The notes under the pieces were generated by a model. The model saw nothing but the letters and a program-made list of their open reading frames with translations. It was not told the origin of the DNA and made no database searches. Both the position numbers and the translations under genes were made by a program. Below, one piece after another: positions 1 to 58,166 of a stretch of 58,166 nucleotides of DNA; position 1 is the stretch's first letter; each line of letters begins with the position of its first letter. The stretch comes from Candidatus Uhrbacteria bacterium. GTDB lineage: Bacteria; Patescibacteriota; Patescibacteriia; UBA9934. The DNA lies in contig CALRGY010000002.1 of the NCBI GenBank assembly GCA_943358395.1, positions 1-58,166 of the forward strand, read 5' to 3'.

Positions 1-320
<320 letters not shown>

Positions 321-335
321 TCACTGATTGTTAAT

Positions 336-460
336 CAGAACGTCCTCAATTTGTCTATTTTGAACTTGCCTCATCGCAAATTTCCTCAACGTACCGTGAA
401 GTACGTATCGGAATATTTGCTCGAGTCGCGTCCAAACTAGCCTAAATTGAGAACGTCCTG
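336..460. repeat. Long-hairpin element copy 1 (working label LHE), in the 23S-5S spacer
   Basis: Imperfect terminal inverted repeats CAGAACGTCCTCAATTT / AAATTGAGAACGTCCTG. Core ACGTAC-CGTGAA-GTACGT shared with the other copies. Confidence 0.8.
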
Positions 461-511
461 AACATAACAATGCGTTCTTCACTATTTGCAGAAACTGATC
501 GAAAGGATCCT

Positions 512-626
512 CCGTCTTGGTGGCACTTCCGGCAGGGCAACACCCGTTCCCATCCCGAACACGGTCGTTAAGCCTGCACGGGCCGATGGTAGTCAAGGTT
601 GGCGAGAGTAGGTGGCCGCCAGGACA
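512..626 (+). rRNA. rrf: 5S rRNA
   Basis: Conserved CCCGTTCCCATCCCGAACACGG..GTTAAGC, GCCGATGGTAGT and GAGAGTAGGT.GCCGCCAGG. Helix I pairs GTCTTGGTGGC with GCCGCCAGGAC. Confidence 0.93.
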
Positions 627-654
627 GAGAACCCTTTCACAGTACGAAACAAAT

Positions 655-681
655 CGAGCCCCAGTGGCTCGTTTTTGTTTT
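655..681 (+). terminator. Intrinsic terminator after 5S rRNA
   Basis: CGAGCC-CCAGT-GGCTCG hairpin followed by TTTTTGTTTT. Confidence 0.75.
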
Positions 682-701
682 GACGAGTAAAATAAACGAG
701 T

Positions 702-1274
702 ATGAAAATTATTCTGGGTTCACAGTCGAAGTGGCGAGCGAAAGAGCTTGAAGAGGCTGGCATTGAATTTACCACAATGAGCGCAGATATTGATGAGAAG
801 GCAATTCGTTTCGATGATCCGGAAAAGTTGACTCTCGCACTTGCTCACGCAAAAGCCGATGCACTCCTGAAAGACATTTATGAGCCGGCATTACTGATAA
901 CAACGGATCAAGTTGCTGTTTGCGACGGGGAGATTCGAGAGAAGCCAGAAAATGTGAGAGAAGCGCGAGGTTTCTTGGAATCGTATACGAGATATCCCGC
1001 AGAGGTTGTAAACGGTTTGGTTGTGACGGATACGTCATCAGGGAAAAGATTTGAAGGAATCGATCGTGCGAAAGTTTTCTATAAACCTTCGTTGGCATTT
1101 GTTATCGATGAGCTTATTAAGAAGGGCGAAGTCATGACGTGTGCTGGATCATTTCAGGCAGAGGATCCGCTCATGCTCGCCCATGTCGACCATATTGAGG
1201 GCGGGCTCGATAGTTTTTCCGGTATGCCAATTGTGCTTGTAAAAAGGTTGCTTTCCGAAGCTCAATTGTTATGA
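702..1274 (+). CDS. maf: Maf-like nucleoside triphosphate pyrophosphatase
   Basis: 190 aa. ILGSQS..R start, DIDE motif and TTDQV..CDGEI.EKP match the Maf/YhdE family pattern. Confidence 0.8.
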   Translation: MKIILGSQSKWRAKELEEAGIEFTTMSADIDEKAIRFDDPEKLTLALAHAKADALLKDIYEPALLITTDQVAVCDGEIREKPENVREARGFLESYTRYPAEVVNGLVVTDTSSGKRFEGIDRAKVFYKPSLAFVIDELIKKGEVMTCAGSFQAEDPLMLAHVDHIEGGLDSFSGMPIVLVKRLLSEAQLL

Positions 1275-1936
1275 AAACCATCCTCATCACCGGCGTCAGT
1301 CGCGGAATCGGTCGTGCGCTTGCAGAAAGATTTCTCCAAAATGGCGATTTCGTCATTGGGACTTCAACTTCTGGCACTTCGCCGATCGAGCACGAGCGAT
1401 TACTGATGCTCAAACTTGATCTCGCAAGCCCTGAAAGTATCGCTGCATGCGCGCAATTCATCATCGATTCCGGTAAAACGATTGATGTTCTCATGAACAA
1501 TGCCGGCATTTGGTCTGGGGTCGACGAAAGTCCGAGTATCGATGTCGGAATGTTACGAAAAGTTCTTGAAGTGAATCTTTTTGGTACCGTGGACTTCACG
1601 GAGCGAATCATCCCGATAATGAAAAACGGTGGTCACATTGTGAATATTTCCTCAAGAATGGGGTCTATCGGTGGAATCGAGAGGGTTGGAATTAACTGGC
1701 CTGATTACAAAATTTCGAAAGCTGCATTAAACATGGCTACTCGTATTTTGAGTGTTCGATTGCAGGATCGAAATATCACCGTTTCCTCCGTTCATCCAGG
1801 CTGGGTCAAGACCGATATGGGTGGATCTGACGCGGATCTTGAGCCCGAAGAAGCAGCGGAAGACATTTTCACATTCGCGATATCGATGCCAGAAACCGGA
1901 CAGTTTTGGTTTAAAGGTGAGAAGTTTTCTTGGTGA
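1271..1936 (+). CDS. Short-chain dehydrogenase/reductase (SDR)
   Basis: TGVSRGIGRA Rossmann motif, NNAG, and Y..SK catalytic motif (YKISKAALN). ATGA overlap with maf stop. Confidence 0.85.
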   Translation: MKTILITGVSRGIGRALAERFLQNGDFVIGTSTSGTSPIEHERLLMLKLDLASPESIAACAQFIIDSGKTIDVLMNNAGIWSGVDESPSIDVGMLRKVLEVNLFGTVDFTERIIPIMKNGGHIVNISSRMGSIGGIERVGINWPDYKISKAALNMATRILSVRLQDRNITVSSVHPGWVKTDMGGSDADLEPEEAAEDIFTFAISMPETGQFWFKGEKFSW

Positions 1937-1955
1937 TCGGGTACAATTCTTTTAT

Positions 1956-2990
1956 ATGTTGCAGCATGACTTTCCAAGTTCCCCAGAAAAAATACGCGAA
2001 CAGATTATCGCAGAGGCTGTTTCGGAATTGAAGGGCTTTGGCTCTACGAAAGTTCGGCAGTTCCAGCAGGGTAGCGATCCTCGTCAGACGAGTCCTGAAA
2101 ATCTCATAAAGCCTTTTAAAAAAATAGCATTTCCGAGTGAAGGACCTCGTGAGCTGACTTTTTTTGGCGTTGTTCATAAAAATAAGGAATCAATCGCGGC
2201 TTTGCGGACAGATCTTCGAGAGAACGTTTTATTAAAACAGGATCCCGAAAAGATCGTTTGGATGATCGAGGGACGGCATACCGAAAAGCCATACGATCGC
2301 GAACAGGCATTGGAGGACATGGAGGGCGTAACTTCGATTGAACAAGCGATTGAGAAGTTTGGTGAATCTGGCGTTGCGTTGTGGTGTGTTGCTGATTATG
2401 CACGACGAAACCCACCAATTGAGGTTGAAATTTCATCACCAGAAGCGCCAGAAGCCGATATTGCACAGGCATTGAAATCCGAATACAGCCCTGCAGATAT
2501 TGCGGCCTATCTCATGCTTCGCCAATGGATCTCTAAAATTGGCGGGAAAAAGACAGGAGAATATTCAACCAGAGAATTCGCAGGATATGCGTTTTATGTT
2601 GCGCAGGTATCGGGTGTCGATTGGATCCATGACAAGAAGACGGAAGACGAGATTCGTGAGCTGAGGAAGAATGATGGGAAGTTCGATGAATATAGAGCAG
2701 TTGTTGGTCAGCAGTTCCTCGACGGGCTCAACACAAAACTTGGATTATCGATCACGTTGGAACAGCTTCGTGCCCGGAAAGCCGATGATACGTTAATGAG
2801 AGAGATGAATACTTCTTCCAGCGCCGAAAGCGAGCTTAATAATCGTTGGAATACTGAGCGAGATAGGTTTTTGGTGAAGGAAATTGGGAATGCAATAACT
2901 CGAGGCAAAAAACCATACGTTATTTTCGGAGCATCACACGCGATTCATTGTGAGCCGGCATTAGAAAAGCTTTCTGAGCTTGTACTATGA
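1956..2990 (+). CDS. Hypothetical protein
   Basis: ORF-track frame 1752..2990, trimmed to the first ATG after the SDR stop (MLQHDF...). No family recognised. FFGVVH near the N-terminus and VIFGASHA at the C-terminus faintly resemble TraB/GumN-type proteins (weak). Confidence 0.55.
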   Translation: MLQHDFPSSPEKIREQIIAEAVSELKGFGSTKVRQFQQGSDPRQTSPENLIKPFKKIAFPSEGPRELTFFGVVHKNKESIAALRTDLRENVLLKQDPEKIVWMIEGRHTEKPYDREQALEDMEGVTSIEQAIEKFGESGVALWCVADYARRNPPIEVEISSPEAPEADIAQALKSEYSPADIAAYLMLRQWISKIGGKKTGEYSTREFAGYAFYVAQVSGVDWIHDKKTEDEIRELRKNDGKFDEYRAVVGQQFLDGLNTKLGLSITLEQLRARKADDTLMREMNTSSSAESELNNRWNTERDRFLVKEIGNAITRGKKPYVIFGASHAIHCEPALEKLSELVL

Positions 2991-4078
2991 GATGGGGCTA
3001 CAATCAGGTTTATGTCATGTTGTACGTTCTCGTTTTTGGTATTTTTCTTCATCCCCACTTCGCTCACGCCATCCCTCCGCCGGACGTTATCTCGAGCGTT
3101 GGTTCGCAACTGTCGCAGTTTCTTGGTCTTGGTGCGGTGTTGTTTTCTCTTTCCGTCGGGATGATGGCGCGCGTGTTCCAGCAGATTGCATCGCGAACGG
3201 GAATGCGTTCTGCTGTTGTTTTTCGAATCACCATCCTCGTTATTGTTCTTGGATTTTCGAGTGCATACGTTTTCGCTTCCTATCAATCGGCGATGAGTCA
3301 ACGGGCATACAACCAGCAAATCGCCGATGACTTGAAGAGAGGGTTCGATGATCAGTTTCCCGTGGAAGATGGAGTTCCGGTCGATGACACAACGACCTCA
3401 GCGGATCCGATGATGCCCGAGGCGCTTATCGATCTTTCATTATTTGTTTCCAACGACGCATTTCGCGCGATCGAAGCATCAAATCCCTTTGTCCTTGATG
3501 CTCGGGAAGATGAGGAATACGCCTATGGTCGATACCCGGGAAGCGCGCACATTCGGTTTGCGGATCTTATGAATGGCGAATGGAACAAGGTTCCCGCTCA
3601 TCAACCGGTGTATGTCTTCTGCTGGTCTGGCATTCGTGGGGAAATGGTAACGACATTCTTAAGAACAAAGGGAATTCAGGCGCAATATCTTGAAAAAGGC
3701 GCCGAGGGTTGGGTAAAAGACGGCGGAACGTGGGAGGGAGAGATTTCGTTCGCAGTGAAATATCCCGAGGAACGATATTCGAAGGTGATCACCACAGCCG
3801 AGGCTCACGCCGCGGTCGATTCCGGTGTACTCCTCATCGACGCTCGCGATACGGAAACATTCTCCAAGAAACACATCGATGGCGCGATCAACATCTCCGC
3901 GATCTTTACCCCATCATCGGAGCTCGCCGATGAGGTCGCAGCCGTTCCGGTCGGTGCAACGGTCATCACGGTGTGTGATAGTTTTGTTAGTTGTTTTGAT
4001 GCAAAGATCGTTGCACTCAAGCTCGAAGCTGCTGGTCACACCTTCCTCGGCAGATATAACACACCTTGGGAGTACTAA
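2987..4078 (+). CDS. Membrane-anchored tandem rhodanese-domain sulfurtransferase-like protein
   Basis: N-terminal hydrophobic helices. Two rhodanese-like domains (LDAREDEEY...FCWSGIRG active-site loop; LIDARD...TVCDSFVS). Confidence 0.75.
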   Translation: MRWGYNQVYVMLYVLVFGIFLHPHFAHAIPPPDVISSVGSQLSQFLGLGAVLFSLSVGMMARVFQQIASRTGMRSAVVFRITILVIVLGFSSAYVFASYQSAMSQRAYNQQIADDLKRGFDDQFPVEDGVPVDDTTTSADPMMPEALIDLSLFVSNDAFRAIEASNPFVLDAREDEEYAYGRYPGSAHIRFADLMNGEWNKVPAHQPVYVFCWSGIRGEMVTTFLRTKGIQAQYLEKGAEGWVKDGGTWEGEISFAVKYPEERYSKVITTAEAHAAVDSGVLLIDARDTETFSKKHIDGAINISAIFTPSSELADEVAAVPVGATVITVCDSFVSCFDAKIVALKLEAAGHTFLGRYNTPWEY

Positions 4079-4079
4079 T

Positions 4080-5240
4080 ATGCCGAATCAATCATCGATT
4101 TCAGGATTGCCGACGTCGGGGAAGTTCTTTTTCGAGAAAACAGAAGTCTGTGACGTTGCGCCGTATCCGTCGGCGGAGACGTTTGCTTTACTTCAGGAGC
4201 TGTATGCGAAAGATGGACCAATCGATCGCGCATATCGATCTCAAGGAATTCGATACACCGACACGCGGTTTCTTCGCATCATCGAGGGCGAACTTTTCGT
4301 CGATCGTGAGCGAGAGTTACAAAGTCTTTTCCCGTCACACTCATACTTTGTCGGCACCGATTACACGCCGAAGCCCTCAAGAATCAAGGGATTCCTCACA
4401 TCTTTACGAAATACATCGCGGCTCCAAAAGATTCATGGCTCGGTCGATGAGTATCGCGCGAGACTCCGAGTGATGCTCGATCGAGAGCTGAAGACCACAA
4501 CGATCGACGAAGCGAAGAGGGAATTTTTTGATGATTACGAAACGATTTTCACTGTTAATCTCATCGCGGGAAATGCGATTACGCAATTGCAACGATCGTT
4601 GCCGAAAGATATTTCGATCGCAGAGGCGTTATCGTATTTCCCTGAGGGGATCGAGCCATTATGGAAGGCTCCGACCGGATTGATTGGAAGTACCCTCGAG
4701 TTCACCGATGAGAGTGCATTCATCTCGAATGCGGTCGATCACATATCGACCAGTATTCCTGATGGCATTCCGCTGAAAATATTACAAAACACGCAAAACT
4801 TCCTTCGGCTCCGCGAATACGGTCGCTGGATCGCCATTCGACACATCAATCATCTCCGAGACTTGTATCCTCACATCAATCCTCCGAATGTTCCGATCGT
4901 ACCGTTGCCGACGATTATTACCGACCAGAAGCTTCCGATCGCTCCGATAAAATCCATCGGCGTCTCCGCTGGAATCGCCACGGGAATACTCGTCGATTCG
5001 CCCACCAAAGGCGGGATTCTCGTCGTCTCCACGCTCTCGCCGGCACTCGTCCAACACTTTTCAATGATTGTCGGAATCATCGCCTCCCACGGAAGCATAA
5101 TGAGCCATTGTGCCATTGTTGCTCGTGAAATGGGTTTGCCGGTTGTTACAAAGTACCCAATACAGACGTTGCCCATCGGAAAGCGTGTGACGATCGATGG
5201 GGGAACGGGCAGGGTGAGTATTGATGAGCCGTGCGCATAA
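4080..5240 (+). CDS. PEP-utilising-enzyme mobile (phosphohistidine swivel) domain protein lacking an ATP-grasp module
   Basis: C-terminal GIATG...VVSTLSPA...IIASHGSIMSHCAIVAREMGLPVV matches the PEP/pyruvate-binding mobile domain. Start taken at ATG 4080 (MPNQSS), just after the rhodanese stop. Confidence 0.7.
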   Translation: MPNQSSISGLPTSGKFFFEKTEVCDVAPYPSAETFALLQELYAKDGPIDRAYRSQGIRYTDTRFLRIIEGELFVDRERELQSLFPSHSYFVGTDYTPKPSRIKGFLTSLRNTSRLQKIHGSVDEYRARLRVMLDRELKTTTIDEAKREFFDDYETIFTVNLIAGNAITQLQRSLPKDISIAEALSYFPEGIEPLWKAPTGLIGSTLEFTDESAFISNAVDHISTSIPDGIPLKILQNTQNFLRLREYGRWIAIRHINHLRDLYPHINPPNVPIVPLPTIITDQKLPIAPIKSIGVSAGIATGILVDSPTKGGILVVSTLSPALVQHFSMIVGIIASHGSIMSHCAIVAREMGLPVVTKYPIQTLPIGKRVTIDGGTGRVSIDEPCA

Positions 5241-5281
5241 TCATTCGCCAAATACTGCCATCGTGCTACCATTTCTGCACT

Positions 5282-6040
5282 ATGCCGATGACTCGAGTGG
5301 TGATTCTTGCTGCGGGGAAGGGAACCAGAATGAAAAGTGATATTCCAAAGCCGTTAATCCCGGTTGCGGGGGAGCCGATGATTACCAGGTTGGTGCGGAG
5401 CGTAAAGGCGTCTGGAATCGACGAAAAGCCGGTTGTTGTTGTTGGTTCTTGGAGTGAAGCGATGTTTCGGGATGCGTTGGGGGATTCTGTCGATTATGCA
5501 ATGCAAGTAGAGCAGCTCGGAACCGGGCACGCATTAAAAGTCTCTGAAGATTCGTGCCGAGACGCGTCGAGTATTGTTGTGCTCTACGGTGATCACCCAT
5601 TTCTTTCGCCATCGATTCTTCAGCGACTCGCTCAGCTTCGGCTTGAGCACCCCGATTCGCTAGTTATGCTTACGGTTCGGGTTCCGAATTTTGAAGGAGA
5701 TTACGCGGGATTTATTTCTTGGAGCAAGATTCTTCGCGATGAACATGGAAAGATTATTGGGGATCGGCAGGTAAAGGATGCTTCTGAGGAAGAGAAGAAG
5801 ATTCTCGAATTAAATCCGTGTATGTACGCATTCCCGGCTCCATGGATTTGGGAGCGTCTTTCACGGTTGAAAAACTTGAATGCGAGTAAGGAGTATTACC
5901 TTACAGACGTCATCGCGATGGCTATGGAAGAGGGGAAAGAGATCGTGACCGCAGATGCGGACCCGCTAGACGTTATCGGTATTAATTCTCCAGAAGAGCT
6001 TGCGCGAGCAGAGGCGATGAACGCTGGTATACTTCGGTGA
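5282..6040 (+). CDS. Sugar-1-phosphate nucleotidyltransferase, GlmU N-terminal-domain-like (no acetyltransferase domain)
   Basis: LAAGKGTRMKSDIPKPL, QVEQLGTGHA, LYGDHPF and EYYLTD motifs. Only about 252 aa. Confidence 0.8.
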   Translation: MPMTRVVILAAGKGTRMKSDIPKPLIPVAGEPMITRLVRSVKASGIDEKPVVVVGSWSEAMFRDALGDSVDYAMQVEQLGTGHALKVSEDSCRDASSIVVLYGDHPFLSPSILQRLAQLRLEHPDSLVMLTVRVPNFEGDYAGFISWSKILRDEHGKIIGDRQVKDASEEEKKILELNPCMYAFPAPWIWERLSRLKNLNASKEYYLTDVIAMAMEEGKEIVTADADPLDVIGINSPEELARAEAMNAGILR

Positions 6041-6041
6041 T

Positions 6042-6662
6042 ATGGATTTGATTGTGATCGTGGAGCAGCGGTCGAAGGTGGCGGCGCAGAAGGCTCGTGC
6101 CTTTGCGAATGACGTTCGTCGATTGCTTGTAGCATCACCAGTATTCGGTGGAGCAGTGGTGGGAACGGGAATTATTTTAGGGGGCGCACCGATTCTTTTG
6201 TGGCAGTATTTTGGAAATTTTATTGATGCATGTTTTGGTGCGCGGGGCGTTGGCACCATGACGACGGATTTGTCGCATAATGCTGTTGCTGTAGGAATTG
6301 TAGCGGCAGTCCTTATTGGTGCCGGCGCATATTTTGCGCAAACGCAGGCGCTGTCTCGAAGAATCGCTTCCACGATTGCTCTGAGCATTTTTTTCGTCAC
6401 ACATATCGTCGCTCTCCTTCCCGTGGAGAAATCATTTCTTGTATTTCTGTGTATCCTCGCGATCGGATTTCGGTTCGCACATCATCGCGCGGCAAGAATA
6501 CTCATGACATGCGTACTCGGACTTCTCGCGACGGTATCCGTGTCCGATATTCTGCTCATGATGACCCGCCGAAGTTTAACCGTGGGCAGCGCAGTGGAAT
6601 ATTGTGCAATTATTCTTTCGCTTTCGATGGTGAGCGCGTATATGGCACATCGTCGAGCGTGA
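6042..6662 (+). CDS. Hypothetical integral membrane protein
   Basis: 206 aa with several hydrophobic helices. No family recognised. Confidence 0.55.
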   Translation: MDLIVIVEQRSKVAAQKARAFANDVRRLLVASPVFGGAVVGTGIILGGAPILLWQYFGNFIDACFGARGVGTMTTDLSHNAVAVGIVAAVLIGAGAYFAQTQALSRRIASTIALSIFFVTHIVALLPVEKSFLVFLCILAIGFRFAHHRAARILMTCVLGLLATVSVSDILLMMTRRSLTVGSAVEYCAIILSLSMVSAYMAHRRA

Positions 6663-6674
6663 GGTAATTCTCCT

Positions 6675-7910
6675 ATGCGGATTATCACTGACTGGCACCT
6701 CCATTCTCGATTCAGCAGAGCGTGTTCATCGGATCTCACTCTTGAGAATAATGCATTGTGGTGCGAGAAGAAAGGGGTGAACGTTTTGGGGACGGCAGAT
6801 TTTACGCATCCGTTGTGGTTTTCGGAGATGCAAGAGCAGTTGGTTGAGGCTGAGTCTGGTTTGTATATGCTCCGATCGGGAAAGTTCCCATCAATGCGAT
6901 ACATGATGACAGCGGAAGTTGCGCAGATATATAAACGCGGCGGAAAAACACGCCGCATTCATAACATCATTTTTGCACCGTCAATCGAAGCGGTTGCGAA
7001 GATCAATCAGTGGCTTGATAGCGCTGGCTACAATCGGAGATCTGACGGCAGACCAATCCTCGGACTCGATTCCGAAGAATTATATAAGCGCCTTCGCGGT
7101 ATTGATGACCGCATCATCATGATTCCAGCGCACGCATGGACGCCGTGGTTCTCTGTGTTCGGATCGAAATCGGGATTTGATTCCTTGGAGGAATGCTTTG
7201 GGGAGATGACGCCGTACATTTACGCGCTCGAAACCGGGCTTTCGAGCGATCCGTTGATGAATCGATCATTGTCGAAGCTTGACGACGTGATGCTGATTTC
7301 CAATTCCGATGCGCATTCACCAAGGAACTTTGGTCGTGAAGCTAATGTGTTCGAGATTGATCCTGCGAAATATTCGTACGATGAGTTTATTCGGATTCTT
7401 CGAGATCGAGATACGGCATCATTCATATACACCATTGAATTCTTTCCCGAGGAAGGGAAGTATCACATCGACGGCTGCGCGGAATGCGGATTCTCGTGCG
7501 AGCCGATTCAGACGAAGGCGATTGGGGGTTTGTGCCCAACGTGTAAACGACCACTTACAATAGGTGTTGTTTCGCGAGTCCGGGATCTCGCCGATCGGAA
7601 AGCCGATGTAATGCCGAAGAGCCGCGTCCCGTTCAAATCCATTGTGCCTTTGCAGGAAATCATCGCCGAATGTGTGGGAGTCTCGTCAACCGCGGGGAAA
7701 AAAGTGCAGGAGATGTATGAAAAAATGATCCGCGAAATCGGTAACGAATTCCACATTCTCCTTGATGCTGATCTATTGTCGATTGCATCGGTTGCGGGAT
7801 CGTTGATTGCAGACGCGGTGCTTCGTGTTCGATCTGGAAAGGTGTCGATAACACCAGGATACGATGGAATATATGGGAAAGTACGGATCTTTTCAGAAAA
7901 TGTGAAATAA
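6675..7910 (+). CDS. PHP-domain protein with Zn-ribbon, endonuclease Q-like (COG1379-type)
   Basis: N-terminal DWHLHSRFSRA PHP motif, GTADFTHP, and CxxC...CPTC Zn-ribbon. Overall layout resembles archaeal/Bacillus EndoQ. Confidence 0.65.
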   Translation: MRIITDWHLHSRFSRACSSDLTLENNALWCEKKGVNVLGTADFTHPLWFSEMQEQLVEAESGLYMLRSGKFPSMRYMMTAEVAQIYKRGGKTRRIHNIIFAPSIEAVAKINQWLDSAGYNRRSDGRPILGLDSEELYKRLRGIDDRIIMIPAHAWTPWFSVFGSKSGFDSLEECFGEMTPYIYALETGLSSDPLMNRSLSKLDDVMLISNSDAHSPRNFGREANVFEIDPAKYSYDEFIRILRDRDTASFIYTIEFFPEEGKYHIDGCAECGFSCEPIQTKAIGGLCPTCKRPLTIGVVSRVRDLADRKADVMPKSRVPFKSIVPLQEIIAECVGVSSTAGKKVQEMYEKMIREIGNEFHILLDADLLSIASVAGSLIADAVLRVRSGKVSITPGYDGIYGKVRIFSENVK

Positions 7911-7983
7911 AAAAATTCCCGACAGCTGCTGACGAAACTCCTCCAGGACTTTCACCAACGCTGTGCGGGAATATTTTTGTGAA

Positions 7984-8112
7984 CTAGGCACGAGCCTTCT
8001 TTGCAGCGACCTTCTTCATAGCTTTCTTTGGTGCTGCCTTCTTTACCGCTTTCTTCACAACTTTCTTTACTGCCTTCTTCACAACCTTCTTTGCCGCTGC
8101 CTTTTTCTTCAT
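7984..8112 (-). CDS. Small Lys/Ala-rich basic protein (histone H1-like / nucleoid-associated candidate), 42 aa
   Basis: Hand translation of the minus strand gives MKKKAAAKKVVKKAVKKVVKKAVKKAAPKKAMKKVAAKKARA*. It is below the 60-aa cut-off of the ORF track. The plus-strand ORF 7963..8154 is its antisense shadow. Confidence 0.55.
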   Translation of the reverse strand: MKKKAAAKKVVKKAVKKVVKKAVKKAAPKKAMKKVAAKKARA

Positions 8113-8307
8113 TGGCATAAACGTATGACATTAGTTATTGACGCACGACATTAGTATCGTGGCCAAGTGTCATCACGAAGAAAACTTCATGACGCTAAGG
8201 GAAGTATAGCAGTGAAATAGCACAGAGAAAATATTTTTCTCAAAAATATCCCGAGTTATACACAGTGTGAAAATATTGTGGACGAAAAAATACGTGCAAC
8301 GAAAAAA

Positions 8308-9675
8308 TTATTCTACGATGTTGACCGATGTTCCGACGGCGCTCCACATATAAATCCATTCTGAATTTTCCGCATTCATATTAATGCAGCCGTGACTCAT
8401 CGGGTGACCAAAATTATTATGCCAGTACGCCCAGTGAATATAAATGTGATCATAGATGCGCAAATTCCATTTCACATTTGGAACGTTATAGTTATTCGGA
8501 TTACCAACGCCAAAAGACCACACATAGTCGTGATACAGTAATTTTGCCTTCACCGTTGTTTTACCGAGTGGCGTTACAAAGCCTTTCTTTGCCGTGGACA
8601 CAAGAAATGTATGCATCGGTACGCCGTATTCGTACGCGGTTAATCGTTGCTGTGAAATATCAACGCGAATAGATTTCTCAGAAACATCATCATTCATTCG
8701 CGGTGCAATATTTGCGACGACAAATCCGGAGTGTGTACCAGATTTCCTAATGAATGCTGCAGAAATAGCGTGTATTGCATCGGCGGAGAACGGTGTTATC
8801 CGATCGTTGTTCATCGATATGATCGCCGGTTCGACATAGCCCTGTGTTGCAAAAAGAATCTGGTGCTCGTCATCAACTCCGATCGGGGCGATGAGTGCTG
8901 ATGATACCGATGAGGAAGATTCCGATTGTATCGCAATGAGCGTTGACGTGACGTGATCGAATGTCCACGCAACAACGGTTGGTGCGGAATATCCCATCGT
9001 TGACGTGAGAATTTCATCGACGCCATCGCTGTTCATGTCGCCGAGCGCGATCGCGGCTCCAGTATTCTTCGTTGCGCTATCGATAAACGTTTCGGCGATC
9101 ATACGTCCAAAGGGATCAAAAACTTTGACGCTTGGCCCACCGCTAACGCCAGCACCAATAACAATATCGCCGATGCCATCTCCGGTGACATCTCCGCAGG
9201 CAATATTCACACCGCCGTGAAATGTTTCATTGAAGGCAAAGAATCCTGGATACTTCTTTTCACCCATGTTCGTAAAGATTTGCAGGTGCGGTCCGCCGTT
9301 CCACGCAGCACCGGTTACGATCTCGGTAATTCCATCGCCGTCCACGTCGCATGCGGCAACATTCACTCCGCCGCGGTAGCCAACGTCATATGCAAGAAAT
9401 TTGCCGATGAATGATCCGTCTTGGCGAAACACGGAAACGCTCGGATCTGCATCTTCACCGGCACCAACAAGAATTTCCGCAACACCATCGCGTCCAAGGT
9501 CGGCACTTGCAACGCTTCCGATGAGCGCATCCGCATCATCGAATGGCGTAAAAATCGTAACAATATCTCCCGCAGTATCAAGAATGCGGACATCTGGTTG
9601 TGATGCTGCAACGCAAAAGTATGGCGCACTCCATACGCCAAAGCCCACGATGATCCATAGCAACATGCGAAACAT
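8308..9675 (-). CDS. Secreted FG-GAP-repeat protein with C-terminal L,D-transpeptidase (YkuD) domain
   Basis: Signal peptide MFRMLLWIIVGFGVWSAPYF, repeated GD..GDG..DI..GAG FG-GAP units, and C-terminal YkuD motif HPMSHGCINM. Start trimmed to Met59 of the track ORF. Confidence 0.8.
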   Translation of the reverse strand: MFRMLLWIIVGFGVWSAPYFCVAASQPDVRILDTAGDIVTIFTPFDDADALIGSVASADLGRDGVAEILVGAGEDADPSVSVFRQDGSFIGKFLAYDVGYRGGVNVAACDVDGDGITEIVTGAAWNGGPHLQIFTNMGEKKYPGFFAFNETFHGGVNIACGDVTGDGIGDIVIGAGVSGGPSVKVFDPFGRMIAETFIDSATKNTGAAIALGDMNSDGVDEILTSTMGYSAPTVVAWTFDHVTSTLIAIQSESSSSVSSALIAPIGVDDEHQILFATQGYVEPAIISMNNDRITPFSADAIHAISAAFIRKSGTHSGFVVANIAPRMNDDVSEKSIRVDISQQRLTAYEYGVPMHTFLVSTAKKGFVTPLGKTTVKAKLLYHDYVWSFGVGNPNNYNVPNVKWNLRIYDHIYIHWAYWHNNFGHPMSHGCINMNAENSEWIYMWSAVGTSVNIVE

Positions 9676-9705
9676 ACGTGTGCTAGTATACTGCCTATCA
9701 ACTCT

Positions 9706-10524
9706 ATGAGGATCGCACAGCGTTTTCCATTTCTGCACACCGTAAGCATTTGGCGATTCCGTGTTTTGCGTTGGATGCGATGGATATTCTTTCAGCGCAT
9801 TGCCACGCATCATCGCTTGCGACCATTGCCGTTTCGCGTAACATCGCACGAATCCCTCTTGTTACGTAAGCTCGGCGACGCAGATATGCGCTTGCAGACA
9901 AATAAGATCACCAATCTTCGTCTTGCATCGGCGAAGATGAATGGAATCATCATTCGACCCGGTGAGACATTTTCGTTTTGGCGACTCGTAGGTTGGCCAA
10001 CGGCAAAGAAAGGATATGTGACAGGGATGTTGCTTTCGAATGGGAAAGTGCAAGAAGGCATCGGCGGCGGTTTATGCCAAGCAGCGAACCTGTTGTACTG
10101 GATGGCATTGCACTCGCCATTGGTTACTACCGAACGTCATCGGCATAGCTACGATATTTTTCCAGATTCTGGTCGTGTCCTTCCATTCGGTACTGGTGCT
10201 GCCGTGTACTACAACTACGTCGATCTTCAGTTTCACAATCCAACAGACACAACATTTCACATCATCATCGGCGTCAACGAAACGCATCTTCACGGAGAGA
10301 TTCGATCAGATATTCTTACGCCGCATTCGTACAAAATCATCGAGCGCGACCATCGCTTCACTCGTTCCCGTACAACCGGAAAAATCTTCCGCGAGAATAA
10401 TCTCTATCGCCAAACATTCGATAAACGCACAGGAAACATGCTGAGCGACGAGTTGCTGTATAAGAATCACTGTGAGACGCTGTATCGTCCAGAATCGAAG
10501 ATCCTCATCGAGGAAGCGCCGTAA
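9706..10524 (+). CDS. VanW family protein
   Basis: LQTNKITNLRLA..G.IIRPGETFSFW..VG and GIGGGLCQAANLLYW motifs typical of VanW. Confidence 0.8.
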   Translation: MRIAQRFPFLHTVSIWRFRVLRWMRWIFFQRIATHHRLRPLPFRVTSHESLLLRKLGDADMRLQTNKITNLRLASAKMNGIIIRPGETFSFWRLVGWPTAKKGYVTGMLLSNGKVQEGIGGGLCQAANLLYWMALHSPLVTTERHRHSYDIFPDSGRVLPFGTGAAVYYNYVDLQFHNPTDTTFHIIIGVNETHLHGEIRSDILTPHSYKIIERDHRFTRSRTTGKIFRENNLYRQTFDKRTGNMLSDELLYKNHCETLYRPESKILIEEAP

Positions 10525-10581
10525 GTGTTTGTGTGGGATCGGTTTTGACGAGTTCATCTTGAGTGAAAACGCGACGAATAC

Positions 10582-10703
10582 AAAACATCGTAATTTTGTT
10601 CAGGACTAGGAGGAGCATGAGCAATTGCCGAAGACGTACTTCTTGGTACGACGAGGCAATGCGCAATGTTCCGACAACGTCCTGGACGAAATTACGATGT
10701 TTT
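10582..10703. repeat. LHE copy 2 (divergent), abutting the tRNA-Ala 3' end
   Basis: Outer stem AAACATCGTAATTT / AAATTACGATGTTT, inner CAGGAC...GTCCTG, apical ACGTAC-TTCTTG-GTACG. Confidence 0.65.
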
Positions 10704-10704
10704 G

Positions 10705-10780
10705 TGGTGGACCAACAGGGACTCGAACCCTGGACCCTCTGCTTGCAAAGCAGATGCTCTACCAACTGAGCTATTGGCCC
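10705..10780 (-). tRNA. tRNA-Ala (anticodon UGC)
   Basis: Hand-folded cloverleaf: acceptor GGGCCAA/TTGGTCC with G3:U70, anticodon loop TTTGCAA, TTCGAGT T-loop, encoded CCA. Confidence 0.9.
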
Positions 10781-10821
10781 GCACTTGAGCAGGAATAGTG
10801 TAGCAAACTCGCAAATCATCG

Positions 10822-11820
10822 TCAAAGCATGACGGCATTTACCGGAACCTCACCCGCTAAGAATTCTTCGATGTTTTTGACGACTTGGCGGCTCATAGCA
10901 GTGCGGGCGCTGAACGTGGCGCTGCCGGTGTGGGGAGTGAGAATGACGTTTTTGAGGTTGCGCAGGCGATCGGCGAGAACGGGAGTACGGGCAAGATTCG
11001 GTTCGCCTTCGAACACGTCGAGTCCGGCACCGGCGATGATTCTGTTTTCGAGTGCATCGACGAGTGCAACGGTATCAACGATGGCGCCTCGTGCAGTATT
11101 GATGAGTATCGCGTTCGGCTTCATCATCGCAAGTGCCGTAGCATCGATGAGATGCGTGGTCGATGGGAGTAGGGGAACGTGCAGGCTCACGATGTCCGAT
11201 TCCTGGAGCACAGAATCTCTGGACATGAATTCTGCGCCAACCTCTGCCTCGAACGTAGGATTCGGTTTGAGATCGGTGTACACAATCCGCATATCGAATC
11301 CATGTTTCATCCTTCGTGCTACGTCAGATCCAATCGCTCCACTGCCGATGATTCCAAGAGTTTTTCCACAAATGTCGGCACCGAGAAGAAGTTCCGGCCC
11401 CCAGCCGGTATAGTTGCCGCCGCGAAGAAAACAATCGGTTTCAACAATACGTTTTGCAACGGCAAACATAAGTGCAATTGTATGTTCTGCCACGGCTGCA
11501 TTGCTTTCTGGTGTCGGCGCATTGGTGACAATAATTCCGCGCTTTTTCGCTTCTGCACCGTCGATATTATCGAACCCAACGCCGTAATTCGCGATCATTT
11601 TCAGGCTTGGCCCCGCGGCATCCATCACGTCTGCATCGATGGTATCGGTAAGAATTGAAAGAAGAATATCAGCCCCAACAATGCGCGTGAGAAGTTCTTT
11701 TCGAGGAATGATGCCGCTTCCTGTGAAAACATCCACGATAATATTCGGCATTGACCGCAGCAGCTCGATTCCTGGGGAGGGAATGTGGCGAGTGACGAAG
11801 ATTCGTGTTGGCATAAACAA
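10822..11820 (-). CDS. D-isomer-specific 2-hydroxyacid dehydrogenase (glyoxylate/hydroxypyruvate reductase-like)
   Basis: GVGFDNID, NAP..ES.AVAEH, and GIIGSGAIGSDVARR NAD-binding motif. Confidence 0.8.
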   Translation of the reverse strand: MFMPTRIFVTRHIPSPGIELLRSMPNIIVDVFTGSGIIPRKELLTRIVGADILLSILTDTIDADVMDAAGPSLKMIANYGVGFDNIDGAEAKKRGIIVTNAPTPESNAAVAEHTIALMFAVAKRIVETDCFLRGGNYTGWGPELLLGADICGKTLGIIGSGAIGSDVARRMKHGFDMRIVYTDLKPNPTFEAEVGAEFMSRDSVLQESDIVSLHVPLLPSTTHLIDATALAMMKPNAILINTARGAIVDTVALVDALENRIIAGAGLDVFEGEPNLARTPVLADRLRNLKNVILTPHTGSATFSARTAMSRQVVKNIEEFLAGEVPVNAVML

Positions 11821-11846
11821 ATAGCAGACGATGATTCGTCTGCTAT
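11821..11846 (-). terminator. Intrinsic terminator (minus strand)
   Basis: ATAGCAGACG-loop-CGTCTGCTAT hairpin followed on the minus strand by TTGTTT. Confidence 0.55.
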
Positions 11847-11859
11847 TGTAGCACTTCGC

Positions 11860-12639
11860 TTACTGTACCGATGACCAATCTAACGAATTCTTCACGACGA
11901 GCCATTCTGCATTTGTCGCGCCAACTTCATCGAACGTGAGTTCGATGTATTTTGTCGCGTTGGTAAATCGAAGAATATGAAAAACTCCGTTTAACCCTCC
12001 TGCGGCTTGTTCAGAAGCCGTGCCATCGATGGAGACAAGCGTCCCTCCGGAAACCGAAGAGGAAGTGACGTTGAGATTCGTGTACTCAGCATCGTCTGCT
12101 TTTGACCTTTCGGCGTAATCGGCCTTGATCTTTTCAACATCCATGAGAGCTGCCTTTTCTTTTGTGAGTGTTACGATAGAGAGTCGTGCTGGGTTCGGTA
12201 TGCCACCGCATTCATTGCACACTTCATACACACCTTTGGTCGCCTCGAATGTTGCAAGAATACTCTCATTAAAAATGAAAACACCAGTATTCCATGCGCC
12301 ACTCCACGTAATTGGTAGTGTAAGCGATGGTAATGTTCCCTTGGTTTTTGTGCCATCAAGACTTGCACCAAGGACTGGCGATGAGGTGATATTTGTCGGT
12401 GCGACATCACACGCATCAGAAATTCGTGTGAGGTTTGTGGTGATGGCGTTGATGCTGCCGTTTTGGCAGGCAGAGGCAATATCGGCTATTGATGGGGAAT
12501 TGGAGGTTTTTGTGAGAAGGAGCCCGACGATGATGAGTGAGAAAACGGCAATCCACGTCAAGAGAATAAGCATCCAGATATGAATTTTACTTGGTGGAGT
12601 GTGCTGAGCGTCTTGTGTATTTTCGGAAAACGATTCCAT
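11860..12639 (-). CDS. Hypothetical membrane-anchored protein
   Basis: 259 aa with a single N-terminal TM helix (IWMLILLTWIAVFSLIIVGLLL). No family recognised. Confidence 0.55.
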   Translation of the reverse strand: MESFSENTQDAQHTPPSKIHIWMLILLTWIAVFSLIIVGLLLTKTSNSPSIADIASACQNGSINAITTNLTRISDACDVAPTNITSSPVLGASLDGTKTKGTLPSLTLPITWSGAWNTGVFIFNESILATFEATKGVYEVCNECGGIPNPARLSIVTLTKEKAALMDVEKIKADYAERSKADDAEYTNLNVTSSSVSGGTLVSIDGTASEQAAGGLNGVFHILRFTNATKYIELTFDEVGATNAEWLVVKNSLDWSSVQ

Positions 12640-12651
12640 AGAGGAGGATCA

Positions 12652-13641
12652 TTATGCTTTGCGGATGCGGTAGGTATGCAGCTCGCGTTCTTTGGGCCAC
12701 TTCGTGAGTATACCAGTCTTCGCTCCTACATGTTGCACCACGCTTTCTGCGTTCATGGTGCCAAGGCGCAGTGCGTCTTCGATAGTCATGCCGCTCGCGA
12801 TTGCTGCGGTGAATGCAGAACCGAATGCGTCGCCGGCACCGGTACGGGAAATGGATGCCACGCCAGATGTTCTGCAGTGCCATGTTAATTTGTCCTTATG
12901 TGCATGCGCACCATTTTGTCCGTCGGTTACCACGATAATCGATCCTGGAAGTGCTAAAAGCTCGCATTGTATTTTGGGATCGTTGGACGATTTTCCTGTG
13001 AGCATTTGTGCTTCTTGAAGATTCACGATGAGGAGGGAAACGAGCTTGCGAATAGGATCAAGGCCTCTGCCGCTCTTTAATTCTTGTGCCCCTGGGTTCC
13101 ACGCAAGAAAGATACCTTTCTTTTCGCATACTTTCGCAATGGAAAGTGCGAGCGCTACATTGCCTCCCAATGATGTGAGATACACGATGTCCGATGAAAT
13201 TTTGGAAAGCTTTACATCTTTTTCGCTGAAATTTGCGCTTGCGCCACGAAAAACCAGAGCGGTTCGTTCGCCACCTTCTGCGGTAAGCAGCGTGCTGTAC
13301 GACGTGGATTCTTTTTTTGCGACGGTGATGAGGAATGTGTCAACACCGCGTGTTGCGCAATCGGTAAGAATATCGCGCCCAGAGGCATCGTCACCAATGC
13401 GGGTCATAATGCGAGTAGGGAAGGTAAGAGCAGCGAATGTTGCTGCGGCATTTGTGGCGCCACCACCAGTGGTTACGGTGAGTGCGTCGATATCGATCTT
13501 GGACCCGAGAGTCACGCATTCCGCAAGAACGCTGGGGTTGCCTGGCATTGGCATGATTTTGAACAGTTTGGAGAAAAGAAAAACATCGCGAGAAGCAGAG
13601 CCGATGGTAAGAACAGAGGGGAGAGACATAGGGGTATGCAT
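12652..13641 (-). CDS. PfkB-family carbohydrate kinase
   Basis: GGGATNAA and C-terminal GAGDAFGSAF motifs of the ribokinase/PfkB family. Confidence 0.8.
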   Translation of the reverse strand: MHTPMSLPSVLTIGSASRDVFLFSKLFKIMPMPGNPSVLAECVTLGSKIDIDALTVTTGGGATNAAATFAALTFPTRIMTRIGDDASGRDILTDCATRGVDTFLITVAKKESTSYSTLLTAEGGERTALVFRGASANFSEKDVKLSKISSDIVYLTSLGGNVALALSIAKVCEKKGIFLAWNPGAQELKSGRGLDPIRKLVSLLIVNLQEAQMLTGKSSNDPKIQCELLALPGSIIVVTDGQNGAHAHKDKLTWHCRTSGVASISRTGAGDAFGSAFTAAIASGMTIEDALRLGTMNAESVVQHVGAKTGILTKWPKERELHTYRIRKA

Positions 13642-14471
13642 TATCGTGCGGCGTGTTTCTTCCAGAGCTTCACGTAATGTGTGTAGTGTTTTGCGATAGC
13701 ATCAACAGCTTGCGCACGCGTGATTAATTTCTCCGTGTATTTCTTTACTGGATCGAAGAAAATCGTTCGTCCAATGGCAAAGCCGTCAACAACCCCGCTT
13801 TTTGCCGCAGTCACTACCCATTCGTCCACAACCTTCATCGACGCACCTCGTCCAAGAAGAATCATTGGCACCTTCGCAATTTTCGCAAGGCTTTTCCAGT
13901 CTTTTTGTGTTGGCATGGGTTCGAGTTTCCATATTGCCGGGCGAATGCCGTGGTTGTGCATGTCGCGAATAGCGATCGTTGCGCGTTTCAATGGCGAGGG
14001 TTTCCCGTGAAGCAACGGCTCCAGCATGAGGGGAATACCATCTTCAATACAGAAATCGCTGAGCGCACGAAGCTTTTTCATTTTTTCTTCGTTGAGATCA
14101 GTATCACCTACAGTGTAGTTGACGAGGACTTTTGCGAAGGTTGGATCGTGGGCAATGAGTGCACGACCGAATCCAGCACCGTGAACGAATTGCAATGTGC
14201 TCCCACCGCTTTTTTCGGTGGAAACAATGGTGGTGATGCCGAGCTTTTTTGCTTTTGCAATAACGGCACCGCCAAATTCATCATCAACGAGAACGCCGCA
14301 ATCACCTTCTTTTTGCATTGTGGAATATGCCTGCAAAAAACCATCGAAAATAATGGACCTTAGGGCGACGAGTTTCTTTCCGATGATTGCATTCGGTGGA
14401 TACGCTACACCAAAGAGCTCGTGGGTGATACCGTTCCTGTGATCAAACGGAAGGATAAAAAGGGGCTTCAT
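13641..14471 (-). CDS. Class I aldolase-like protein (LacD / IolC-C-terminal DUF2090-like)
   Basis: MKPLFILPFDHR..., LMLEPL and WKLEP strings resemble tagatose-bisphosphate/DUF2090 aldolase folds. Adjacent to the PfkB kinase. Start trimmed to Met40 of the track ORF. Confidence 0.5.
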   Translation of the reverse strand: MKPLFILPFDHRNGITHELFGVAYPPNAIIGKKLVALRSIIFDGFLQAYSTMQKEGDCGVLVDDEFGGAVIAKAKKLGITTIVSTEKSGGSTLQFVHGAGFGRALIAHDPTFAKVLVNYTVGDTDLNEEKMKKLRALSDFCIEDGIPLMLEPLLHGKPSPLKRATIAIRDMHNHGIRPAIWKLEPMPTQKDWKSLAKIAKVPMILLGRGASMKVVDEWVVTAAKSGVVDGFAIGRTIFFDPVKKYTEKLITRAQAVDAIAKHYTHYVKLWKKHAAR

Positions 14472-14500
14472 ATACAGCGAACAGTATACCGCACGCCTTG

Positions 14501-15028
14501 TTATATGTCGGATCGGTGATATATGTACCACGGCACCAATCGATCGCCACGGATTGTTTGCACGGGCTCGACGTTGGGAAACGGCCACGCTTCTATTGCG
14601 ACGACTGCTTCTGGTTTGAGCTCGCGTTTCAGGGTTGCGATGAACTTTGGGTACGCCTTTTGCATGAGAAAGGCTACAACAACATCGGCATCACTGAAGT
14701 GTTTGGTGAAAAAGTTACCGAATCGGAGTGAGACGTTTTTGTAGCGGACGGGGTGGCGAAATTTGACGAGGTATCCAAGAAAAAGGGGGAGGAGCGCAAC
14801 GTCGTAGCCGATGCAGCGTGCCCGTGGATACCGATCAGCAAACTCGAAAAGGATAGATCCGCTGCCGCACCCAAGATCGTAAATCGTTGATGCGTCATCG
14901 ATGACTAGGTTTTCGACTAACAGTTTACGTTGTGCAGAAAGGGTCGGCACCCACGGCGCAGCAAGCACACAGCCCCATGCCATGGTGCCAATAATGATAA
15001 AGAAGATGAAAAAGAGCAGGGAAGGCAT
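14501..15028 (-). CDS. Class I SAM-dependent methyltransferase with N-terminal TM helix
   Basis: Motif I IYDLGCGSGS. Start trimmed to MPSLLFFIFF. Confidence 0.65.
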   Translation of the reverse strand: MPSLLFFIFFIIIGTMAWGCVLAAPWVPTLSAQRKLLVENLVIDDASTIYDLGCGSGSILFEFADRYPRARCIGYDVALLPLFLGYLVKFRHPVRYKNVSLRFGNFFTKHFSDADVVVAFLMQKAYPKFIATLKRELKPEAVVAIEAWPFPNVEPVQTIRGDRLVPWYIYHRSDI

Positions 15029-15036
15029 TTCAATAC

Positions 15037-15744
15037 TTATCGAGGACCGAGCATGGCGAGCAATTCTTTTTCTTCGCCAGGGGTAAGGTGCCGCCATTTG
15101 CCCTGGGGCAAGCCACCGAGCTCCACGTTCATCACGCGAATACGTTCAAGCTTTTTCACGTTCACGTGCATTGCTTCACACATTCGGCGAATTTGACGAT
15201 TCTTTCCCTCAACAAGGGTAATCGCAAAAGACATATCGCCAAGTTTTTCCACTTTTGCGGGGAATGTTTTTCGCCCAAGAATCTCGACTCCGGTGGACAT
15301 CGTTTGCACAAACTCTTCGCTCACAGCACGGTCGATAGTAACGACGTACTCTTTTTCATGCCTTCCTTCTGCGCGAAGGATTTTGTTCACAATGTCGCCG
15401 TCGTTCGTGAGAAGAATCAGCCCAGAAGATGCCACGTCCAGCCTACCAATATGGAAAATGCGCTCCGGGTATTTTACGGCCTCAATAATATTATCTTTCG
15501 CTTTTGGGTCGGAAGTACAAATAACGCCAACGGGCTTATGGTATGCAATATAGACGTGCTTTTCCGAAGGCGGCGCCACGCGCTTGCCCCGTACCGTAAT
15601 CTCTTCTGTGCCATCCACCTTGGTGCCAAGCTCCGCCTTTACCCCATTAACCGCAATTTTCCCTGCAACCATGAGCCGATCCGCCTCTCTCCGTGAGCAC
15701 ACCCCTGCGTCTACCAAGTATTTGTTGAGTCGCATCACGGACAT
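15037..15744 (-). CDS. Pseudouridine synthase, RsuA/RluB family
   Basis: S4 domain (MRLNKYL..AGVCSRREADRL) and catalytic HIGRLDVASSGLILLTNDG. Confidence 0.85.
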   Translation of the reverse strand: MSVMRLNKYLVDAGVCSRREADRLMVAGKIAVNGVKAELGTKVDGTEEITVRGKRVAPPSEKHVYIAYHKPVGVICTSDPKAKDNIIEAVKYPERIFHIGRLDVASSGLILLTNDGDIVNKILRAEGRHEKEYVVTIDRAVSEEFVQTMSTGVEILGRKTFPAKVEKLGDMSFAITLVEGKNRQIRRMCEAMHVNVKKLERIRVMNVELGGLPQGKWRHLTPGEEKELLAMLGPR

Positions 15745-15806
15745 ATGCACAGAACAATAGCCGAAGTGTCGGTTTTTTGCTAGAGTTTGTGTATAATCCG
15801 ATGTAT

Positions 15807-16124
15807 ATGGCAACGCAGATCGAGGAAAGAATTAAGCAGTTACTAGATGCAATCAAAGAATTCGAGGCTTTTTTGGATAAAGATCCTAATGCACGAAGAA
15901 TTGAGAGCGAAATGAATGATTTTCAAGAAAAAGTGAGAAAGATTACCGGTGGCCATCCCTTAATCAATAACATGAATCTGGAAATACGAATGGGTCAGAG
16001 CGGGAACATGCTTAATGTTGCTCGCGAGATTCTTTCCGAGCTTCGAGAAGTAGAGAGACAGGAGCCAGGGAAAGAGAAAAAAAGTGACATCGTGCGCATG
16101 CCCGGTAGACCAATTTTCCATTGA
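15807..16124 (+). CDS. Hypothetical coiled-coil protein
   Basis: 105 aa, charged/helical composition. No family recognised. Confidence 0.45.
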   Translation: MATQIEERIKQLLDAIKEFEAFLDKDPNARRIESEMNDFQEKVRKITGGHPLINNMNLEIRMGQSGNMLNVAREILSELREVERQEPGKEKKSDIVRMPGRPIFH

Positions 16125-16129
16125 TTCAA

Positions 16130-16156
16130 AATGACGACTCACTCTGAGTCGTCATT
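16130..16156. terminator. Hairpin between convergent genes (bidirectional terminator candidate)
   Basis: AATGACGACTC-ACTCT-GAGTCGTCATT with short T/A runs on both sides. Confidence 0.55.
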
Positions 16157-16160
16157 CTTT

Positions 16161-17150
16161 CTACCCCTTCTTTTTCATCGCTTGTTTCACCGCCTTCACG
16201 ATCCACGGCGCGGTCATACGGTAATACTCGAGGAGTTCGGCGGGGGTGCCGGATTGGCCGAATTCGTCGTGCATGCCAATGCGGAGAATGGGGACGGGGC
16301 ATTCTTGGGAGAGAAGTTCGCAGACAGCTCCGCCAAGCCCGCCGGCGATTTGGGCTTCTTCGACGGTGACGATTGCACCGCATTCCTGTGCTGCGGCGAT
16401 GATTGTTTCTTCGTCGAGAGGTTTAATGGATGGGCAGTTGATCACACGAACCTCGATGCCAAGTTTTTCACAATCGCGTGCCGCTTTCAGCGCCTCGTAC
16501 ACCAATGCACCGCATGCGATGATCGCAACATCGTTTCCCTTGGTGAGCGTTTGCGCCTTGCCGATCTCGAATGGTGATGATGGTGTGGTAAAGATCGGCG
16601 TTGCCTCTCTGCCGAGTCGAAGATACACGGGGCCGTCGATAGCCGCCGCAGCAACCGTTGCCTTTTCTGCTTCAAGAGCATCGCACGGGCAGAGCACGGT
16701 CATGTTCGGTAGCACGCGCATAAGGGCAATGTCTTCTGTCATTTGATGCGTTGCCCCGTCTGCGCCAACAGAAATACCAGCATGTGAGCCGACAATTTTG
16801 AGATTTACGTTTTGGATGCATCCGGTTGTGCGAATCTGTTCCCAGTTTCTTCCGGGGGAGAATGCGGCATAGCTCGCGATGAAGGGAATTTTTCCGGCAA
16901 GCGCCATGCCAGAAGCGATAGCTGCGAGCGATTGTTCAGACACTCCCATTTGAATGAATCGATTAGGAAACGCGTTCTTAAAATCGAGAACCCGTGTGGA
17001 TTCGCTTAAGTCGGCGCACAGCGCAACCACTCGAGCATCATTCTTTCCAGCAATTACCAGCCCACGTCCAAACCCATTCCGTGTTGGCTCGGTTTTGATG
17101 GTTTTCGCGAAAAGATCACGAACGAGTTTTGCGCTTGCGCGAACGGTCAT
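16161..17150 (-). CDS. tkt: Transketolase, C-terminal (pyrimidine-binding + C-terminal domain) subunit
   Basis: About 329 aa. FPNRFIQMGVSEQ, GSHAGISVG.DGATHQ motifs. Confidence 0.88.
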   Translation of the reverse strand: MTVRASAKLVRDLFAKTIKTEPTRNGFGRGLVIAGKNDARVVALCADLSESTRVLDFKNAFPNRFIQMGVSEQSLAAIASGMALAGKIPFIASYAAFSPGRNWEQIRTTGCIQNVNLKIVGSHAGISVGADGATHQMTEDIALMRVLPNMTVLCPCDALEAEKATVAAAAIDGPVYLRLGREATPIFTTPSSPFEIGKAQTLTKGNDVAIIACGALVYEALKAARDCEKLGIEVRVINCPSIKPLDEETIIAAAQECGAIVTVEEAQIAGGLGGAVCELLSQECPVPILRIGMHDEFGQSGTPAELLEYYRMTAPWIVKAVKQAMKKKG

Positions 17151-17153
17151 AGT

Positions 17154-18146
17154 CTAGCGGCGTTTTTTGGTATCGGTGGTGTGTCGGCGTGTGACGAGCC
17201 AGTACACTAAGGCAACGATGCCTACGGGAATCCCGATCGCTGCGCCGACGATGGCGATCCAGATGATGGCGCTGAGGGCACGTTGACCAAGCACGATGAC
17301 GAGGGCGACGGCAGAATTTGCGTCGCGGGCGGGATTGAATTTGTCGGAACTTGCGCTGTTTGCTGTGGTTTCTTCGGAAATGCTGACGGAAATGGTGGCA
17401 AGGGCAGTGTGATTTTCAAGGTATCCAATTTGTCCTTGGAGTGACTCGATGGTGAGTCGAACCTCGGCAAGATGTTCCTGTACGGCAAGAACGTCGCCAA
17501 CGGATGTTGCGGTTTTGAGGATGACGAGATATTGCGCTTCTTGCGCTTGTGCTGCAGTAAGGCGTGCGGAAAGATCGGTGTACTGCTCTGTAACATCTTC
17601 GCCGGAAACTGATTCGGTGCTGATGTGAACGCCAAGTGCTTTGATTGCGAGCATGATTGCCTCGAAGCGTGCAACCGGAACGCGTACCGTCATCAATGCT
17701 GTCGCTTCACCCCTTGTATTCTCTCGTCCCGATGATTCCGCGACGAATCCTTCATCGTTTGCGAGTGGGGACGATGATGTGGTGACTATGGCGGTGATGG
17801 CATTCACGGTTGCCGAAACATCGTTCGATGTCATGTCAACGAAGCCGGTTTTGATAACGCGTGCTTGCTCCGGAGCATCGAAATCATCGGAGAATATAGT
17901 AGGAGATGGTGATGCGGTAGTCGCGGATGTATCAAAGCCCATCATCGCTGGGGCGTCACCAGCATACTGTGGGAACGATACCGAGCGCATGCCGCCACCC
18001 GATTCATCGGTACCGCTCCAGTTCCGCATCATGCCCGGGGCATACGAAACGCTGGCATATGTGGCAAGAAGAATAAGGGCAACGACGGTAATGCCGGTCA
18101 TGAGAAGAATGCGGGCGACTTTTGCCAGGAATGATGGGGTGTTCAT
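17154..18146 (-). CDS. DUF4349-like membrane protein
   Basis: N- and C-terminal TM helices. The central part (TVRVP..FE..., EDVTEQYTDLSARL...Q...L) is typical of DUF4349. Confidence 0.6.
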   Translation of the reverse strand: MNTPSFLAKVARILLMTGITVVALILLATYASVSYAPGMMRNWSGTDESGGGMRSVSFPQYAGDAPAMMGFDTSATTASPSPTIFSDDFDAPEQARVIKTGFVDMTSNDVSATVNAITAIVTTSSSPLANDEGFVAESSGRENTRGEATALMTVRVPVARFEAIMLAIKALGVHISTESVSGEDVTEQYTDLSARLTAAQAQEAQYLVILKTATSVGDVLAVQEHLAEVRLTIESLQGQIGYLENHTALATISVSISEETTANSASSDKFNPARDANSAVALVIVLGQRALSAIIWIAIVGAAIGIPVGIVALVYWLVTRRHTTDTKKRR

Positions 18147-19027
18147 AGGCTTTCGTTAGATATTTTTCCTCCCAGGGTGCGAAGGTCTTTGAGTGCAGAT
18201 GTCAGCTCTGTGCGATTCTTTGGGGGCTTGCCGTGCCAGCTTGGCTCACATTCCATGAAGCTCACGCCTTTGCCCGGAATGGTATGTGCGATGATGACGG
18301 TTGGCGCTTCCCATGTGCTTTCCCCCCGGTCGCAGGCATTAATGATGTCGCGAATGTTGTGGCCGTCAATTTCGAGTACGTTCCAGCCGAATGCGGCGAA
18401 TTTATCGTGGACGGGTTCCAGCGGCATAATGTCCTCCGTGTAGCCGTCGATTTGAATGTTGTTGCGATCAATAATCCACGTGAGGTTGTTGAGTTGATAC
18501 TTTGCAGCGAAGAGTGCAGCTTCCCAAGTAATCCCGCATTCCAGTTCACCGTCGCTCATCACGCAGTACGTGTGCCACGGCGCGCCATCCATCTTTGCGG
18601 CATATGCGGCGCCAACGGCTTGGGATGATCCGTCGCCCAGCGGGCCCGAGGTATTCTCGAGGCTTGGCAGATAACGAATTTCCGGGTGGCCTTGTAATCG
18701 TGATCCGAATTTTCGCAGAGTACTCAGCTCATCGACGGGGAAGTATCCTGCACGCGCCATCGCTGCATATCGCACCGGAACAATATGGCCATTGCTGAGA
18801 AAGAGTCGATCACGGTCTGCCCAGTGTGGTTGCTTAGGCCGATGCTGAAGAATATGAAAGTAGAGCGCCGTGAAAATATCCGCCATGCCCAGTGGCCCTG
18901 CACTATGCCCGCTACCAGCAGTCGTCAACATGGTTAAAATATCCTGACGAATCGTATTCGCAAGAAGCTCAAGTGTGCGGACTTCAGAATCAGTGATGGT
19001 AGAAACGCTGTGGCGGCGGGGAGGCAT
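18143..19027 (-). CDS. tkt: Transketolase, N-terminal (TPP-binding) subunit
   Basis: AGSGHSAGPLGMADI, LSNGH and GPLGDGSSQAVG motifs. Start trimmed to MPPRRHS because the longer track ORF reads through repeat sequence. Confidence 0.88.
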   Translation of the reverse strand: MPPRRHSVSTITDSEVRTLELLANTIRQDILTMLTTAGSGHSAGPLGMADIFTALYFHILQHRPKQPHWADRDRLFLSNGHIVPVRYAAMARAGYFPVDELSTLRKFGSRLQGHPEIRYLPSLENTSGPLGDGSSQAVGAAYAAKMDGAPWHTYCVMSDGELECGITWEAALFAAKYQLNNLTWIIDRNNIQIDGYTEDIMPLEPVHDKFAAFGWNVLEIDGHNIRDIINACDRGESTWEAPTVIIAHTIPGKGVSFMECEPSWHGKPPKNRTELTSALKDLRTLGGKISNESL

Positions 19028-19090
19028 GGAAGAAGTATACCAGGGACTTGAAAGAGAAAATGACAGACGGAAACGGAGTACGACGTATTC

Positions 19091-19133
19091 CAGACCCTGA
19101 GGCTTCGCCGAAGGGCCTCCGTCAGGATTCTGT
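19091..19133 (+). repeat. 43-nt hairpin repeat unit (GIY-YIG-associated), copy 1
   Basis: CAGACCCTGAGGCTTCGCCGAAGGGCCTCCGTCAGGATTCTG. Its reverse complement recurs at 19683-19725 and partly at 19174-19202. Confidence 0.8.
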
Positions 19134-19173
19134 GCCTCGGAGATCGGATACAAACAGAGCGTAAATTGCATTC

Positions 19174-19202
19174 GAGGCCCTTCGGCGAAGCCTCAGGGTC
19201 TG
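19174..19202 (-). repeat. Partial inverted copy of the 43-nt unit
   Basis: GAGGCCCTTCGGCGAAGCCTCAGGGTCTG is the exact reverse complement of 19091-19119. Confidence 0.8.
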
Positions 19203-19229
19203 TTTTCGATTCGTGAGCGATTACGAAAC

Positions 19230-19272
19230 CAGATCCTGAGTACCAACGAAGGTTCTCGAATGTAGCCTACCC
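19230..19272 (+). repeat. Direct repeat flanking the GIY-YIG gene (left)
   Basis: CAGATCCTGAGTACCAACGAAGGTTCTCGAATGTAGCCTAC versus 19625-19667. Confidence 0.75.
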
Positions 19273-19302
19273 GATTACGTTTGCGATGTATCATTGGTCA
19301 GT

Positions 19303-19599
19303 ATGAATGTCGGAATTTACATCATGACGAACGCGTCTCATTCCACGCTGTACGTTGGTATGAGTACGGATCTTCCTGAGCGCATTGCGTCGCATAAAGA
19401 AGGTCTCGTCGACGGATTTGCGAAGAAATATCGATGCACGATTCTTGTCTATTACGAAGGATGTGACAGTATTGATCATGCGTATATTCGTGAGAAGCAG
19501 ATCAAAGGCTGGACACGAAACAAGAAAGTCGCATTGATTCAGATGCGTAATCCAACGTGGAATGACGTGTATAAGGAATTGATTGCAGAGTCGGTGTAG
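19303..19599 (+). CDS. GIY-YIG nuclease family protein (small stand-alone, COG2827-like)
   Basis: IYIMTN....LYVGMS.DL..R...HK and REKQIKGW.R.KK..LI...NP.W.D pattern. Start at ATG 19303 (the track start 19294 is TTG). Confidence 0.8.
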   Translation: MNVGIYIMTNASHSTLYVGMSTDLPERIASHKEGLVDGFAKKYRCTILVYYEGCDSIDHAYIREKQIKGWTRNKKVALIQMRNPTWNDVYKELIAESV

Positions 19600-19624
19600 T
19601 GGCGATTTATTAAATCTGGGGTGC

Positions 19625-19667
19625 TCAGATCCTGAGTATTAATGAAGGATCTCGAACGCAGCCTACG
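19625..19667 (+). repeat. Direct repeat flanking the GIY-YIG gene (right)
   Basis: CAGATCCTGAGTATTAATGAAGGATCTCGAACGCAGCCTAC. Confidence 0.75.
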
Positions 19668-19682
19668 CTTCTGCTTCATCAA

Positions 19683-19725
19683 CAGAATCCTGGCGGAGGC
19701 CCTTCGGCAGAGCCTCAGGGTCTGT
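19683..19725 (-). repeat. 43-nt hairpin repeat unit, inverted copy
   Basis: CAGAATCCTGGCGGAGGCCCTTCGGCAGAGCCTCAGGGTCTG. Confidence 0.8.
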
Positions 19726-19784
19726 GAAATCGTTCGAAACATCATTGCGAATGATGGGATTGAGAGCTTGTAGAGGTATGAGTT

Positions 19785-19814
19785 CAAAAACAAAAACGAG
19801 GCTTTGGAGCCTCG
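19785..19814 (-). terminator. Intrinsic terminator (minus strand)
   Basis: CGAGGCT-CCAA-AGCCTCG followed by TTTTTGTTTTT when read on the minus strand. Confidence 0.7.
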
Positions 19815-19855
19815 CTGATGGGTAGAGATGATGCATCTTTATGTTTCTCTTTGAC

Positions 19856-20197
19856 TCATGCTATAGACTCAAGCGATTTAAGCATAGCGGCATGTTCGGC
19901 AATAAGATCTGCTTTGAGCTTGGAGTCTGTTGTATACGTACTAAGTGTGCTCGCGATATATTCATGGCTCATCCCCGGCCCAATTTGTGCGAGCTGTTTT
20001 CTGGGTTCTGTAACATTCACGCCACGTTGCTCTGCTGCATCGATCATTATTGTCATGCGCGCGATCGTTGCTATCTTTTTTTCGGTATTCCTTGCAATCA
20101 TGAGTCGTCTCTGTTCCTGCTCTTCTGGACCAAGGTTCCGCAACTGTTGCAGTACATTCATTTCAGTATTGGGTTCCATAAGATGTATGTTGAGCAA
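19856..20197 (-). CDS. Hypothetical protein
   Basis: 113 aa. Chosen over two overlapping plus-strand ORFs because of composition, the 11-nt gap to the upstream minus-strand gene and the downstream minus-strand terminator. Confidence 0.5.
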   Translation of the reverse strand: MLNIHLMEPNTEMNVLQQLRNLGPEEQEQRRLMIARNTEKKIATIARMTIMIDAAEQRGVNVTEPRKQLAQIGPGMSHEYIASTLSTYTTDSKLKADLIAEHAAMLKSLESIA

Positions 20198-20208
20198 GAT
20201 GAATAATT

Positions 20209-21012
20209 TTATTCGCTCACGTAAATAGCTCCAGTATTTCCACTGTCATAACTATCGAAGAAGGTGTAGGTTCCTGCTTCGGTGAAGCGGTGGGTGAAGG
20301 TAACGCCAGCGGTCATGGTGCCGGTGCCCCATGTGAGATCGTCGGCGGTGGCAGTGTGTTTTTCCGTATCTGCATTTACAAATTTTACCGTTTCCCCGGC
20401 GGCGATGGTGACATCAATAGGGCTATAGCCGTCGCTGGTGATGGTGATTGTTTCTGGATTACTCAGATCTTTATCTGTATTGATGCTTGTTGCTCCTGCG
20501 GCTTCTACGGTTTTTGAGTAACTTCCTGAGGTTTCAATAGCGCTTCCTACAGTGTAATTACTGAAGAATCCATCTGGAATATCGTCGATCATTGTGTTCC
20601 AGGTGCTGCCGTAGAGTGCAATAGCAATGGCTTCACTGGTGACGTGGCGGAGTGTTCCCCCGGCGCTGATAGCGTATGTTTTTGGATCGGTGTTGATCTT
20701 AATCATCTTTACGCCTGGCTTATACGTCACGTTTCCGCCCATTTGAATTTTTGCCAAATCCGCATCGCTGAGGGTTTTGACGGTATCAAAGTTGCTGTAC
20801 CAGGTGAAATAGGTTTTATCGTTTGGAAAAACGTACCGGAAGCCGTCTGCACCCATGTAGTACACCGCAGAGAACGATGTTCCGCGAATTAAATCGCCAG
20901 AGCTGACGGTGGATGCCGCGTGAACAGATGATGCGTTCCAAAGCTGTGCGCCGCCAAAGAGTGCAACGACGGCAAGGAAAGAGCCAAAGAAAGAAAGCGT
21001 ATGTTTGATCAT
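20209..21012 (-). CDS. Secreted protein with C-terminal cupredoxin-like domain
   Basis: Signal peptide. The C-terminus (ITITSDGYSP..V.I.AGETVKFVN.D...HT...D......G..FTH.F.EAGTY.F) resembles plastocyanin/EfeO-type cupredoxin folds. Confidence 0.6.
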   Translation of the reverse strand: MIKHTLSFFGSFLAVVALFGGAQLWNASSVHAASTVSSGDLIRGTSFSAVYYMGADGFRYVFPNDKTYFTWYSNFDTVKTLSDADLAKIQMGGNVTYKPGVKMIKINTDPKTYAISAGGTLRHVTSEAIAIALYGSTWNTMIDDIPDGFFSNYTVGSAIETSGSYSKTVEAAGATSINTDKDLSNPETITITSDGYSPIDVTIAAGETVKFVNADTEKHTATADDLTWGTGTMTAGVTFTHRFTEAGTYTFFDSYDSGNTGAIYVSE

Positions 21013-21042
21013 AGAGGGGAAGATAAGAACAAGAGTATCATA

Positions 21043-21771
21043 TCAAAGGTTGTTTTTTGGAGGAAGCGCGGCACTGTGGGTGAGTGCAAGGTACGCATTT
21101 CGTGGATGATCGGTGCCCCAAATGGCGCTTCCCGCAATAAGAGCGTTTGCCCCTGCATTGATGATATTTTGCATGTTTTCTTGAGTTACTCCGCCATCGA
21201 CTGCGATGGCGAGCGAAGGATGAATGGCGCGAATGCGGCGAATCTTTGCAAGAATCGGCTCACCAAGGAATGCGTGACCAGAATGTCCCGGTTGCACACC
21301 CATTACCAGAATACGATCGGGCAGTTGTGAAAGGACATCGATGACATCGGGTGCGGTTTCTGGGCAGAGGGCAACGCCGGTTTCTAGATCACACGCACGA
21401 ATTGCATCAAGGATCGGCGATAATGGCCTAGAAATCTCCGCATGAACAATCGCCCGAATCGTTTCCGGCACAAGTGCTTTCCACTGTTCGATGATTGGAA
21501 GAGGATTCTGAATCATGCAGTGGAGCTCGATGAATGGAACGTGATCTCTCCCCCATTTATGGGGGAGTAAGGAGGGGGCTGAAGCCGAGAGGGGGCTCTC
21601 GTGAAGAGCGGTCACTGCCGCCGCATCACAAAAACACCTTGCCCCAAACATACTTCCATCAAGAATATCGACGTGCGCTGTCATCCCCGGTTCCCAAAGC
21701 CCAGGGAACATAAGCTTCTCACGAAGCTCTTCTGCGTTTTCCGCAAGGATCGAGGGGAGAATTTCCAGCAT
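21043..21771 (-). CDS. rpe: Ribulose-phosphate 3-epimerase, carrying an in-frame repeat insertion
   Basis: ILPSILA, HVDILDG, LHCMIQNP, VMGVQPGHSGHAF, AVDGG and AGSAIWG motifs. Confidence 0.88.
   Translation of the reverse strand: MLEILPSILAENAEELREKLMFPGLWEPGMTAHVDILDGSMFGARCFCDAAAVTALHESPLSASAPSLLPHKWGRDHVPFIELHCMIQNPLPIIEQWKALVPETIRAIVHAEISRPLSPILDAIRACDLETGVALCPETAPDVIDVLSQLPDRILVMGVQPGHSGHAFLGEPILAKIRRIRAIHPSLAIAVDGGVTQENMQNIINAGANALIAGSAIWGTDHPRNAYLALTHSAALPPKNNL
21546..21598 (+). repeat. G-rich palindromic element (working label GPE) inside rpe, antisense to the gene
   Basis: CTCTCCCCCATTTATGGGGGAGTAAGGAGGGGGCTGAAGCCGAGAGGGGGCTC, translated on the minus strand as ESPLSASAPSLLPHKWGRD. 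Confidence 0.8.
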
Positions 21772-21795
21772 AGGTCATCGTTGGTCTTATTGGTC

Positions 21796-22257
21796 CTATT
21801 CCTGTACTTCGATTGCGCGAATTTCATTGACGCGCCGCATGTGCCGGGTTTCTCCCGATGGCTCCGCTGTAAGAAATGCATCCACAATAGCCATCGGCGC
21901 ATCAATAGTGCTCAGCCTGCCGGCAAGGCAGAGAATATTCCCAGTATCATTGGCACGCAGGCTCCGTGCTGCATCGATCGAAAATCCAATCCCCGCACGA
22001 ATCCCGTCAAACTTATTCGCTGCAATACACACGCCCTCTGCGCTCCCACAGATAAGGATTCCCACCGATCGTGGATTTTCCCGCACCGCCTGCGCCACCC
22101 GCGCCGCAAAAACCGGATAATCATCGCCCGGGCTAAGCTCGTGCGCACCAAGATCTTCCACTTCAAACTCACGATCATTCAAATGTCGCTTTACACTCTC
22201 CTTCAATGCAAAGCCCGCATGATCAGCACCAATGTAAATGATGGAAGGGGAAGACAT
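21796..22257 (-). CDS. rpiB: Ribose-5-phosphate isomerase B
   Basis: IGADHAG..LK, GILICGS..G..IAANK and R.HND.N.L motifs. Start trimmed to MSSPSIIYIG. Confidence 0.88.
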   Translation of the reverse strand: MSSPSIIYIGADHAGFALKESVKRHLNDREFEVEDLGAHELSPGDDYPVFAARVAQAVRENPRSVGILICGSAEGVCIAANKFDGIRAGIGFSIDAARSLRANDTGNILCLAGRLSTIDAPMAIVDAFLTAEPSGETRHMRRVNEIRAIEVQE

Positions 22258-22328
22258 GAAGGAAGTATAGCCCAAGAGTGTTTGGAGTGGGCTTCGGATA
22301 TGAGACAATGATTATATTTTCCCCGAAT

Positions 22329-22895
22329 ATGATTAAAGCGATACTGAGCGATTACGATGGGGTACTCATTCCGGATGAGTATCGGGGCATTCGGACATTG
22401 TGTCCGGATGTAACGTTGCTTGAAAGAATCGAATCTGCGTACTACGCAACCGCGACGTGTACTGGTTTGTGGGAAGAGCTTCGCAACGCATTTGCGCTGA
22501 AGGAGAGTGACGATGAGCTTCGGATGCTTTACAACACAGAAGACGACGAGCAACGGCAATTCGAAGCACGGGTTCTTGATCGGTATCGTGAGATTCAGGG
22601 TGATTGCTTACTGCTCCTTCTTTCAAATCAAATTACCGATCGCGCGAATTATCTTCGCGCGCGTAATCATCTTGGATGTTTCGATACTCTGTATTTCTCT
22701 AATGAACTTGGTTTACAAAAACCTAACCCGGCAATTTTTGCCCTTGTTCTGGCACGCCACAACCTCTCTCCAGAAGAGGTCATCTTTATTGATGACGCAC
22801 AAGAGAATATCGATGCCGCGTCAGCCCTAGGTATGCAGACCATCCACTTTACCGGGATTGAGTCCCTTGATCGCATCCGATCATTGCTTTCCTAA
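22329..22895 (+). CDS. HAD-superfamily hydrolase
   Basis: Motif I SDYDGVL, motif III/IV K.NP..F...IFIDD. Start at MIKAIL (earlier in-frame GTG/ATG starts are possible). Confidence 0.75.
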   Translation: MIKAILSDYDGVLIPDEYRGIRTLCPDVTLLERIESAYYATATCTGLWEELRNAFALKESDDELRMLYNTEDDEQRQFEARVLDRYREIQGDCLLLLLSNQITDRANYLRARNHLGCFDTLYFSNELGLQKPNPAIFALVLARHNLSPEEVIFIDDAQENIDAASALGMQTIHFTGIESLDRIRSLLS

Positions 22896-22956
22896 AATCT
22901 CTGTTTCCTGGAGCTTTTCCGTATTTTTGAGTACTATCGACATATCATTCATAAGG

Positions 22957-23079
22957 AGGACTTTCTCATTTTCGACCAATTTCGGTGCGCAAGGAAGAAT
23001 ATTCGCGAGGTGTACTTCTCGGTACATTGAGCGAATGTTCGACGCAGCAAGCCGAAAATGGGCAAAATGAGGAAGTTCT
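22957..23079. repeat. LHE copy 3, directly upstream of ileS
   Basis: AGGACTTTCTCATTTT...AAAATGAGGAAGTTCT ends. Body CGGTGCGCAAGGAAG...GTGTAC-TTCTCG-GTACAT. Confidence 0.85.
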
Positions 23080-23105
23080 CACAATTTATCGAGCTCGGCG
23101 TTCCG

Positions 23106-26057
23106 ATGCTCCACTTGCCTGATATGCAATCACATTCTGAACAGGAAAAAGCGGTTTTGGATTCTTGGGAGAAGAATAAAATTTTTGAACGATCGGTTGA
23201 GGAACGATCGAAAGAGAAGCGATATACGTTTTACGATGGGCCGCCGTTTGCCACGGGTTTGCCGCATTATGGGAGCATTTTGCCGTCGGTGATTAAAGAT
23301 GTTGTTCCACGATATTGGACGATGAAGGGCTATAGGGTGGAGCGGGTGTGGGGTTGGGATTGTCATGGAGTGCCGATTGAAAACATGATCGAGCAGGAAT
23401 TGGGATTAAAAGGCGGGAAGAAGGGTATTGAAGAGCTGGGAATTGATAAGTTTAATGCGGCGTGCCGTGCGGCGATTTTGCGGTTCGATAAGGAATGGGA
23501 GGTGATTATCAAACGTGTTGGCCGTTGGGTCGACTTCAAGCATTCGTATAAAACCATGGACAACACGTTCATGGAAAGTGTGTGGTGGGGATTTAAGCAG
23601 CTGCACGAAAAGAATCTTGTCCGTGAAGGCAAACGAGTTATTTTGTACTGTCCGCGCTGCGCAACTCCACTCAGCAACTTCGAAATCGCGATGGACAACT
23701 CGTACAAGGACGTTGAAGACAATTCGTTGTACGTGAAATTTAAGCGAAAAGATGCAGAGAATGAATATTTCTTGGCGTGGACGACGACGCCATGGACGCT
23801 CCCCGGCAACGTCGGCTTAGCTGTCGACCGCGATGCGGAATACGTGAAAGTGCAGACCGGCGATGAGTTCGTCTGGATGGCGAAGCAGTGTATGGAGAGA
23901 ACCCTCCCCCTTTTCAAGGGGGAGTCGGAGGGGGTCTCGAATGGCGTCGTGATTGAATCCCTCCCTGGATCCTCTCTCCTCAACATCGAATACGAGCCCC
24001 TCTATTCCTACATGCCCACCGAGGGCAAAAAGGCGCATTACATTCTGCCGGCAACGTTCGTTTCCCTCGACGATGGATCCGGAATTGTTCATACGGCTGC
24101 CGTGTTCGGTGAAGACGACTATAAGCTTGCGCAAGAGTTCGATCTTCCATGTGTTCCCACTCTCGATGACCAAGGTCGGTTCCTTGATATCGTTGAGCCA
24201 CTCAAGGGTGTGTTCTACAAAAAAGGTGAGCAGTGGGTGATCGACGATCTGACGAGCAGGAATTTGGTGTGGTCGTCGACGAAGTTTATGCACTCGTATC
24301 CGATGTGCTATCGATGCTCGACTCCGTTGTATTACAACGCGGTGCCAGCATGGTTCATCGATGTGCAGTCGTTGAAACCGGAGTTGATTGCGCAGAACGA
24401 AAACATTAATTGGTACCCAGAGCACCTCAAGAAAGGGAGATTCGGCAAAGGTCTTGAAACCGCACCAGATTGGAACATTTCTCGCTCTCGGTACTGGGGA
24501 ACGCCAATGCCAGTATGGGTGGCAGAAGATGGCACACGCCGTGTTCTCGGTTCATTCGATGAGTTGAAGACATGGGCGGTTGATCCTTCGTGTGTTGAAA
24601 CGCTCACCGATTATCATCGTGAGTTTATTGACCCCATCGAGGTATGGGTTGACGATGCAAAAACGAAGAAGGGCAAGCGCATTCCAGAAGTGTTTGATTG
24701 CTGGGTGGAGTCTGGCTCTATGCCATTCGCCGCAATCCACGCGCCGTTTGAGAATAAGGAACAGTTCGATCACGCATTCCCAGCGCAATTCATCACGGAG
24801 TACATTGCGCAGACCAGAGCATGGTTTTATGTCATGCATGTCATGTCGGTAGCGCTCTTCGGCAAGAATTCGTATGAAAACGTGTTGACGACGGGAACGA
24901 TTCTCGCTGCGGACGGATCGAAGATGAGTAAGTCAAAGAAGAATTATCCTGATCCCACGATTCTTATCGAAAAGCACAGCGCGGATGCTCTTCGATTCTA
25001 TTTGATGTCTCAGCCGTTGGTGAATGGAGAAAATCTGTTGTTCAACGAATCCGGGGTCGAGGAGGTCTCCAAAAAGTTCATCACCATCATGAAGAACGTG
25101 GTGTCGTTCTACGGTTTGTACAAGGAGCACGATGATGGTCGTGAACCATCGAACATGCACGTGCTCGACCAATGGATCACGGCACGGATCGATGAGACGC
25201 TTGAGGCGGAGACCGCCGCCATCGAACGCTACGACCTTTCCGATGCCGCCCGATCCCTCCAATCCTTCGTCACCGATCTTTCCACATGGTACGTTCGCCG
25301 TTCGCGTGATCGCGTGAAGAATAGTGGCGACGATCGCGCTGAAGCGCTTGCGACTCTCCGATCGACCCTCACCACCTTCTCAAAGATGCTCGCGCCATTC
25401 ATGCCGTTCCTAGCAGAAATGATGTACCGCGATGTTGCCGGTGCCTCCGAATCCGATTCGGTTCACCTTCAGTCGTGGCCTCAGACGAGTACGCGACCTC
25501 TCCCCCTTTATAAGGGGGAGTCGGAGGGGGTGGGGAGTAAGGGGGAGGTCGTGACAGCGATGGGCGAAGCCCGCGCCATCGTTTCCCGCGTGATGGAGGC
25601 TCGCGACAATGCTGGCCGTTCCGTGAAACAAGCGCTTGGATCGATGAAAATTACGACGCCGACCGGAGCTATCGAACCAGGAATTCTCGAAGTGATTCTT
25701 GATGAGGTTAATGTAAAGACTGCAACAGTGGTGAAGGGTGCTGAGCTTGCGGTCGATGTCGATACTACACTTACCCCAGCATTGATCCGCGAAGGCATGG
25801 CACGTGAGGTAACTCGTCGGGTGAATGGGATGCGTAAAGAGGCGGGGATGACCATTGCGGATCGCATTGTCCTCCGCGTGTTCTCGGTAAGCGACGAGGT
25901 CAAGATGATGTTTGAGGAGTACAAAGATTCTCTTCAAGCCGACACCCTCTCGTCATCGGTCGCATGGGACCAATGCGACCCATCAGATTCTTCCGCAATC
26001 ACTCAATCCTTCCGCGTTGCAGAACAGGACATCACGATTGGATTTATACGAGCATAG
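23106..26057 (+). CDS. ileS: Isoleucyl-tRNA synthetase (type 2-like), with two in-frame repeat insertions
   Basis: PPFATGLPHYGS (HIGH region), WDCHG.P.E and KMSKSKKN. Start moved to ATG 23106 because the track start 23058 lies inside LHE copy 3. Confidence 0.92.
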   Translation: MLHLPDMQSHSEQEKAVLDSWEKNKIFERSVEERSKEKRYTFYDGPPFATGLPHYGSILPSVIKDVVPRYWTMKGYRVERVWGWDCHGVPIENMIEQELGLKGGKKGIEELGIDKFNAACRAAILRFDKEWEVIIKRVGRWVDFKHSYKTMDNTFMESVWWGFKQLHEKNLVREGKRVILYCPRCATPLSNFEIAMDNSYKDVEDNSLYVKFKRKDAENEYFLAWTTTPWTLPGNVGLAVDRDAEYVKVQTGDEFVWMAKQCMERTLPLFKGESEGVSNGVVIESLPGSSLLNIEYEPLYSYMPTEGKKAHYILPATFVSLDDGSGIVHTAAVFGEDDYKLAQEFDLPCVPTLDDQGRFLDIVEPLKGVFYKKGEQWVIDDLTSRNLVWSSTKFMHSYPMCYRCSTPLYYNAVPAWFIDVQSLKPELIAQNENINWYPEHLKKGRFGKGLETAPDWNISRSRYWGTPMPVWVAEDGTRRVLGSFDELKTWAVDPSCVETLTDYHREFIDPIEVWVDDAKTKKGKRIPEVFDCWVESGSMPFAAIHAPFENKEQFDHAFPAQFITEYIAQTRAWFYVMHVMSVALFGKNSYENVLTTGTILAADGSKMSKSKKNYPDPTILIEKHSADALRFYLMSQPLVNGENLLFNESGVEEVSKKFITIMKNVVSFYGLYKEHDDGREPSNMHVLDQWITARIDETLEAETAAIERYDLSDAARSLQSFVTDLSTWYVRRSRDRVKNSGDDRAEALATLRSTLTTFSKMLAPFMPFLAEMMYRDVAGASESDSVHLQSWPQTSTRPLPLYKGESEGVGSKGEVVTAMGEARAIVSRVMEARDNAGRSVKQALGSMKITTPTGAIEPGILEVILDEVNVKTATVVKGAELAVDVDTTLTPALIREGMAREVTRRVNGMRKEAGMTIADRIVLRVFSVSDEVKMMFEEYKDSLQADTLSSSVAWDQCDPSDSSAITQSFRVAEQDITIGFIRA
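23894..23925 (+). repeat. GPE copy inside ileS (first)
   Basis: CTCCCCCTTTTCAAGGGGGAGTCGGAGGGGGT, translated LPLFKGESEGV. Confidence 0.8.
25498..25547 (+). repeat. GPE copy inside ileS (second)
   Basis: CTCTCCCCCTTTATAAGGGGGAGTCGGAGGGGGTGGGGAGTAAGGGGGAG, translated PLPLYKGESEGVGSKGE. Confidence 0.8.
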
Positions 26058-26060
26058 AAT

Positions 26061-26133
26061 GGCTAATATTAGCCAAATACTATTGACAAAACCGTGATTT
26101 TGTGGCATAGTAACGCCATGGACAGTCGTATCT
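26061..26133 (+). promoter_or_regulatory. Conserved regulatory cassette copy 1: 14-nt palindrome + sigma70-like promoter + conserved transcript start
   Basis: GGCTAATATTAGCC (26061-26074), TTGACA (26083-26088), 17-nt spacer, TGgCATAGT (-10 at 26106-26111), then ACGCCATGGACAGTCGTATCT. Near-identical block at 28729-28801. Confidence 0.6.
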
Positions 26134-26156
26134 GCCGAAGAAAAGAAGGTTCATGA
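26118..26156 (+). other. Candidate leaderless mini-ORF MDSRICRRKEGS*
   Basis: The ATG lies 7 nt after the predicted -10. The first five codons (MDSRI) are identical in the second cassette. Purely predicted. Confidence 0.25.
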
Positions 26157-26161
26157 AAATC

Positions 26162-26189
26162 AAAACTCCCGCCCTTCGGCGGGAGTTTT
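26162..26189 (+). terminator. Intrinsic terminator/attenuator hairpin upstream of speH
   Basis: AAAACTCCCGCC-CTTC-GGCGGGAGTTTT, identical at 28960-28987. It lies 20 nt before the speH ATG. Confidence 0.7.
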
Positions 26190-26208
26190 GTTGTAGAATA
26201 TATGTCTT

Positions 26209-26553
26209 ATGCGGGGAATCCATGTGTTCGGGGAGCTTTCTGGATGCGACTCTTCGACATTGATCGATATCGATAGCGTTTTGCGTCGTGTGCGGGAGAT
26301 CATCGATTCGGCGGGGCTGTCTCGAGTTTCAGAAGCGATGCACGTTTTTCCAAATGGTGGGTATACATTTGTGATTTGCCTTGCAGAGTCGCATCTTGCG
26401 GTGCATACGTGGGTCGACGAGCGATTGGTAACGTTAGATGTTTTTATGTGCAACGTCACGAAAGATCATTCGGCGGATGCGCAGAGAGTGTTCGACGAGG
26501 TTTCAGTAGTATTTCATCCAGAACACCGTCATGTGCAAACGGTGGAGCGTTAA
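26209..26553 (+). CDS. speH: S-adenosylmethionine decarboxylase proenzyme (small SpeH type)
   Basis: 114 aa. LAESHLAVHTW matches the ES/H self-cleavage and HTWPE-like motif. Confidence 0.85.
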   Translation: MRGIHVFGELSGCDSSTLIDIDSVLRRVREIIDSAGLSRVSEAMHVFPNGGYTFVICLAESHLAVHTWVDERLVTLDVFMCNVTKDHSADAQRVFDEVSVVFHPEHRHVQTVER

Positions 26554-28073
26554 CGCTGAAACCATCGTTGCCAACCCTCATCGTAGAGACGGACGAGAAT
26601 TTGATTATCGAGTGTGTTGATTGCGGTATCGATCTTTTGCATATCGGTATCGAGCACAAAGAGCGTTGGGAGAATGTCTGGCGTGAGGTATTTTGTCGGC
26701 ACATCAATGGTGAACGAAGGCAGAGTGGTGTTGGACGCAAGAACAAACCCCCATGGGCCAAATGACGGAACATTCACGGTATACGGCAGAACAGTGCCGA
26801 AGACTGCATTGAGTGTATTGGCAATGCACCAATAGGCAGAACGCGAAAAGTACGGAGACGTTGCTTGCGTCACAACGGTGCCACCAACGGCAAGATGTTG
26901 CGCAACGAGTCTGTAGAATTCCGTAGTGTAGAGCTTTCCGAGCGCGATGTCGTTCGGGTCAGGGAGATCGATGAGAATCACGGAGTATCGTTCATTCGTT
27001 TGCTCAAGATACGTTTGTGCATCTTGGTTGACGACGGTAACTTTTGGATTTTGAAGCGCATGCTCGTTTAATGCGACGATAAGGGGGTGGGCTGTTCCCA
27101 GTGCGGTCATTGCAGGATCGAGATCGACAAGAGTTACACGTCGAACTTCTGAATAGTTGAGAACTTCTCGTGCCGCTAAACCGTCACCGCCACCAAGAAT
27201 AAGAACGGATTCGCGTGTTGCCGCGGCGCTCATCGGAATATGAACGAGCGCTTCATGGTAGCGATATTCGTCGATACTGCTGAATTGTAAACTTCCATTG
27301 AGGAATAATCGAAGATCGTCGTGGAATTGTGTGAGAACGATATTTTGATAGAGCGATTGTTTGGAATAGAGGATTTCATCGCTATAGAGCTTTTGTTCAA
27401 AGAACGATACTGCCGGTGCGGTAAAAGAAACACCGATGAAAAGAAAAACGGCAGCAAAGAGCGTTGCGATGCCAAGGCGTTTGCCGTGAGCGATGTGTGA
27501 GCGGAACGCAAAGAGGGTTATTGCCGCGGCGATAATGTTGATGATGCCAATGGCAAAGGCGGATCGCATCAATCCAAGTTGCGGTAACAAGAAGAGTGCA
27601 AAGGCAACTGACGCAAGAAGTGATCCAAGATAATCGGCAGTAAACACGTGGGCGACGGCATGGGAAAGCTTTTGATGTTGCTCAACGATGCGGGTCATGA
27701 TGGGAATTTCAAAGCCGATCAGTGTACCAATCGCGCCGATGGAGAGTAGGACGCAGAAGTAAAAATAGGGCGTAAATGTGAACGCCGCATAAAGAAAGAG
27801 CGTTGAAAATCCACCAACGATACTCAAGAGAATTTCAATGAAAATAAATTTTTCCAGCAAACGGTGCTCGATGCGCTTTGAGAGCAGTGATCCGAATCCC
27901 ATGAAGGAAAGAAAGAGCCCGATGGTGAGCGAAAAATGCGTAATGCTATTCCCAAGAAAATACGACGAAACACTGCCCATGAGCAGTTCATAGGCGAGTG
28001 CGCACATGGCAACGAGAAATGTCGATGCAAGCAATGCGCCAACCTTCCGGTACGACGACGTTTCGGTTGGCAT
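26550..28073 (-). CDS. speE: Spermidine synthase-like aminopropyltransferase with N-terminal multi-TM domain
   Basis: About 7 TM helices, then VLILGGGDGLAAREVL, LVDLDP and ILIDLPDP motifs. Confidence 0.85.
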   Translation of the reverse strand: MPTETSSYRKVGALLASTFLVAMCALAYELLMGSVSSYFLGNSITHFSLTIGLFLSFMGFGSLLSKRIEHRLLEKFIFIEILLSIVGGFSTLFLYAAFTFTPYFYFCVLLSIGAIGTLIGFEIPIMTRIVEQHQKLSHAVAHVFTADYLGSLLASVAFALFLLPQLGLMRSAFAIGIINIIAAAITLFAFRSHIAHGKRLGIATLFAAVFLFIGVSFTAPAVSFFEQKLYSDEILYSKQSLYQNIVLTQFHDDLRLFLNGSLQFSSIDEYRYHEALVHIPMSAAATRESVLILGGGDGLAAREVLNYSEVRRVTLVDLDPAMTALGTAHPLIVALNEHALQNPKVTVVNQDAQTYLEQTNERYSVILIDLPDPNDIALGKLYTTEFYRLVAQHLAVGGTVVTQATSPYFSRSAYWCIANTLNAVFGTVLPYTVNVPSFGPWGFVLASNTTLPSFTIDVPTKYLTPDILPTLFVLDTDMQKIDTAINTLDNQILVRLYDEGWQRWFQR

Positions 28074-28079
28074 AGAGCG

Positions 28080-28292
28080 TTATCCGTGAATGGCAGCGGC
28101 GATAATGATGCATGTGCCAAGAATGCCGCTCCCAACCACAATCGCAAGGGCGGTGTTTTGATCCTTCGCGAGCTGTTTGCCTAAATGACCAGGCGTCATC
28201 ATGTCCATCACAAAGAACGATACTAATGCTAACGCGAGACCAATGGCACCAAAGAGCACAGATTCAAGGACACTGATCCAAAGAAGGTCCAT
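28080..28292 (-). CDS. DUF350 small membrane protein
   Basis: 70 aa, two to three TM helices. Classic neighbour of membrane-type SpeE. Confidence 0.7.
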   Translation of the reverse strand: MDLLWISVLESVLFGAIGLALALVSFFVMDMMTPGHLGKQLAKDQNTALAIVVGSGILGTCIIIAAAIHG

Positions 28293-28301
28293 ATAAAGGT
28301 T

Positions 28302-28453
28302 TAGGACTTTCTCATTTTAGGATAGTTTCGATGAAGATCGAGGAAAATTCGTAAGACGTACTTCATGGTACGTTGAACGATTTTCCGATGATCTGACCCC
28401 GCCGTTCGCGAACAGCGGGGTGAGTCGAAAATAGACAAAATGAGGAAGGACTA
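28302..28453. repeat. LHE copy 4 (variant II with nested GC hairpin), intercistronic
   Basis: TAGGACTTTCTCATTTT...AAAATGAGGAAGGACTA. Body CGATGAAGATCGAGGAAAATTCG-TAAG-ACGTAC-TTCATG-GTACGT. Nested CCCCGCCGTTCGCGAACAGCGGGG. Confidence 0.85.
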
Positions 28454-28456
28454 AGA

Positions 28457-28675
28457 TTATTTTCCAACGTCGGTTCCTCCGCCCGTTGTACTGCGTGAAT
28501 TAAAAATGCTGCGTAGCCCTCGGCGTGACGACGAAGATGTGCACGGAACGGTGGTGACCGTTCCATCTTCTGCGGTGGTGGTACAAGGTTGCCGATCGCT
28601 CCACATCCATGACCCTATGATGGCTGCGCCACCAAGACCAAGCACAGCAAGAAGAGTTTTCACATTGAATGGCAT
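28457..28675 (-). CDS. Small membrane protein (hypothetical)
   Basis: 72 aa from MPFNVKTLLAVLGLGGAAIIGSWMW with one TM helix. First gene of the DUF350-speE string. Confidence 0.45.
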   Translation of the reverse strand: MPFNVKTLLAVLGLGGAAIIGSWMWSDRQPCTTTAEDGTVTTVPCTSSSSRRGLRSIFNSRSTTGGGTDVGK

Positions 28676-28728
28676 ATGCAGGAAAAGTATACCGTACAAT
28701 TTTCCTTCATGTTGAATAGTATTTATTT

Positions 28729-28803
28729 GGCTAATATTAGCCGAATACTATTGACAAAAGTCCATTTTTATGGCATAGTAACGCCATGGACAGTCGTATC
28801 TAG
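28729..28803 (+). promoter_or_regulatory. Conserved regulatory cassette copy 2 (palindrome, -35/-10, mini-ORF MDSRI*)
   Basis: GGCTAATATTAGCC (28729-28742), TTGACA (28751-28756), 17-nt spacer, CATAGT (28774-28779), ATG 28786, TAG 28801-28803. Confidence 0.6.
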
Positions 28804-28804
28804 T

Positions 28805-28941
28805 CGGGCTTTCGCCTTTCGCCTTTGGTCTCTTTTCGAATCAGCTCATCGGAAACGTCTTCAACGTACCAAGAAGTACGTCTCAGACGATTTCCTCGAT
28901 CTTCATCGAAAATAGCCTCAAATGCGGAACCCCTATCACGC
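28805..28941. repeat. LHE copy 5 (degenerate ends), inserted in the leader of cassette copy 2
   Basis: GGTCTCTTTTCGAATCAGCTCATCGGAAACGTCTTCA-ACGTAC-CAAGAA-GTACGT-CTCAGACGATTTCCTCGATCTTCATCGAAAATAGCC. Confidence 0.75.
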
Positions 28942-28959
28942 ATACACATCGAGATCACC

Positions 28960-28987
28960 AAAACTCCCGCCCTTCGGCGGGAGTTTT
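28960..28987 (+). terminator. Intrinsic terminator/attenuator hairpin, second identical copy
   Basis: AAAACTCCCGCC-CTTC-GGCGGGAGTTTT, 15 nt before ATG 29002. Confidence 0.7.
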
Positions 28988-29001
28988 GGTACACTAGAGC
29001 C

Positions 29002-29853
29002 ATGTCTCTTGATTCACTGACGAGCTTGATTATTTCTCCACGGAACGACGTTGAGTCGATGACGATTGTTGCGCTTGCGGAGGCATTGCATATTCCGTGC
29101 ATTGTTTCGGCACAGCCACATGGGGCAACGCTGGATGTTGAGCCTGGATTGATTGATCGTATTCGGGAGGCGAATCCGGTGGCGCACGACATCGTGATTG
29201 TTGAAATGCCCAGCATTGCAAAGGAAGATGCGCTGCGTGAGCTGGGGTTTGATGTGCATATCGTCGACCATCATCGGTACGAAACGCTCGATAGAATGCA
29301 GAAGGAAAGCTCGTTGGAGCAGGTGCGAGCACTTTTTGACATGAACGATGCAGCGGTTGCTGCTGCGGGATTTGATCCAGTGTTGATTCGTGGTGTGGGG
29401 CTCATCGATCGTGGATTTGTGTGGGAATTAGCAAAAGAGCATGTACCCGAGGCTGATCGCAAGCGGATGATTGCATATTATCGTGCGCAAAATACGATAC
29501 TCGATCCAGATCAGATACAGGGAGAGCGTGCCGCAAAGAAGGCGTGGGATGCGCGAAGCGTGATCGAAGGTGTGATCGTCGTTTCTGTCACCGATCCCGC
29601 ATTGCGGATTCGTGAATCCCTTTCATTTCTTGCCGCAGAAGCATTCGCGGAGGCTCCGGCAACGATCATTCATCAGCCTGGGCGTATGGCATATATGCAA
29701 GAAACATCTACGGCATCGGTATTGCAGCGTACCTTTGGCGGATTCACATTTGGACAAGATTTGTGTTGGGGAAAACCGGTGGATGCGCAGGGGAATATTC
29801 CAAGCGTCGAAGAAATTCTTGCCGCGCACCACTTGGCACTGATGACGCGATGA
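29002..29853 (+). CDS. Hypothetical protein, possibly DHH-type phosphoesterase-like
   Basis: 283 aa from MSLDSLTSL. PRNDVES...IVIVEMPS...HIVDHH spacing resembles DHH motifs I-III (weak). The track start 28825 reads through LHE copy 5. Confidence 0.55.
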   Translation: MSLDSLTSLIISPRNDVESMTIVALAEALHIPCIVSAQPHGATLDVEPGLIDRIREANPVAHDIVIVEMPSIAKEDALRELGFDVHIVDHHRYETLDRMQKESSLEQVRALFDMNDAAVAAAGFDPVLIRGVGLIDRGFVWELAKEHVPEADRKRMIAYYRAQNTILDPDQIQGERAAKKAWDARSVIEGVIVVSVTDPALRIRESLSFLAAEAFAEAPATIIHQPGRMAYMQETSTASVLQRTFGGFTFGQDLCWGKPVDAQGNIPSVEEILAAHHLALMTR

Positions 29854-30557
29854 CTATGGACGACACCCACGATGACGTTTTTCTTCTTGCGCAAAAGGAC
29901 GCTGAACGCATTATGGCGGAAAAGCCGAGTGTATTCGAGGCGTTTTTCGCAATGATCGCGATTGCGCCTTCAGGGAAGGACGTGATTGCGCCACAATATT
30001 CCGATCGTCGGAATGAGATTCTTCGGCGATTTGGCTTAGAGAATGCGTATGAAAAATTTCTCATCGAGCTGTGTTGGAGCTATCCAGACAGTACAGATTT
30101 TTTCTCCACGCCGGGGAATGAGGCGGAATTTGCCACATTTCCAGCGCGAGCAGGGAAAGCGGGGCTGAATGTTGGGCTATTTCTCGATGCCTTACTTGCC
30201 GCTGTCCTCATCGATGATCGGAAAAAGCATCCAGGCACACTCGAAGCGTTTCATCGTTTTGTTGCAGCAGAATACGTCGTTATGCCCGAGCGCTTTGCGG
30301 CACGACAGGCGCAGCAGGCGCATGCGCGAAAACTTCGGATGAAGGCGATTTTGCGGGAATGCGGTTTAGCGCCAGAGATGCTATTCGAGCGCCTCAATAT
30401 TGGTTTAGGACCGGAACGTGGTGTGGTTATGGAGGGCGTGTACGAAATGATTCGTGGAGAATCCGTGGGTGCACAATTTGGTATTCATACCGAATATCTT
30501 CAGGAATGTGCACGAAATGCCGCGGGTCAGCTTTCGAAGGAAGGGCTTTCCGTGTAA
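29850..30557 (+). CDS. Hypothetical protein
   Basis: 235 aa. ATGA start/stop overlap with the upstream gene. No family recognised. Confidence 0.5.
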   Translation: MTMDDTHDDVFLLAQKDAERIMAEKPSVFEAFFAMIAIAPSGKDVIAPQYSDRRNEILRRFGLENAYEKFLIELCWSYPDSTDFFSTPGNEAEFATFPARAGKAGLNVGLFLDALLAAVLIDDRKKHPGTLEAFHRFVAAEYVVMPERFAARQAQQAHARKLRMKAILRECGLAPEMLFERLNIGLGPERGVVMEGVYEMIRGESVGAQFGIHTEYLQECARNAAGQLSKEGLSV

Positions 30558-30568
30558 AATGCGTTCAT

Positions 30569-31126
30569 ATGATCGCCTCTCTTGATGGCATTGTTTCCGG
30601 CATCGAATCCGATGGAATCCTTTTGGAAGTGAATGGTATTGGGTACCGGGTGTACATGGGCCGGGTGCAGACGGAAGTTGGCGACAGATTGCGGTGCTGG
30701 ATTAGCGAAATTATTCGGGAGGATAAGCACGACCTATACGGATTCGCGCATCGAACTGATCAGGCGTTGTTTGAACAGTTGATGAGCGTTTCTGGTGTTG
30801 GCCCGAAACTTGCGTTAAAGATTCTTTCCGTTGGCACCACGGAAGACGTTGTACGACATATCCAAATGGACGACGTGGCATTTCTCACGTCGATCAGCGG
30901 CGTGGGGAAGAAAACCGCACAGAAGATTATTTTGGATTTGAAGGGTGTGCTTGTTTTGGAGAATACGAATAATGCTTCGAATACGACCTATTCAGAAGTT
31001 TCAGACGCATTAGAAAGTCTTGGCTATTCAAAAGCGGATATTGCCGACATCGCGAAGGACATTCTTGGAGAAACCACAGAATCCCGCGTGAAATCTGCAC
31101 TGAAACTGTTATCGCGTCACGTATGA
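30569..31126 (+). CDS. ruvA: Holliday junction branch migration protein RuvA
   Basis: MIASLDG.V.......LLEVNGIGYRV, L.SVSGVGPK.AL.IL and ISGVGKKTAQKI helix-hairpin-helix motifs. Confidence 0.88.
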   Translation: MIASLDGIVSGIESDGILLEVNGIGYRVYMGRVQTEVGDRLRCWISEIIREDKHDLYGFAHRTDQALFEQLMSVSGVGPKLALKILSVGTTEDVVRHIQMDDVAFLTSISGVGKKTAQKIILDLKGVLVLENTNNASNTTYSEVSDALESLGYSKADIADIAKDILGETTESRVKSALKLLSRHV

Positions 31127-32154
31127 GCGTCGAATATACCCAAGAACAGTGGAATGCCCTTGTCGCACCATTCGCGCCCATCAGTGGTGCATTTTTGCAG
31201 AGCTTTGCCTGGGGAGAGTTTCAGCAATCGCAGGGAAGGGAAGTGAAGAGAATAGTCGTGAACGTGAACCCTCTTTTATTTATGGGGGAGTTAGGAGGGG
31301 GCGGGGGACCGAGGGGGGCTGAGCCGCAGGGGACTCGTACCGCGATCGCTCAAGCGGTGAAGTTGAAGGCACCTCTCCGCATGACGTACTGGCTGGTGCC
31401 GAAGGGCCCAATTGGCGACGCGTCATCGACGGCGATGCGAGATAGCGTGGTCGCTGCACTCGGAGCTAGCACCGATTATATCCGCACCGAATCCGCAGAA
31501 CGCCTGCCACGATCGATCGCCACGAAAGACATGCACCCCCACACCACACGTCTTATCGACCTTACGCAGGGATACGATGCAGTTTTTGGTGATTTTCATA
31601 CTCGCGTGCGATACAACACGAGGCTTGCAAAGAAGAAGGGCGTGATCTGCGAATTCGTTAGCCTCGACCGTTTTGAGGAATTCGTTGAACTCATGAAGCA
31701 AACCGCCGAGCGAGACGAGTTTTCGATTCACGAGATCGCGTATTACCGATCGATGATCGAAAGGCTCGGCGCCGAGCCATCGTGCCACGCAAAGCTGGCC
31801 ATTGCATCGAAGGATGGCACGCCCCTTGCTGCCACGCTCACCATCGACGCATTCGGTACAAGAACGTATCTGCACGGCGCATCCGGAAATATGATGCGCG
31901 AGCTGAAAGCAACCCACGTTCTGCAAGACTTCGTCATCCACGATGCCATCACTTCCGGCATGATCCGTTACGATTTCTGGGGCATCGCCCCCGAAGGATC
32001 CTCATCAAAACATCCCTGGGCCGGCATCACCGAATTCAAAAAAGCCTTCGGAGGATACGTCTATGCCACCGCCGGAACATTCGATATTCCAGTGAATATT
32101 CCAAAGTACATCATCTATCGTGTAGCAAAAGCGGTGAGGGGAGTGGTGAGGTGA
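31123..32154 (+). CDS. FemAB-family peptidyltransferase (lipid II amino-acid transferase, FemX/MurM-like) with in-frame repeat insertion
   Basis: FLQS..WGEFQ, R.N.R.A.K.G and YLHGAS...R...A.H.LQ...I patterns. Confidence 0.8.
   Translation: MSVEYTQEQWNALVAPFAPISGAFLQSFAWGEFQQSQGREVKRIVVNVNPLLFMGELGGGGGPRGAEPQGTRTAIAQAVKLKAPLRMTYWLVPKGPIGDASSTAMRDSVVAALGASTDYIRTESAERLPRSIATKDMHPHTTRLIDLTQGYDAVFGDFHTRVRYNTRLAKKKGVICEFVSLDRFEEFVELMKQTAERDEFSIHEIAYYRSMIERLGAEPSCHAKLAIASKDGTPLAATLTIDAFGTRTYLHGASGNMMRELKATHVLQDFVIHDAITSGMIRYDFWGIAPEGSSSKHPWAGITEFKKAFGGYVYATAGTFDIPVNIPKYIIYRVAKAVRGVVR
31270..31331 (+). repeat. GPE copy inside the femX-like gene
   Basis: CTCTTTTATTTATGGGGGAGTTAGGAGGGGGCGGGGGACCGAGGGGGGCTGAGCCGCAGGGG, translated PLLFMGELGGGGGPRGAEPQG. 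Confidence 0.75.
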
Positions 32155-32156
32155 TG

Positions 32157-32280
32157 AGGGGTTTTCGAATTTTAGGCTATTTTCGGTGCGCAAGGAGCAA
32201 AGTTCGTGAGACGTACTTAACGGTACGTTGAACGAATTTGTGACGAAGTAAGCCGAAAAGAGACAAAATGGGAAAACCCT
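32157..32280. repeat. LHE copy 6 between convergent genes
   Basis: AGGGGTTTTCGAATTTT...AAAATGGGAAAACCCT ends. The body is nearly identical to copies at 39384 and 55094. Confidence 0.85.
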
Positions 32281-32287
32281 AAATGAG

Positions 32288-33553
32288 TTACGGCAGCAAA
32301 CTAAACTTTTCCTGATGAATCCTGTGATGCGGCACTTTGAGAGCTAAAAGTTGAGTACGGATGGCGGCAACCATGCCTTGGGGGCCGCAGAGGAAGATGT
32401 CGGTGTTTTTGGGATCGAGGTGGCGTAAGGCGGCTTCGGCGGTGAGGAAGCCTTGCTCTTTGCTTTTCCACAACACCACGTTGAGATTCGGTTTTTGTGC
32501 ACGCATGCGGGCAATATCGTCGGCAACGGCGTTCTCTGTTTCGTCGGAAATAGCATAGAACAGAGTGGCGGAGTATTCGCTGGGGAGGGATTCCGCGAAG
32601 GCAAGAAACGGGGTGATGCCAATACCGCCAGCAATCCAGCACTGCGTTTTTCCGCCGGCGTTGTACGTAAAGCTTCCGTACGGCCCTTCCACCATTGCTT
32701 CGTCACCGATAACAATATTTTGGAGGGTATTCGTGAAGTCGCCGAGTTTTTTCGCCACAAAACGAATAGAGCCGTCGGCACTAGACCCGGCGATGGTGAA
32801 TGGATGCTCTTCAGCCTTCACGCCGTTGCTCATGTACGTGACGTAGGCAAACTGCCCCGGGCGAAGATCGAAGCCCTGGTTTTTTGGCGTTAATGTTACG
32901 TCAACGAATTTTTCGTTTACCACGCGAACGTTGGTAACGACATACGGTGTTCGATGCACAAAAAGCTTATGAAACAGCACACGGTACACAATAGCGAGCA
33001 CACCAAGTCCCAGGAAGAGCACAAAAAGGATGCGGAGCGCGGGGACGGATTGAATGCCGCCAGAAATGAAAATGCCATGGAGTGCGCCAAGAAGGAACGC
33101 GAGGGCAAGGTATCGGTGCACTTTTTTCCAAATATGGTACGGCAGGCGAATGTAATATGTGCACACAATGCAGAACGCCATGAGAATCAGCCCTAGAACG
33201 CCAAGGGTTTTAATGATGTCACCCACGGGAAGTAAGAATAGCGCAGCATCTTTGGGGGAAAATTGCGCAATCGGCCACACAAGAAAGAGGGGATGGAGGA
33301 GAAGCGCGATGAGTGCGCCGGTGCCGATGAGCTGATGCGCCCGATACGACTGCCCAAGGCTGCCGAAGATTTTTTCTTGCACCGGCAAGCGAACGGCGAG
33401 GAGTAGCGCGAGGGTAAAAGCGGCAAAGCCAATCACGCCTAATGTGCTACCAATGAAGTTCATCGAAAGCGTTGGCGACGTTGCACTGAGCCAGAGGGCT
33501 AAGGGAAGGGTGAGAAAGAGCGTGACGGGAATGGTGCCGGTGGGGATGCGCAT
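32288..33553 (-). CDS. Ferric-reductase-like transmembrane protein with FAD/NAD(P)-binding (FNR-like) domain
   Basis: Six TM helices with conserved His residues, then HPFTIAGS and GGIGITPF motifs. Confidence 0.75.
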   Translation of the reverse strand: MRIPTGTIPVTLFLTLPLALWLSATSPTLSMNFIGSTLGVIGFAAFTLALLLAVRLPVQEKIFGSLGQSYRAHQLIGTGALIALLLHPLFLVWPIAQFSPKDAALFLLPVGDIIKTLGVLGLILMAFCIVCTYYIRLPYHIWKKVHRYLALAFLLGALHGIFISGGIQSVPALRILFVLFLGLGVLAIVYRVLFHKLFVHRTPYVVTNVRVVNEKFVDVTLTPKNQGFDLRPGQFAYVTYMSNGVKAEEHPFTIAGSSADGSIRFVAKKLGDFTNTLQNIVIGDEAMVEGPYGSFTYNAGGKTQCWIAGGIGITPFLAFAESLPSEYSATLFYAISDETENAVADDIARMRAQKPNLNVVLWKSKEQGFLTAEAALRHLDPKNTDIFLCGPQGMVAAIRTQLLALKVPHHRIHQEKFSLLP

Positions 33554-33646
33554 ATTGCTGGATAGGATAGCGGAAAATTCTCATCTTGTGCACAGCAAAA
33601 ACAGACGTTGAACACATTCTGTACACAGGCGTGATAAAATACAGGA

Positions 33647-34783
33647 ATGAGAATTGGAATCGACGCAAGATTCTATGGTCCACGCGTTGGCGGTGGCGGC
33701 TTAGGTCGTTACACTGAGGAGTTGGTGACGGCGTTGCAAGCGGTGGATACAGAAAATGAATATGTGCTGTTTTTGGGGAAAGAGAACATGCATGAATGCC
33801 GAATTACGAATGCGAAGTTTACGAAGCGTATGGTCGACGTACCGTGGTATTCGCTGGCAGAGCAGACGCAGATGCCCCGGCACATTGCGCTTGCGAAGGT
33901 GAATATCATGCACTATCCACACTGGAATATCCCCATGTTTTCCCGTGTGCCGTTTGTGGTAACCATCCATGACCTTATTCTCCTTGAAGACCAAGCTTCT
34001 GCGCGTGCAACAACTCAGAATGCGTTTGTGCACGGCATAAAAAGCATTGCGCATCGGCTGGTGCTGGAGGCAGCAATCCACCGAAGCAAGCACATTGTCG
34101 CGATATCCGAATATACGAAACGATCGATTCTTGAGCATTTCCGTGTTCCAGCAGGGAAAATATCGGTGGTGCATAACGGCGTGCGCCCGCCCCACGGCGC
34201 AGAAACCGTTTCGCTCGAATCATTGGGCATCGATGAACCGTACATCCTTTCCGTGGGCAATGCGTATCCACATAAAAATATCGAAACGACGCTTCTCGCA
34301 TTTCGTGCGCTGTGCGATTCCGATGCGCGCACCATGCTTGTTCTTGCCGGAAAGCGCGATATGTTCACGAAAAAGCTGGAAGCGTTTGTACGAGAGATTG
34401 GTATTCCGCAGAATCGTATTCGGTTTATCGACACGCCAAGCGATGCGGTGCTCGCGAGGTTGTATACTAGCGCTGTACTCTTTGTGATTGCTTCACGCAT
34501 TGAAGGCTTTGGCATTCCGCCGTTAGAGGCATTGGCGTTCGGTGTGCCTGTTGCGGCAAGCCGAGCGTCATCATTACCGGAAGTGTTGGGGGAAACGGTG
34601 CGATATTTTGAGCCCAATGATGCCAGTGCTCTTACGGCACTGATGCGCGATGCTATGCACCGCCCAGAACAATGGGAACGGTTCCGTGTTCCTGGCATGC
34701 GGCGTGCAGAGGGGTATTCGTGGAAAAAGGCAGCCACAGCAATGCGTGATGTCTATCGAAATTTTGCAGATCGACGATTGTGA
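33647..34783 (+). CDS. Glycosyltransferase family 4
   Basis: C-terminal EGFGIPPLEALAFGVPV..S..SSLPEV motif. Confidence 0.8.
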   Translation: MRIGIDARFYGPRVGGGGLGRYTEELVTALQAVDTENEYVLFLGKENMHECRITNAKFTKRMVDVPWYSLAEQTQMPRHIALAKVNIMHYPHWNIPMFSRVPFVVTIHDLILLEDQASARATTQNAFVHGIKSIAHRLVLEAAIHRSKHIVAISEYTKRSILEHFRVPAGKISVVHNGVRPPHGAETVSLESLGIDEPYILSVGNAYPHKNIETTLLAFRALCDSDARTMLVLAGKRDMFTKKLEAFVREIGIPQNRIRFIDTPSDAVLARLYTSAVLFVIASRIEGFGIPPLEALAFGVPVAASRASSLPEVLGETVRYFEPNDASALTALMRDAMHRPEQWERFRVPGMRRAEGYSWKKAATAMRDVYRNFADRRL

Positions 34784-37323
34784 AACACATTCAGCACATC
34801 ACTCCCATGTATGACGACGCTGTACCAGAGCGTTTTTTGAGTGCAGCAGCACAGAGCGATGAAAAAAAGCTCCTCATTCACCATGGTACCGGGAACCCGT
34901 CGCCGTATATCGTGAAGCTTTCTCGAGGCACCGATGCACCATCGACCGCGGGGACGGCAGATGCAATCCAGGCGCTTGCTGCAAGCCTCATTATCGATGG
35001 TGACGATGATAGTGGCACCATCGAAATGGAACATGAAGACCTTGGTATAGATTTTGCAGATATTTCCAGTCAGTTGCGTGAAAGAGACGTTGCGTATGGT
35101 GTGCGGATGATTCCTCAAGAAAAATCATCGGCATCCATTGAATTTCCACGACGTCCCGTTTCCCTTGATGACGCATTGGCGGCGTATGTCGATCCAGCGA
35201 TTTCGTTGGAGGCATTCGTTCCGATCACATCGGTCATGGAAGAGGTGCCTCTGGAACAGATTGCACAAGAGCAGCGCACGCCCAACACCGTTGCTCCCGA
35301 TTCTTCGTTGCGGCGCGTGATGCGTTTTGAATGGGGCTTTTTCCATCATTTGCCAACGCGCGCCTTGGGCGCATTCGTCCTTTTATCGTTTATCGTGGTG
35401 CTTCCCCTTCATGCCATGCAGGTGTTTTCTGGAACCGCTCATCAGGTGAATGCGGTGAAAGATGTTGGGTTTGCAGCATTGGATGATGTTTCACGGGCGA
35501 CAGATGCGCTTGCCGCAAAAGATTTTTCTGCCGCAGGAGATGATTTTTCTGCTGCAGCGGAAAAGTTTGCATTTGCGCAGGAATCGTTGGGCGGTTTACA
35601 TGCTGGCGTGGTGGCACTGGTGAATAGCATTCCGCAAACGGACAGAACCTATGAATCCGTGCGTGGATTAGTCACTGCAGGCCAAGAGCTTTCGCAAACA
35701 GCGTCTATCATGAGTGAAGCAATGCAGGGGATTCCGTCGCAGTCGTCTACAGATGTTGTGACAAAGTTGAATTTGCTCGGTGCGTATATTGAAAATGCAT
35801 TGCCGCATGCCTTGGCAGCAGAAGCGGCGCTGGCAAAGGTGCGTACAAGCGTGGTGCCGGCAGAGTACACTGCAACTATCGCGCGACTGCAGGCAGATGC
35901 GCCGATGGTTGCAGCATCCATGCAGGAATTTGTACGGTTTATTCATACCCTTACGTTTGTACTGGGGGGCAATAGCACCATGCGGTACTTGGCGCTGTTT
36001 CAAAACAATACGGAGCTGCGCCCCACGGGTGGATTTGTGGGGAGCTTCGCAGAGATCAGTATGAATAACGGCGCGATTGCTGCAATGCGCCTGCCAGGTG
36101 GCGGCACGTACGATACACAGGGGCAGCTAGATACTTTTGTTGCTGCACCAAGGCCGTTGCAGCTTATTAACCCCCGATGGGAGTTCCAGGACGGAAATTG
36201 GTTCCCAGATTTTCCTACGTCGGCAAAAAAGATGCAGTGGTTTTATGAGCATGCTGGTGGCCCCACCACAGACGGCGTTGTGGCAGTGAACGCCACGTTT
36301 GTCGAAAAGCTTCTTGAGGTGATTGGCCCTATTGAAATGCCAGAATATGGCGTAACCCTCAATGCGGAGAATTTTGTATTTACCACAGAAAAAGCTGTAG
36401 AAATTGATGCCGACAAAACCAAGAACACGCCAAAGGCATTTTTAGGAGACCTTGTGCCGCGGGTGATTGAAAAAATAAAGGGAGCAGATGCACCAACATT
36501 CATGAAGATTCTGCTCTTGATTGAGCGAGGGCTTGCAGAAAAAGACATTCAGCTTTCGTTCCGTGACAATGACGCGCAAAAATTGATTGCAGATTTGGGT
36601 TTTGACGGTGCCGTGCGCCAAACCGATGGAGATTACCTCATGGTCGTGAATACCAACGTTGGCGGAGGAAAGACAGATGCAGTGATTGATCAGCAGGTAG
36701 ACGTTGTAGTAGACATTGCGGAAACGGGGACTATCGATCACGCGTTGACGCTCACGAAAACGCATCGCGGCATGGCAAATGCGGTGTTTACTGGAAAAAA
36801 TAACGTTGATTATGTGCGGTTTTATGTTCCAGAGGGCAGTGTATTACTTTCTGCGGATGGTTTTGAACCACCGCCAGAATCGCTCTTTGAATCATCGAGC
36901 GTCCCCTTGGGTGTTGATGACGATTTGTCTGTCGTGATGTCTGAAGAATCGCGCGATGCGCTTTTGGGAATAGATACGTGGAACGAATTTGGAAAAACAG
37001 TGTTTGGTGGGTGGATGCAAACAGCTCCAGGGGAAACGCAGGTGGTGCAATTGTCGTATCGCATTCCGCAGGTGCTTTTTCGTGACGAGGGCAGTACATC
37101 GGTGTTTGCACGTGCGCGCAATGCACTGGGGCTTGGTACGCACGATGGATATTCCCTTTTTGTGCAAAAACAATCTGGCGTGGTGTCGCGCGACACCACG
37201 GTACGTGTATCCGTTCCAAGCACGATGCATACCGCATGGACGAATGTTACAGGCGCAGACACGAATATAGTGACGTTTCAGAATACTCATGATGTTTTTT
37301 CCGGATGGTTATTGAAAAAATAA
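34780..37323 (+). CDS. DUF4012-domain membrane protein
   Basis: MRYLALFQNNTELRPTGGFVGSFAEI is the signature DUF4012 block. GTGA overlap with the upstream stop. Confidence 0.7.
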   Translation: MKHIQHITPMYDDAVPERFLSAAAQSDEKKLLIHHGTGNPSPYIVKLSRGTDAPSTAGTADAIQALAASLIIDGDDDSGTIEMEHEDLGIDFADISSQLRERDVAYGVRMIPQEKSSASIEFPRRPVSLDDALAAYVDPAISLEAFVPITSVMEEVPLEQIAQEQRTPNTVAPDSSLRRVMRFEWGFFHHLPTRALGAFVLLSFIVVLPLHAMQVFSGTAHQVNAVKDVGFAALDDVSRATDALAAKDFSAAGDDFSAAAEKFAFAQESLGGLHAGVVALVNSIPQTDRTYESVRGLVTAGQELSQTASIMSEAMQGIPSQSSTDVVTKLNLLGAYIENALPHALAAEAALAKVRTSVVPAEYTATIARLQADAPMVAASMQEFVRFIHTLTFVLGGNSTMRYLALFQNNTELRPTGGFVGSFAEISMNNGAIAAMRLPGGGTYDTQGQLDTFVAAPRPLQLINPRWEFQDGNWFPDFPTSAKKMQWFYEHAGGPTTDGVVAVNATFVEKLLEVIGPIEMPEYGVTLNAENFVFTTEKAVEIDADKTKNTPKAFLGDLVPRVIEKIKGADAPTFMKILLLIERGLAEKDIQLSFRDNDAQKLIADLGFDGAVRQTDGDYLMVVNTNVGGGKTDAVIDQQVDVVVDIAETGTIDHALTLTKTHRGMANAVFTGKNNVDYVRFYVPEGSVLLSADGFEPPPESLFESSSVPLGVDDDLSVVMSEESRDALLGIDTWNEFGKTVFGGWMQTAPGETQVVQLSYRIPQVLFRDEGSTSVFARARNALGLGTHDGYSLFVQKQSGVVSRDTTVRVSVPSTMHTAWTNVTGADTNIVTFQNTHDVFSGWLLKK

Positions 37324-37326
37324 ATG

Positions 37327-37505
37327 TAGGACTTCCTCATTTTGTCTATTTTCGACTCACCCCGCTGTTCGCGAACGGCGGGGTCAGATCATCGGAAAAT
37401 CGTTCACCCCGCTTCTCGCGAGAGGCGGGGTCAACGTACCATGAAGTACGTCTCACGAATTTTCCTCGATCTTCATCGAAACTAGCCTAAAATGAGAAAG
37501 TCCTA
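37327..37505. repeat. LHE copy 7 (variant II, two nested GC hairpins), fills the whole intergenic gap
   Basis: TAGGACTTCCTCATTTT...AAAATGAGAAAGTCCTA. Nested CCCCGCTGTTCGCGAACGGCGGGG (37360-37383) and CCCCGCTTCTCGCGAGAGGCGGGG (37407-37430). Confidence 0.88.
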
Positions 37506-37511
37506 AAACAT

Positions 37512-39329
37512 ATGCTTACTAAACGTCGGCACCACGAAAAGCATCCAAAACACGCGGCAGCAGAAATTGCGCAAAGCCTCTCTGCTATTTACGGCAGCGA
37601 GCGTGGCGATTTAAAGGTGCTCACCAAGGGCGAATCGTGGGCAACGTGGTTTCTGAAACGCGTGATTGCGACGTTGCTGGTGGTGTGTGTGCTGGTGTTT
37701 GGTGGGTTTGCGGTGTATTGGAAATTCTTTGCCACGAGCCACGAGGGGAAACCACTAACGATGACGTTTATCGCACCGGATGTGCTGCAAAGCGGTGCAT
37801 TAGCAACAATTGAGGTGCAGTACGCAAACGCCACGGCGTATCCACTGACGGGTGTAGAAATTGATGTGAATCTTCCTTCCGGCTTTGCGTTACGTGCATC
37901 GGAGCCTTCTGCAACGAATGTGAAAGATTTGGTGTTCGATGTTGGCACGATTTCAGGGAATACGGACGGAAAGATTGTCATCAACGGCGTGTGGAATACA
38001 GACGTTCCTAGCACAGCAGGCATTCAGGCATTGGCGCGGTATCAGCCTGCAAATTTTAATGCGGAGTTCCACGATATCGTCACGAAAACCATTACCACGA
38101 CGGAAAGCACCACCGCACTCACGATTGATGCCCCGCTGACGGCAAATGTTGGGGAAGCGGTGACGTATACCGTTCATGTGAAAAACACGGGAACAGAAAT
38201 TCTCCCTGCGCCGCGTGTGGCATTAACATTGCCTGCAGGGTTTTTTGTACAGACGAGTACTCCGGCGTTTGCTCCGGGTGAAGGATTTGCGCTCACGCTT
38301 CCCGACATTGCTCCGAGTACTGAATCGATCATCACCGTGACGGGGGCGTTCGCCTCTGATGTAATGGGAGAGCAAATCATCATGGGAGCAAGCGGCATTG
38401 CAGGTGAGCGATTTTCTGTACAAGCAACAGCCACGATGCAAACAGACGTGAAAGGGAGTGCGCTTGCACTCACCATGGTGGGTAACGGTACGCAAGGCAC
38501 GGTGATCGCAGATCCAGGATCGCTGCTTCGCTTGGCGCTCCGCATAGAGAATATGAGCGATACGGCGGTGAGTGACGCGACGGCGCTTTTAGATTTTACC
38601 GCGGAAGATAATATTCCAATTGACTGGAAGACGGCAGTGCTTGGTGGGGGAAGAATTACGGCAAAGGGCATTGTATTCGACGCAAAGGCACTGGGAGTTC
38701 TTGCGCCCGGAACACACAAAACGCTCGACCTTGCTTTTCCGCTGAAAACCGATCTTTCTGCGGTGAGTAGCGCATTTTCCATCGCCTTCAGCGCAACACG
38801 CGGTGCTATTACTGTGCAATCGGCTCCGCTTTCCGTGGTGCTCAATTCAGATGCCGCTGTAATAAGTGCACTTCGGTATTATGACGACGACGGCGCACCG
38901 CTTGGGAGTGGTCCATTGCCGCCAACCGTTGGAACAGCAACGCATTATCGTGGGGTGTGGGGTATTGCCAGTGGTGCGCATGGCTTGGAAGACGTTACGG
39001 TTTCTGCAACGCTCCCTAGTGGTGTGGCATGGGACGATTTTGCCACAGTTACCAGCGGCACACTTGCCTTCGATCCTGTTCAACGTATTGTACGCTGGAG
39101 TATTGCAAGCATTCCTGCCGGTTCTCCAATGATCACTGCCCGATTCAGCGTTGCGCTTACCCCAACATCTGCAGACGTTGGTTTGATAAAAACCGTCGTC
39201 GGCAAAACCGTTCTCACCGCAAAAGACAGCACCACGAGCGCCACCATTGAACGCTCCACCGAAGCCATTACCACCGAGTGTATCGGCGACCTGTATGCGG
39301 AAGGGAAGGGGGAAGTGAGGAAAGAGTAA
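37512..39329 (+). CDS. Membrane-anchored repeat-domain surface protein (DUF11/CARDB-like)
   Basis: N-terminal TM helix. Repeated beta-rich segments (V.Y.V.V.N.G...L) are suggestive of DUF11-type domains. Confidence 0.55.
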   Translation: MLTKRRHHEKHPKHAAAEIAQSLSAIYGSERGDLKVLTKGESWATWFLKRVIATLLVVCVLVFGGFAVYWKFFATSHEGKPLTMTFIAPDVLQSGALATIEVQYANATAYPLTGVEIDVNLPSGFALRASEPSATNVKDLVFDVGTISGNTDGKIVINGVWNTDVPSTAGIQALARYQPANFNAEFHDIVTKTITTTESTTALTIDAPLTANVGEAVTYTVHVKNTGTEILPAPRVALTLPAGFFVQTSTPAFAPGEGFALTLPDIAPSTESIITVTGAFASDVMGEQIIMGASGIAGERFSVQATATMQTDVKGSALALTMVGNGTQGTVIADPGSLLRLALRIENMSDTAVSDATALLDFTAEDNIPIDWKTAVLGGGRITAKGIVFDAKALGVLAPGTHKTLDLAFPLKTDLSAVSSAFSIAFSATRGAITVQSAPLSVVLNSDAAVISALRYYDDDGAPLGSGPLPPTVGTATHYRGVWGIASGAHGLEDVTVSATLPSGVAWDDFATVTSGTLAFDPVQRIVRWSIASIPAGSPMITARFSVALTPTSADVGLIKTVVGKTVLTAKDSTTSATIERSTEAITTECIGDLYAEGKGEVRKE

Positions 39330-39383
39330 TCCTCTATTGATACGGTGGCTATATATAGCAAAAGAAAACGTAAGTAATTTAAT

Positions 39384-39544
39384 TAGGACTTTCTCATTTT
39401 AGGCTATTTTCGGTGCGCAAGGAGCAAAGTTCGTGAGATGTACTTAACGGTACGTTGAACGAATTTGCGACGCAGCAAGGTATGAAGTAAGCGCTTCGCT
39501 TTACTTCATACCAAGCCGAAAAGAGACAAAATGAGAAAGTCCTA
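39384..39544. repeat. LHE copy 8 (variant I with a nested 15-bp hairpin)
   Basis: Perfect 16-nt ends AGGACTTTCTCATTTT / AAAATGAGAAAGTCCT. Nested GGTATGAAGTAAGCG-CTT-CGCTTTACTTCATACC. Confidence 0.88.
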
Positions 39545-40699
39545 TTAATATTTCTGTGTGGCGTGGTGCAGCGCATCGAGGATAACTGCTCCCGTTTTCT
39601 TCCATGAAAAGTGCTGCGCGCGTTCGGTGCCTCGTTTTCGAAGGAGGGCACGGAGCGGGGTGCCGTGGGGTTCCTCGATGATTTGGTGGAGAGCATTGGC
39701 GATATCGGTGATGTTGAGGGGGTCGATGAGGAGTGCGGCGTTGCCGGTGACATCGGGTAGTGATGATGAAATGCTGGTGATGACGGGCGTGCCGCATGCC
39801 ATCGCTTCAAGAACCGGAAGCCCGAAGCCTTCGTAGAACGACGGGAAGAGAAGCGTTGTTGCGCCGCGAAGCAATGCGGCTTTATGTTTTTCGGGGACAT
39901 AGGAAAGCTCGCGGATGTCTGCGGAATATGGGGACGTACGAATGGCGGCATCGAGTGCTCGCGTTTTCCATCCTGTGGTGCCGGCAAGAACCAGGGGGAG
40001 CGTTTCGGTGCTGCGGGATCGGAATTGGGTATAGGCGAGCACCACGCTTTCTAAGTTTTTGCGTGGTTCTCGTGTAGCAAGCGCAAGAAGATAGGGGTGA
40101 TTCAAATCGTACGCGGCGCGATATGAGCGGTCTTGTGACTGTTCTCGGGCAGCATAGACGGCGTGGTCAACGCCAAGAGGTGCAACGGTAATACGTTCTT
40201 CAGGGATTCCGTAAAAGTGTGAAGCATCGTTTTTACTGTGTTCGGAAACAGCAATCACGCGTTTTGCCTGCAGAAATACCTTTTCTTCATTCGTCGCTTT
40301 TGCACGCAGATGATCTTTCCACGTGAAGCATTCTGGTGCCGCGCGAAGTGCGGCATCGTGAAAGAGAACAACGTATGGCAGTGCGGTTTTGCATACATGA
40401 GCATGGGGAAAGAGCCATGCGTCTGGCAGGGTAGGGAGAAAGCGTTCCATGGTTGGCCCATGGGGAAGCGTCCAGAGTGCGCTGGCAAGTTTGTTGGGAA
40501 GGGAAAGGGGAACAACCGTAATATTCAGCTCTCGAAACACGGGAATGTTCATGAGTGTTTCTTGTGTGCCGGTAGAAAAAAGAACGAAGTGATCGTTGGG
40601 TGATTGATGCGCCATTGCGCGAATAACGGATTCCGTTACAACCCCAACTCCGGTTTTATGTGCAGCCGTGAGCGAACGAATATCAATAGCGATATTCAT
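39545..40699 (-). CDS. Glycosyltransferase family 4
   Basis: YEGFGLPVLEAMACGTPVI.S..SSLP.V motif. Confidence 0.8.
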   Translation of the reverse strand: MNIAIDIRSLTAAHKTGVGVVTESVIRAMAHQSPNDHFVLFSTGTQETLMNIPVFRELNITVVPLSLPNKLASALWTLPHGPTMERFLPTLPDAWLFPHAHVCKTALPYVVLFHDAALRAAPECFTWKDHLRAKATNEEKVFLQAKRVIAVSEHSKNDASHFYGIPEERITVAPLGVDHAVYAAREQSQDRSYRAAYDLNHPYLLALATREPRKNLESVVLAYTQFRSRSTETLPLVLAGTTGWKTRALDAAIRTSPYSADIRELSYVPEKHKAALLRGATTLLFPSFYEGFGLPVLEAMACGTPVITSISSSLPDVTGNAALLIDPLNITDIANALHQIIEEPHGTPLRALLRKRGTERAQHFSWKKTGAVILDALHHATQKY

Positions 40700-40705
40700 A
40701 ATCGT

Positions 40706-41800
40706 TTATGCTCGTGATTCCCACGCATGTGTTACCACGTCATGCATAGCTTTACGGAAATTTGCCACAGAGAATTGTTCGGCGTGCGCTTTAATTGCAG
40801 CGGGATTGAAACGTTTTTCGTCAAAGTGCAATACAGTATCTGCCAATGCTTCCCACGATTGTTCAGAAAAAAGGGTTCCAGTAACGCCCTCAATTACCGT
40901 TTCCGTCGCCCCTCCCTTATTGAACGCAATAACCGGTCTGCCTGCCGCCATAGACTCTACAGCAGTAATGCCAAAATCTTCTTCGTGTGGGTGAATAAAG
41001 GCAATCGCTTCAGAAAAGAGCCGGGCACGTTCACTGTCTGTAACCCGTCCCATAAACGTAATATTCTTTCCTGCCATTGCACGAAGCTTTGCTTCTTCCG
41101 GACCAGTGCCAAAAACAATAAGAGGAATGCCAATGCGGGTAAATGCGGCAATAACGATATCGTACCGTTTGTACGACACAAGCCGCCCGCCAATAAGAAA
41201 TGCAGTTTTTTGCGCAGCGCTGATAGAGAATTCATCTGTACTGACGGGCGGATGAATAACGACGCTTTCTTTGCCGTAATACTTCCGAATGCGTTGCTGG
41301 ACGGTTTTGGAATTGGCAACAAACACATCAACGCGATCTGCAGCAAGTTTGTCCCAGCTCCGCAAAACGCTTTGTATAATCGGGAGGAGCGCTTTGACGA
41401 ACCATGGTGCATGAAGCTCGTTCACATAGCTTGCGGCATCGCTCCACAAATAGCGGGTGGGAGTGTGACAATAGCAGATATGAATGGCATTGGCGTTTGT
41501 GACCACGCCTTTTGCAAAACCACTCGAACTCGAAATGACGACGTCGTATTCCTGGAGCGGATACTGCTCTGTCGCAATCGGCATGAGGGGAAGGAGCCAT
41601 CGCATAAAGCGGAGTGCCCCAGGAATGCGCTGAAGGAACGATGTGCGAATATCTTTATGCCCAAAAACAGGTTCCATCTGTTCTTTGCTGTAGAGCAACG
41701 TGAAGGTTGGTGCGAATGGCCACAGGGTTTGGAGCACTTCAAGTACGCGTTCGGCACCACCAAGTTGCGTTAAATGATCGTGGACAAGGGCAACCCGCAT
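40706..41800 (-). CDS. Glycosyltransferase family 4
   Basis: EEDFGITAVESMAAGRPVIA motif. Confidence 0.8.
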   Translation of the reverse strand: MRVALVHDHLTQLGGAERVLEVLQTLWPFAPTFTLLYSKEQMEPVFGHKDIRTSFLQRIPGALRFMRWLLPLMPIATEQYPLQEYDVVISSSSGFAKGVVTNANAIHICYCHTPTRYLWSDAASYVNELHAPWFVKALLPIIQSVLRSWDKLAADRVDVFVANSKTVQQRIRKYYGKESVVIHPPVSTDEFSISAAQKTAFLIGGRLVSYKRYDIVIAAFTRIGIPLIVFGTGPEEAKLRAMAGKNITFMGRVTDSERARLFSEAIAFIHPHEEDFGITAVESMAAGRPVIAFNKGGATETVIEGVTGTLFSEQSWEALADTVLHFDEKRFNPAAIKAHAEQFSVANFRKAMHDVVTHAWESRA

Positions 41801-41814
41801 AGGTATTCAAGGCA

Positions 41815-43215
41815 TTAGTAGGCTCCGCTGCGGAAAAGAATCGCGAGCGGAGTTTTGCACGCAATGACCACATCGAGCCAGGGGCTCCAGTTCTCAATAT
41901 AGTACATATCTAGGCGGACTTCGTCGTCGAAGTCAAGCGCTGCCCGCCCGCTGACCTGCGCCATGCCGGTAATGCCAGGCTTAATGGTGAGCACTTTTCG
42001 CTGGTGCGCCTTGTAGAGTGCAACCTCTTCTGGCAGGTGTGGGCGTGGCCCTACCAGGCTCATACTCCCAAAAAGAACCAAGTAAAACTGGGGAATTTCG
42101 TCCAAACTCCACGCCCGAAGAAACTTGCCCACGCGGGTAACTCGAGGGTCGTGTTGAAGCTTAAAAAGCGGGGTTCCTTCCCGTTCGTTGCCGTAGGTTT
42201 GGAGAAATGTAGGGTCAGATCGCAGGGCATGTGCGTTGTGAACCATGGATCGGAATTTGAGAAATGGGAATTCTTTGCCGCCTTGACCAACGCGGGGGCG
42301 GGAAAAGAAGACTGCCCCAGGGTTTTCAATCACAATCGCAAGGGCGATGAGGAGTTGAAGGGGAAGGGTAATAAGAATGAGTATGAGCGATGCGGCAATA
42401 TCGAACAGACGTTTATAGATCGCGCCCCAGCCGTCGAGCGGTGTTTTCGGCACTTCAATCACGGGTTGCTCGGCAAACGTGTGCATGATTGGTTTGAGTG
42501 TGCTGCCCGCAAACAAGTCGGCGCTGTATAAAAAGGTGCAGTGCTCAACGTCGGTAAATACTTTAATCGCTGTAACATCCACTCGTGATGCATCGGGATC
42601 GGCAAGAATAATGGCATCAAGTCCTTGGTTGCGCTTCATGGTGAGAAGTCGTTCTCGGCTGTCGGGAGTGAATTGAGCAAGATGAGCAACAACAGTGTAC
42701 CCAGCGCCAGGGTGTGCCGCAAAGAAGCGCTTAAGTTCATTGCCACTTTTCGTTTTGCCAATGATGGCTACAGAAGAAACACCAATACCAAACCGTCGTA
42801 ATGATCGCTGAAACACGCGCAGCAGAATGCGGAGGATGATGACGAAAAGAATAGAAAGAATCCAGGCAGCAAGCACAATAAAGCGGCTTTCAAACAGAGC
42901 ACGGGAAAAGAATGCAACGGCAAGAATAACCGCAATACTCGTTGAAACACCGGCAATAACCCGGGTAACTTCCGAAGCAATTCTTCGGGGGCGAATAACG
43001 TACAGCCCCGAAATGGCGAACATGAGCATGGTGACGAGTGCTAGGGGAAGAATCACGCCCAGGTATTGCTCAAAGGTTAAGCCGAAGAGTACCGGCTTAA
43101 TCGACGTGAAAAGTGAGGTAAACCGTAGTGAGTATGCCGCCATCGCCGCCGCAATGAGCGCGAAGTAATCTAAGGGAACGAGAAGTGATGCAAACGCTAA
43201 ATCGGCACGCTTCAT
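41815..43215 (-). CDS. Polyprenyl-phosphate sugar phosphotransferase (WbaP/bacterial sugar transferase family)
   Basis: KRLFDI..SL..L......IALAI......G..FF...RVG..GK.F...KFRSM and DEIPQ...L.G.MSLVGPRP. Start trimmed to MKRADLAF. Confidence 0.82.
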   Translation of the reverse strand: MKRADLAFASLLVPLDYFALIAAAMAAYSLRFTSLFTSIKPVLFGLTFEQYLGVILPLALVTMLMFAISGLYVIRPRRIASEVTRVIAGVSTSIAVILAVAFFSRALFESRFIVLAAWILSILFVIILRILLRVFQRSLRRFGIGVSSVAIIGKTKSGNELKRFFAAHPGAGYTVVAHLAQFTPDSRERLLTMKRNQGLDAIILADPDASRVDVTAIKVFTDVEHCTFLYSADLFAGSTLKPIMHTFAEQPVIEVPKTPLDGWGAIYKRLFDIAASLILILITLPLQLLIALAIVIENPGAVFFSRPRVGQGGKEFPFLKFRSMVHNAHALRSDPTFLQTYGNEREGTPLFKLQHDPRVTRVGKFLRAWSLDEIPQFYLVLFGSMSLVGPRPHLPEEVALYKAHQRKVLTIKPGITGMAQVSGRAALDFDDEVRLDMYYIENWSPWLDVVIACKTPLAILFRSGAY

Positions 43216-43238
43216 ATGGGTACAGTGTACATGAATTG

Positions 43239-43297
43239 TAGGACTTCTCATTTGAGGCGAGTTTCGATGAAGATCATAGACCAAAGGAGAAGTCCTA
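43239..43297. repeat. LHE copy 9 (59-nt internally deleted derivative)
   Basis: TAGGACTTCTCATTTGAGGCGAGTTTCGATGAAGATC|ATAGACCAAAGGAGAAGTCCTA. Confidence 0.7.
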
Positions 43298-43301
43298 AAT
43301 T

Positions 43302-43332
43302 GAAAATCACGACCGATGAGGTCGTGATTTTC
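43302..43332 (-). terminator. Intrinsic terminator after rnpB (minus strand)
   Basis: GAAAATCACGAC-loop-GTCGTGATTTTC. Confidence 0.65.
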
Positions 43333-43338
43333 AATTCC

Positions 43339-43768
43339 CGCTAGGAAATACTGGTAAGCCGAATTTTGTCATAGCACCAATCTTCCACCATGAAGACTGC
43401 TACCGTTGCGGTCATCTCTCTAGGCGAGCGACCAATCTTGCTCTTGCACCAGCCTGGGTTTGCCACGCATCCATGTTGCCATGGCGCGAGCCATGAAGCA
43501 TTCCGCGTTGCCGCAAAACACACCACAGCACTTTTCACCTTTGATCACGCCGAAGCATGATGTGTATTGTCTCTGTGGTACTTTCCCTCGGTTTCCATGA
43601 CGCTTTCAGGCGATATGGTGATCGAATTCCTGTGCGTGTCACAGTATCCCGGGTCATCGTTAATGACAGACTTTGGCACTCATCATTGCTGACGAATGGG
43701 TGTTCGGACTTTCCTCCCAATGCAGCCCCAGTGGAGCCGCAAAGGGCGACCGCCTTATATCCCCAGCG
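43339..43768 (-). ncRNA. rnpB: RNase P RNA, bacterial type A
   Basis: The minus strand carries GGAGGAAAGTCCGAACACC (P4 5' strand), GGAAAGTACCACAGAGA, GCCTAGAGAGATGACCGC and ACAAAATTCGGCTTACCAG. P1 is formed by CGCTGGGGATAT with AGTATTTCCTAGCG. Ends are approximate. Confidence 0.85.
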
Positions 43769-43831
43769 GAAGCAAAGAATAGCAAAAAAAGCTCTTGGGG
43801 TAAAGCAGAAAAATGCGTATAATCGAGGGAT

Positions 43832-44161
43832 ATGAAGCCAAAGTCACCGGAGACGCGATGGGAAATAGAGCGACACGATCAGATGCAGCCGAATGAAGGG
43901 CATTGGGGGGGTCTTCACGATCAAAACGAAGATGCCGCGGGAACGAAGATTAATGAGGCAACAGGAAAGCCGATTGATAATAGTACAGCAACAACGGAAA
44001 AGTTAGATCGACTAGCGGTACGATCAGTGGGAAAGACATCGAGGGGCGAAGATATGTTGGGGGACGTAAACGATAATCCGGAGTATCGAGGATTGGATGA
44101 CGTTGCAAAGAAGTGGCTGCAGGAAAATGGGGAAACAGTTGAAAAGAGGAAAAGAAAATAA
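43832..44161 (+). CDS. Hypothetical hydrophilic protein
   Basis: 109 aa. TATAAT occurs 9 nt upstream of the ATG. No family recognised. Confidence 0.4.
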   Translation: MKPKSPETRWEIERHDQMQPNEGHWGGLHDQNEDAAGTKINEATGKPIDNSTATTEKLDRLAVRSVGKTSRGEDMLGDVNDNPEYRGLDDVAKKWLQENGETVEKRKRK

Positions 44162-44218
44162 CAGCAAAATCCCCCAGCCTGCGCGTCGCAAGCCGGGGGC
44201 GTGGAGCTGACCTGGGGG

Positions 44219-44725
44219 CTACATGCCCATCAGGTTCAGCTCCTGCTGGAAGGTATCGGCAGCGGGGTCTGGTTCCGCCCGCCGACGCGTCACGACGACT
44301 TTTTCCGGCATTTCAGCCGGACGGGGGAGAATTTCTTCCCCCTCTTTTTCGGCGATTTCAGCCGCCGGGGCAACGGAGCCAAAGCCCCACCGCACCCGGG
44401 CGGCTTTCGCCGGTCGCTCCCAGACCGAAGTCTGGGAAAAGATTTCTCGAGCATTTTCCATCATTTTCTCCGCCCGAAGACGGAGGGTATCGATGGGGGT
44501 TTCGAGATTTTTTTCCGCAAAGAGCTCGATAAGCTCCTCGCGGATGGTTCGGAGAGTTTTCCGAGCTTCTCCGAACTTTTTTCCCGGAAGGTGGGCGATC
44601 ATGCCCCGTACCTTCCGGTCGCGGACGGCGATTTCTCGCCGGAGCCGCTCTGCGGGTTTCAAATTTTTCTCCCGGATTTTTCCGCGCTTAACGCGGATGT
44701 CCGGGATATTGGTGTTGTAGACCAA
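44219..44725 (-). CDS. Hypothetical Arg/Lys/Glu-rich protein
   Basis: One of three fully overlapping ORFs in a visibly G+C-richer patch. The minus-strand frame has the most protein-like composition and a hairpin plus ATTTT downstream (44171-44199). Confidence 0.4.
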   Translation of the reverse strand: MVYNTNIPDIRVKRGKIREKNLKPAERLRREIAVRDRKVRGMIAHLPGKKFGEARKTLRTIREELIELFAEKNLETPIDTLRLRAEKMMENAREIFSQTSVWERPAKAARVRWGFGSVAPAAEIAEKEGEEILPRPAEMPEKVVVTRRRAEPDPAADTFQQELNLMGM

Positions 44726-44830
44726 GCCGTCTCCCGTGGCTTGATTATTTCTCCCTCACAACAACGCGAAAGTGCGTTGGGGGAGGGAGAAGACTAGCTG
44801 AGTACACACACACTTGTCAAAGCCAAAAAT

Positions 44831-44862
44831 AAGAAATACCGCCAATATTAGCGGTATTTCTT
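44831..44862. terminator. Hairpin terminator downstream of trpS
   Basis: AAGAAATACCGC-CAATATTA-GCGGTATTTCTT with A/T runs on both sides. Confidence 0.7.
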
Positions 44863-44876
44863 TAAATAGGATTCAT

Positions 44877-45857
44877 TTACAGCACCAGTCCCATTTGCTC
44901 TTTTGCCACCTGAACTTTTGCAGACGCCTGGGTATTTGCCTTTGCGGCACCCACGGCAAGGATCTCGATGAGATCGGTTTCGTTGGCAAGGAGATCGGTG
45001 ATTTTCTTCTGGATCGGGGTAAGGAAGTCGATGAGCGCTGTTGCTGTGGCGTCTTTGAACGCTTTGTTTCCTTGGGTTTCGAACTCTGCAGCGATGTCGG
45101 TAATCGATCGACCGGTGCACAGGTGATGGATAGTGAGGAGGTTTTTAAGCCCAAGGCGTGCGTCGTCGACGGTAATGTTTGGCAAAGAATCGGTGACGGC
45201 GGCACGGATCTTTTTCGCGATGGTATCTGTATCATCCATGATCGAGATGTAATTCTTGGCACTTGCGGCGCTTTTGCTCATCTTTTTTTCCGGATTATCG
45301 AGCCCAAGAATTCGCGCGCCTTCCAATCGGATTACCGGCTTTGGCACCACAAACGTCTGCCCAAAGTCGCGATTAAACCGTTCGGCAAGGTCGCGCGTAA
45401 GCTCCACATGCTGCTTTTGATCTTCACCAACGGGAACCACTTCCGGGTCGTACAGCAGAATATCTGCTGCCATAAGCACAGGGTACGTAAACAGCCCCAC
45501 GGAAACATTTTCCCCCTTTGCCCCAGCCTTATCCTTAAACTGCGTCATACGCTCCAATTCACCCATCCGTGCCACGGTTTGCAAAAGCCACGCCAGTTCT
45601 GCATGTGCAGGAACCGTGGACTGTTGAAATAGAAGAGTTTTTTCAGGATCGATCCCCGCCGCAATGTACGCCGCCGCAAGAAATAGAATATTCTTCCGCA
45701 ATGCCTTAGGGTCTTGCGCCACCGTAATGGCATGCAAATCCACAATCATCATCGTCAAATCATGCGTTTTTTGCAGCTCAACCGCAGGCAACAACGCCCC
45801 AAAAAGGTTTCCGATGTGAAGAGTATTCGTCGGCTGAATTCCGGTTATTGCTTTCAT
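44877..45857 (-). CDS. trpS: Tryptophanyl-tRNA synthetase
   Basis: GIQPT..LHIGN (HIGH region), KMSKS and class Ic length of about 326 aa. Confidence 0.92.
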   Translation of the reverse strand: MKAITGIQPTNTLHIGNLFGALLPAVELQKTHDLTMMIVDLHAITVAQDPKALRKNILFLAAAYIAAGIDPEKTLLFQQSTVPAHAELAWLLQTVARMGELERMTQFKDKAGAKGENVSVGLFTYPVLMAADILLYDPEVVPVGEDQKQHVELTRDLAERFNRDFGQTFVVPKPVIRLEGARILGLDNPEKKMSKSAASAKNYISIMDDTDTIAKKIRAAVTDSLPNITVDDARLGLKNLLTIHHLCTGRSITDIAAEFETQGNKAFKDATATALIDFLTPIQKKITDLLANETDLIEILAVGAAKANTQASAKVQVAKEQMGLVL

Positions 45858-45909
45858 ATAGCCTAAGTGTAGCTGAAAATGCTGCCGAAGAAAAAGAATC
45901 CAATTGAAA

Positions 45910-45956
45910 CAGCCCAGGTCATGATCACTCTCGTTAGAGTGTCATGACCTGGGCTG
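45910..45956 (-). terminator. Long-stem hairpin after the lipoprotein gene
   Basis: CAGCCCAGGTCATGA..CACTC-loop-GAGTG.TCATGACCTGGGCTG, followed by TTTCAATT on the minus strand. Confidence 0.6.
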
Positions 45957-45960
45957 CTCG

Positions 45961-46656
45961 TCACTCCTCGATCCCTCCGGTGTCATCCTCGCACCCGAAG
46001 TAAATGTCGGGGTCGAGGTCGTTGCAGTCGATGGGGTAGTCGACCCCATCGTCGTCCTGATCGTAGTCATCGTCTCCGGCACAGTCTTGATCGATACCGT
46101 CATACCAGGTCTCCGTTGCCCCTGGGTAGACGGTGCTGTCGGTGTCGAGGCAGTCGACGGAGACCTCGTACCCATCGGCGTCCTTGTCGTTATCGTTGTT
46201 CCCGGTGCAGTCGGAGTCTACGCCGTCGTACCATTCATCCTCGGCGGTCGGGTGGATTGCGGCATTGGTGTCGTCACAGTCGACGAGGGCGGTGTAGCCG
46301 TCCTCGTCGACGTCGAGGGTGTCGCAGCCCTCGTCGGCGTCACCATCACAGTTGTTGTCGACGCCGTCGCAGACCTCGGTCGCGATGGGGTTGATGGTGG
46401 GGTCGGTGTCGTCGCAGTCTGCACCTTCCCCTTCTCCTCCATACCCGTCTTCGTCCCTGTCCTCACAGTCGGCGCCGTTGCAGTCTTGGTCTACTCCGTC
46501 GCCACAGACCTCATCGGCACCAGGGTAGACCTGCATATCGTTATCGGCGCAGTCATTAAGCTGGGTATAGCCGTCACCATCGCCGTCGAGAGTCTTGCTG
46601 AGATCGCAGGCAGCCAGAAACAGAAACATTGAAAAAGAAAGAAGCCTGAGTTTCAT
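45961..46656 (-). CDS. Lipoprotein with Asp/Cys-rich repeats (MopE-type putative metal-binding motif)
   Basis: Lipobox LFLAAC. Repeated DGDGY....DC.D.D..V.PGA.E.C.DG.D.DC.G units. Visibly more G+C-rich than its neighbours. Confidence 0.75.
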   Translation of the reverse strand: MKLRLLSFSMFLFLAACDLSKTLDGDGDGYTQLNDCADNDMQVYPGADEVCGDGVDQDCNGADCEDRDEDGYGGEGEGADCDDTDPTINPIATEVCDGVDNNCDGDADEGCDTLDVDEDGYTALVDCDDTNAAIHPTAEDEWYDGVDSDCTGNNDNDKDADGYEVSVDCLDTDSTVYPGATETWYDGIDQDCAGDDDYDQDDDGVDYPIDCNDLDPDIYFGCEDDTGGIEE

Positions 46657-46901
46657 GATCTTTGCCTTGTCCGGGGCGGAACATGAGCACGGAATGTGCT
46701 CAAAAAGAAACGCCAGGGCTTTCCTGAGCGTTTGCCACGAACCGGGTATTACAGCAGAGAGAGAGTTTATTCAAGCCCTTCCTAAGAAAATAGGCAGAAA
46801 TGCTGGGTATTTTAGAAAAATGGCGCTATGCTGACGAAATTTGGGCAGGAAGTGTTTTGGGGCTATAGGGGGGATGAGTCCACTCCGAACGCTTTGCGGG
46901 T

Positions 46902-46955
46902 CAGCTCCCTCCTTACTCCCCGCCCCCTCCTTACTCCCCCATAAATGGGGGAGAG
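46902..46955 (-). repeat. GPE copy, intergenic, inverted orientation
   Basis: The reverse complement reads CTCTCCCCCATTTATGGGGGAGTAAGGAGGGGGCGGGGAGTAAGGAGGGAGCTG. Confidence 0.8.
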
Positions 46956-46983
46956 AAGCGAGGAGATGAATCTCGATTGTGAA

Positions 46984-47045
46984 CTCCCCTCCATTTATGG
47001 AGGGGCTGGGGGAGGCGGGGGATTAGAGGGGGGGGCTGAAGCCGA
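46984..47045 (+). repeat. GPE copy, intergenic, forward orientation
   Basis: CTCCCCTCCATTTATGGAGGGGCTGGGGGAGGCGGGGGATTAGAGGGGGGGGCTGAAGCCG. Confidence 0.8.
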
Positions 47046-47050
47046 AAAAA

Positions 47051-47075
47051 AGAACACCCATGGGTGTTCTTTTTC
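47051..47075. terminator. Palindromic hairpin with flanking A/T runs beside tRNA-Leu
   Basis: AAAAAAAGAACACCCATGGGTGTTCTTTTT. Confidence 0.6.
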
Positions 47076-47162
47076 TGGTGCGGATGGAGGGACTCGAACC
47101 CTCAATTCGTTGAAGACACAGGCTTCTGAGACCTGCGCGTATACCAATTCCGCCACATCCGC
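47076..47162 (-). tRNA. tRNA-Leu (anticodon CAG), long variable arm
   Basis: Hand-folded: acceptor GCGGATG/CATCCGC, anticodon stem CAGGT/GCCTG with loop CTCAGAA, long variable arm, GGTTCGAGTCC, encoded CCA. Confidence 0.88.
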
Positions 47163-47184
47163 AAAAATGCCAAACTACTGTAGC

Positions 47185-48720
47185 TTAAAATGTATGTTTT
47201 GTCTTGCGGTACCACTGTTCCACGGTGGTGAATCGGTCAGATGGCGTGGTAACGGTGGCGATACTTGCGCCAAATATCTTTGGGCTGAGCGCATACAGAT
47301 AGTGGGGCTGATAGAGCATGAGCGCTGGCTGTTCCTCTGTGAATGCTGCAAGAAGAAGCTGCGCCGCCTCTGTGGCCTTGGTGTGATCGGTAGTCGTGCG
47401 AGCCGTTTCTATGGCGGTATCTACTTTACGATTCGTAAAACCGCTCAGGTTTAAGCCAGGGGAAGAGATTTGTGAAGAGTGCCAGAACGGATACAAATCT
47501 GGATACGTGCCGTACCGTTCACCGGCTAACAACGCATCGTACGCATGATTTTGAAGAACGTCGCTTTGAAAAACAGCAGGATCCACTGCTTCCACAGTAA
47601 CAGCAACACCGATCGTTTCCCACGTGTGTTGCAATGCCGTCGCCGCAGCAAGAAGATCGGGAGTGTTGAGGACGGTAAGGGAGAACGCAAGAGACGCTCC
47701 TGCCTTTGAACGAACAGTCGCTCCGCTTACGAGTGCCCACCCTTTTGCATCGAGGAGTGCTTTTGCTGCCTCTATGTCCCCAGCGGGAACCGGGGCGGCA
47801 GAATCATATCCGGGCATGCCGGAAAGAATCGGTGAAGTGATTGGCGTGCCGTATGTTCCAACGGCTGTTTGGGTGACGGTCGTACGATCGGTAGCAAGAA
47901 TGAGCGCGCGGCGTACGTCGTCGTCTGCAAGAATAGGGGAACGCTTTTGATGAAAGAATACTGCAGTGAATTGCTGAAGATTCGGGTGAAAGAGCGCAAC
48001 GCCTCCGTCGTGCGCAAAGAGCTGTGCATCGTGTGCAGAAAGTACCGATGCGCCTTCTACATTTTTATTGCGCACCGCATCGGCAAGTTCCTGAAGGGAA
48101 GAATAAAATTTAAACGTTATCTCATTGAGGTATACGGTGCCACGATAGAATGAGGGATTCCGTGCAAGGGTATAGCTGCGAAACACACCATTGGTATCTT
48201 TAACGAGCTTTGAAAACATGAATGGGCCGCTGCCAACGGGTTTGCTGTTGAGCTGTGCCAGGGGCGCATATTGTGGGGCAATTTCTTCCCAAAGGTGAAC
48301 GGGAAGTATGCCAACGGTAAGCGCGGCAAGAAAGGGCGCAAGCGGCTCGGTCAGTGTAAAGATGACCGTACGCTCATCTGGTGCTTCTACGGTTGCGCCA
48401 GTGAACGTCACAGCAAGGGGGCTGTGATAGGAAGGGTCTTGAATGGCGTGAATGGTAAAAAGAATATCGGCGCTGGTCACGGGCGCCCCGTCGTGCCATA
48501 GCGCAGAAGGGCGCAACACGAACGTATAGGTTTTTTGGTCGTCGGAAATACTCACCTGTTCGGCAAGGTCTGGAATGAGGGTGTGATCGCCGTCGTATCG
48601 CATTAAACCAGAGTAGACGAGCCGGGCAATGTCGCTATCCACATCACTTCCTGGTGCGTAGAGGGGATTGATGAATTGCGGGGTGCCAATTGCGCCTTCA
48701 ATATACGAACCGCCAATCAT
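47185..48720 (-). CDS. ABC-transporter substrate-binding protein, family 5 (peptide/nickel type). True N-terminus lies upstream of the ATG
   Basis: IPDLAE, YTF.LR....WHDG.P.T..D and overall SBP_bac_5 layout. The in-frame upstream sequence to 49017 is open and encodes WKQWRELPRFLS + a TM helix, but has no ATG/GTG/TTG. Confidence 0.8.
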   Translation of the reverse strand: MIGGSYIEGAIGTPQFINPLYAPGSDVDSDIARLVYSGLMRYDGDHTLIPDLAEQVSISDDQKTYTFVLRPSALWHDGAPVTSADILFTIHAIQDPSYHSPLAVTFTGATVEAPDERTVIFTLTEPLAPFLAALTVGILPVHLWEEIAPQYAPLAQLNSKPVGSGPFMFSKLVKDTNGVFRSYTLARNPSFYRGTVYLNEITFKFYSSLQELADAVRNKNVEGASVLSAHDAQLFAHDGGVALFHPNLQQFTAVFFHQKRSPILADDDVRRALILATDRTTVTQTAVGTYGTPITSPILSGMPGYDSAAPVPAGDIEAAKALLDAKGWALVSGATVRSKAGASLAFSLTVLNTPDLLAAATALQHTWETIGVAVTVEAVDPAVFQSDVLQNHAYDALLAGERYGTYPDLYPFWHSSQISSPGLNLSGFTNRKVDTAIETARTTTDHTKATEAAQLLLAAFTEEQPALMLYQPHYLYALSPKIFGASIATVTTPSDRFTTVEQWYRKTKHTF

Positions 48721-49017
48721 TGGGACGGTGGTTTCGTGTGAAAGCCAGAATCGAAAGCCAAGAAGAGCGCTGGATGCAATGAATACACACGCAGCAAGCG
48801 ATGCGTTTCTTTTTTCGTGGACGGAAAGAAAACGGGGAAGTTCTCTCCACTGTTTCCATGTTGGAAATGTTCCGCCACGTAAGCGAATAAGGTGGTGTAC
48901 CGCACTGGCATTCGGTGATGGAGGGCTTCGTCGTTTTTGCGCAAAAGAGCGGATCGAGGCGATCCATCTGCGACAGGTGTCACGTACGGAGAGCGGAAGA
49001 AGCGGAATACGGAGCGC

Positions 49018-49233
49018 TTAAAGGGTGAAAAGGCTGTTGGCGAGTGCTGTTCCCAAGAAAAGAACGGCAAGAATAACGGTGGCAATATGGAGCTTTTTTT
49101 CAATGCCACGGCGGGTGCGATAGAAGCTGCCGTCCCCACCAAAAGCCAATCCAACGTTGGTGCCGCGTGCCTGAATAAGGATTGCAATCATGAGAAGTAC
49201 CGCAAGAATCAGCTGAATAATATCGAGAATCAT
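49018..49233 (-). CDS. secG: Preprotein translocase subunit SecG
   Basis: 71 aa, two TM helices, LIQ..G...G.AFGG central motif. Confidence 0.8.
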   Translation of the reverse strand: MILDIIQLILAVLLMIAILIQARGTNVGLAFGGDGSFYRTRRGIEKKLHIATVILAVLFLGTALANSLFTL

Positions 49234-49294
49234 AGTGGGGAAAGTATAGCAAACTGGGGATATACGGTAAAGACAGCGGGAAAAGAGTGTTTAA

Positions 49295-49771
49295 CTATTT
49301 CCCGTCCTGTCGGGATTTTTTGATGGATTGGCGCATTTCGCGTCTGTTCATGGGATCTTCAGCTTCTGTGTGTTCCGTTTGTGGTTTAGGATGGTTCGGA
49401 TCATTTTCTACATACATAGTGCCCCGCGGCGTAGAAACAGCATGGTATCCTTCGGGACATTTTTGAACGAACTGTCTGCCACTTTCGGTAGACTGGACAT
49501 ACCATCCCTCGGGTACATCTTCGGCAAATTGGATTCCTCCTGGAATTCCCTGGGCATGATATCCCACGGGAGCTTCAGTTTGCCCTGGTTCTGCTCTCAT
49601 TACTTTAGGACGACGAACATCGGGCGTGATGGTTTTTGGTGCAAATGCAGAAGTTTCAACGGTTGGTTCGATAACAGGTTCTCCTGCATAAGCCTTCTTC
49701 ATTTCTCCCCCACCAAGGAGCGCCGCACCTATTGCCATTCTTGCAAAACTCCCAAATCCACCTTCTCTCAT
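49295..49771 (-). CDS. Hypothetical protein
   Basis: 158 aa with a short Gly/Ala-rich hydrophobic N-terminus. No family recognised. Confidence 0.45.
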   Translation of the reverse strand: MREGGFGSFARMAIGAALLGGGEMKKAYAGEPVIEPTVETSAFAPKTITPDVRRPKVMRAEPGQTEAPVGYHAQGIPGGIQFAEDVPEGWYVQSTESGRQFVQKCPEGYHAVSTPRGTMYVENDPNHPKPQTEHTEAEDPMNRREMRQSIKKSRQDGK

Positions 49772-49786
49772 ATGGTCGTATTATTT

Positions 49787-49901
49787 TAGGATTTTCTCAC
49801 TTCCCGCATTGTATCATCGAAAATTGTTCAACGTACCAGGTAGTACGTCTCACGAAATTTGCTCGATGCGCACCGAAACTGGTCGAAAATGAGAACGTCC
49901 T
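49787..49901. repeat. LHE copy 10 (hybrid body) in a divergent promoter region
   Basis: TAGGATTTTCTCAC...AAAATGAGAACGTCCT. Core ACGTACC-AGGTA-GTACGT. Confidence 0.8.
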
Positions 49902-49940
49902 CAAGATCACGACAAGGGGCGTGATATAATTCTTCACAAT

Positions 49941-50708
49941 ATGGAGGAGAGCGATGAAATCAACATGCTTGCACCATTGCAAAAGAGGCCGACCGGGTCT
50001 TCTCGGAGAGTGTTGGGTATGCTTGGTTTTGTGGTTGGACTTGCTGTGGTGCTGGCATTTTCATGGCGGGTATTTGGCTTTTATCGGGGTATTCGCAGCG
50101 GTGAAATTAACCCGGCATTGGCGTACACCACCACAAGCTTTACCCGAGCGGTTACCGCGTTTGCCGCACAAGCATCAACGAGCACCAATCCTGAGGCACT
50201 CCTCGGCGCGAACGATCCATCACTCGGGAAAAAAGATGCAAAAATTACCGTGGTGGAATTTGCAGACTTTGGGTGCCCGTATTCTCAGGAGGTTGCGCCG
50301 ATTGTTCGCGCGGTGGCGCAGCAGTATGCCGCAGATGTGCAGATTGTATTCCGTAATTTTCCTTTGGAGGAGCTCCATCCAGGATCGACGATTGCTGCAG
50401 AGGCTGGTGGATGTGCCGCAGAGCAGGGAAAGTTTTGGGAGTATCATGATGCAGTATTCGCAAGCAAAGAGCCGTTAGGTGCCGATATGCTTTTAGTGCT
50501 TGCGGATAGCATAGGGCTCGATACTGCGGCATTCATGCGATGCCTGGATACCGATTACTACGCAGACGATTTAGCCGCAGACGTGAACGATGGCGCAATG
50601 AATGGCGTAACCGGTACCCCAACATTCTTCTTTAACGGAAAAAAGGTAGAGGGATCTATTCCATTTACCATTTTTACCCAAATTCTCGATGCCATGCGTA
50701 AAACGTAA
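49941..50708 (+). CDS. DsbA-family thiol:disulfide oxidoreductase with N-terminal TM anchor
   Basis: FADFGCPYS (CxxC-type active site CPYS) and thioredoxin-fold layout. Confidence 0.8.
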   Translation: MEESDEINMLAPLQKRPTGSSRRVLGMLGFVVGLAVVLAFSWRVFGFYRGIRSGEINPALAYTTTSFTRAVTAFAAQASTSTNPEALLGANDPSLGKKDAKITVVEFADFGCPYSQEVAPIVRAVAQQYAADVQIVFRNFPLEELHPGSTIAAEAGGCAAEQGKFWEYHDAVFASKEPLGADMLLVLADSIGLDTAAFMRCLDTDYYADDLAADVNDGAMNGVTGTPTFFFNGKKVEGSIPFTIFTQILDAMRKT

Positions 50709-52137
50709 ATTATTCCTTCTTGCCCTTACGGCATGGTTTGCGCTTGCCCCAAGTGCGGCATTTGCGTCGTATCAATCCTGTGACTGTTTTTGCGGCGTAC
50801 CAGGAGCTGGTGCAACCTCCGAGGGGGCCATGGAAAGCTCGACGTGCCAGGCGAAATGCGCAGACATCGCCAAGAAAAAGCCAGACACGAAGTTCGTGGG
50901 GTGTTTTACGGATCCACAATTTTATCCAGACAGGAACCCGAAATGTTGGACAGAAGAAGCCTGCTCTGCATGGAAGGGATACAATGGAATTACACCTATT
51001 ACTGCTGATTGGGATAAGGGCCAGATGCCATACGACTGTGCAAAAACCAAGACCAGTCAAAAAGAGCAGCATTATTGCTACGCAGAAGATGCAGAGTACA
51101 AATTGAATGTTCCTATCGGGAGCATTAGCTCCGTCGATAATCTTCCTGCCTACATTAACGGCATCTATACCTGGTTACTTCCCGCTGCTGCCCTTATTGC
51201 CGTCGTCATGATGATGCTTGGTGGGCTGCAATACGTGATGTCGCGCGGCAAAGAAAAATACATCACCAAAGGAAAAGATCGCATTACGAATGCGATTACC
51301 GGATTAGTGATTCTCTTAAGCATCTTCGTTATTCTGAACCTCGTCGACCCCCGATTAACCGTGTTGAATTCGCTGAAATTACCGATGATGAAAGAAGTGA
51401 CGCTTCTTGATGTGGATTCCTCCTGCGAACGACTAGGGGATAGTGATGTGGGGTACAAAGTGGATCTGGTGACCGCACCAGAATCCTGTGGAGGAACGGG
51501 GCGAATCAGTGACAGCAGTGGTCTTGTTTCGGGAGCGGTCGGTTCATGGAAAGAGGGGGATTTGTGTGAATATATGAAGTGTACAGGTGCTGATCAGGGG
51601 AAAGTGTGTATCGCAGATGGTACAGCTAAAGTATGCAAATCATGCGCCGAGGTTCCAGATGCAACCTCATCAACCTGTTCGGCACTTGCTGATACTGGCC
51701 GAGGAGAAGAGATACAGGTGTATTGTGAGTATGATAGTAACCTCAAAGGTTGTGTGACCGCTGGAAATTCATTTCCGAGCATGCAAGGCATTGATTGCGC
51801 CGAACTTCGAGCACAATCTGGAGTGGAGGAAAAAGGAAGTCCGCAAGGGTGTAAAGTCTATCAAGACTTAACGGCGAAGAGATCGTATTCTTCCAGCCTC
51901 ACATCATCTGAAAGAGAGCCGTTTTCATCTGATATTGATTCGAGCTCTTGGGATGGCAAATTACTCAAGAAAATTTGCGAGGAAGATTTTTGCGAAGTTG
52001 CAGACTATGTCGGCGCGAACGGCTGTAACTATTCAACGGGTACTGCCGCAGATCTGGAGTCATATTTTGCAAAGGGATTTGATTTCTTCGGGCTACCAGT
52101 CAACAAATCCGTTGGACACTACTGTAATACGTACTAG
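50689..52137 (+). CDS. Cys-rich secreted/membrane protein with TrbC/VirB2-like (T4SS-pilin-like) two-helix core
   Basis: Signal peptide and more than 30 Cys. The central segment IYTWLLPAAALIAVVMMMLGGLQYV.S.G......KG..RI.NAI.GLVILLSIFVILN resembles pilin-like proteins common in Patescibacteria. Confidence 0.55.
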   Translation: MPCVKRKLFLLALTAWFALAPSAAFASYQSCDCFCGVPGAGATSEGAMESSTCQAKCADIAKKKPDTKFVGCFTDPQFYPDRNPKCWTEEACSAWKGYNGITPITADWDKGQMPYDCAKTKTSQKEQHYCYAEDAEYKLNVPIGSISSVDNLPAYINGIYTWLLPAAALIAVVMMMLGGLQYVMSRGKEKYITKGKDRITNAITGLVILLSIFVILNLVDPRLTVLNSLKLPMMKEVTLLDVDSSCERLGDSDVGYKVDLVTAPESCGGTGRISDSSGLVSGAVGSWKEGDLCEYMKCTGADQGKVCIADGTAKVCKSCAEVPDATSSTCSALADTGRGEEIQVYCEYDSNLKGCVTAGNSFPSMQGIDCAELRAQSGVEEKGSPQGCKVYQDLTAKRSYSSSLTSSEREPFSSDIDSSSWDGKLLKKICEEDFCEVADYVGANGCNYSTGTAADLESYFAKGFDFFGLPVNKSVGHYCNTY

Positions 52138-52166
52138 GGAAGAGTTCCTTTCATCGGATGCTAAAC

Positions 52167-52197
52167 AAAAATCCCACTGGTTTCAGTGGGATTTTTT
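52167..52197. terminator. Bidirectional intrinsic terminator
   Basis: AAAAATCCCACTG-GTTT-CAGTGGGATTTTTT. Confidence 0.8.
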
Positions 52198-52202
52198 GAG
52201 TC

Positions 52203-52544
52203 TTACTTTTTCACCACCAGCTCACGGAGCTTGCGGCTGAAGTCTTTGATGAAGTTCAGCTTGCGCTTGCGAACTTTGTAGCGCTTCACGACTTCGATGT
52301 TTGCAATGGCTGGGGAAGAAACGGGGAAGATTTTTTCTACACCGAATCCGTTGCTTTCTTTGCGTACCACGAATGACTTTGATGCGCCTGCGCCACGGGT
52401 GGACGTGACTAATCCTTCAAAGATCTGCACGCGTTCGCGGGGTTCGCCTTTGGCATTCACGTCCTGAATCTTTTCGTGAAGGCGAATCACCATACCGGTT
52501 TCAACGGTTGGGATGGCTTGAGGGGTGACTGTTTCTTCGGTCAT
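52203..52544 (-). CDS. rplS: 50S ribosomal protein L19
   Basis: RVQ.FEG.V........G...F.VRK.S.G.GVE..FP..SP....I.V. Start trimmed to MTEETV. Confidence 0.88.
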   Translation of the reverse strand: MTEETVTPQAIPTVETGMVIRLHEKIQDVNAKGEPRERVQIFEGLVTSTRGAGASKSFVVRKESNGFGVEKIFPVSSPAIANIEVVKRYKVRKRKLNFIKDFSRKLRELVVKK

Positions 52545-52600
52545 AGTAGGGGTTTGGGTTCCTAAAGATGGGGGAATGATAGCGAAAAAGTGCAAGAGGG

Positions 52601-53155
52601 TCAAGATTTTTGGGAGACGGCAGCAATGATAGCGGCTGTAACTTCTGCGGCATTCTGATGAGTGGTATCGATGACAAGATCGAAGTTTTTGCTATTTTGC
52701 AGGGAAATTCCATACCATTTCTGGTATCGCGCTTCATTTTGCGCCACGCGTTCTGTAAGAATGTGCTGCGTTTCCACTGCAGATGTATACAGTGGCTCGT
52801 CATTTCTGCCATGCTCCTTGCTTCGTGCGGCAAAGATACGTTCTGCGGCAATAGTAGGGTCGACAGTAAGCTGCACTTTGAAGGCATGGGGAATGAAATG
52901 CCACGAGAGCCAGCCGTCGATAATGAAATTATCTTCTGTGGCGCCGAGCGTGGCTTGGAATTCATCAACAGCGCGATCGGAAGTGATGTCATCCATGCCC
53001 CGTGCATTGAGTTCATCGATGGTAATACCCTGTTCAAGCGCCATTTTTCCCCGAAGGTCACCCATGGAATAGGCCGTAAGCCCCAGGCGTTCCGCGAGGA
53101 GATTTTTTACGGTCGATTTTCCTGCTCCAGGTGCTCCAGACAATGCAATAATCAT
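52601..53155 (-). CDS. cmk: Cytidylate kinase-like P-loop kinase
   Basis: IIALSGAPGAGKST P-loop. Size and layout match short (d)CMP/adenylate-kinase-like proteins. Confidence 0.6.
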   Translation of the reverse strand: MIIALSGAPGAGKSTVKNLLAERLGLTAYSMGDLRGKMALEQGITIDELNARGMDDITSDRAVDEFQATLGATEDNFIIDGWLSWHFIPHAFKVQLTVDPTIAAERIFAARSKEHGRNDEPLYTSAVETQHILTERVAQNEARYQKWYGISLQNSKNFDLVIDTTHQNAAEVTAAIIAAVSQKS

Positions 53156-53161
53156 AGAGTT

Positions 53162-54094
53162 TTATCGAGAAGCGCGTTGTAGATGCGGTTCCGCGAGTTT
53201 TGTGAGTGCAGTTTCGAGCTCCGGAGGCAATGGCGCTTCAAAGGTTTTCTGTTCCCTATTTGGGAGCGTAAGTGCCAGGAGTCGTGCGTGCAAAAAGAGC
53301 CGGCCAAGAGGAATAATTTTGATACCGCGAATGGTATACAGCTCGTCGCCAGCAACGGGGTGCCCAAGGGCAAAGAAATGGGCCCGAATTTGGTGCGTGC
53401 GGCCGGTTTCGATGCGAACGTCCAGGAGTGTGGCACTTGCGTAACGATGCATCACGTCGAAGTGGGTGATAGCCTCTTTGCCTTCTTGTGAATTGGGTCG
53501 TGCTGCCATACGGGCATTGCTTTGTGAACGGGCGATGGGGAAGGTGATGGTGCCGGTGTCATCGGTAACGGTGCCCATGACGAGGGCGGTGTATCGCTTT
53601 TCCGTAAGCCGTTGGGCAAATTGTGCCTTGAGATGCGTGAATGCTGGCGCGGTTTTTGCCACAATCAGCACGCCAGATGCATATTTGTCGAGGCGATGCA
53701 CAATGCCGGGCCGAGTGGCATCGTCGCCAATGGTGGTGATAGAGGGAATATATGCCTTGAGAAGATCGAGAAGCGTGGGCTCAGTGCTGGCAGATGTTGG
53801 GTGCACTAAAAGCCCCGCTGGTTTATTGACGACAAGAACATCGGCGTCTTCGTACAGAATGGAAAGTGGTGCGGTTTGCGCGGCAGTTGGCTGGTATACG
53901 GGAACGGTGGGATCGATGATGGTTACTGTGGACTGCGAAGAAACCAAGAGATGGGCGTTTGCAAGGGAATCGTTAACAAAAACACGCTGATCGGTAATGA
54001 TTGTTGCGGCTTTTGCGCGGCTCATACCAAGCGTTTCTGCCAGGGCAACGTCGAGGCGCTTGGGTTCGGTATTGAGAAGGCTAAGAATTTTCAT
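53162..54094 (-). CDS. Pseudouridine synthase, RluA/RluD family
   Basis: S4-like N-terminus, HRLDKYASGVLIVAKT catalytic motif, and GRTHQIRAH. Start trimmed to MKILSLL. Confidence 0.85.
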   Translation of the reverse strand: MKILSLLNTEPKRLDVALAETLGMSRAKAATIITDQRVFVNDSLANAHLLVSSQSTVTIIDPTVPVYQPTAAQTAPLSILYEDADVLVVNKPAGLLVHPTSASTEPTLLDLLKAYIPSITTIGDDATRPGIVHRLDKYASGVLIVAKTAPAFTHLKAQFAQRLTEKRYTALVMGTVTDDTGTITFPIARSQSNARMAARPNSQEGKEAITHFDVMHRYASATLLDVRIETGRTHQIRAHFFALGHPVAGDELYTIRGIKIIPLGRLFLHARLLALTLPNREQKTFEAPLPPELETALTKLAEPHLQRASR

Positions 54095-54202
54095 AGCCGG
54101 AGTATTGCACAGAATGCCTATCCGTGAAAGCGGTATACTTGAGAAAACACTGAAGAAAGAGTAAAATAATGTTTGATTCTTTTTATACGTAAAGCGTAGA
54201 AG

Positions 54203-54316
54203 ACCAACGAAGTTCGTCATATACAAGGAAGATTTCAAGAACCGACGAGCCGTACTCATCGTACGGTGAGGAGGCTCGAAGGAATCTGACGCGGTAGATG
54301 ACGAACTTGGGTTGGT
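54203..54316. repeat. Long hairpin upstream of tRNA-Ile (LHE-like core, different ends)
   Basis: ACCAACGAAGTTCGTCAT pairs with ATGACGAACTTGGGTTGGT. Apical CCGTAC-TCATC-GTACGG sits inside CGAGC...GCTCG. Confidence 0.6.
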
Positions 54317-54321
54317 TTTCT

Positions 54322-54397
54322 GGACCCATAGCTCAACGGTTAGAGCACCGAGCTTATACCTCGGCGGTTCCTGGTTCGAGTCCAGGTGGGTCTACCA
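54322..54397 (+). tRNA. tRNA-Ile (anticodon UAU)
   Basis: Hand-folded 76-nt cloverleaf: acceptor GGACCCA/TGGGTCT (G1-U72), D stem GCTC/GAGC, anticodon stem CCGAG/CTCGG with loop CTTATAC, T arm CCTGG-TTCGAGT-CCAGG, encoded CCA. Confidence 0.8.
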
Positions 54398-54401
54398 AAC
54401 T

Positions 54402-54560
54402 ATGTATTTTGTCCTTCCTCTTCTTCTCAGCCTTGCTGTCATATTCGGCATTCTTGGCCGACAGCAGCACAATCACGAATTTATCGGGCTGTCGTATATT
54501 TTCTTCCTTGCGACATTTGGTGCTGGCACCGTGCTCTTTTTTGCGCTGAGCGCGCTCTAA
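54402..54560 (+). CDS. Possible small hydrophobic membrane peptide (52 aa)
   Basis: MYFVLPLLLSLAVIFGILGR...FFLATFGAGTVLFFALSAL. It starts 5 nt after the tRNA and ends 4 nt before the next ORF. Confidence 0.3.
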   Translation: MYFVLPLLLSLAVIFGILGRQQHNHEFIGLSYIFFLATFGAGTVLFFALSAL

Positions 54561-54563
54561 TAT

Positions 54564-54962
54564 ATGCCAGACGGTTTCCAATCGGTACTATGGGTGCTGT
54601 GTGGAGGGTGGTTTATTATCTACTGGATTTTGGGCGGTGTGGTGTTTGCGCTTGTTGCCGCAGCACGTTCAACGCACATGCGGAAAGCGCGGTTTAGCTG
54701 CTTGTTTACCCTTGGTAGTGCTGCAGCGGCATATGGTGCGGCGGTTGTTGGGCTACTTTTGCTGCGCCCCCGGGGGCCACGGTGCCCAGAAGAGTTTTTG
54801 CCGCCAAAGGCATTTATGGTAGCAAAAGACGTCGGTTTGTACGACGCATTGCTCTGCGATACCCGAGCAATCATGACCGCAGGAGCGCTCTTCTTCATGC
54901 TCCTTCTTGCCTTGGGTGTTATGGCAATGCTGGTATCGGGAATTGAAAGGTCGAAAAAATAG
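54564..54962 (+). CDS. Hypothetical integral membrane protein
   Basis: 132 aa with four predicted TM helices. Confidence 0.5.
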   Translation: MPDGFQSVLWVLCGGWFIIYWILGGVVFALVAAARSTHMRKARFSCLFTLGSAAAAYGAAVVGLLLLRPRGPRCPEEFLPPKAFMVAKDVGLYDALLCDTRAIMTAGALFFMLLLALGVMAMLVSGIERSKK

Positions 54963-54980
54963 TCTTGTACTTTCTCAAAC

Positions 54981-55011
54981 AAAACACCGTCCCTATCTGG
55001 GACGGTGTTTT
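54981..55011. terminator. Bidirectional intrinsic terminator
   Basis: AAAACACCGTCCC-TATCT-GGGACGGTGTTTT. Confidence 0.8.
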
Positions 55012-55012
55012 G

Positions 55013-55089
55013 TGGTGCGCGCATGTGGATTCGAACCACAGACCTTCACAATGTCAATGTGACGCTCTAACCAACTGAGCTATGCGCGC
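55013..55089 (-). tRNA. tRNA-Val (anticodon GAC)
   Basis: Hand-folded: acceptor GCGCGCA/TGCGCGC, anticodon stem TCACA/TGTGA with loop TTGACAT, GGTTCGAATCC, encoded CCA. Confidence 0.9.
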
Positions 55090-55093
55090 CTTT

Positions 55094-55217
55094 GAGAACT
55101 TCCTCATTTGGTCTCTTTTCGGCTTGCTGCGTCGCAAATTCGTTCAACGTACCGTGAAGTACGTCTCACGAATTTTGCTCCTTGCGCACCGAAAATAGCC
55201 ACAAATGAGAAAGTTCT
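55094..55217. repeat. LHE copy 11 (variant I), abutting the tRNA-Val 5' end
   Basis: GAGAACTTCCTCATTT...AAATGAGAAAGTTCT. The body is the reverse complement of the copies at 32157 and 39384. Confidence 0.85.
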
Positions 55218-55251
55218 ATCCGTAAAATGATACGGTTCCAAAGAGACCATG

Positions 55252-56676
55252 TCAATTTTGCGTTGCCAAATATCGAGCGAAATCGAGTGCGGCGGCACGG
55301 GAGGAAAGATGGCCTTCGAGTTGAGCACTGCGGATACTATCGAGGTATTCGCGAATGCGGGGGCCGGGGGAGAAATTAAGCGCAAGTAAGTCGCGACCAC
55401 GCACCAGTTCTTCTGGGGCTGGTTCACTGAGCCACTTTGCGCGCTCATTCCGAAGGAAAATAAGGTTTTCTCTTGCAGTGCCATGGTTGTGTTTTGCACT
55501 GATGGTGGCGTCAAGGAGTGCAAGAAGTTCAGCGCCACGTTGCCCGCGCGTGAGGCGTTCCCGTTCTGCGGGAGAAAGATCTGTGGCGTGCCCGTGGGTA
55601 AGAGTAACGGTTTTATTCAGCATCCATCCGGCATGGGTGTGATCAAAGTGGAAACGATGATCGTCTACAGCGTGAAGGTGAAGGCGGGTAACAATGTTGC
55701 GCAATGCACCCATGGCACCGTCGTCAAGAAGTGCCAAAATGCCAGCAATGTTGCGCGTGGCGCTTTTGTGTGCAGTGCCGTAGGTACGAGTGCTTTCGTA
55801 GTGGGTAAGTGCATCCAGTAGCCGATGCGTTTTTTGCCAACCGGTTTCTCCGTCGTCATGAATGGTTGCGCCATGATGCAGAAGCTCTGGAGCAAGGGAT
55901 TCCAACGCACCACTGTCTTTCAGAAGGGTAAGGGCATACTTGGGATTGTGTGCCAGCGCCATAACAACATCGTGCCCTAAACGTACCCGGGGGATAACGT
56001 AGTGCGTATTGCCTTCCTCGTCATGATCGATGCGATGCACTGACGAGTGATGACGGGAAAGGGCATCCCACAGTGCGGGGTCAAGAGTGAAATTGTGTTG
56101 GCTTGCTAAACGAATCGCTCGTGCAACAAGCGCTGGTTCCTGAGAAAGGTGGAGCGCTGGGTGATGAAGTGTACGGATTGTTTTTGTGTGCAAAAGATCG
56201 TTGAGCCCACCGTGCGGGTCGTGAAGAATGCCGTTGTTGAAAGAGTATGCAATGGCATTGATGGAAAAATCGCGGCTTGCTAAATCGTCGTGTAGCGATC
56301 GGTCATGTCCAGGGATACGGTTGACGGTGCCGGTGCTGTCGAGTGTACGAATGTGCGGCGTAGTAATGGAAATGGTTTCTTGTGTGCTGTGCGGTGTGAC
56401 GTGCCAGTGCCCAGACGTATGCTGCGTCACAGTGCCGTGCGCCTGTAAGAATCGATGCAGTACCGGTGGCGCAACGTCACGTACCATCACATGTGCCCGA
56501 TGCGGAACCACCCCAAGAACAGCATCGCGCACTGTTCCGCCCACCAAGTACGGATCTGCAGCAGGAATATCTCGCACCATCTTAAACAGCAGCCCCAGCG
56601 GAGCCGTATCTGCAACGTATGCGCCAACCCTGCGGTGCGCTGGCATGGAACGAGTGGAGTACCAGACGGGGTTCAT
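55252..56676 (-). CDS. tRNA nucleotidyltransferase / poly(A) polymerase family protein (CCA-adding-enzyme-like)
   Basis: LVGGTVRDAVLG head-domain motif and RDFSINA. Confidence 0.75.
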   Translation of the reverse strand: MNPVWYSTRSMPAHRRVGAYVADTAPLGLLFKMVRDIPAADPYLVGGTVRDAVLGVVPHRAHVMVRDVAPPVLHRFLQAHGTVTQHTSGHWHVTPHSTQETISITTPHIRTLDSTGTVNRIPGHDRSLHDDLASRDFSINAIAYSFNNGILHDPHGGLNDLLHTKTIRTLHHPALHLSQEPALVARAIRLASQHNFTLDPALWDALSRHHSSVHRIDHDEEGNTHYVIPRVRLGHDVVMALAHNPKYALTLLKDSGALESLAPELLHHGATIHDDGETGWQKTHRLLDALTHYESTRTYGTAHKSATRNIAGILALLDDGAMGALRNIVTRLHLHAVDDHRFHFDHTHAGWMLNKTVTLTHGHATDLSPAERERLTRGQRGAELLALLDATISAKHNHGTARENLIFLRNERAKWLSEPAPEELVRGRDLLALNFSPGPRIREYLDSIRSAQLEGHLSSRAAALDFARYLATQN

Positions 56677-56681
56677 AATGG

Positions 56682-56749
56682 GAGAATTGTTTCATTTTGA
56701 CTATTTTCAGCTTGCAGCATCGAAACTAGCCTAAAATGAAAAAGTTCTC
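56682..56749. repeat. LHE copy 12 (68-nt internally deleted derivative)
   Basis: GAGAATTGTTTCATTTTGACTATTTTCAGCTTGCAGCATCGAAACTAGCCTAAAATGAAAAAGTTCTC. Confidence 0.7.
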
Positions 56750-56802
56750 TAAGCAGTATATCATGGAAGAATCGCGATTTTTATGGCATCATTAAAATAT
56801 CT

Positions 56803-57021
56803 ATGCGTACTATTGAAATCCATGCAGTCGTTTGGAAAGAGGGTCGTCAATACGTTGCTCAATGTTTAGATGTTGATGTATCGAGCTTTGGATCAACCGA
56901 GGCAAAGGCACTAGCTCGTCTTCATGAGGCTGTTGAATTATGGTTTGATGGCAAGAAAACACCTCGTGTTATGAAGGTGAAAGAGCCGAATTTGGTTTCG
57001 ATGGATCTTGTGTGTGCCTAG
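56803..57021 (+). CDS. hicB: HicB-family antitoxin (short form)
   Basis: 72 aa. Its N-terminal half matches the HicB-fold pattern A....EG..YVA.C..L.V...G.T..EAL..L.EA. It overlaps the downstream HicA gene. Confidence 0.65.
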   Translation: MRTIEIHAVVWKEGRQYVAQCLDVDVSSFGSTEAKALARLHEAVELWFDGKKTPRVMKVKEPNLVSMDLVCA

Positions 57022-57217
57022 TCCAGTGTTACTTCGATTGATACTTCGGATTCTTGAACAAAACGGATTTTTACTTGTTTCACAAAGAGGCAGTCATCTA
57101 AAATTGCACAAAGGATCGTGGACGGTCATTGTGCCGATCCACGGCAAGGAAATTCCATACGGAACATTTCGATCAATCTTGCGTCAATCAAATTTACAGG
57201 AAGAAGATTTTCGATAG
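57014..57217 (+). CDS. hicA: HicA-family mRNA interferase toxin
   Basis: L...GF......GSH.....G....VP.H.KEI..GT...IL.Q. Start probably GTG 57014 (the track uses TTG 57008). Confidence 0.7.
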   Translation: MPSPVLLRLILRILEQNGFLLVSQRGSHLKLHKGSWTVIVPIHGKEIPYGTFRSILRQSNLQEEDFR

Positions 57218-57220
57218 AGC

Positions 57221-58027
57221 CTATTTGATAAATTGCATAACCCCTGCCAGTGCCAAACCAAATCCAAGGATAAGTCCGGCGACGGTGCCGGCGTGGCGAG
57301 GGAAGCGTTGGACGGCGGAGGAGAGAATGATGGATGTGGAGGATTGCAGAGCGAAGATGCCGATGATGGTCATTACAATCGATCCCTCGAGGAAGCAGAG
57401 CAAGGCGAAGACGGTTGCGATGATTGTCGTTGGCATTCTGCCGAATCGATCCGCGAAGATACCGCCGGCAAGTTTGCCGATTCCCGCAGCAATGCCAAAC
57501 GCAAGGATCATCGGAAGAAGTGATGATGCGCTCTGGTGCAGCCAAAGCGTGGAACGGGAGGCGACGAAGAGGACAAGGGCGCCGATGATGAGGATTGAAT
57601 GAATCGATAATTGAGAGGAATGAGCTGTCATCGGAACCATGATCGAGGATGCGTGCGTGTTGTTTTTTACGATGATAAGGATCACGACGAGGATAATCGT
57701 TATAGTAATCAGAATCGGAATCATTGAGAATGACTGCATTGCGGCGAGCGTTCCCAGGGTGAGTCCGATCACTCCCGGTGCTGCAAAGAGGGCAGCGCCA
57801 ATGGATTTCTTCGGTGTAGCAAGGCTGGAAAGAGCACCGGCGCCAACGTGAATCATCGCGGATCCTACAGCGATCATCGTTAAAGCAAGGATCGGTTGAG
57901 AAGAGAAAGAAACAAGACCGATACCCATGACACTCATTCCGAAAACAATCGCGGAAAAGTGCGCTTTGAGGCGATCGACGAGCACGCCGAAGAGCGGTTG
58001 AAGGGCAAAGGCAACGACGTTACTCAC
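57221..58027 (-). pseudogene. MFS-type transporter, apparently 5'-truncated
   Basis: Begins (GTG) directly in the TM2-TM3 loop motif PLFGVLVDRLK. The second repeat has GKLAGGIFADRFGR. No in-frame TM1 lies upstream, and an IS transposase gene starts 41 nt beyond. Confidence 0.5.
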
Positions 58028-58068
58028 CTTACGCAGTCCCTCACTCTTCCTGCTATGCTTGAGGCTGT

Positions 58069-58166
58069 ATGGAAAAACATCTCGACCTCTACACCGACTA
58101 TCTCATCTCCTCATTTTCACAAACGACCGCGACGGGACTTTCCAGAGCCCTGGATGGCGCGGTGAG
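58069..58166 (+). mobile_element. 5' end of an IS4/IS701-like DDE transposase gene (partial, runs off the right edge)
   Basis: Hand translation gives MEKHLDLYTDYLISSFSQTTATGLSRALDGAV. From memory this matches the conserved N-terminus (DYL.SSF.Q.TATGLS.LLDG) of IS701/IS4-like transposases. Confidence 0.5.

Follow-up and report, generated by a model that had tools for sequence, protein, structure and literature searches.

A family of non-coding imperfect palindromes, with a unit of about 125 nt and a single long hairpin on one strand (B) of each copy, is defined by its structure and not by its ends. The apex of this hairpin is shared across phyla, and its arms change only in matched pairs. Hence, the family is neither an ordinary transposon remnant nor a catalogued RNA family; specifically, it is neither a classical MITE nor any Rfam 15 RNA family. 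Related genomes differ by gains and losses of copies. We give an even chance to the reading that this is a REPIN-like non-autonomous element, copied via its folded single strand by an inferred trans factor and, being co-transcribed, in part domesticated as a hairpin for processing or stability.

The window (the whole 58,166-nucleotide stretch of DNA that was analyzed, from an uncultured, Uhrbacteria-like member of the CPR) carries 13 hairpin copies, which total ~1.6 kb or 2.8% of its length and are oriented with strand B on the plus strand in seven cases and on the minus strand in six. A covariance model (CM) was built from the copies of relatives and used to scan the window. It recovered 12/12 copies listed in the earlier note, each on one strand and with scores of 25-124 bits, and added a divergent, full-length 13th copy at 54197-54322 (+), which abuts tRNA-Ile and whose apex reads GAGCCGTACTCATCGTACGGTGAG. 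The apical motif CGTACY-N4-RGTACG occurs nine times in the window vs 0.07 expected. The copies and their nested inserts are as follows; the strand listed is the well-folding strand B, A is its complement, and scores in bits are those of the CM.

336..460, minus strand: full-length copy of 125 nt (122.6 bits) in the 23S-5S spacer, 12 nt past the 23S rRNA 3′ end; the RNA is strand A.
10581..10704, plus strand: full-length copy of another subfamily (66.9 bits), with AAAACATCGTAATTTTG ends and a body of the CTAGGAGG type, 1 nt off the 3′ end of tRNA-Ala (10705-10780, minus strand); B folds at -68.9 vs -52.3 kcal/mol for A.
22956..23080, plus strand: full-length B-sense copy (113.2 bits) in the IleRS 5′ leader, 26 nt before the start codon used by a 95%-identical relative.
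28302..28453, plus strand: copy with one nested mini-hairpin, found with the CM.
28397..28420, no strand: nested 24-nt palindrome CCCCGC..GCGGGG in the 28302 copy, at a tandem G·A loop and flanked by a TGA duplication.
28811..28935, minus strand: full-length copy (98 bits; 28805-28941 in the earlier note), right after a promoter-like TTGACA-17-CATAGT site.
32157..32281, plus strand: full-length copy (109 bits) between convergent genes, with the FemAB stop at 2 nt and the ferric-reductase stop at 7 nt.
37327..37505, minus strand: copy that contains two nested mini-hairpins and separates a stop at 37323 from the next start at 37512, the two genes being co-directional; the RNA is strand A.
37360..37430, no strand: two nested CCCCGC..GCGGGG palindromes in the 37327 copy (37360-37383 and 37407-37430), both of which occupy a G·A loop and have a TCA duplication on their flanks.
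39384..39544, plus strand: copy interrupted at a G·A loop by a 36-nt hairpin insert (39480-39515), CM positions 31-96 being matched at 39414-39479; the stop of a minus-strand gene is 1 nt away.
43238..43298, plus strand: central-deletion derivative of 59-61 nt with both ends present (25.2 bits).
49787..49902, minus strand: copy with a partly degraded arm (51.6 bits), between divergent genes.
54197..54322, plus strand: the divergent 13th copy, B-sense (27.7 bits, E = 5.6e-5; fold -61.5 kcal/mol, z = -8.3); the hairpin ends at the first base of tRNA-Ile(UAU), and a promoter-like TTGAGA-17-TAAAAT (54139-54167) lies upstream.
55094..55218, minus strand: best-scoring copy, B-sense (124.3 bits), starting at about the predicted transcription start of the promoter-like site 55255..55227 (TTGACA-17-TATCAT, 11/12 matches, which ranks first among sites at 40-58 kb) and ending 4 nt before tRNA-Val (55013-55089, minus strand).
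56682..56749, minus strand: central-deletion derivative of 68 nt (43.6 bits), 6 nt upstream of the start of a CCA-adding-enzyme-like gene.

These positions bear out the earlier observation that only a few nucleotides separate copies from stop or start codons, and the two short copies (43239 and 56682), previously read as internal deletions, are indeed central, symmetric ones. Copies 28302 and 37327 are 94-97% identical, nested insert included.

Folding agrees with the earlier description of the body as almost fully self-complementary. The conserved apical module reads GAG-nCGUAC-loop-GUACGn-UGAG and contains an 8-bp stem, GACGUACU-loop-GGUACGUU, delimited by two G·U pairs; one G·A loop, tandem and sheared, is positioned immediately under the apex and two further ones lower down. 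The apical hairpin of the earlier note, with its free loop and tandem G·A mismatches, is conserved, except that the G·A loops exist on one strand only: strand B alone carries all three, together with four conserved G·U pairs. The hairpins of all lineages cluster in length at 123-127 nt. Conservation is strongest at the apex and weakest at the ends. The arms vary while pairing persists, and the outer 12 bp differ among copies yet stay complementary. Within one genome, the termini read AAAAACTG.., GATGACG.., AGAGGGC.., and TAGGACTT.., all of them still self-complementary. The terminal repeats reported earlier, the TAGGACTTYCTCATTTT ends, characterize the commonest subfamily only; in the window, and also in single related genomes, further copies end in quite different, yet complementary, sequences.

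The covariation was measured against shuffles and slid structures, with copies counted irrespective of relatedness. The 34 CPR-type copies form a gap-free alignment in which RNAalifold identifies 49 pairs, 32 of them with compensatory changes; 96.4% of the cells are paired, and 294 double-change cells are seen vs 85.7 ± 8.9 after shuffling (0/500 shuffles reach 294). In control structures slid by 1-3 columns, the paired cells fall to 32-47%. When 49 cross-phylum copies are placed on the model, 87% of the cells are paired, with 779 double-change cells vs 244 in shuffles. The paired substitutions that the earlier note saw between body variants are real as well as highly significant, as illustrated by column 43/85 (GC 14, CG 12, AU 6) and column 31/98 (AU 18, GC 15). 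The pairing also has a strand. On strand B, there are 144 G·U vs 11 A·C cells, and 33 vs 9 once the four conserved wobble columns are removed; B folds better than A by 10-20 kcal/mol, and the B-strand model scores 124 bits on B vs 49 on A. The G·U bias on B is present in copies transcribed as A (15 vs 3) and as B (15 vs 6).

Many further copies exist beyond the window in related genomes, in support of the earlier note. At least 88 genome stretches match the 18-base apical pattern, vs ~17 expected by chance (an estimate from the size of the collection), and the matches listed represent CPR plus at least six other phyla. The same architecture is dense in many CPR lineages and is found, with unrelated arms, in Gammaproteobacteria, Geobacteraceae, Syntrophales, Nitrospirota, Acidobacteriota, and Bacillota. 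The scan used a fixed apex sequence, so that apex conservation is partly by construction; copies detected by the model alone also retain CGTAC/GTACG. The distribution across bacteria is patchy. Against Rfam 15, the window gave no match at the gathering score, region 54100-55300 none at E <= 10, and five loci from five lineages none at E <= 1, which agrees with the earlier view that the family is unnamed. No copy was found among PLSDB plasmids by BLAST with two variants, and the family is nearly absent from IMG/VR. The cross-phylum span, the one-strand G·U/G·A signature, and the polar placement discussed below are additions to the earlier note, and the assignment of the 10582 copy to a different subfamily is a correction of it.

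The placement of the copies is polar. One physical end is always at the gene or tRNA boundary (12/12 tRNA-adjacent copies), and this same end faces genes, upstream or downstream alike, with the hairpin base 1-5 nt from mature tRNA ends or at a stop codon. Copies in the window flank the CCA-adding-enzyme gene, tRNAs, and the 23S-5S spacer. Low-copy members lie just 3′ of the stop codons of housekeeping and RNA-processing genes: they adjoin nusB/rnc in four CPR phyla (L010, L011, L045, and L048), and other members follow RNase E/G, two DEAD-box helicases, EF-G (three loci), RpoB/RpoC, GroEL (two loci), RecA, L5, and ClpB. Several loci have a canonical terminator just past the hairpin, which places the hairpin inside the mRNA; the transcript positions comprise the gap between stop codon and terminator, the space between operon genes, the 23S-5S spacer, and the tRNA leader or trailer. 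Low-copy members are transcribed mostly as the weaker A strand. The hairpin itself was considered as an intrinsic terminator and rejected, since neither end has a T tract (the B 3′ flank is 24% T) and a separate terminator follows in several loci.

This placement, beside RNA-metabolism genes, at mature tRNA ends and stop codons, and within mRNAs, argues for a host function. The copies would then be cis-acting modules, sites of double-stranded RNA processing or stability, which would serve as punctuation in operons, take part in the maturation of rRNA and tRNA precursors, and exert feedback on the genes of RNA metabolism; the apex would be bound by an RNA-binding protein of the host, and copies would be duplicated occasionally and kept by selection. 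The maintenance of pairing in orthologous copies by compensatory changes points the same way. The ortholog of the 336..460 copy in another Uhrbacteria genome (L091:1903-2027) has a proximal flank that is 20/20 identical and differs by seven compensatory double changes, and orthologous copies across genera (23S-5S spacer and tRNA flanks) show 31 compensatory, 17 wobble, and 13 breaking changes. This cross-genus pattern fits in-situ selection for a host function equally well as repeated targeting or gene conversion. We regard the host-function explanation as possible, though not probable. The elements are small, non-coding, multi-copy (13 in 58 kb), and insertion-polymorphic, orthologous sites being occupied in some genomes and vacant in others. 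At the IleRS leader, the window has the full copy, a 95% relative (L095/L096) has a 36-nt remnant, and 84-85% relatives (L097/L098) have none; for the 28811..28935 leader, L098 is empty and L097 has an independent insertion ~60 nt away. The empty-site comparison proposed earlier has thus yielded both empty sites and independent insertions, and the empty or remnant sites in close relatives speak against a host function, as they imply that individual copies are dispensable. In addition, a paralogous promoter copy at 26060-26133 is without the hairpin element, and short-read assemblies break at element copies. Also against a host function, both orientations are transcribed and, irrespective of which strand becomes RNA, it is B that carries the non-Watson-Crick signature, the family is patchy and absent or nearly so from Rfam, PLSDB, and IMG/VR, and the nested inserts and deletion derivatives resemble decay.

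At the apex, a 5-bp core is repeated in inverted orientation, as in many operators, and the placement is polar in terms of the physical DNA. These features are consistent with a DNA-level signal, in which a double-stranded or cruciform palindrome would be bound by a dimeric protein at CGTAC-N-GTACG as a nucleoid, replication, uptake, or recombination site, the RNA being irrelevant. We find this improbable: a symmetric duplex site would not retain the one-strand asymmetry of G·U/G·A transitions, and ~55 covarying arm pairs are superfluous for a duplex binding site.

The earlier note had called the family MITE-like. This description stands for a dispersed, non-coding hairpin family with deletion derivatives, but not for a MITE or Correia mechanism, as there is no target-site duplication (TSD) and the ends are unconserved. 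Direct repeats of at least 2 nt at the boundaries of 59 full-length copies were seen once vs 4.3 in shuffled pairings. The TA/TTA flanks, earlier taken as suggestive of a target duplication, belong to the palindrome: the terminal dinucleotides are inverted complements and not direct repeats, and non-TA termini are inverted too (GA..TC, AA..TT). The flank profiles reveal no conserved target motif. Neither the window nor ~700 kb of flanking DNA yielded an IS bounded by the element's ends, as no end pair 0.5-4 kb apart encloses an ORF there, and no recurrent neighboring protein family or transposase was found in the flanking DNA; a tblastn search of the same DNA with two Y1 transposase queries, a weak test, gave no match. 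It is therefore highly improbable that the copies, small, non-coding, and intergenic as they are, with TAG starts and CTA ends in many and common 16-nt ends in the commonest subfamily, derive by internal deletion from a DDE-transposase IS elsewhere in the genome (e.g., IS630/Tc1, with TA duplication) and move by cut-and-paste via terminal inverted repeats (TIRs), given that ends differing within one genome covary as inverted complements to the last base and that the apex rather than the ends is conserved across phyla.

Correia/NEMIS, RUP, and ERIC elements have conserved TIRs, with TA duplication for Correia and RUP, and are confined to a genus or family; RNase III processing has been proposed for Correia elements. 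The present family resembles them in size (100-150 nt), long-hairpin potential, high copy number, co-transcription, the RNase III processing proposed for both, and deletion variants. It differs in having neither conserved TIRs nor TA duplication and in its systematic covariation and cross-phylum apex. Integron attC sites have conserved R''/R' core sites at the base and a variable apex; this candidate was rejected, as the present hairpin is the opposite, with a variable base and a conserved apex. IS200/IS605-derived PATEs were likewise rejected, since they need a fixed tetra- or pentanucleotide target and distinct left and right subterminal hairpins, whereas the present family is a single symmetric hairpin without a target motif. 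The seven-to-six split of orientations in the window also gives no hint of a bias with replication direction such as IS200/IS605 elements would show. Bacterial MITEs have been reviewed (PMC2229807, PMC10969869).

The REPIN-like reading is the one we prefer. A trans-acting factor, encoded away from the copies, would recognize the apical module on folded single-stranded B, either ssDNA or RNA, and copy the whole hairpin into gene-boundary sites with fixed polarity. Each copying round would select an intact B-strand hairpin, which would account for the compensatory changes and for the G·U/G·A signature on B even in A-transcribed copies. Once inserted, the element would become part of the transcript, and some copies appear to have been kept for long, probably as double-stranded RNA processing or stability sites, with RNase III as the obvious candidate enzyme. 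We infer the central copying step, because no mobilizing enzyme was identified in the window and ~700 kb of flanking DNA. Moreover, as low-copy members are mostly A-transcribed, most copies would be inactive if the intermediate is RNA.

REPINs are REP doublets that form hairpins and are mobilized by RAYT/TnpA-REP (PMC3116915, PMC8266576). Like them, the present copies are ~100-nt non-coding intergenic hairpins, mostly at gene 3′ ends, with no TSD, conserved length and hairpin capacity, compensatory changes, and, as proposed above, strand-specific recognition of a folded single strand. However, REPIN ends are conserved (REP 16-mers with a GTAG tag) and the middle is variable, the inverse of the present family, whose consensus and alignments lack a conserved GTAG or CGTC tag next to the palindrome (as defined in PMC8266576 and PMC3733652) and whose apex is flanked by GA/GA. 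In addition, no RAYT-like gene was seen near the copies in the ~700 kb of flanking DNA, and one apical motif crosses phyla. In the GTAG/CGTC REP superfamilies, the unit measures 20-40 nt and comprises an unpaired 5′ tag, a stem of 8-9 bp that begins with AT, and a CCA tail (PMC3733652). They too are small palindromes in several phyla, mostly 3′ of coding regions and often inverted dimers able to fold into larger structures, and CGTC REPs are also without a known transposase (PMC3733652); the present apex (GA / GACGUACU..GGUACGUU / GA) and 125-nt unit fit none of the 28 REP families as described there. Repetitive hairpin-forming elements (RHEs) of organelle genomes, such as those of sponge mitochondria (PMC2800124), appear similar in behavior only, as selfish-looking hairpins that invade compact intergenic DNA with no recognizable transposase; the hosts are others, and the sequences appear unrelated.

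A bolder variant, which we consider doubtful, is that this is an undescribed cross-phylum structured mobile hairpin whose active form is the B-strand RNA, or its ssDNA copy, made from strong stable-RNA promoters, and that an enzyme reading the GA-flanked CGUAC apex copies it to gene boundaries. At the 55094..55218 copy, the order is promoter, hairpin, 4 nt, and tRNA-Val, and RNase P would free the hairpin; the copying enzyme would be a conserved cellular or widely shared one. If so, the family would be a bacterial SINE-like element, with a body that is defined by structure and free in sequence.

What defines the family of hairpin elements is structure: the length is fixed, the apical module is conserved, and the arms vary freely in sequence but stay paired. 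In a gap-free alignment of 34 copies over 125 columns (from the window and several CPR genomes), RNAalifold predicts 49 pairs, 32 of which show compensatory double changes, and 96.4% of the cells are paired under this structure. Double-change cells number 294 compared with 85.7 ± 8.9 after shuffling (0 of 500 shuffles reach 294; the shuffles ignore kinship among the copies), while sliding the 3′ partners by 1 to 3 columns leaves only 32 to 47% paired. Strand B, the better-folding strand, is more stable than its complement, strand A, by 10 to 20 kcal/mol in every full-length copy in the window. Invariant or nearly so on strand B are the apical stem GACGUACU/GGUACGUU with its U·G closing and G·U base, the tandem G·A loop immediately under this stem, two more G·A-type loops, and two more U·G pairs. 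Moreover, G·U cells on strand B outnumber A·C cells 144 to 11, and still 33 to 9 once the four conserved wobble columns are removed. It follows that the constraint acts on one folded strand and not on the duplex. The two body variants described in the earlier note are real subfamilies; they are still seen after every copy is oriented, which rules out that they merely represent two orientations.

The window derives from a metagenome contig (ENA ERZ27280328, k141_1601309), the nearest named relatives of which are Candidatus Uhrbacteria MAGs. Its IleRS shares 84% identity with the CALRCK01 enzyme, and at the DNA level positions 1-3369 match CALRAI01 at 81% identity. Genes are tightly packed, the RNA genes are the 3′ end of 23S rRNA, one 5S rRNA, and four tRNAs, and no transposase genes were seen in the window. 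All 12 hairpin copies reported from the sequence are present at the window loci, and the apical motif occurs nine times (0.07 expected by chance). R1, a covariance model of the family trained on 34 copies (four window copies plus 30 found in related genomes), recovers 12/12 of them and scores strand B far above strand A (e.g., 124 vs 49 bits). A further, divergent copy, the 13th, emerges with R1 at 54197-54322; this hairpin of 126 nt (-61.5 kcal/mol, z = -8.3) has its 3′ limit at the first base of tRNA-Ile. The family makes up approximately 3% of the 58-kb window, and the local hairpin density is similar in loci from Kaiserbacteria, Saccharibacteria, and Parcubacteria. The tRNA-Ile directly behind the 13th copy (54322-54397) has the anticodon UAU; tRNA-Ile(UAU) is uncommon in bacteria.

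The further copies anticipated in related genomes exist. A scan of a species-representative genome collection with an 18-base apical pattern, in which the apex sequence was fixed, gave at least 88 genome stretches against approximately 17 chance matches, as estimated from the collection size. Among the matches listed, roughly half are whole elements of near-identical sequence from MAGs of Uhrbacteria and other CPR, while the rest have the apex in common and completely different arms. Apices with different arms occur within the CPR (Saccharibacteria, Paceibacterota, Kaiserbacteria, Peribacteria, and Parcubacteria), and the apex is also found on long contigs outside it (Rhodanobacter, Lysobacteraceae, Geobacteraceae, Syntrophales, Nitrospirota, Acidobacteriota, Methylomirabilota, and Peptococcaceae). 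Since the GC content of the arms follows the host, up to 70%, the copies are native to those genomes. Almost everywhere the hairpin is 123 to 127 nt long. With 49 cross-phylum copies aligned to R1, 87% of cells are paired, and there are 779 double-change cells compared with 244 after shuffling, where the fit to the model leans towards structure; alignment to R1 was needed because plain MAFFT gave only a partial consensus fold for these members. In copies that R1 picks but the exact pattern misses, CGTAC/GTACG is retained together with the GA on its flanks, and the pair below the core shows compensatory changes. A phage or plasmid origin is rejected on the basis of a single IMG/VR match among 2.9 million contigs and zero PLSDB BLAST matches with the Lysobacteraceae and Syntrophales variants. 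In keeping with the earlier failure to recognize a named family, Rfam 15 has no match at the elements, at the gathering threshold or at E ≤ 10. The literature searched on CPR, MITE, REPIN, RNase III, and tRNA-adjacent repeats yielded no account of the family, and the literal motif matched only primers.

Some MAGs labeled 'uncultured Gammaproteobacteria', which count among the near-identical half of the matches, are syntenic with the CPR window or bear a CPR-type element, and these labels are for that reason probably wrong. Locus L084, for example, is syntenic with window 18161-20873 at 68% DNA identity. The loci taken from these MAGs are as follows.
CAYPRR01, labeled 'uncultured Gammaproteobacteria': loci L084, L044, L055, and L066
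CAZVBP01, labeled 'uncultured Gammaproteobacteria': loci L004, L022, L041, and others
CAYHKX01, labeled 'uncultured Gammaproteobacteria': loci L009 and L061

The element behaves as a non-autonomous mobile element in being dispersed, non-coding, gained and lost, and decaying by deletion. To this extent the MITE-like description in the earlier note holds, while conserved terminal inverted repeats and a target-site duplication drop out. Copies 28302 and 37327 are 94 to 97% identical, including a nested insert, and have unrelated flanks. Upstream of IleRS, where the window has copy 22956-23080, a 95%-identical relative (L095) has a 36-nt remnant with both ends at exactly the same spot, and the 84 to 85% relatives have uninterrupted sequence (..CAT followed directly by CACAATTTATCGAGC). 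The conserved gene that comes next has independent upstream insertions, approximately 60 nt apart, in the window and in L097 (one of the 84 to 85% relatives), while L098 (another) and the window's paralogous promoter copy are empty at this site. The empty sites that had been proposed as a check were thus found at both genes. The short copies 43239 and 56682, previously read as internal deletions, are both symmetric central deletions, as is the L095 remnant; this is expected of palindromes. The outer approximately 12 bp are, however, the most variable part of the element. Single genomes hold copies with unrelated ends, each complementary to the last base, and the supposed terminal repeats are only self-complementary. 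The copies have no target-site duplication. Their terminal dinucleotides (GA..TC, AA..TT) complement each other in inverted order, which makes the common TA..TA, earlier considered suggestive of a duplication, simply part of the palindrome. No conserved target motif was found in the flanks of the copies, and no autonomous IS bounded by the element ends was found in the window and the fetched loci.

Smaller inserts are nested in some hairpins. GC-rich CCCCGCnnnnCGCGnnnnGCGGGG palindromes (28397-28420, 37360-37383, and 37407-37430) occur only inside long hairpins, where they lie precisely at the tandem G·A loops and have a 3-nt duplication (TCA/TGA) at their borders. In copy 39384, the same loop holds a different insert, a 36-nt hairpin (39480-39515) bordered by CAAG, and loci L069 and L083 carry nested inserts of a similar kind.

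The window also holds other repeats and modules. A second family of approximately 35 to 60 nt each (21541, 23897, 25493, 31264, 46927, and 46979; consensus CTCCCCC-(TTTAT/TTCAA)-GGGGGAG-TnGGAGGGGG) has two copies within the IleRS ORF, translated as ..PL(F/Y)KGESEGV... The copy at 25493 is a 12-residue in-frame insertion that is absent from the relative's 95%-identical IleRS and resembles the RPE-type in-frame inserts of Rickettsia. A duplicated small module (26060-26200 and 28728-29010) is conserved in relatives upstream of a gene (L097, ~4760-4870; L098, ~13015-13160). By consensus matching it comprises a promoter-like TTGACA-17-CATAGT (with TG), ATGGACAGTCGTATCT, and a terminator-like CTCCCGCCCTTCGGCGGGAG plus T tract; the module is possibly a leader/attenuator or small RNA. 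A 634-bp cassette (19091-19724) has a 98-aa GIY-YIG ORF (about 19303-19599) between 43-nt inverted repeats (19091-19133 and 19682-19724) plus approximately 40-nt direct repeats. Its left 43-nt repeat belongs to a GC-rich hairpin of 112 nt. In L084, the intergenic stretch that holds the cassette in the window is occupied by a 125-nt hairpin element. Units of CTTCTT.. recur with a 12-nt period at 7995-8104, inside or beside a minus-strand ORF, and probably encode a Lys/Ala-rich low-complexity tail.

The copies have a preferred position and polarity relative to genes, which in the fetched loci were called by simple ORF heuristics and ARAGORN; promoters and terminators were assigned from consensus matches alone. 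In the set of 59 full-length CPR-type copies, a gene boundary falls no more than 15 nt from the B-3′ end in 27/55 cases and from the other end in 9/53. In low-copy divergent members, the stop codon falls between -8 and +2 nt relative to the first paired base, and the mRNA mostly carries strand A (by hand count, approximately 25 cases against 6 for strand B). A canonical terminator-like site beyond the element places it inside the 3′ UTR in several loci. The genes upstream of low-copy members serve housekeeping and RNA metabolism: in four CPR phyla nusB/rnc takes this place, and the others encode RNase E/G, two DEAD-box helicases, EF-G (three loci), RpoB/RpoC, L5, GroEL (two loci), RecA, ClpB, AtpE, SOD, and RNR. 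Next to tRNAs, the B-3′ end faces the tRNA in 12/12 copies: eight are B-sense, 1 to 5 nt upstream of tRNA +1, and four are A-sense, just after the tRNA 3′ end. Two Uhrbacteria genomes (L056, 798-1081; L063, 1861-2163) have the order tRNA, A-sense hairpin, 36- to 55-nt spacer, B-sense hairpin, tRNA, with the same physical end touching each tRNA. In an Uhrbacteria relative (L091), copies 1903-2027 and 5094-5218 each lie behind a 23S-3′-end-like ..CATTCACTGATTGT.., pointing to either a pair of rRNA operon ends or a fragment duplication within 8 kb. In the window, the end of a near-consensus promoter-like TTGACA-17-TATCAT is 8 nt from the start of copy 55094, and the primary transcript should thus run hairpin, 4 nt, tRNA-Val. 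This case is not general: -10-like hexamers 4 to 10 nt upstream of the B 5′ end are not enriched (6 vs 6.3 background), which rules out an own promoter as a general feature.

The structure-defined pattern resembles a functional RNA class rather than the remains of a transposon; even so, copies are gained and lost from one relative to the next. The main rival to the model that we prefer is that the hairpin is primarily a host-functional RNA module, a possible reading that draws support from the association with nusB/rnc, RNase E, rRNA, and tRNA loci. The strand bias does not reflect selection acting on the local sense RNA, since the G·U excess on strand B is alike in A-transcribed (15 vs 3) and B-transcribed copies (15 vs 6). 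The bias looks as if it were enforced at copying or inherited from B-sense masters. Against this counts that orthologous copies in different genera show 31 compensatory, 17 wobble, and 13 disruptive changes, a pattern compatible with selection in situ, with gene conversion, or with one boundary having been targeted repeatedly. In the preferred model, the hairpin would be copied through a folded B-strand intermediate that a putative factor recognizes at the apex, and the inserted hairpins would be co-transcribed and partly domesticated as double-stranded RNA processing or stability sites.

The closest analogue is REPIN/RAYT, which is described as combining a hairpin, compensatory changes, and no target-site duplication with single-strand recognition (PMC3116915, PMC8266576); the first three are common to both. 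REPIN's defining GTAG tag and conserved-ends architecture are, however, absent. A RAYT-like gene was sought and not found: when 1,308 flanking ORFs were clustered all against all, only housekeeping synteny and no partner gene emerged, and tblastn of the fetched DNA with approximate Y1 transposase queries gave zero matches. The family does not fit the CGTC/GTAG REPs, which their description sets apart (PMC3733652). Since the MITE repeats and duplication, as well as the REPIN tag and end architecture, are lacking, we file it among the dispersed hairpins, as a distinct variant.

One hairpin family makes up approximately 3% of a 58-kb stretch in a reduced CPR genome; CPR/Patescibacteria genomes are reduced to ~1 Mb. 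A covariance model of the family would improve the annotation of metagenome-assembled genomes, and hairpin copies would explain contig breaks in short-read CPR assemblies. If selfish, the family would represent a mobilization route without conserved ends or target duplication in at least seven phyla. If domesticated, it would be a widespread, uncatalogued processing or stability signal at rRNA, tRNA, nusB/rnc, RNase E, and EF-G loci.

Follow-up and report, generated by a model that had tools for sequence, protein, structure and literature searches.

A probable copy of a triplex-type dispersed repeat within the ribulose-phosphate 3-epimerase gene of a patescibacterial genome

The repeats closest to the element described here are the BoxC/PIT elements (Hoyne et al. 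2000, as cited in PMC4666352) and the intrastrand triplex motifs of the TM_ECO group, whose consensus is CCCTCNCCC N3-6 GGGNGAGGG N3 GGGNGAGGG (Holder et al. 2015, PMC4666352). TM_ECO is reported in 3610 copies from 262 proteobacterial genomes, and its single strand forms a stable triplex in vitro; a stable triplex was not seen by Holder et al. in double-stranded DNA or in vivo (PMC4666352). All copies in E. coli K-12 are intergenic. The motif is frequently arranged in inverted doublets that combine a type A with a type B copy, no mobility genes were detected close by, and it has been linked to local instability of the sequence (PMC4666352). The PIT/BoxC elements of E. coli showed neither promoter nor terminator activity, nor any in vivo effect on replication or conjugation (PMC4666352). 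A second group of relevance is formed by the intragenic REP sequences, whose hosts include uvrA, uvrB and the genes for DNA ligase, polymerases and tRNA synthetases, and whose singletons or dimers encode ~10-30 residues in frame while the genes remain intact; the RPE-1 insertions are palindromes of greater length (Di Nocera et al. 2013, PMC3733652).

The DNA analysed here, hereafter the window, is a stretch of 58,166 nt from Candidatus Uhrbacteria bacterium. A preliminary description of this stretch, made from the letters alone, had drawn attention to a 53-nt string on the plus strand, antisense within the minus-strand ribulose-phosphate 3-epimerase gene (rpe), and the string was located there, at the positions given in Table 1. 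This segment is very likely a copy of a dispersed, non-coding repeat of the BoxC/PIT type that is read through as a tolerated loop of the Rpe protein. The class of repeat is known; what is noteworthy in this case is the presence of copies in frame within coding sequence, together with a clean mirror-repeat covariation among copies, and in its behaviour the element is like the intragenic REPs and the RPEs.

A six-copy repeat family in the window

The claim that the rpe segment is the same element as that found elsewhere in the window was borne out: positions 21545-21579 and 46922-46956 are complementary at 35 of 35 nt (100%), and the 20-nt hairpin occurs a second time at 46934-46953, with 0 such occurrences expected (100 shuffles). 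A profile HMM trained solely on copies from other Patescibacteria contigs matched the window at 23902, 25498, 21546 and 46923 with E values of 1e-7 to 1e-10, and the same profile matched weakly at 31278 and 46983, where the copies are degenerate; no match beyond these six was returned from the window. The segment belongs to a six-copy repeat family within 58 kb and is not a product of chance similarity. At gathering thresholds, no Rfam family covers the element anywhere in the window, and with E values up to 10 allowed, positions 21450-21700 gave only chance-level matches to snoRNAs and miRNAs. A literature search gave no match for the exact motif strings, and the class was reached via the related strings GGGTGAGGG and GGGAGAGGG.

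Table 1. Coordinates of the repeat copies in the window, the parts of the rpe copy and the host genes.
Feature	Position	Strand	Detail
rpe, ribulose-phosphate 3-epimerase	21043..21771	-	242 aa; Pfam PF00834 Ribul_P_3_epim, E 3.9e-28
Element copy in rpe	21546..21598	+	53 nt
Pyrimidine arm of rpe copy	21548-21554	+	CTCCCCC
Loop 1 of rpe copy	21555-21560	+	ATTTAT
Purine arm of rpe copy	21561-21567	+	GGGGGAG
Loop 2 of rpe copy	21568-21571	+	TAAG
Mirror third block of rpe copy	21572-21578	+	GAGGGGG
G-rich extension of rpe copy	21579-21598	+	includes a small second hairpin
Small second hairpin	21586-21601	+	CGAGAG-GGGG-CTCTCG
Isoleucyl-tRNA synthetase (IleRS) gene	23058..26057	+	two copies inside; 999 aa vs 968-973 aa in orthologues
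Sense copy, IleRS site 1	23902..23937	+	peptide LPLFKGESEGV
Sense copy, IleRS site 2	25498..25549	+	peptide PLPLYKGESEGVGSKGEV
FemAB-family gene	31123..32154	+	one copy inside; 343 aa vs 318-324 aa in orthologues
Sense copy, FemAB-family gene	31266..31330	+	peptide NPLLFMGELGGGGGPRGAEPQG
Intergenic type-A copy, left half of inverted doublet	46905..46956	-	
Intergenic type-B copy, right half of inverted doublet	46984..47045	+	CCCCTCC-ATTTAT-GGAGGGG-CTG-GGGGAGG and more G runs

The element consists, in order, of CTCCCCC, a loop, GGGGGAG, a spacer of 3-4 nt (TCG, TTG or TAAG) and GAGGGGG, often followed by more G runs, and the third block is an exact mirror of the purine arm. The core measures 34-63 nt, and the three-block layout of the rpe copy is also present in the copies at 23904, 25500, 31284 and 46923. 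The hairpins of the element fold significantly better than shuffled sequences, the DNA of the rpe copy giving a folding energy of -14.7 kcal/mol (z -2.8) and that of the whole intergenic doublet (46900-47045), which adjoins tRNA-Leu, giving -40.2 kcal/mol (z -4.8). In the copy within the FemAB-family gene the 5' arm is decayed and the run of G blocks is expanded.

The 7-nt blocks contain an off-centre A, by which a mirror repeat can be separated from a direct one. Hairpins with a pyrimidine and a purine arm of 7 bp were collected from the fetched DNA, outside the selection imposed by the retrieval pattern, and the third block was sought within 1-6 nt of each hairpin: a perfect 7/7 mirror block was found in 62 cases and a perfect direct repeat in 2. 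Variants of the purine arm follow the same rule, with GGGGAGG followed by GGAGGGG, GGAGGGG by GGGGAGG, GGGGGGA by AGGGGGG, and GGAGGGA by AGGGAGG; the last of these is found in the Rpe-loop copy of a related contig (L146), in which the C-rich arm, the G-rich arm and the third block have all changed in concert. The mirror-repeat covariation and the conservation of the hairpin are separate, sequence-based evidence of constraint on the element. Formation of a triplex by the element in vivo is a prediction from its sequence.

These properties place the element, as far as its sequence is concerned, in the intrastrand-triplex or BoxC class, as a member with 7-nt stems from Patescibacteria. As in the class at large, three consecutive blocks (a pyrimidine block, a complementary purine block and a second purine block) lie on one strand, and the third, being a mirror, can pair antiparallel to form G*G:C and A*A:T triads. 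The ITxF search of Holder et al. called for stems of 6-15 nt and loops of 1-6 nt (PMC4666352), and the element has stems of 7 nt, a first loop of 6 nt and a second loop of 3-4 nt; in the IleRS copies the first loop is 7 nt, just above this limit unless T/A pairs lengthen the stem. In the window element as in BoxC/PIT/TM_ECO, a C-rich arm is succeeded by its G-rich complement and, after a loop of ~3 nt, by another G-rich block; both are also G/C-rich, multi-copy and highly conserved, and both are arranged in inverted doublets of type A with type B. Two-subtype doublets of this kind were found in the window and at four other loci (L103, L116, L121 and L136). In both cases, too, no mobility gene was detected in the neighbourhood and locus length varies among close relatives, the length variation within and beside the present copies being consistent with the instability reported for TM motifs (PMC4666352). 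The element is not TM_ECO/BoxC itself, as its stem sequence and length depart from the consensus: the stems of TM_ECO are of 9 nt (CCCTCNCCC/GGGNGAGGG/GGGNGAGGG), whereas those of the window element are of 7 nt (CTCCCCC/GGGGGAG/GAGGGGG). TM_ECO is found in proteobacterial hosts and the window element in a Patescibacteria genome, and where the K-12 copies are intergenic, four of the six window copies lie in frame inside housekeeping genes.

The rpe copy, its host protein and the orthologous sites

The only long ORF that spans 21546-21598 is rpe, whose product also matched solved Rpe structures and whose neighbourhood, rpiB-rpe-cupredoxin-transketolase, is conserved. The reverse complement of 21544-21600 translates as ESPLSASAPSLLPHKWGRD, which corresponds to residues E58-D76 and is flanked by HVDILDG (33-39) and IELHCM (81-86), confirming the earlier placement of the segment between the HVDILDG and LHCMIQNP strands. 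In an AlphaFold2 model computed from a 33-sequence alignment, with a mean pLDDT of 90.8, a strand (31-38) and a helix (51-58) are followed by a low-confidence stretch and then by a strand (80-86); mean pLDDT is 52 over residues 61-70 and 67 over residues 71-80, with values below 50 at 70-72. In this model the insert is the loop between alpha-2 and beta-3, predicted to be disordered and at the surface. We take this loop to lie on the side of the TIM barrel that faces away from the C-terminal strand ends, where catalysis takes place. The alignment-invariant columns are kept, including D35, H84 and D192-G194, to which we ascribe a presumed catalytic role.

The homologues found for Rpe were all from Patescibacteria. 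It had been allowed that orthologues without any related DNA might carry the same 19-residue segment, and it was found in 0 of the 32 homologues aligned. At the insert loop, those of 40-61% identity are without additional residues, and the inserts in closer homologues, of 0-27 aa, are unrelated. The other intragenic copies in the window are likewise associated with additional residues in their host proteins (Table 1), and the second IleRS copy is located in the linker between the anticodon-binding domain (Anticodon_1, 704-841) and DUF5915 (863-976), as delimited by Pfam. The reading frame is kept at all four intragenic copies, which would be expected about once in 81 by chance if insert lengths were unconstrained, and this argues that the inserts are translated; for the Rpe insert we infer translation from this preservation of frame. 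Programmed bypassing or splicing of the insert is an unneeded assumption, the frames being open and the insert lengths frame-preserving.

The sense copies in the window have a common frame through the hairpin, with the tail of the FemAB copy shifted by 1 base, and the rpe copy is antisense, so that unrelated peptides arise from the same DNA in different genes (PLPLYKGESEGV vs SAPSLLPHKWGR). According to the preliminary description, the element can be accommodated in either orientation and in different frames without stop codons, a property said to imply selection on the element. The breadth of tolerance was upheld, all six combinations of strand and frame being found within long ORFs on related contigs, but the rpe copy itself contains stops in two of its six frames. 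The conclusion drawn from it did not hold: the window copies are open in 2-5 of six frames where 3.5-4.7 are expected, and for the six copies the probability of at least the observed number of stop-free frames was 0.49-0.98 against composition-matched shuffles and random window segments. The occurrence of both orientations and several frames is sufficiently explained by survivorship, since only in-frame, stop-free insertions in tolerant loops persist.

Syntenic contigs of relatives (L118, L120, L146 and L147) were codon-aligned to the window genes. The FemAB insert, of 21-22 codons, is missing from the orthologues in L118 and L146, and the 15-codon insert at IleRS site 2 is missing from L120 and L146 and decayed in L118. 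The hairpin at IleRS site 1 is common to the window and L118 and missing from L120, L146 and L147; between the former two it is identical at 22 of 22 bases, including all 7 third positions, whereas the IleRS genes as a whole are 74% identical, and 48% at third codon positions. The Rpe loop is occupied in several relatives. Where the window has an antisense singleton, L121 has an antisense type-A copy and a sense type-B copy that together form a doublet, L146 has an antisense variant (CTCCCTCC/GGAGGGA), L148 a decayed relic, L118 a G-run relic, and L120 a different, unrelated palindrome. The distance from the end of the hairpin to the ATCGAG of strand beta-3 is 16 nt in the window and 14 nt in L146, and the loops of the window, L121 and L146 share one frame for CCCCCTCC (for CCTCCCTCC in the variant of L146), read as P-S. 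Given these same-orientation copies, variants and relics at the Rpe loop of L121, L146 and L148, the window copy may be old and homogenised and not newly inserted. The Rpe-loop and IleRS data fit a hotspot of repeated gain and an old insertion with gene conversion alike.

Marks of an insertion event, such as a MITE would leave, were sought as target-site duplications and terminal inverted repeats at every copy and, in L118, L120 and L146, at the empty sites. On the rpe strand, TCACG stands on either side of the rpe copy (TCACG...TCACG), insert and repeat together amounting to 60 nt; the flanks of other copies are weak or different (GCGAC/GTGAC, or CACG...CGTG in L118), so that flanking repeats are inconsistent among copies, and across all of these copies and empty sites no clear duplication or terminal inverted repeat was found. 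GGTGA-like bases located 5' of the hairpin seem to have been left over from the doublet spacer. A scan of relatives for hairpins with perfect stems added little, its GC filter having excluded the hairpins of this family.

Distribution beyond the window

A 21-base pattern comprising the hairpin and tail was found in at least 117 stretches of the species-representative genome set, against a rough chance expectation of ~1 match that assumes uniform composition and would be considerably higher with high-GC genomes. A stem-extending CT that the pattern does not require is present in nearly all of the matches listed, and independent extra copies at these loci have the same kind of tail. Among the matches listed, the Patescibacteria are represented by Uhr-, Andersen-, Buchanan-, Vogel-, Specht-, Gracili- and Peribacteria, and other taxa by Gallionellaceae, Bacteroidales, Planctomycetota, Chloroflexota, Nitrospirota and others; related copies span at least six phyla. 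The subfamily with the ATTTAT loop, to which the window belongs, was found in 20 metagenome stretches.

Of 123 hits among the matches listed, 43 are located well within ORFs of 150 aa or more, and eight of nine host ORFs checked by Pfam proved to be real genes with the copy within the coding sequence. Such hosts encode UvrA (in L083, from Patescibacteria, and L060, from an Aquisphaera isolate), UvrB (L103, Uhrbacteria), LigA (L031), PolA (L062), SecA (L044, Spechtbacteria) and a MeaB-mutase fusion (L111), and an Fe-S/pyridine nucleotide-disulphide oxidoreductase contains two copies (L045). The copy in the ninth ORF, that of L040, was not counted as intragenic, as it lies between the AcrB and OEP parts of a single long ORF that may be two genes run together. 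In L078 a pair of copies flanks 1.3 kb of DNA that encloses ferrochelatase and no transposase. Searches of plasmids and phages returned few similar copies, namely doublets on Moraxella and Rahnella plasmids and copies in three IMG/VR contigs, and gave no evidence of a vector for the element.

Origin and significance of the rpe insert

In the account that best accommodates these observations, the third block of the element may, on single-stranded DNA, fold back onto the hairpin as a purine-motif triplex. A copy would have entered the region of rpe encoding the alpha-2/beta-3 loop, or been regenerated there from other genomic copies, and in its antisense orientation would add ~19-20 codons to the gene. 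The ribosome would read through the insert to give a disordered surface loop away from the active site, leaving a functional enzyme, and the insert would presumably be neutral. The same process could account for the two copies in IleRS and the one in the FemAB-family gene, with frame-keeping, stop-free insertions in tolerant loops as the survivors and no special coding design of the element. Candidates for the copying step are a trans-acting enzyme of single-stranded DNA and repair or gene conversion at stalled replication forks.

The date of the rpe insertion bears on this account. The insert may be ancient and vertically inherited, having since been overwritten by gene conversion from master copies of the genome or left to decay, a history suggested by the same-orientation elements at the Rpe loop of L121, L146 and L148 and the relic in L118, by the similar distance between hairpin and beta-3 (16 and 14 nt) and the P-S frame common to the window, L121 and L146, and by the 22/22 identity of IleRS site 1 with L118 against 48% at third positions. 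The 35/35-nt identity with 46922-46956 demands recent copying in any event, however, and the unrelated palindrome of L120 and the inserts of 0-27 aa in homologues suit a recurrent hotspot equally; we consider such a history possible but lean against it. An origin as a REP- or REPIN-like miniature transposon, driven by a REP-associated tyrosine (HUH/Y1) transposase elsewhere in the genome and acting on single-stranded hairpin intermediates, would explain an element that is short, palindromic and high-copy, and the DNA-repair, ligase and tRNA-synthetase genes that host intragenic REPs (PMC3733652) are of the same classes as those found here. Like the intragenic REPs and the Rickettsia palindromic elements, the window element is a short palindrome read in frame within host genes that remain intact. 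As in REPINs, inverted doublets with a short spacer form one long hairpin (46900-47045 and the four other doublet loci named above) and singletons are apparent remnants, but a REPIN consists of two copies of one REP, whereas the doublet of the window consists of two different subtypes. Nor does the GTAG/CGTC tag that, with a RAYT, characterises REPs lie beside the hairpin: the junction between hairpin and tail is GTCG, GTTG or GTAAG, with GTAG in only two copies (L090 and L125), and membership of the GTAG/CGTC REPs was rejected. Pfam detected no transposase or other mobility gene, and no Y1 transposase or RAYT, among 46 ORFs of the window, which covers 58 kb of the genome; the mirror third block is a feature of the window element and not of REPs, and Holder et al. 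detected no mobility genes in the vicinity of TM_ECO (PMC4666352). We consider a REP-type origin unlikely. Two further groups of short repeat were compared. The RPE elements are, to our knowledge, restricted to Rickettsia, and the present copies resemble them in being inserted in frame at structurally tolerant positions of intact genes; the core of 34-63 nt, the unrelated sequence and the Patescibacteria host place the element outside that family. The GC clusters and double-hairpin elements of fungal mitochondria are very short, G/C-rich, spread within the genome and able to sit in frame in coding sequence, and these properties are shared by the window element, but the mitochondrial elements are organellar, unrelated in sequence and devoid of a mirror third block.

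Were the hairpin or triplex a cis-acting signal of the host, maintained for a role in transcriptional or replicational pausing, mRNA stability or translational pausing, one would expect the conservation seen at IleRS site 1, where 22 of 22 bases and 7 of 7 third positions are identical with L118 within a variable insert and against a background of 48%, and also the three-way covariation of the two arms and the third block across variants. Gene conversion could yield such conservation equally well, though, and the element turns up in genes unrelated to one another, in either orientation, and also between genes. Orthologous copies are seen to decay, as at IleRS site 2 of L118 and in the rpe gene of L148. 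With PIT/BoxC inactive as promoter or terminator in E. coli and without in vivo effect there on replication or conjugation (PMC4666352), a cis-acting role appears quite improbable. We regard as hardly credible the proposals that Rpe has gained the 19 residues under selection for a function or that the segment is an assembly artefact, despite the preserved frame and the confident remainder of the Rpe model. Unrelated peptides are read from this DNA in different genes (PLPLYKGESEGV and SAPSLLPHKWGR again), pLDDT is low across the insert, homologues have either no insert or unrelated ones, and related copies are present in assemblies independent of one another, namely those of L118, L121 and L122, which come from two samples, and those of isolate genomes.

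Under the preferred explanation of a read-through BoxC/PIT-type repeat, motifs that are intergenic in E. coli K-12 can also lie in frame within essential genes, and they can be abundant in the genome of an ultra-small patescibacterium, 58 kb containing six copies, of which four fall within coding sequence. For annotation, such copies account for lineage-specific loops rich in G, P and S and for length variation in conserved CPR proteins, and they give rise to spurious small ORFs and to hypervariability in local indels. With regard to non-B DNA, the asymmetric A of the 7-nt blocks provides a natural test of mirror against direct repeats (62 vs 2), and selection on the triplex itself becomes directly testable by this contrast. 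A broader and somewhat doubtful proposal is that intrastrand-triplex-type repeats are pan-bacterial selfish or unstable DNA, found routinely in frame in genes, including those of Patescibacteria with genomes of ~1 Mb, and that the three-way covariation of the two arms and the mirror block across phyla reflects selection for the triplex in vivo. If it is true, genes of genome maintenance and translation would be notably colonised (UvrA, UvrB, LigA, PolA, SecA, IleRS), and comparative genomics would, with this covariation, offer its first evidence that the triplex matters beyond the hairpin; a copying mechanism would also be implied.

A minor feature of the rpe copy is the string TAAGGAGG, which had been described as a perfect Shine-Dalgarno-like sequence. 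The string is indeed present at 21568-21575, where it consists of loop 2 and the start of the third block and is antisense to rpe, but a Shine-Dalgarno role was rejected. As it is not conserved in the family and no start codon lies at Shine-Dalgarno distance, the resemblance is incidental. Its counterpart in most relatives is TCGGAGG or TTGGAGG, and the next start codon downstream in the window is a GTG at 21601, at a distance of 25 nt, which belongs to an ORF antisense to rpiB.

Hairpin DNA in the Rpe loop and in-frame motifs elsewhere

The loop between helix 51-58 and strand 80-86 of Rpe, which hosts one of the window's copies of the triplex-type element, is occupied by different DNA in a relative with a syntenic rpe gene (L120). 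This orthologue lacks the triplex-type element, and the same loop instead contains another, perfect 8-bp palindrome, GAGACGGC-CCAGCGT-GCCGTCTC. This suggests that hairpin DNA of various kinds tends to collect in the Rpe loop.

The triplex-type motif was also identified in-frame in genes of other phyla, encoding UvrA (L083, L060), UvrB (L103) and LigA (L031), with further hosts being PolA (L062), SecA (L044) and the MeaB-mutase (L111). The functions of the motif-bearing genes are DNA repair, replication and secretion, and these are the same host gene classes as were previously noted for intragenic REPs, the short palindromic repeats tagged GTAG or CGTC (Di Nocera et al. 2013, PMC3733652). This apparent enrichment may be real, or it may reflect gene length and tolerance. 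In a Bacteroidales contig (L040), one uninterrupted reading frame covers an AcrB-family pump, a copy of the motif and an outer-membrane efflux protein, in that order; either the repeat has mediated a gene fusion here, or a stop-free intergenic repeat has merged two genes.

Inverted doublets on gammaproteobacterial plasmids

Inverted doublets of the type-A and type-B subtypes, with the architecture of the triplex-type family, were found at two plasmid loci (L149 and L150). The doublets are located in the narG-narH interval on Moraxella osloensis plasmids and on Rahnella megaplasmids, and the triplex-type family is therefore present in cultured Gammaproteobacteria as well.

Other repeat families of the window

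A second repeat family, unrelated to the triplex-type element, is present in at least 10 copies of ~90-135 nt each in the 58 kb of the window. Its ends are terminal inverted repeats (AGGACTTTCTCATTTT ... AAAATGAGAAAGTCCT) enclosing a hairpin (CAACGTACC..GAAGTACGT), an organisation that resembles a true MITE. Every copy in the window is intergenic; one is located in the 23S-5S rRNA spacer, another directly adjoins tRNA-Val, and two contain an additional nested palindrome.

A small duplicated unit (89% identity over 74 nt) consists of a promoter-like stretch containing TTGACA and a short ORF with the start ATGGACAGTCGTATCT, and is terminated by the strong hairpin AAAACTCCCGCCCTTCGGCGGGAGTTTT. 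In copy 2 of this unit, the large MITE-like repeat described above is inserted downstream of the start of the ORF and ahead of the hairpin.

Coordinates of repeats and rRNA genes
Sequence	Feature	Position	Remark
Window	23S rRNA gene, 3' end	1-323	contig begins within gene; window is identical to the complete 58,166-nt contig recorded for the Rpe protein
Window	5S rRNA	516-624	after 23S rRNA 3' end
Window	MITE-like repeats	337-468, 22957-23090, 28300-28463, 28812-28943, 32159-32291, 37317-37519, 39370-39554, 43245-43275, 49819-49910, 55093-55226, 56683-56748	
Window	Duplicated unit, copy 1	26060-26190	
Window	Duplicated unit, copy 2	28728-28990	
Window	12-nt periodic repeat	7995-8104	
Window	43-nt inverted repeat, arms	19091-19133, 19682-19724	93% complementary
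L120	8-bp palindrome, rpe loop	4487-4509	
L149	Type-A/type-B doublet	1470-1545	
L150	Type-A/type-B doublet	1495-1640	
L040	Single open frame	1400-6361	

Two further repeats were observed. Upstream of the cupredoxin gene, ~550 nt are enclosed by a 43-nt inverted repeat, and at least 7 units of a 12-nt period, CTTCTT-rich on the plus strand, probably specify a Lys/Ala-rich tandem repeat if read from the minus strand.

Follow-up and report, generated by a model that had tools for sequence, protein, structure and literature searches.

Two nearly identical G-rich strings lie at unrelated positions of a single ileS reading frame in DNA from Candidatus Uhrbacteria bacterium, which raises the question of how the same short sequence came to stand twice in an essential gene. 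We addressed it in the whole 58,166-nt stretch that contains the gene (the window), in related loci and in public metagenome DNA.

Results

Two copies of one element in ileS

The ileS ORF (23058-26057, + strand; 999 codons as listed) is intact, and its Pfam and PDB matches identify the product as IleS. This is a type-2 IleRS with a catalytic core, a CP1 editing domain, an anticodon-binding domain and a DUF5915 C-terminal domain, in which both KMSKS and the editing-site motif WTTTPWTLPGN are unbroken. The true start probably lies 16-22 codons downstream of the listed one; the ileS gene of the 95% relative L081 codes for 967 aa, and a MITE-like repeat that is missing from L081 covers the first codons of the window ORF.

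The window contains both strings of the original prediction, each within the ileS frame, and their two predicted translations are correct. Copy B (site 1; CTCCCCCTTTTCAAGGGGGAGTCGGAGGGGGT) lies at 23904-23935 on the + strand, the predicted 23894-23925 being 10 nt too low, and consists of the Y arm CTCCCCC, the loop TTTTCAA, the R arm GGGGGAG, the linker TCG and the mirror tail GAGGGGG; it is translated as LPLFKGESEGV, starting at L283. Copy C (site 2), at 25497-25547 on the + strand, for which the predicted 25498-25547 holds, follows SVHLQSWP, has the hairpin and tail of copy B plus an extra G-rich stretch, GGGGAGTAAGGGGGAG, and is translated as PLPLYKGESEGVGSKGE, starting at P814. The insert peptides named for ileS are LPLFKGESEGV, PLPLYKGESEGV and PLPLYKGESEGVGSK. 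The two sites proposed earlier from IleS architecture were borne out: copy B is within the CP1 editing domain, and copy C is in the linker that leads from the anticodon-binding domain to the C-terminal domain. In the window, the hairpin pattern CTCCCCCN7GGGGGAG has two matches against 0.00 expected, and GGGGGAGTCGGAGGGGGT has two against 0.04. In a structure model of IleS, the pLDDT falls below 50 at residues 289-293 (copy B) and 819-825 (copy C), and the two copies are the sole low-confidence coils within otherwise confident regions; the model thus places both inserts in predicted low-confidence loops, in agreement with the surface loops that had been proposed.

Other copies in the window

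Related copies had also been announced in two further genes and one intergenic region, which turned out to be rpe, a FemAB-family gene and an inverted doublet. Copy A (21537-21597, G-rich strand +) lies inside rpe (ribulose-phosphate 3-epimerase, 21043-21771, minus strand), where it is read antisense to give the peptide ...SAPSLLPHKWGRDHV...; its loop is ATTTAT, and its tail, TAAGGAGGGGGC, is followed by a second small hairpin. Copy D (31258-31320, + strand) is a clean 63-nt (21-codon) insertion in the FemAB-family gene (31123-32154, + strand), and its left arm is decayed (CTCTTTT). Copies E (46908-46956, - strand) and F (46979-47040, + strand) are the halves of the intergenic doublet; copy F is a variant whose stem, CCCCTCC/GGAGGGG, is compensated and whose mirror tail, GGGGGAGG, agrees with it, and 3' of it come a terminator-like hairpin and then a tRNA gene (47079-47162, minus strand). 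The region 46900-47045, which holds the doublet, folds as a 146-nt hairpin at -40.2 kcal/mol (z = -4.8). The six copies in the 58-kb window, about one per 10 kb, compare with about 0 expected, and four of the six are genic. A CGTGA-like direct repeat was seen on both sides of copies A, C and D.

The tail follows its own arm

The family comprises G/C-rich palindromic repeats of 33-75 nt, built in the order Y arm, A/T-rich loop, R arm, linker of 2-4 nt and mirror image of the R arm. The stem CTCCCCC/GGGGGAG has 7 bp, or 9 bp counting the flanking T-A pairs, and DNA folding of the hairpins gave -10 to -14 kcal/mol with a tool that models Watson-Crick pairs only, triplex pairing lying outside its model. 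The string T[AC][AG]GGAGGGGG, which had been taken for a module added to the hairpin, is indeed there; it is not a separate module but a mirror copy of the purine arm that co-varies with the arm. The tail matches the mirror of its own arm in 116 of 150 copies against 43.8 in shuffles, in 61 of 84 against 13.0 when the class used to fetch the loci is set aside, and, in DNA whose retrieval did not depend on the element, in 27 of 34 against 7.6 (5000 shuffles, highest value 17); the counts include related copies, which are not fully independent. In several copies (L053, L137, L017, L073) the tail departs from the arm mirror at an A position and carries T there, an allowed substitution in the purine motif; the co-variation spans many arm classes and lineages, with T tolerated only opposite A. 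For 21 copies aligned with MAFFT, a formal pair count was given up, as those with 6-nt and 7-nt loops were out of register.

Judged by its sequence, the element has the architecture of the class II purine-motif intrastrand triplex motifs (BoxC/PIT/TM). It has a 5' pyrimidine-rich stem, a loop and a complementary purine-rich stem (6-15 nt in the class), then a second loop (1-6 nt) and a 3' antiparallel stem in which G faces G, and A or T faces A; within the 58-kb window it is over-represented and multi-copy, and the raised instability of the class was found in the one genome pair of the window and L081. The window stems do not match the TM-ECO consensus CCCTCNCCC-N3-6-GGGNGAGGG-N3-GGGNGAGGG in sequence or length, and would therefore represent a different family within the same structural class. 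No known RNA family emerged from Rfam (gathering threshold for the window, E-value threshold for ten loci), which returned only rRNA, tRNA and sub-threshold hairpin look-alikes.

Lineage-specific, in-frame insertions

By comparison with orthologues, all four genic copies are lineage-specific, in-frame insertions. IleS proteins from related and distant lineages lack the inserted residues, and the inserts and indels are all multiples of three (12, 36 and 63 nt), as the original prediction had it. The insertion of copy A is common only to the window and L081 and is missing in eight rpe orthologues, and copy D is missing from six FemAB orthologues. Presence in ileS is patchy: site 2 is empty of copy C in L081 and holds it in L004, L003 and L261, several relatives lack both sites, and decayed copies include the L004 site-1 left arm and the L001 copy besides window copy D. 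The L001 site-1 copy is read in another frame than in the window and the rpe copy in antisense, and other hosts together use all six frames. Since the same DNA is read in various frames and orientations, the identity resides in the DNA and not in the peptide, as had been argued for the two ileS strings, and a peptide-level motif is rejected.

At site 2, the window and L004 are identical at 33 of 35 nt, and third-codon identity at conserved residues is 0.47. The arms and tail are almost invariant between genomes with near-saturated synonymous sites, and the loops vary; on these comparisons, orthologous copies show more conservation than is expected of a neutral passenger, and passive carriage leaves this unexplained. 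Where the consensus reads GAG-TAA-GGA, ileS has TCG for the TAA and copy D in the FemAB gene reads GAG-TTA-GGA; the TAA is altered only in the frame where a stop would result, and no genic copy has an in-frame stop.

Over the ~3 kb ileS region, all three structural differences between the window and L081 sit at repeats: a 12-nt indel adjoins copy B at 23934-23945, 36 nt plus a replaced stretch distinguish copy C, and an 87-nt difference falls at the MITE-like element. The indels at these elements match the local instability reported for TM motifs (PMC4666352). A clean empty site with a target-site duplication was not found, site 2 of L081 being a replacement and not a precise excision. The IleS of P0002 has the N-terminal HYGS signature of the window clade, yet the site-2 insert of the other clade, and five relatives have at site 2 an insert of another, unrelated type, IHFPSMMGxxED. 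The patchiness could come partly from recombination between ileS alleles, P0002 looking mosaic.

Copies beyond the window

Many further copies beyond chance were found, as anticipated, in public DNA as well as in the window. A 23-base pattern is matched exactly at least 120 times in metagenomes; we do not claim cross-phylum homology for this exact motif, given its low complexity and the bases shared by construction. About 24% of 125 metagenome copies lie inside long ORFs. Six frames are used across UvrA, AroA-Cmk, HypF, a UvrD-like helicase and a CCA-adding enzyme, and 19 of 30 copies in other hosts are antisense. In other lineages of the Candidate Phyla Radiation (CPR), at least six IleS loops have been colonised independently, two of them hit twice by different variants. 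A loose pattern gave 57 matches in viral contigs, only 12 of them with the hairpin.

Discussion

The ileS segments are likely to be copies of a non-autonomous palindromic family that is copied at the DNA level, filtered for frame, stops and loops, and carried as near-neutral translated passengers, and the behaviour of the copies supports this mobile-element reading of the sequence. When the G-rich strand is single-stranded, its two arms would form a Watson-Crick hairpin, and the tail would lie back on the purine arm, antiparallel to it, in reverse-Hoogsteen pairs (G·G-C, A·A-T, T·A-T). Copies would be made at the DNA level and land anywhere, the genic survivors being those that keep the frame, are free of stops and sit in permissive surface loops. 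With such a survival filter inside genes, the ileS copies would be translated passengers, Gly/Glu/Pro-rich stretches that extend a loop of the CP1 editing domain and one of the linker preceding the C-terminal domain, and they are probably near-neutral. Such structure-prone DNA may be a hot spot at which close relatives come to differ by small indels and replacements. Copying may be due to a single-strand-specific HUH/Y1 transposase that acts in trans, or to replication-linked template switching or gene conversion. We infer from these data that the inserts are translated and near-neutral, that the triplex forms in the cell, and how the copies may be made.

One way to specify the mobilisation is that the elements are repetitive extragenic palindromes (REPs) or REPINs moved in trans by a RAYT (REP-associated tyrosine transposase, an IS200/IS605-type HUH Y1 enzyme) acting on single-stranded hairpins, which is compatible with the explanation above and which we regard as possible and rather doubtful. 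Short palindromes in many copies and an inverted doublet folding as a 146-nt hairpin speak for it, and REPs are on record inside genes, frequently those for repair or for tRNA synthetases. The syntenic region of L261 even codes for a Y1_Tnp protein with the HUH motif (E = 4e-22 and 78.8 bits against NCBIfam REP_Tyr_transpos, cutoff 80), and GTAG stands at the end of some copies (L261, L004 and many metagenome copies). However, the L261 transposase has unrelated 28-nt inverted repeats of its own at its flanks, and not the G-rich element; the protein and these repeats are missing from the window and from every other fetched locus, and a tblastn search with the protein found no match anywhere in the window. 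None of the 26 window ORFs scanned by Pfam is a Y1 transposase, the syntenic ORF at 13641-14588, considered as Y1_Tnp, having been ruled out as a DUF2090/aldolase-like protein, and 148 ORFs next to metagenome copies, scanned as a batch, gave only housekeeping families, with no Y1 family enriched. GTAG, where found, stands on the 3' side of the palindrome along the G-rich strand; the window copies carry GTAA or GTCG in the linker, and neither GTAG nor CGTC tags them consistently. In each of the four solitary window copies, the G-rich strand coincides with the strand of positive GC skew; a replication-strand bias is unsupported in the wider set, where metagenome loci divide 27:23, or 21:11 at higher skew (p = 0.11). 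In sum of form, the family agrees with REPs as 20-40-nt imperfect palindromes in many copies, often in inverted pairs, and departs from them in that four of six window copies are genic where REPs are mostly extragenic, and in that no REPtron, a cognate RAYT flanked by the repeats, was found by the Pfam scan of 26 window ORFs and the tblastn search, the flanks of the L261 gene being unrelated.

The patchiness might instead come from variable-loop cassettes exchanged between ileS alleles and between copies, by homologous recombination or gene conversion, in place of transposition. The complex replacement with conserved flanks that separates the window from L081 at site 2, the mosaic signature of P0002, the unrelated IHFPSMMGxxED insert and the greater closeness of the ileS copies to each other and to the L004 ileS copies than to the remaining window copies all speak for it; copies in unrelated genes and in both orientations, and different variants in at least six IleS loops of distant lineages, are left without an account, and we consider it unlikely. 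More improbable is that the host keeps the intragenic copies for their structure, for example for polymerase or ribosome pausing between domains or for mRNA stability, as might be read from the near-invariance of arms and tail despite near-saturated synonymous sites with variable loops, from the position of both sites at or near domain boundaries, and from a Shine-Dalgarno-like GGAGG in the element. The closest relative does without site 2 and several relatives without both, decayed copies exist (L004 site-1 left arm, L001, copy D), orientation to transcription varies (antisense in rpe and in 19 of 30 copies in other hosts), and earlier work found these motifs to lack promoter and terminator activity and stated that RNA does not form purine-motif triplexes. 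That there is no element, the strings having arisen by local slippage or composition in Gly/Glu-rich loops or as a selected peptide motif, gains from the low complexity of G runs, with which the effective sequence space is small and exact matches across phyla could be convergent; the recurrence of strings of 18-35 nt, unchanged, at unrelated sites where 0-0.04 are expected, unrelated peptides from different frames and antisense reading, and the joint change of arm, partner arm and tail make it very improbable. It is scarcely credible, finally, that the inserts are untranslated through ribosome bypass or removal from the mRNA, for which T4 gene 60 and mitochondrial byp elements are reportedly precedents and the stable hairpins within coding sequence a hint: genic copies and indels are all multiples of three with no in-frame stop, the consensus TAA has been altered in just those places where it would stand in frame, and no matching take-off and landing codons were noticed.

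A palindromic family copied as DNA thus remains our preferred account of the ileS inserts. A bolder version, which we hold tentatively and think doubtful, takes the co-variation of arm and tail as evidence that purine-motif triplexes form in cells and are required for repeat propagation or retention, with loops written into IleRS and maintained at the nucleotide level in coding sequence. If true, widespread bacterial repeats would have repeatedly written Gly/Glu/Pro-rich loops into essential enzymes of streamlined CPR genomes. CPR genomes are small; they would still carry active-looking repeat families, with most of the window copies genic. IleRS, a large multi-domain essential enzyme, would be a recurrent landing place, with two loops hit independently. 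For annotation, the odd low-complexity peptides PLxKGExEGV, PPxQGGxGGG and TPSNSPLSGGE in otherwise conserved proteins would be explained, which advises caution against taking them as functional motifs. With asymmetric arms, the third-strand (mirror) rule becomes testable by comparison, which bears on the in vivo relevance of intrastrand triplexes. Palindromic repeats inside genes and intrastrand triplex repeats are both already described; the CPR host, the recurrent colonisation of IleS at at least six loops across CPR lineages and the comparative evidence for the triplex rule are new.

Comparison with known systems

The inserts had been likened to the Rickettsia palindromic elements (RPE), which Ogata et al. 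(2000; cited by PMC3733652) are said to have described and which are reportedly ~100-150 bp long, not G-rich and found in Rickettsiales. RPE families have consensus sequences, RPE-1 to RPE-8. Both RPE and the window element are selfish-looking palindromes lying in frame in essential genes, in several frames and in tolerant surface regions; at 33-75 nt and G-rich, the window element is unlike RPE and set apart by their description, and no architectural relationship is evident. The likeness therefore holds for behaviour (in-frame insertion, functional genes, surface positions) and not for membership, as length, composition and architecture differ. The GC-cluster and byp insertions of fungal mitochondria are likewise short G/C-rich hairpins invading coding sequence. 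They belong to organelles with AT-rich genomes, and byp elements are bypassed during translation; unlike these, the window inserts appear to be translated, to judge from where the evidence points.

With the REPIN-RAYT system (Bertels and Rainey 2011, PMC3116915), the window shares an inverted doublet forming a long hairpin (46908-47040) and the persistence of a repeat population in its lineage; REPINs lie outside genes and are linked to a single-copy RAYT with the repeats at its flanks, a link that was looked for here and not found. Di Nocera 2013 (BMC Genomics, PMC3733652) described GTAG- and CGTC-tagged REPs inside genes, as singles or dimers and sometimes twice per gene, in hosts including uvrA, uvrD-type helicases and tRNA synthetases, with a REP dimer in Erythrobacter litoralis IleRS at aa 467-488. 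UvrA, UvrD-like helicase and IleS are hosts common to those REPs and the present family. The mirror purine tail lies outside the REP definition, and no cognate RAYT was found for the window element.

The closest order of parts is that of the motif of Holder 2015 (NAR, PMC4666352): a C-rich stem, a loop, a G-rich stem, a loop of ~3 nt and then another G-rich stem, which follows the reverse-Hoogsteen rule in both. Both are also multi-copy, occur as palindromic doublets as well and are tied to small indels between close relatives. Holder et al. were unable to detect the triplex in vivo or in double-stranded DNA; they examined the E. coli copies for how far these lie from neighbouring ORFs, and their main text uses neither 'in-frame' nor 'open reading frame'. 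The window stem is CTCCCCC/GGGGGAG, 7 nt, against CCCTCNCCC/GGGNGAGGG, 9 nt, and the window element differs further in its CPR host, in the four of six copies that are genic and in frame, and in its asymmetric arm. The symmetric E. coli BoxC disallows a comparison of arm and tail, whereas the asymmetric arm of the window element makes their mirror relation visible.

The element occurs twice in frame in an intact ileS

The ileS gene (ORF 23058-26057, plus strand) encodes an isoleucyl-tRNA synthetase with the Pfam domains tRNA-synt_1, Anticodon_1 and DUF5915, and the closest solved relative of its product is Thermus thermophilus IleRS (PDB 1ILE, E = 9e-201). The source organism is a Patescibacteria/Candidate Phyla Radiation (CPR) bacterium near Candidatus Uhrbacteria. 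The KMSKS motif and the editing-site motif are both intact. The HIGH signature (23265-23276, residues 70-73) reads HYGS in the window and in P0001-P0003, three close relatives, against HYGH in every other relative examined, so the changed fourth position of this class I catalytic motif is a stable subclade variant rather than decay. The listed start, ATG at 23058, lies inside a copy of an unrelated MITE-like repeat (22957-23081), and because the gene of a 95% relative (L081) is 967 aa long, translation probably begins 16-22 codons further downstream (MLHLPDMQS..., within 23058-23125).

Both strings that the original prediction had placed in ileS are present and in frame; the second was correctly located (25498-25547), whereas the first lies at 23904-23935, 10 nt above the position assigned to it. 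In the window, the hairpin pattern has two matches against 0.00 expected, and the 18-mer GGGGGAGTCGGAGGGGGT has two against 0.04 expected. Site 1 (residues 283-296) falls within the CP1 editing domain, since structures of that domain alone from T. thermophilus (1WK8 and 1UE0) align to residues 215-415, and site 2 (residues 814-830) follows the SVHLxxWP that ends the anticodon-binding domain and precedes DUF5915. Pfam and PDB structure alignments thus bear out the proposed locations in the CP1/editing region and in the linker ahead of the C-terminal part. Mapping onto an AlphaFold2 model, moderate overall (mean pLDDT 71), agrees with the expected loops, as residues 289-293 and 819-825 are coils with pLDDT below 50 between flanks at 84-91. 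Related copies had also been reported from two other genes and an intergenic region, and we recovered them as copy A (21537-21597, G-rich strand on plus, within the minus-strand rpe gene), copy D (31258-31320, within a FemAB-family gene) and the intergenic copies E (46908-46956, minus strand) and F (46979-47040, plus strand). Copies E and F face each other and jointly fold into a 146-nt hairpin (-40.2 kcal/mol, z = -4.8).

The tail mirrors the purine arm

The segment 3' of the hairpin, originally described as a module, begins after a linker of 2-4 nt and repeats the purine arm in mirror order (reversed but not complemented). The tail changes along with the arm: GGGGGAG is followed by GAGGGGG, GGGGGGA by AGGGGGG, GGAGGGG by GGGG(A/T)GG and GGGGAGG by GG(A/T)GGGG. 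All fetched DNA was scanned for pyrimidine/purine hairpins with a G-rich 3' flank, and tails shuffled among hairpins served as the null. The tail perfectly matched the mirror of its own arm in 116 of 150 cases, against 43.8 after shuffling (maximum 59 in 2000 shuffles), while only 17 tails were direct repeats. Leaving out the arm class used for fetching the loci gave 61/84 against 13.0, and in 1.47 Mb that had been retrieved without reference to the element, with many arm classes and several CPR lineages, 27 of 34 tails mirrored their own arm against 7.6 (maximum 17 in 5000 shuffles). One conserved locus in five viral contigs (L211, L220, L222, L225 and L243; ...AAAGCTGnnTnCACTCCCACTGTCACTCCCCCTnCGGGGGAGTCGGAGGGGG...) has the purine arm and mirror tail of the element but a 3-nt loop, and the conservation of its flanks suggests that phages carry a version of the motif.

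The copies are lineage-specific insertions

We compared IleS relatives in a graded series from 95% to about 55% identity. At site 1, an insert is found only in members of the clade at 78-95% identity, and the position is a short turn in more distant proteins and in T. thermophilus. At site 2, the element is present in three relatives (L004, L003 and L261) and absent from L081, distant lineages have no insert of any kind, and five relatives (P0002, P0004, P0005, P0006 and P0012) carry an unrelated insert of ~17 aa, IHFPSMMGxxEDxxVEMQN. The distribution at both sites is patchy on a neighbour-joining tree built with the insert columns left out, and recombination between ileS alleles probably adds to the patchiness. 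P0002 combines the N-terminal signature of the window clade with the unrelated site 2 insert, which suggests mosaic ileS alleles. Copy D is a clean 63-nt insertion missing in six orthologues, and copy A is common only to the window and L081, being missing in eight orthologues.

Exactly three indels separate the window from L081 over ~3 kb around ileS: 12 nt adjoining the site 1 copy, 36 nt plus a replaced stretch at the site 2 copy, and 87 nt (22974-23060) at the MITE-like repeat upstream of ileS, a copy of which L081 lacks. All coding-sequence indels are multiples of three and relatives without inserts exist at both sites, so the claim of lineage-specific, frame-keeping insertions holds. The window and L081 also differ in gene content between rpiB and ileS, where L081 has a 593-aa gene with a weak PcfJ-like match (L081:726-2507) and the window a HAD-hydrolase gene (22278-22895).

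The DNA rather than the peptide is preserved

A relative with 84% amino acid identity (L001) has the same nucleotide element at site 1 with its 3' half in another frame, yielding FMGGVGGG versus FKGESEGV in the window, and copy A in rpe is read antisense. Among the exact matches listed from metagenome contigs, 30 of 125 lie within long ORFs and use all six reading frames. By eye, translations of the ten longest host ORFs resemble UvrA (twice), an AroA-Cmk fusion, HypF, a UvrD-like helicase, a CCA-adding enzyme, a DNA methyltransferase and a histidine kinase, and several carry the element as a doublet. In a groundwater CPR CCA-adding enzyme (L113:5640-5730), two adjacent elements form such a doublet in frame (SPQPPPSKGGGGITDIAPPYEGGVGGG). 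On these comparisons, the identity of the element is that of DNA, not peptide. In the reading frame of the ileS and FemAB copies, the family consensus GAG-TAA-GGA would introduce a stop; TAA is replaced by TCG or TTA exactly in those copies and kept in the antisense and intergenic ones, which argues that the inserts are translated.

Third-codon identity between the window and L004 is 0.47 at conserved residues, and their site 2 elements are identical at 33/35 nt, with mismatches in the loop and the last tail base. In orthologous intragenic copies, arms and tail are near-invariant where synonymous sites are saturated, which would not be expected from passive carriage. This near-invariance could stem from gene conversion that depends on structure, from recurrent insertion into the same loops or from a role for the host. 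The constraint does not cover every copy, because copy D, the L004 site 1 copy and the L001 copy have decayed.

Other CPR lineages have their own element variants in frame in their own ileS. The element follows RRSRDRFK in L008 and SFYxxYK in L017, which independently has one at site 2 of the window, after WP; in L065 it stands just ahead of SVHL, read antisense, and L073 and L031 carry two different variants, both antisense, in the loop ahead of WTTTPWTLP. It is difficult to account for this pattern unless the element has inserted repeatedly and independently into permissive loops.

Mobilisation and other repeats

No Y1 or REP-associated tyrosine transposase (RAYT; REP, repetitive extragenic palindrome) was found among the 26 window ORFs scanned, and no enrichment of such enzymes beside copies elsewhere. 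In the syntenic region of L261, a 285-aa RAYT-like Y1 transposase (L261:3290-4245; NCBIfam REP_Tyr_transpos, 78.8 bits versus a cutoff of 80; HUH motif GNHYHLL) lies between a PfkB gene and a methyltransferase gene, flanked by its own 28-nt inverted repeats (TGGGGTCAAGTCCGGAATyCGGAAT), unrelated to the element, in a 'TIRtron' arrangement. It is missing at the same place in the window and in all other fetched loci. A replication-strand bias hinted at by the window copies was not upheld in the wider set. The original observation stands, and in their behaviour the copies support reading the element as a mobile palindrome.

The MITE-like family is unrelated to the element: its members are ~125 nt long, end in inverted repeats of ~30 nt (AGGACTTTCTCATTTT...) and contain an ACGTAC hairpin, with 10-11 copies in the 58 kb, all intergenic, in both orientations and once in the 23S-5S spacer (337-468, 22957-23081, 28300-28463, 28812-28943, 32159-32291, 37317-37519, 39370-39554, 43245-43275, 49819-49910, 55093-55226 and 56683-56748). 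Two 74-nt stretches, 89% identical (26060-26133 and 28728-28801), precede an AdoMet decarboxylase gene and ORF 28825-29853, respectively. Both consist of a small palindrome (TGGCTAATATTAGCCA), then promoter-like TTGACA...TAGTAA and a conserved leader, and may be a common promoter or regulatory cassette. A 43-nt inverted repeat, 93% complementary (19091-19133 and 19682-19724), encloses ~550 bp with a 101-codon ORF and may delimit a small mobile cassette. Repeats of 12-nt period (CTTTCTTCACAA-like; 7995-8104) separate ORFs 6675-7910 (plus) and 8308-9849 (minus), and their minus strand, if translated, would give a Lys/Ala/Val-rich repeat.

Comparison with described elements

The arm and tail fit the pairing rule of the purine-motif triple helix (G opposite G, A or T opposite A, antiparallel), and the order of parts is that of class II intrastrand triplex motifs, namely pyrimidine stem, loop, purine stem, short loop and third strand. 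In E. coli these were named BoxC, then PIT, then TM; they are abundant in >260 genomes and form a stable triplex in vitro as single strands, but attempts to detect one in vivo or in duplex DNA were negative, and neither promoter nor terminator activity had been found in earlier work (Holder et al. 2015, PMC4666352). Palindromic doublets occur, and small indels between close strains are commoner around the motifs (PMC4666352). The window element resembles this class in architecture, doublets and local indels, but its stem sequence differs; it is therefore a separate family within the class, to which it belongs by architecture.

Intragenic REPs occur as singles or dimers, sometimes twice in one gene, with many hosts being uvrA, uvrB, uvrD, polA or recBCD and some tRNA synthetases, including a dimer in Erythrobacter litoralis IleRS (residues 467-488) (Di Nocera et al. 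2013, PMC3733652). Since these are already known, the original likening to Rickettsia palindromic elements (RPEs) is valid for behaviour alone; the element is not itself an RPE, its architecture being that of intrastrand triplex motifs. In-frame carriage is a described phenomenon, known from intragenic REPs and RPEs. The new aspects are that the host is a CPR bacterium, that copies are dense within genes, that IleS loops are used recurrently and that comparison supports the triplex rule.

Follow-up and report, generated by a model that had tools for sequence, protein, structure and literature searches.

We analysed a 58,166-nt stretch of a Candidatus Uhrbacteria genome (the window), in which a short intergenic block occurs twice. 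One copy lies after ileS and before speH, the other before a two-gene operon whose genes we call A and B, and the two copies bracket a four-gene spe module. The features are as follows, where P1 is a hairpin found in the related copies described below.

26061-26074, unstranded: copy 1 palindrome GGCTAATATTAGCC, 8 bp 5' of the -35 and beginning 3 nt past the ileS stop
26083-26111, + strand: copy 1 promoter (promoter scan), TTGACA, 17-nt spacer, TGgCATAGT (extended -10)
26118-26133, + strand: copy 1 predicted +1 and conserved 5' RNA segment ATGGACAGTCGTATCT
26134-26161, + strand: copy 1 linker, in which AAGGTTC remains from the P1 3' arm
26162-26198, + strand: copy 1 terminator, 12-bp stem AAAACTCCCGCC/GGCGGGAGTTTT, loop CTTC, tail TTTTGTTGT
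26209-26553, + strand: speH-type S-adenosylmethionine decarboxylase (Pfam AdoMet_dc, E = 1.5e-23)
26550-28073, - strand: membrane-anchored spermidine/polyamine aminopropyltransferase (Pfam Spermine_synth, E = 7e-34)
28080-28292, - strand: DUF350 membrane protein (family match)
28300-28463, - strand: one copy of a palindromic, multi-copy repeat element, lying in the spacer that separates the small-protein and DUF350 genes
28457-28675, - strand: small protein of 72 aa with one transmembrane (TM) segment, first gene of the spe operon
28686-28715, - strand: the spe operon's own promoter (promoter scan), TCAACA-18-TATACT, about 10 nt before the ATG
28729-28742, unstranded: copy 2 palindrome
28751-28779, + strand: copy 2 promoter (promoter scan)
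28786-28801, + strand: copy 2 predicted +1 and conserved 5' RNA segment, with the mini-ORF MDSRI-stop
about 28805-28934, + strand: MITE-like repeat element in copy 2, inserted at the position of the relatives' P1 loop
28960-28987, + strand: copy 2 terminator hairpin, with a tail of TTTT only, overlapping the TG of gene A's extended -10
28987-28995, + strand: gene A's own extended -10, TGgTACACT, 6 nt 5' of the ATG
29002-29853, + strand: gene A, from a phosphoesterase family found only in Patescibacteria; a DHH/DHHA1 fold is predicted
29850-30557, + strand: gene B, an all-alpha protein, short form

The gene assignments of the preliminary description are correct, with matches to AdoMet_dc, to TM segments plus Spermine_synth, and to DUF350. 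Homologues of the aminopropyltransferase are annotated as polyamine aminopropyltransferase. The small protein has no family match and is conserved in relatives.

A repeat finder reports the duplicated block as a direct repeat of 74 nt (26060-26133 and 28728-28801; 66/74 identical, 89%), and the hairpins as a second repeat of 30 nt, CAAAACTCCCGCCCTTCGGCGGGAGTTTTG, identical at 30/30 positions (26161-26190 and 28959-28988), which confirms the near-identical block and identical hairpins described before. The palindrome GGCTAATATTAGCC, the hairpin and AACGCCATGGACAGTCGTATCT each have exactly two occurrences in the window with 2-3 mismatches allowed, for a chance expectation of 0-0.1, so the search for more terminator copies proposed earlier returns, within the window, the two already known. 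The copies were said to differ only in the promoter spacer. This holds for seven of the eight differences; the eighth lies between the palindrome and the -35. The clustering in the 17-nt spacer has a hypergeometric P = 7.5e-5, a value qualified by six of the differences being adjacent and so possibly arising in a single event. Likewise, the distance of 15-20 nt from hairpin to start codon stands for copy 1 (19 nt before the ATG at 26209) and fails for copy 2 (14 nt before 29002). The copy 1 linker shares 71% identity with its counterpart in the gene A-linked unit of L033, the closest relative.

The 158 nt between block and hairpin in copy 2, overlooked in the preliminary description, are mostly one multi-copy repeat element, the MITE-like element listed above, whose terminal inverted repeats show compensatory changes. 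Like ERIC, Correia and RPE elements, the repeat element is an imperfect palindrome of 125-200 nt with terminal inverted repeats, numerous between genes (about one copy per 5 kb) and transcribed within operons, with compensatory changes in the long stem. Unlike them, it belongs to another sequence family, found in Uhrbacteria, and it has no match in Rfam.

In both copies the promoter scan detects the elements that had been noted, TTGACA-17-CATAGT with TG ahead of the -10 (score 10/12); hexamers, spacer (within 16-18 bp) and TGn are those of a sigma-70-type promoter with an extended -10. Across 11 aligned sequences the -35 and -10 hexamers are invariant and the spacer is variable; the sole exception is L023, outside that alignment, with CACAGT as its -10. 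The conserved form of the palindrome is GCTAA-NN-TYAGC, which in the 292 kb scanned (the window and related loci) is present only beside this promoter. With its 12-14 bp placed 7-8 bp 5' of the -35, the palindrome may be a dedicated transcription-factor operator. By tblastn, the window shows neither a TrmB gene nor any other regulator gene, in agreement with the earlier remark that none is visible. Transcription would start at the A of a conserved AUGG, 7 nt past the -10, a placement supported by the same -10/ATG geometry at unrelated genes (two metagenome contigs) and at other genes of the window. From that start, the copy 1 segment ATGGACAGTCGTATCT opens a non-conserved mini-ORF (MDSRICRRKEGS-stop); in relatives ATGGACAGTCGTATCT makes up both the 5' tail and the 5' arm of P1.

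We compared the unit (palindrome, promoter, 5' segment and terminator) across about 15 related Patescibacteria (Cand. Uhrbacteria) loci. The order in relatives is ileS / unit / geneA-geneB-ruvA-femAB, with the unit 5' of gene A homologues in L004, L005/L017, L006, L012, L013, L014, L015, L018, L020, L022, L023, L026 and L033. The palindrome core, both promoter elements (-35 and extended -10) and nucleotides +1 to +16 of the predicted transcript vary little or not at all, and spacer and linker drift; the block is a true promoter module under constraint. An exact-pattern scan, which is blind to diverged second copies, gives one promoter match per genome in five GTDB genomes, and a covariance model finds no extra copies of the unit in 237 kb. 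The spacer that separates gene A from ileS is a hot spot for insertions: the spe module and repeat elements have entered it, as have GC-rich foreign ORFs in L004 and L026. Four lineages (L006, L012, L018, L020) have an SD-led ORF downstream of P1, before the terminator. The conserved 5' segment can thus lead an mRNA, and a short RNA is not produced in every lineage.

Gene A has a promoter signal of its own. Its -10 hexamer lies exactly 6 nt from the ATG at 11 loci (10 lineages), the relatives with this spacing being L004, L005, L006, L013, L014, L015, L022, L023, L026 and L033, and it stays with the gene even where insertions of 130-500 nt separate the terminator. So short a distance implies a leaderless mRNA. 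Gene A has no sequence matches in Pfam, NCBIfam or PDB. Its D89-H90-H91 is invariant, and the AF2 model (pLDDT 93.7) has as top Foldseek match NrN 9lqa, a SAM-AMP phosphodiesterase (E = 9e-11, TM 0.63/0.70), followed by pAp phosphatase, GdpP and NrnA (the four at E = 1e-10 to 1e-6), with RecJ also among the matches; the model predicts a DHH/DHHA1 phosphoesterase. For gene B, whose relatives have 370-390 aa, no significant fold or family match was found.

The RNAalifold consensus of the predicted transcript consists of a 5' tail, P1 and the terminator. The terminator stem has both-sided changes at 4/9 pairs across seven sequences. The hairpin is G+C-rich and followed by a U-run, TTTTGGTTTTT in relatives, as in intrinsic terminators, with the copy 2 tail being TTTT only. 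In P1 the one-sided changes are mostly to G-U, and the loop-closing pair is broken to U-U in two sequences. Single-sequence folds agree with the consensus structure (z = -3.8 to -4.6). The 5' AUGGMMA is unpaired in the consensus fold, in which no conserved alternative antiterminator pairing is predicted. No Rfam 15 covariance model matches the region at its gathering score, and at E <= 10 there are only chance matches to the bare hairpin, both in the window and in the canonical copy L014. With a covariance model of the family itself, the window copies score 29 and 15 bits versus 65-88 bits for canonical copies. Since the window copies have lost P1 and kept the promoter and +1 to +16, a function at the level of the DNA or of the 5' sequence fits at least as well as a structured small RNA.

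With moderate confidence, we propose that the cassette is a self-contained conserved transcription unit rather than a polyamine control region; on our best reading it would be a candidate small-RNA gene or promoter-leader with a dedicated operator. A strong sigma-70-type promoter, TTGACA-17-TGgCATAGT, with the palindrome upstream, would drive a transcript that begins at AUGG with a free 5' tail of 7 nt, continues through P1 (4+4 bp) and a short linker, and ends at the intrinsic terminator after about 60-80 nt. Because gene A has its own -10 element, the hairpin most likely closes this short stand-alone transcript, a candidate small RNA, and does not attenuate gene A. In some lineages the unit may act instead as a promoter-leader module driving an inserted membrane-protein ORF. 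The repeat, its conservation and synteny, the covariation of the terminator and the separate promoter signal of gene A are shown by the sequences; we infer the start site, the RNA itself, its abundance, the efficiency of its termination and its function, as well as protein binding at the palindrome. In this Cand. Uhrbacteria subclade each examined locus holds one such unit, between ileS and the predicted DHH phosphoesterase gene with its own leaderless promoter. The two window copies probably come from duplication and/or recombination between copies; both are degenerate in P1, and copy 2 carries the inserted repeat element.

RybB/OmrA-type small RNAs have their own regulated promoter, a Rho-independent terminator and a seed at the 5' end. 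Like their genes, the unit has a strong stand-alone promoter with an operator-like palindrome upstream, a predicted transcript of about 65 nt with an unpaired conserved 5' end, an internal hairpin and a terminator with U-run, and conservation that peaks in the promoter and the 5' end. Own promoter, own terminator and a conserved accessible 5' seed are thus all predicted. Unlike those genes, the same 5' part leads an mRNA in four lineages, the window copies lack the internal hairpin, there is no Rfam family, and no target is found in the window: a scan with the 5' seed over the 58 kb gives a best non-self duplex of -20.7 kcal/mol versus -20.3 for the best shuffled seed, no complementarity above shuffled seeds.

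Attenuators, leader-peptide leaders and riboswitch leaders share with the unit a terminator just 5' of a coding gene and a short 5'-terminal ORF. No known aptamer fits a structure so small and simple; unlike attenuators, the unit has no conserved antiterminator, the mini-ORF length is unconserved, and downstream gene A keeps its own leaderless promoter despite insertions. A leader-peptide attenuator is a poor fit: the ORF has 5-35 codons or runs past the terminator, no alternative fold is predicted, and a -10 element belonging to gene A precedes it. Another class to compare is that of putative mobile promoters and duplicated intergenic promoter cassettes. As in these, the whole unit stands in two places before unrelated genes, in this one genome. 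Unlike these, it is single-copy and syntenic in the relatives examined, always at the ileS/gene A locus, in the sequence scanned it is not found before many genes, as it would be were it a generic mobile promoter, and it has neither terminal inverted repeats nor target duplications.

The model of the preliminary description, read as a small polyamine-related regulon, is that one protein bound at the palindrome, together with a regulated promoter-proximal terminator, governs speH, the divergent spe operon and the operon of gene A. We regard this as unlikely. In the window, speH and gene A both start 14-19 nt past identical hairpins and identical promoters, the palindrome sits between two divergent promoters, the differences between the copies avoid functional elements, and the short U-run of copy 2 (TTTT) makes read-through plausible. 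The relatives argue against it. The conserved partner of the unit is gene A and not the spe genes: speH abuts its upstream gene with gaps of 4-48 nt and has no unit (five related arrangements). The -10 of the spe promoter is kept in more distantly related spe operons without the palindrome; L007 and L011 have the promoter of the small-protein/DUF350/speE genes and no palindrome, and conversely the palindrome is retained where ileS lies upstream and there is no divergent promoter. No further palindrome site was found in the 292 kb scanned, and so no sign of a regulon. Of the suggested promoter-proximal termination control, the terminator-like, covarying hairpin stands, and control of the downstream gene is weakened by gene A's own -10; an internal AUG without SD on a read-through RNA should be poorly translated, given the established behaviour of leaderless mRNAs, and no conserved antiterminator pairing is predicted. 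With one unit per genome normally between ileS and the DHH gene, the second copy before speH here does not amount to a polyamine regulon.

It is also improbable, and a little more so, that the unit is a relic, left from a cargo gene that most lineages have lost and consisting of its promoter, its first codons or leader, and its terminator, with the speH copy a by-product of recombination and neither copy functional beyond residual promoter activity and the ending of ileS read-through. Cargo ORFs do lie exactly between P1 and terminator in L006/L012/L018 and L020, L022 shares the large-loop terminator of L006/L018 and has no ORF, P1 is decayed in the window copies, and the ileS-gene A spacer is the hot spot described above. 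Yet units without an ORF occur in 10/14 lineages, on both sides of the deepest split and with gene A identity down to about 60%, and their promoter, palindrome and +1 to +30 are near-invariant amid scrambled spacer, linker and flanks, which indicates purifying selection and not decay.

Very unlikely, in our view, is a leaderless mini-mRNA, in which the AUG at +1 would be translated (MDSRI/MDSRT...) and the behaviour of the ribosome would modulate the terminator or downstream expression. The AUG is exactly at the predicted +1 in 15/15 sequences, leaderless geometry is common in the clade, the first five codons are nearly conserved (M-D/A-S-R-T/I/A), and one copy here precedes a SAM decarboxylase gene. 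However, the ORF lengths vary (5, 6, 12, 14, 18, 23 and 35 codons among the 15 sequences), the ORF passes the terminator in L013 and L014 and is in frame with the downstream protein in L018, the conserved codons are an arm of P1 where substitutions preserve RNA pairing, D to A is a radical change, and speH is not the ancestral partner.

Only a slight chance attaches to a DNA-level recombination or integration site, with the direct repeats as the footprint of a Campbell-type insertion or the marks of an excisable module: the repeats bracket the spe module, the spacer is the hot spot described above, several contigs break within the unit, and the gene A-linked unit of L033 is a mosaic (copy-1-like spacer and linker, shared hairpin, copy-2-like downstream flank) a pattern that a crossover within the 30-nt hairpin would produce, but no integrase or recombinase is found near any examined locus, homologous recombination at any duplicated sequence leaves an equal footprint, what is conserved is textbook promoter and terminator sequence, and the spe module of relatives adjoins one unit only.

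The most specific form of the translated reading, in which translation or termination on the micro-ORF MDSR-I/T would be sensed (by polyamines or by 70S initiation capacity, for example) and would set terminator read-through, has the slimmest prospect of all. In eukaryotes, the MAGDIS uORF of AdoMetDC is an analogous leader peptide that acts through arrest or stalling at termination; if the micro-ORF reading were true, this control would have a bacterial counterpart in the copy before the SAM decarboxylase gene. In the milder version, if it is true, the small RNA family encoded by the unit, dedicated and under operator control, would be the first of its kind described for CPR/Uhrbacteria.

The unit analyzed here, a palindrome followed by a promoter, a short 5' RNA segment and a terminator hairpin, lies before speH (copy 1) and before gene A (copy 2), the gene at 29002..29853 (+) followed by gene B at 29850..30557 (+). 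The duplication is real. A repeat finder recovers the block as a 74-nt direct repeat (26060-26133 and 28728-28801, 89% identity) and the hairpin as a 30-nt repeat (26161-26190 and 28959-28988, 100% identity). The palindrome GGCTAATATTAGCC, the hairpin, and the 22-mer AACGCCATGGACAGTCGTATCT occur exactly twice each in the 58-kb window with 2-3 mismatches allowed, for a chance expectation of 0-0.1 matches. The promoter proposed in the preliminary description is borne out by a promoter scan, TTGACA-17-CATAGT with an upstream TG reaching 10/12 in both copies. The statement that only the promoter spacer differs holds for seven of the eight differences in the block, which fall within the 17-nt spacer, but not for the eighth. 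This clustering has a hypergeometric P = 7.5e-5, although six of the seven differences are adjacent and may be one event. We consider it a stronger argument that the putative functional elements (palindrome, -35, -10, +1 to +16, and hairpin) are identical beside a diverged spacer and linker. Pfam agrees with the gene assignments (AdoMet_dc for speH, a TM and Spermine_synth fusion for speE, and DUF350), and finds no family for the small protein or for the two genes at 29002-30557. What might pass for a weak third "copy", at 56752-56789, is the unrelated promoter of a HicB-like gene. In the copy 2 spacer, GTCCAT (28763-28768) is the exact reverse complement of ATGGAC at +1 (28786-28791), a 6-bp inverted repeat spanning the -10 that relatives lack and that is probably due to chance.

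Related loci were gathered via speE homologues, via gene A homologues, and by one exact-pattern scan each of GTDB genomes and JGI metagenomes. The TM-spermidine synthase homologues, at 68-80% identity, come from Patescibacteria, and the promoter-pattern matches from Candidatus Uhrbacteria MAGs. The unit architecture is shared by L004, L005 (= L017), L006, L012, L013, L014, L015, L018, L020, L022, L023, L026, and L033. It consists of the palindrome SGCTAATNTYAGCC, 7-8 bp, TTGACAAAA, a variable spacer, TGTGGCATAGTAG, 5 nt, ATGG(AC/CA)AGTCGTACCT, a 5-nt loop, AGGTTCGRC, a short linker, and a G+C-rich hairpin with a T-run. Alignment shows little or no variation in the palindrome core, in either hexamer, or at positions +1 to +16, against a variable spacer and linker. 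The neighbourhood is also kept, as ileS / unit / gene A-gene B-ruvA-femAB. In distant relatives (gene A identity 43-49%) there is no unit, and gene A lies 1 nt after ileS or behind divergent genes. No further copy is found in the window, nor by covariance model in 237 kb; copy number and synteny speak against a mobile promoter, and we find no evidence of mobility of the unit. By these comparisons, the unit is conserved and is part of the gene A (ileS-gene A) locus.

The RNAalifold consensus of seven compact homologues has a 7-nt unpaired 5' end, a hairpin P1 (4+4 bp around a U-U), a 5-nt linker, and a 9-bp terminator stem. The terminator stem has changes on both sides in 4 of its 9 pairs. In P1 the one-sided changes are mostly to G-U, and the loop-closing pair is broken to U-U in two sequences, a substitution pattern slightly more in keeping with an RNA hairpin than with a DNA operator. 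Folded singly, sequences adopt the consensus structure, with z = -3.8 to -4.6. Under a covariance model of the compact homologues, canonical copies score 65-88 bits, copy 1 scores 29 bits, and copy 2 scores 15 bits. Copy 1 has an expanded P1 loop and an altered outer half of the 3' arm, so that its 5' AUGGAC is predicted to pair with GUUCAU instead; copy 2 has a repeat element inside the P1 loop. Rfam returns only chance hairpin hits for the window region and one canonical copy, at gathering score and at E <= 10. As for trans targets, the 5' 16 nt have no complementarity in the window better than shuffled seeds. By manual inspection, pairing of the 5' segment with the gene A start reaches only 6/8 positions and is lost in AUGGCAA variants, and this reading was set aside. 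GGUUCGA as a tRNA T-loop mimic was likewise set aside, the flanking stem not being conserved.

The preliminary description proposed promoter-proximal termination control of the downstream genes, a reading that the comparisons weaken. At 11 loci (10 lineages), gene A has a -10 hexamer of its own (TATACT, TACAAT, or TACACT, usually with an upstream TG) exactly 6 nt before the ATG, which stays with the gene despite 130-500 nt inserted after the terminator (L005, L014, L022). Many genes appear leaderless: they lack a Shine-Dalgarno sequence, and the last base of an extended -10 (TGnTAnnnT) lies 6-8 nt upstream of the ATG. Examples in the window are:

6042 (+), gene start
29002 (+), gene A start
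33647 (+), gene start
19027 (-), gene start

Two unrelated metagenome matches (L019, L021) are ordinary genes starting at an ATG 7 nt after the -10. This shared geometry indicates that the clade uses leaderless mRNAs, with +1 of the unit very likely at the A of its conserved AUGG. Given how leaderless translation works, a read-through RNA, in which the AUG of gene A would be internal and lack a Shine-Dalgarno sequence, should be translated poorly. Between the terminator and the gene A -10 the spacing varies from 6 to 36 nt and more, and no conserved alternative antiterminator is predicted in the RNAalifold consensus of the seven homologues. For these reasons we do not read the hairpin as an attenuator of the downstream gene. 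A literature search on leaderless genes or ncRNAs in Patescibacteria found nothing relevant.

In some lineages the unit carries an ORF between P1 and the terminator. In L006, L012, and L018 the ORF encodes a membrane or secreted protein and has a Shine-Dalgarno sequence, and the three appear homologous (blastp E = 4e-5 for L006 against L018; the L012 ORF is cut by the contig end, and its homology is judged from the conserved leader alone). L020 has an unrelated ORF at the equivalent position. With ORFs behind P1 in four lineages, the conserved 5' part can act as an mRNA leader. Most lineages (10/14) have the unit without an ORF, and such units are found on either side of the deepest split; we therefore regard the unit without an ORF as the ancestral form, kept under selection, and not as a relic. 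A mini-ORF from +1 has 5, 6, 12, 14, 18, 23, or 35 codons, or continues beyond the terminator; its conserved codons overlap the P1 arm, and a peptide function is unlikely.

The proposed link to polyamine genes fares poorly. Relatives have no unit before speH, where the covariance model is blank; the gap from speH to the upstream ileS is 4 nt in L005, and the gap upstream of speH is 22 nt in L004, about 48 nt in L007 and L008, and 11 nt in L011. L007 and L011 retain the -10 region of the spe operon (CGGTATACTT / GCGCTATACTT, about 10 nt, ATG) without the palindrome. In 292 kb (window and related loci), GCTAA-NN-TYAGC occurs only beside the unit promoter. These three results make the polyamine association lineage-specific; we find no evidence of a polyamine regulon, nor of a wider palindrome regulon. 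The link is best explained by lineage-specific duplication and recombination, not by a conserved regulon. In an informal comparison, the palindrome has no convincing match to the dif, parS, LexA-box, and Fur-box consensus sequences. As described earlier, no transcription-factor gene is visible in the window, where tblastn finds no TrmB-family regulator. The placement of such a gene between gene A and gene B is confined to distant relatives without the unit, and the gene product is a candidate palindrome-binding protein. L027-L032 (for example L027, 6856-7599) have a tight operon ileS-geneA-trmB-geneB-ruvA-femAB; in the cassette-bearing clade trmB is no longer between gene A and gene B.

The two window copies have derived characters in common (AACGCC upstream of the ATG, GTATCT, and one additional base behind the palindrome), which argues for duplication or gene conversion within the lineage. 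In the closest relative, L033 (gene A 80% and gene B 91% identical), the gene A-linked unit is a mosaic of copy 1-like and copy 2-like parts. Its spacer has 1 difference in 12 from copy 1 and 7 from copy 2, its linker shares 71% identity with that of copy 1, its hairpin is identical to both, and its post-hairpin flank matches copy 2; in the -6 to +16 segment, 8/21 positions differ from both window copies. This mosaic points to recombination between copies. A crossover at the hairpin would yield exactly the observed arrangement of repeat, spe module (the four genes between the copies), and repeat. The window ileS has lost the separate terminator found in relatives and continues into copy 1, whose palindrome starts 3 nt behind the ileS stop codon. 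GC-rich, foreign-looking ORFs lie in the ileS/cassette spacer of L004 (8900-9440) and L026 (4840-5800), bracketed by a common motif (…TTCGAT…GATCGAAAACTCTGGGGGCTGTCGAGGTTCCGTACTCGACACGT…). Together, foreign ORFs, spe module, cargo ORFs, and repeat elements mark this spacer as an insertion hot spot.

The 158-nt gap between block and hairpin in copy 2, whose content the preliminary description missed, is mostly one copy (about 28805-28934) of an imperfect palindrome of 125-200 nt with at least 11 intergenic copies in the window, among them those in the 23S-5S spacer and the small-protein/DUF350 spacer. Its members include:

337-468, window
22957-23089, window
28300-28463, window, opposite strand, small-protein/DUF350 spacer
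28805-28934, window, within copy 2
32159-32291, window
37317-37519, window
39370-39554, window
43236-43275, window
49813-49910, window
55093-55226, window
56683-56748, window
~305-425, L014
~2330-2440, L006
~5390, L005

The element has terminal inverted repeats AGGACTTCCTCATTTTG...CAAAATGAGAAAGTCCT and a core hairpin TCAACGTACC-NNGAA-GTACGT, and is predicted to fold into a long stem, which the copy 2 element keeps via compensatory changes in both terminal repeats. Some members have extra inserted hairpins, with compensatory changes kept in the stems. The density is about 1 per 5 kb, intergenic, also inside operons, and in both orientations. Rfam has no match at gathering score and only chance hairpin hits at E <= 10. 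The family is ERIC/Correia-like and is present in other Uhrbacteria too. The longest ileS ORF starts at 23058, but judged by the alignment to relatives the true start codon is at about 23124 (MQSHSEQEK); the 60 nt before it (in 23058-23123) overlap a copy of the element. Coding sequences contain, in frame, another palindromic repeat that is short and G/C-rich, CTCTCCCCC-WTTWW-GGGGGAG-TMRGAGGGGG:

21537-21597, G/C-rich repeat
23897-23942, G/C-rich repeat
25489-25549, G/C-rich repeat
31260-31320, G/C-rich repeat
46908-47003, G/C-rich repeat

It occurs twice in ileS (...PLFKGESEGV... and ...PLPLYKGESEGVG...) and once in a FemAB-family gene. The first ileS insertion is missing in L018 and L005, and L023 carries an insertion at the same position. 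These in-frame insertions are reminiscent of the Rickettsia RPE type.

The family of gene A numbers about 140 proteins and is confined to Patescibacteria; its DHH motif is invariant. By sequence alone gene A has no hits in Pfam, NCBIfam, or PDB, and its predicted identity as a DHH phosphoesterase comes from a fold search only. Foldseek matches the AlphaFold model (pLDDT 93.7) to DHH/DHHA1 phosphoesterases, including the NrN SAM-AMP phosphodiesterase (9lqa, E = 9e-11), archaeal pAp phosphatase, GdpP, NrnA, and RecJ. For gene B, which encodes an all-alpha protein, searches of Foldseek, Pfam, NCBIfam, and PDB gave nothing significant.

On this comparative evidence, the duplicated unit is real and looks functional. 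We read it as a conserved unit of promoter and putative operator, predicted short RNA, and terminator that belongs to the ileS-gene A locus and happens to be duplicated beside speH here. We class it as a new candidate, either a small RNA or a promoter-leader unit, that Rfam does not contain. The polyamine genes beside it invite a tempting but wrong inference, which these results correct. To our knowledge, very little has been mapped of the regulatory RNAs and the promoter architecture of Patescibacteria (CPR). The locus offers a precisely delimited, conserved promoter-operator-short-transcript-terminator unit that is directly testable, comparative evidence for leaderless promoters (-10 6 nt before the ATG) in the clade, and a predicted DHH-phosphoesterase identity for a Patescibacteria-restricted family.
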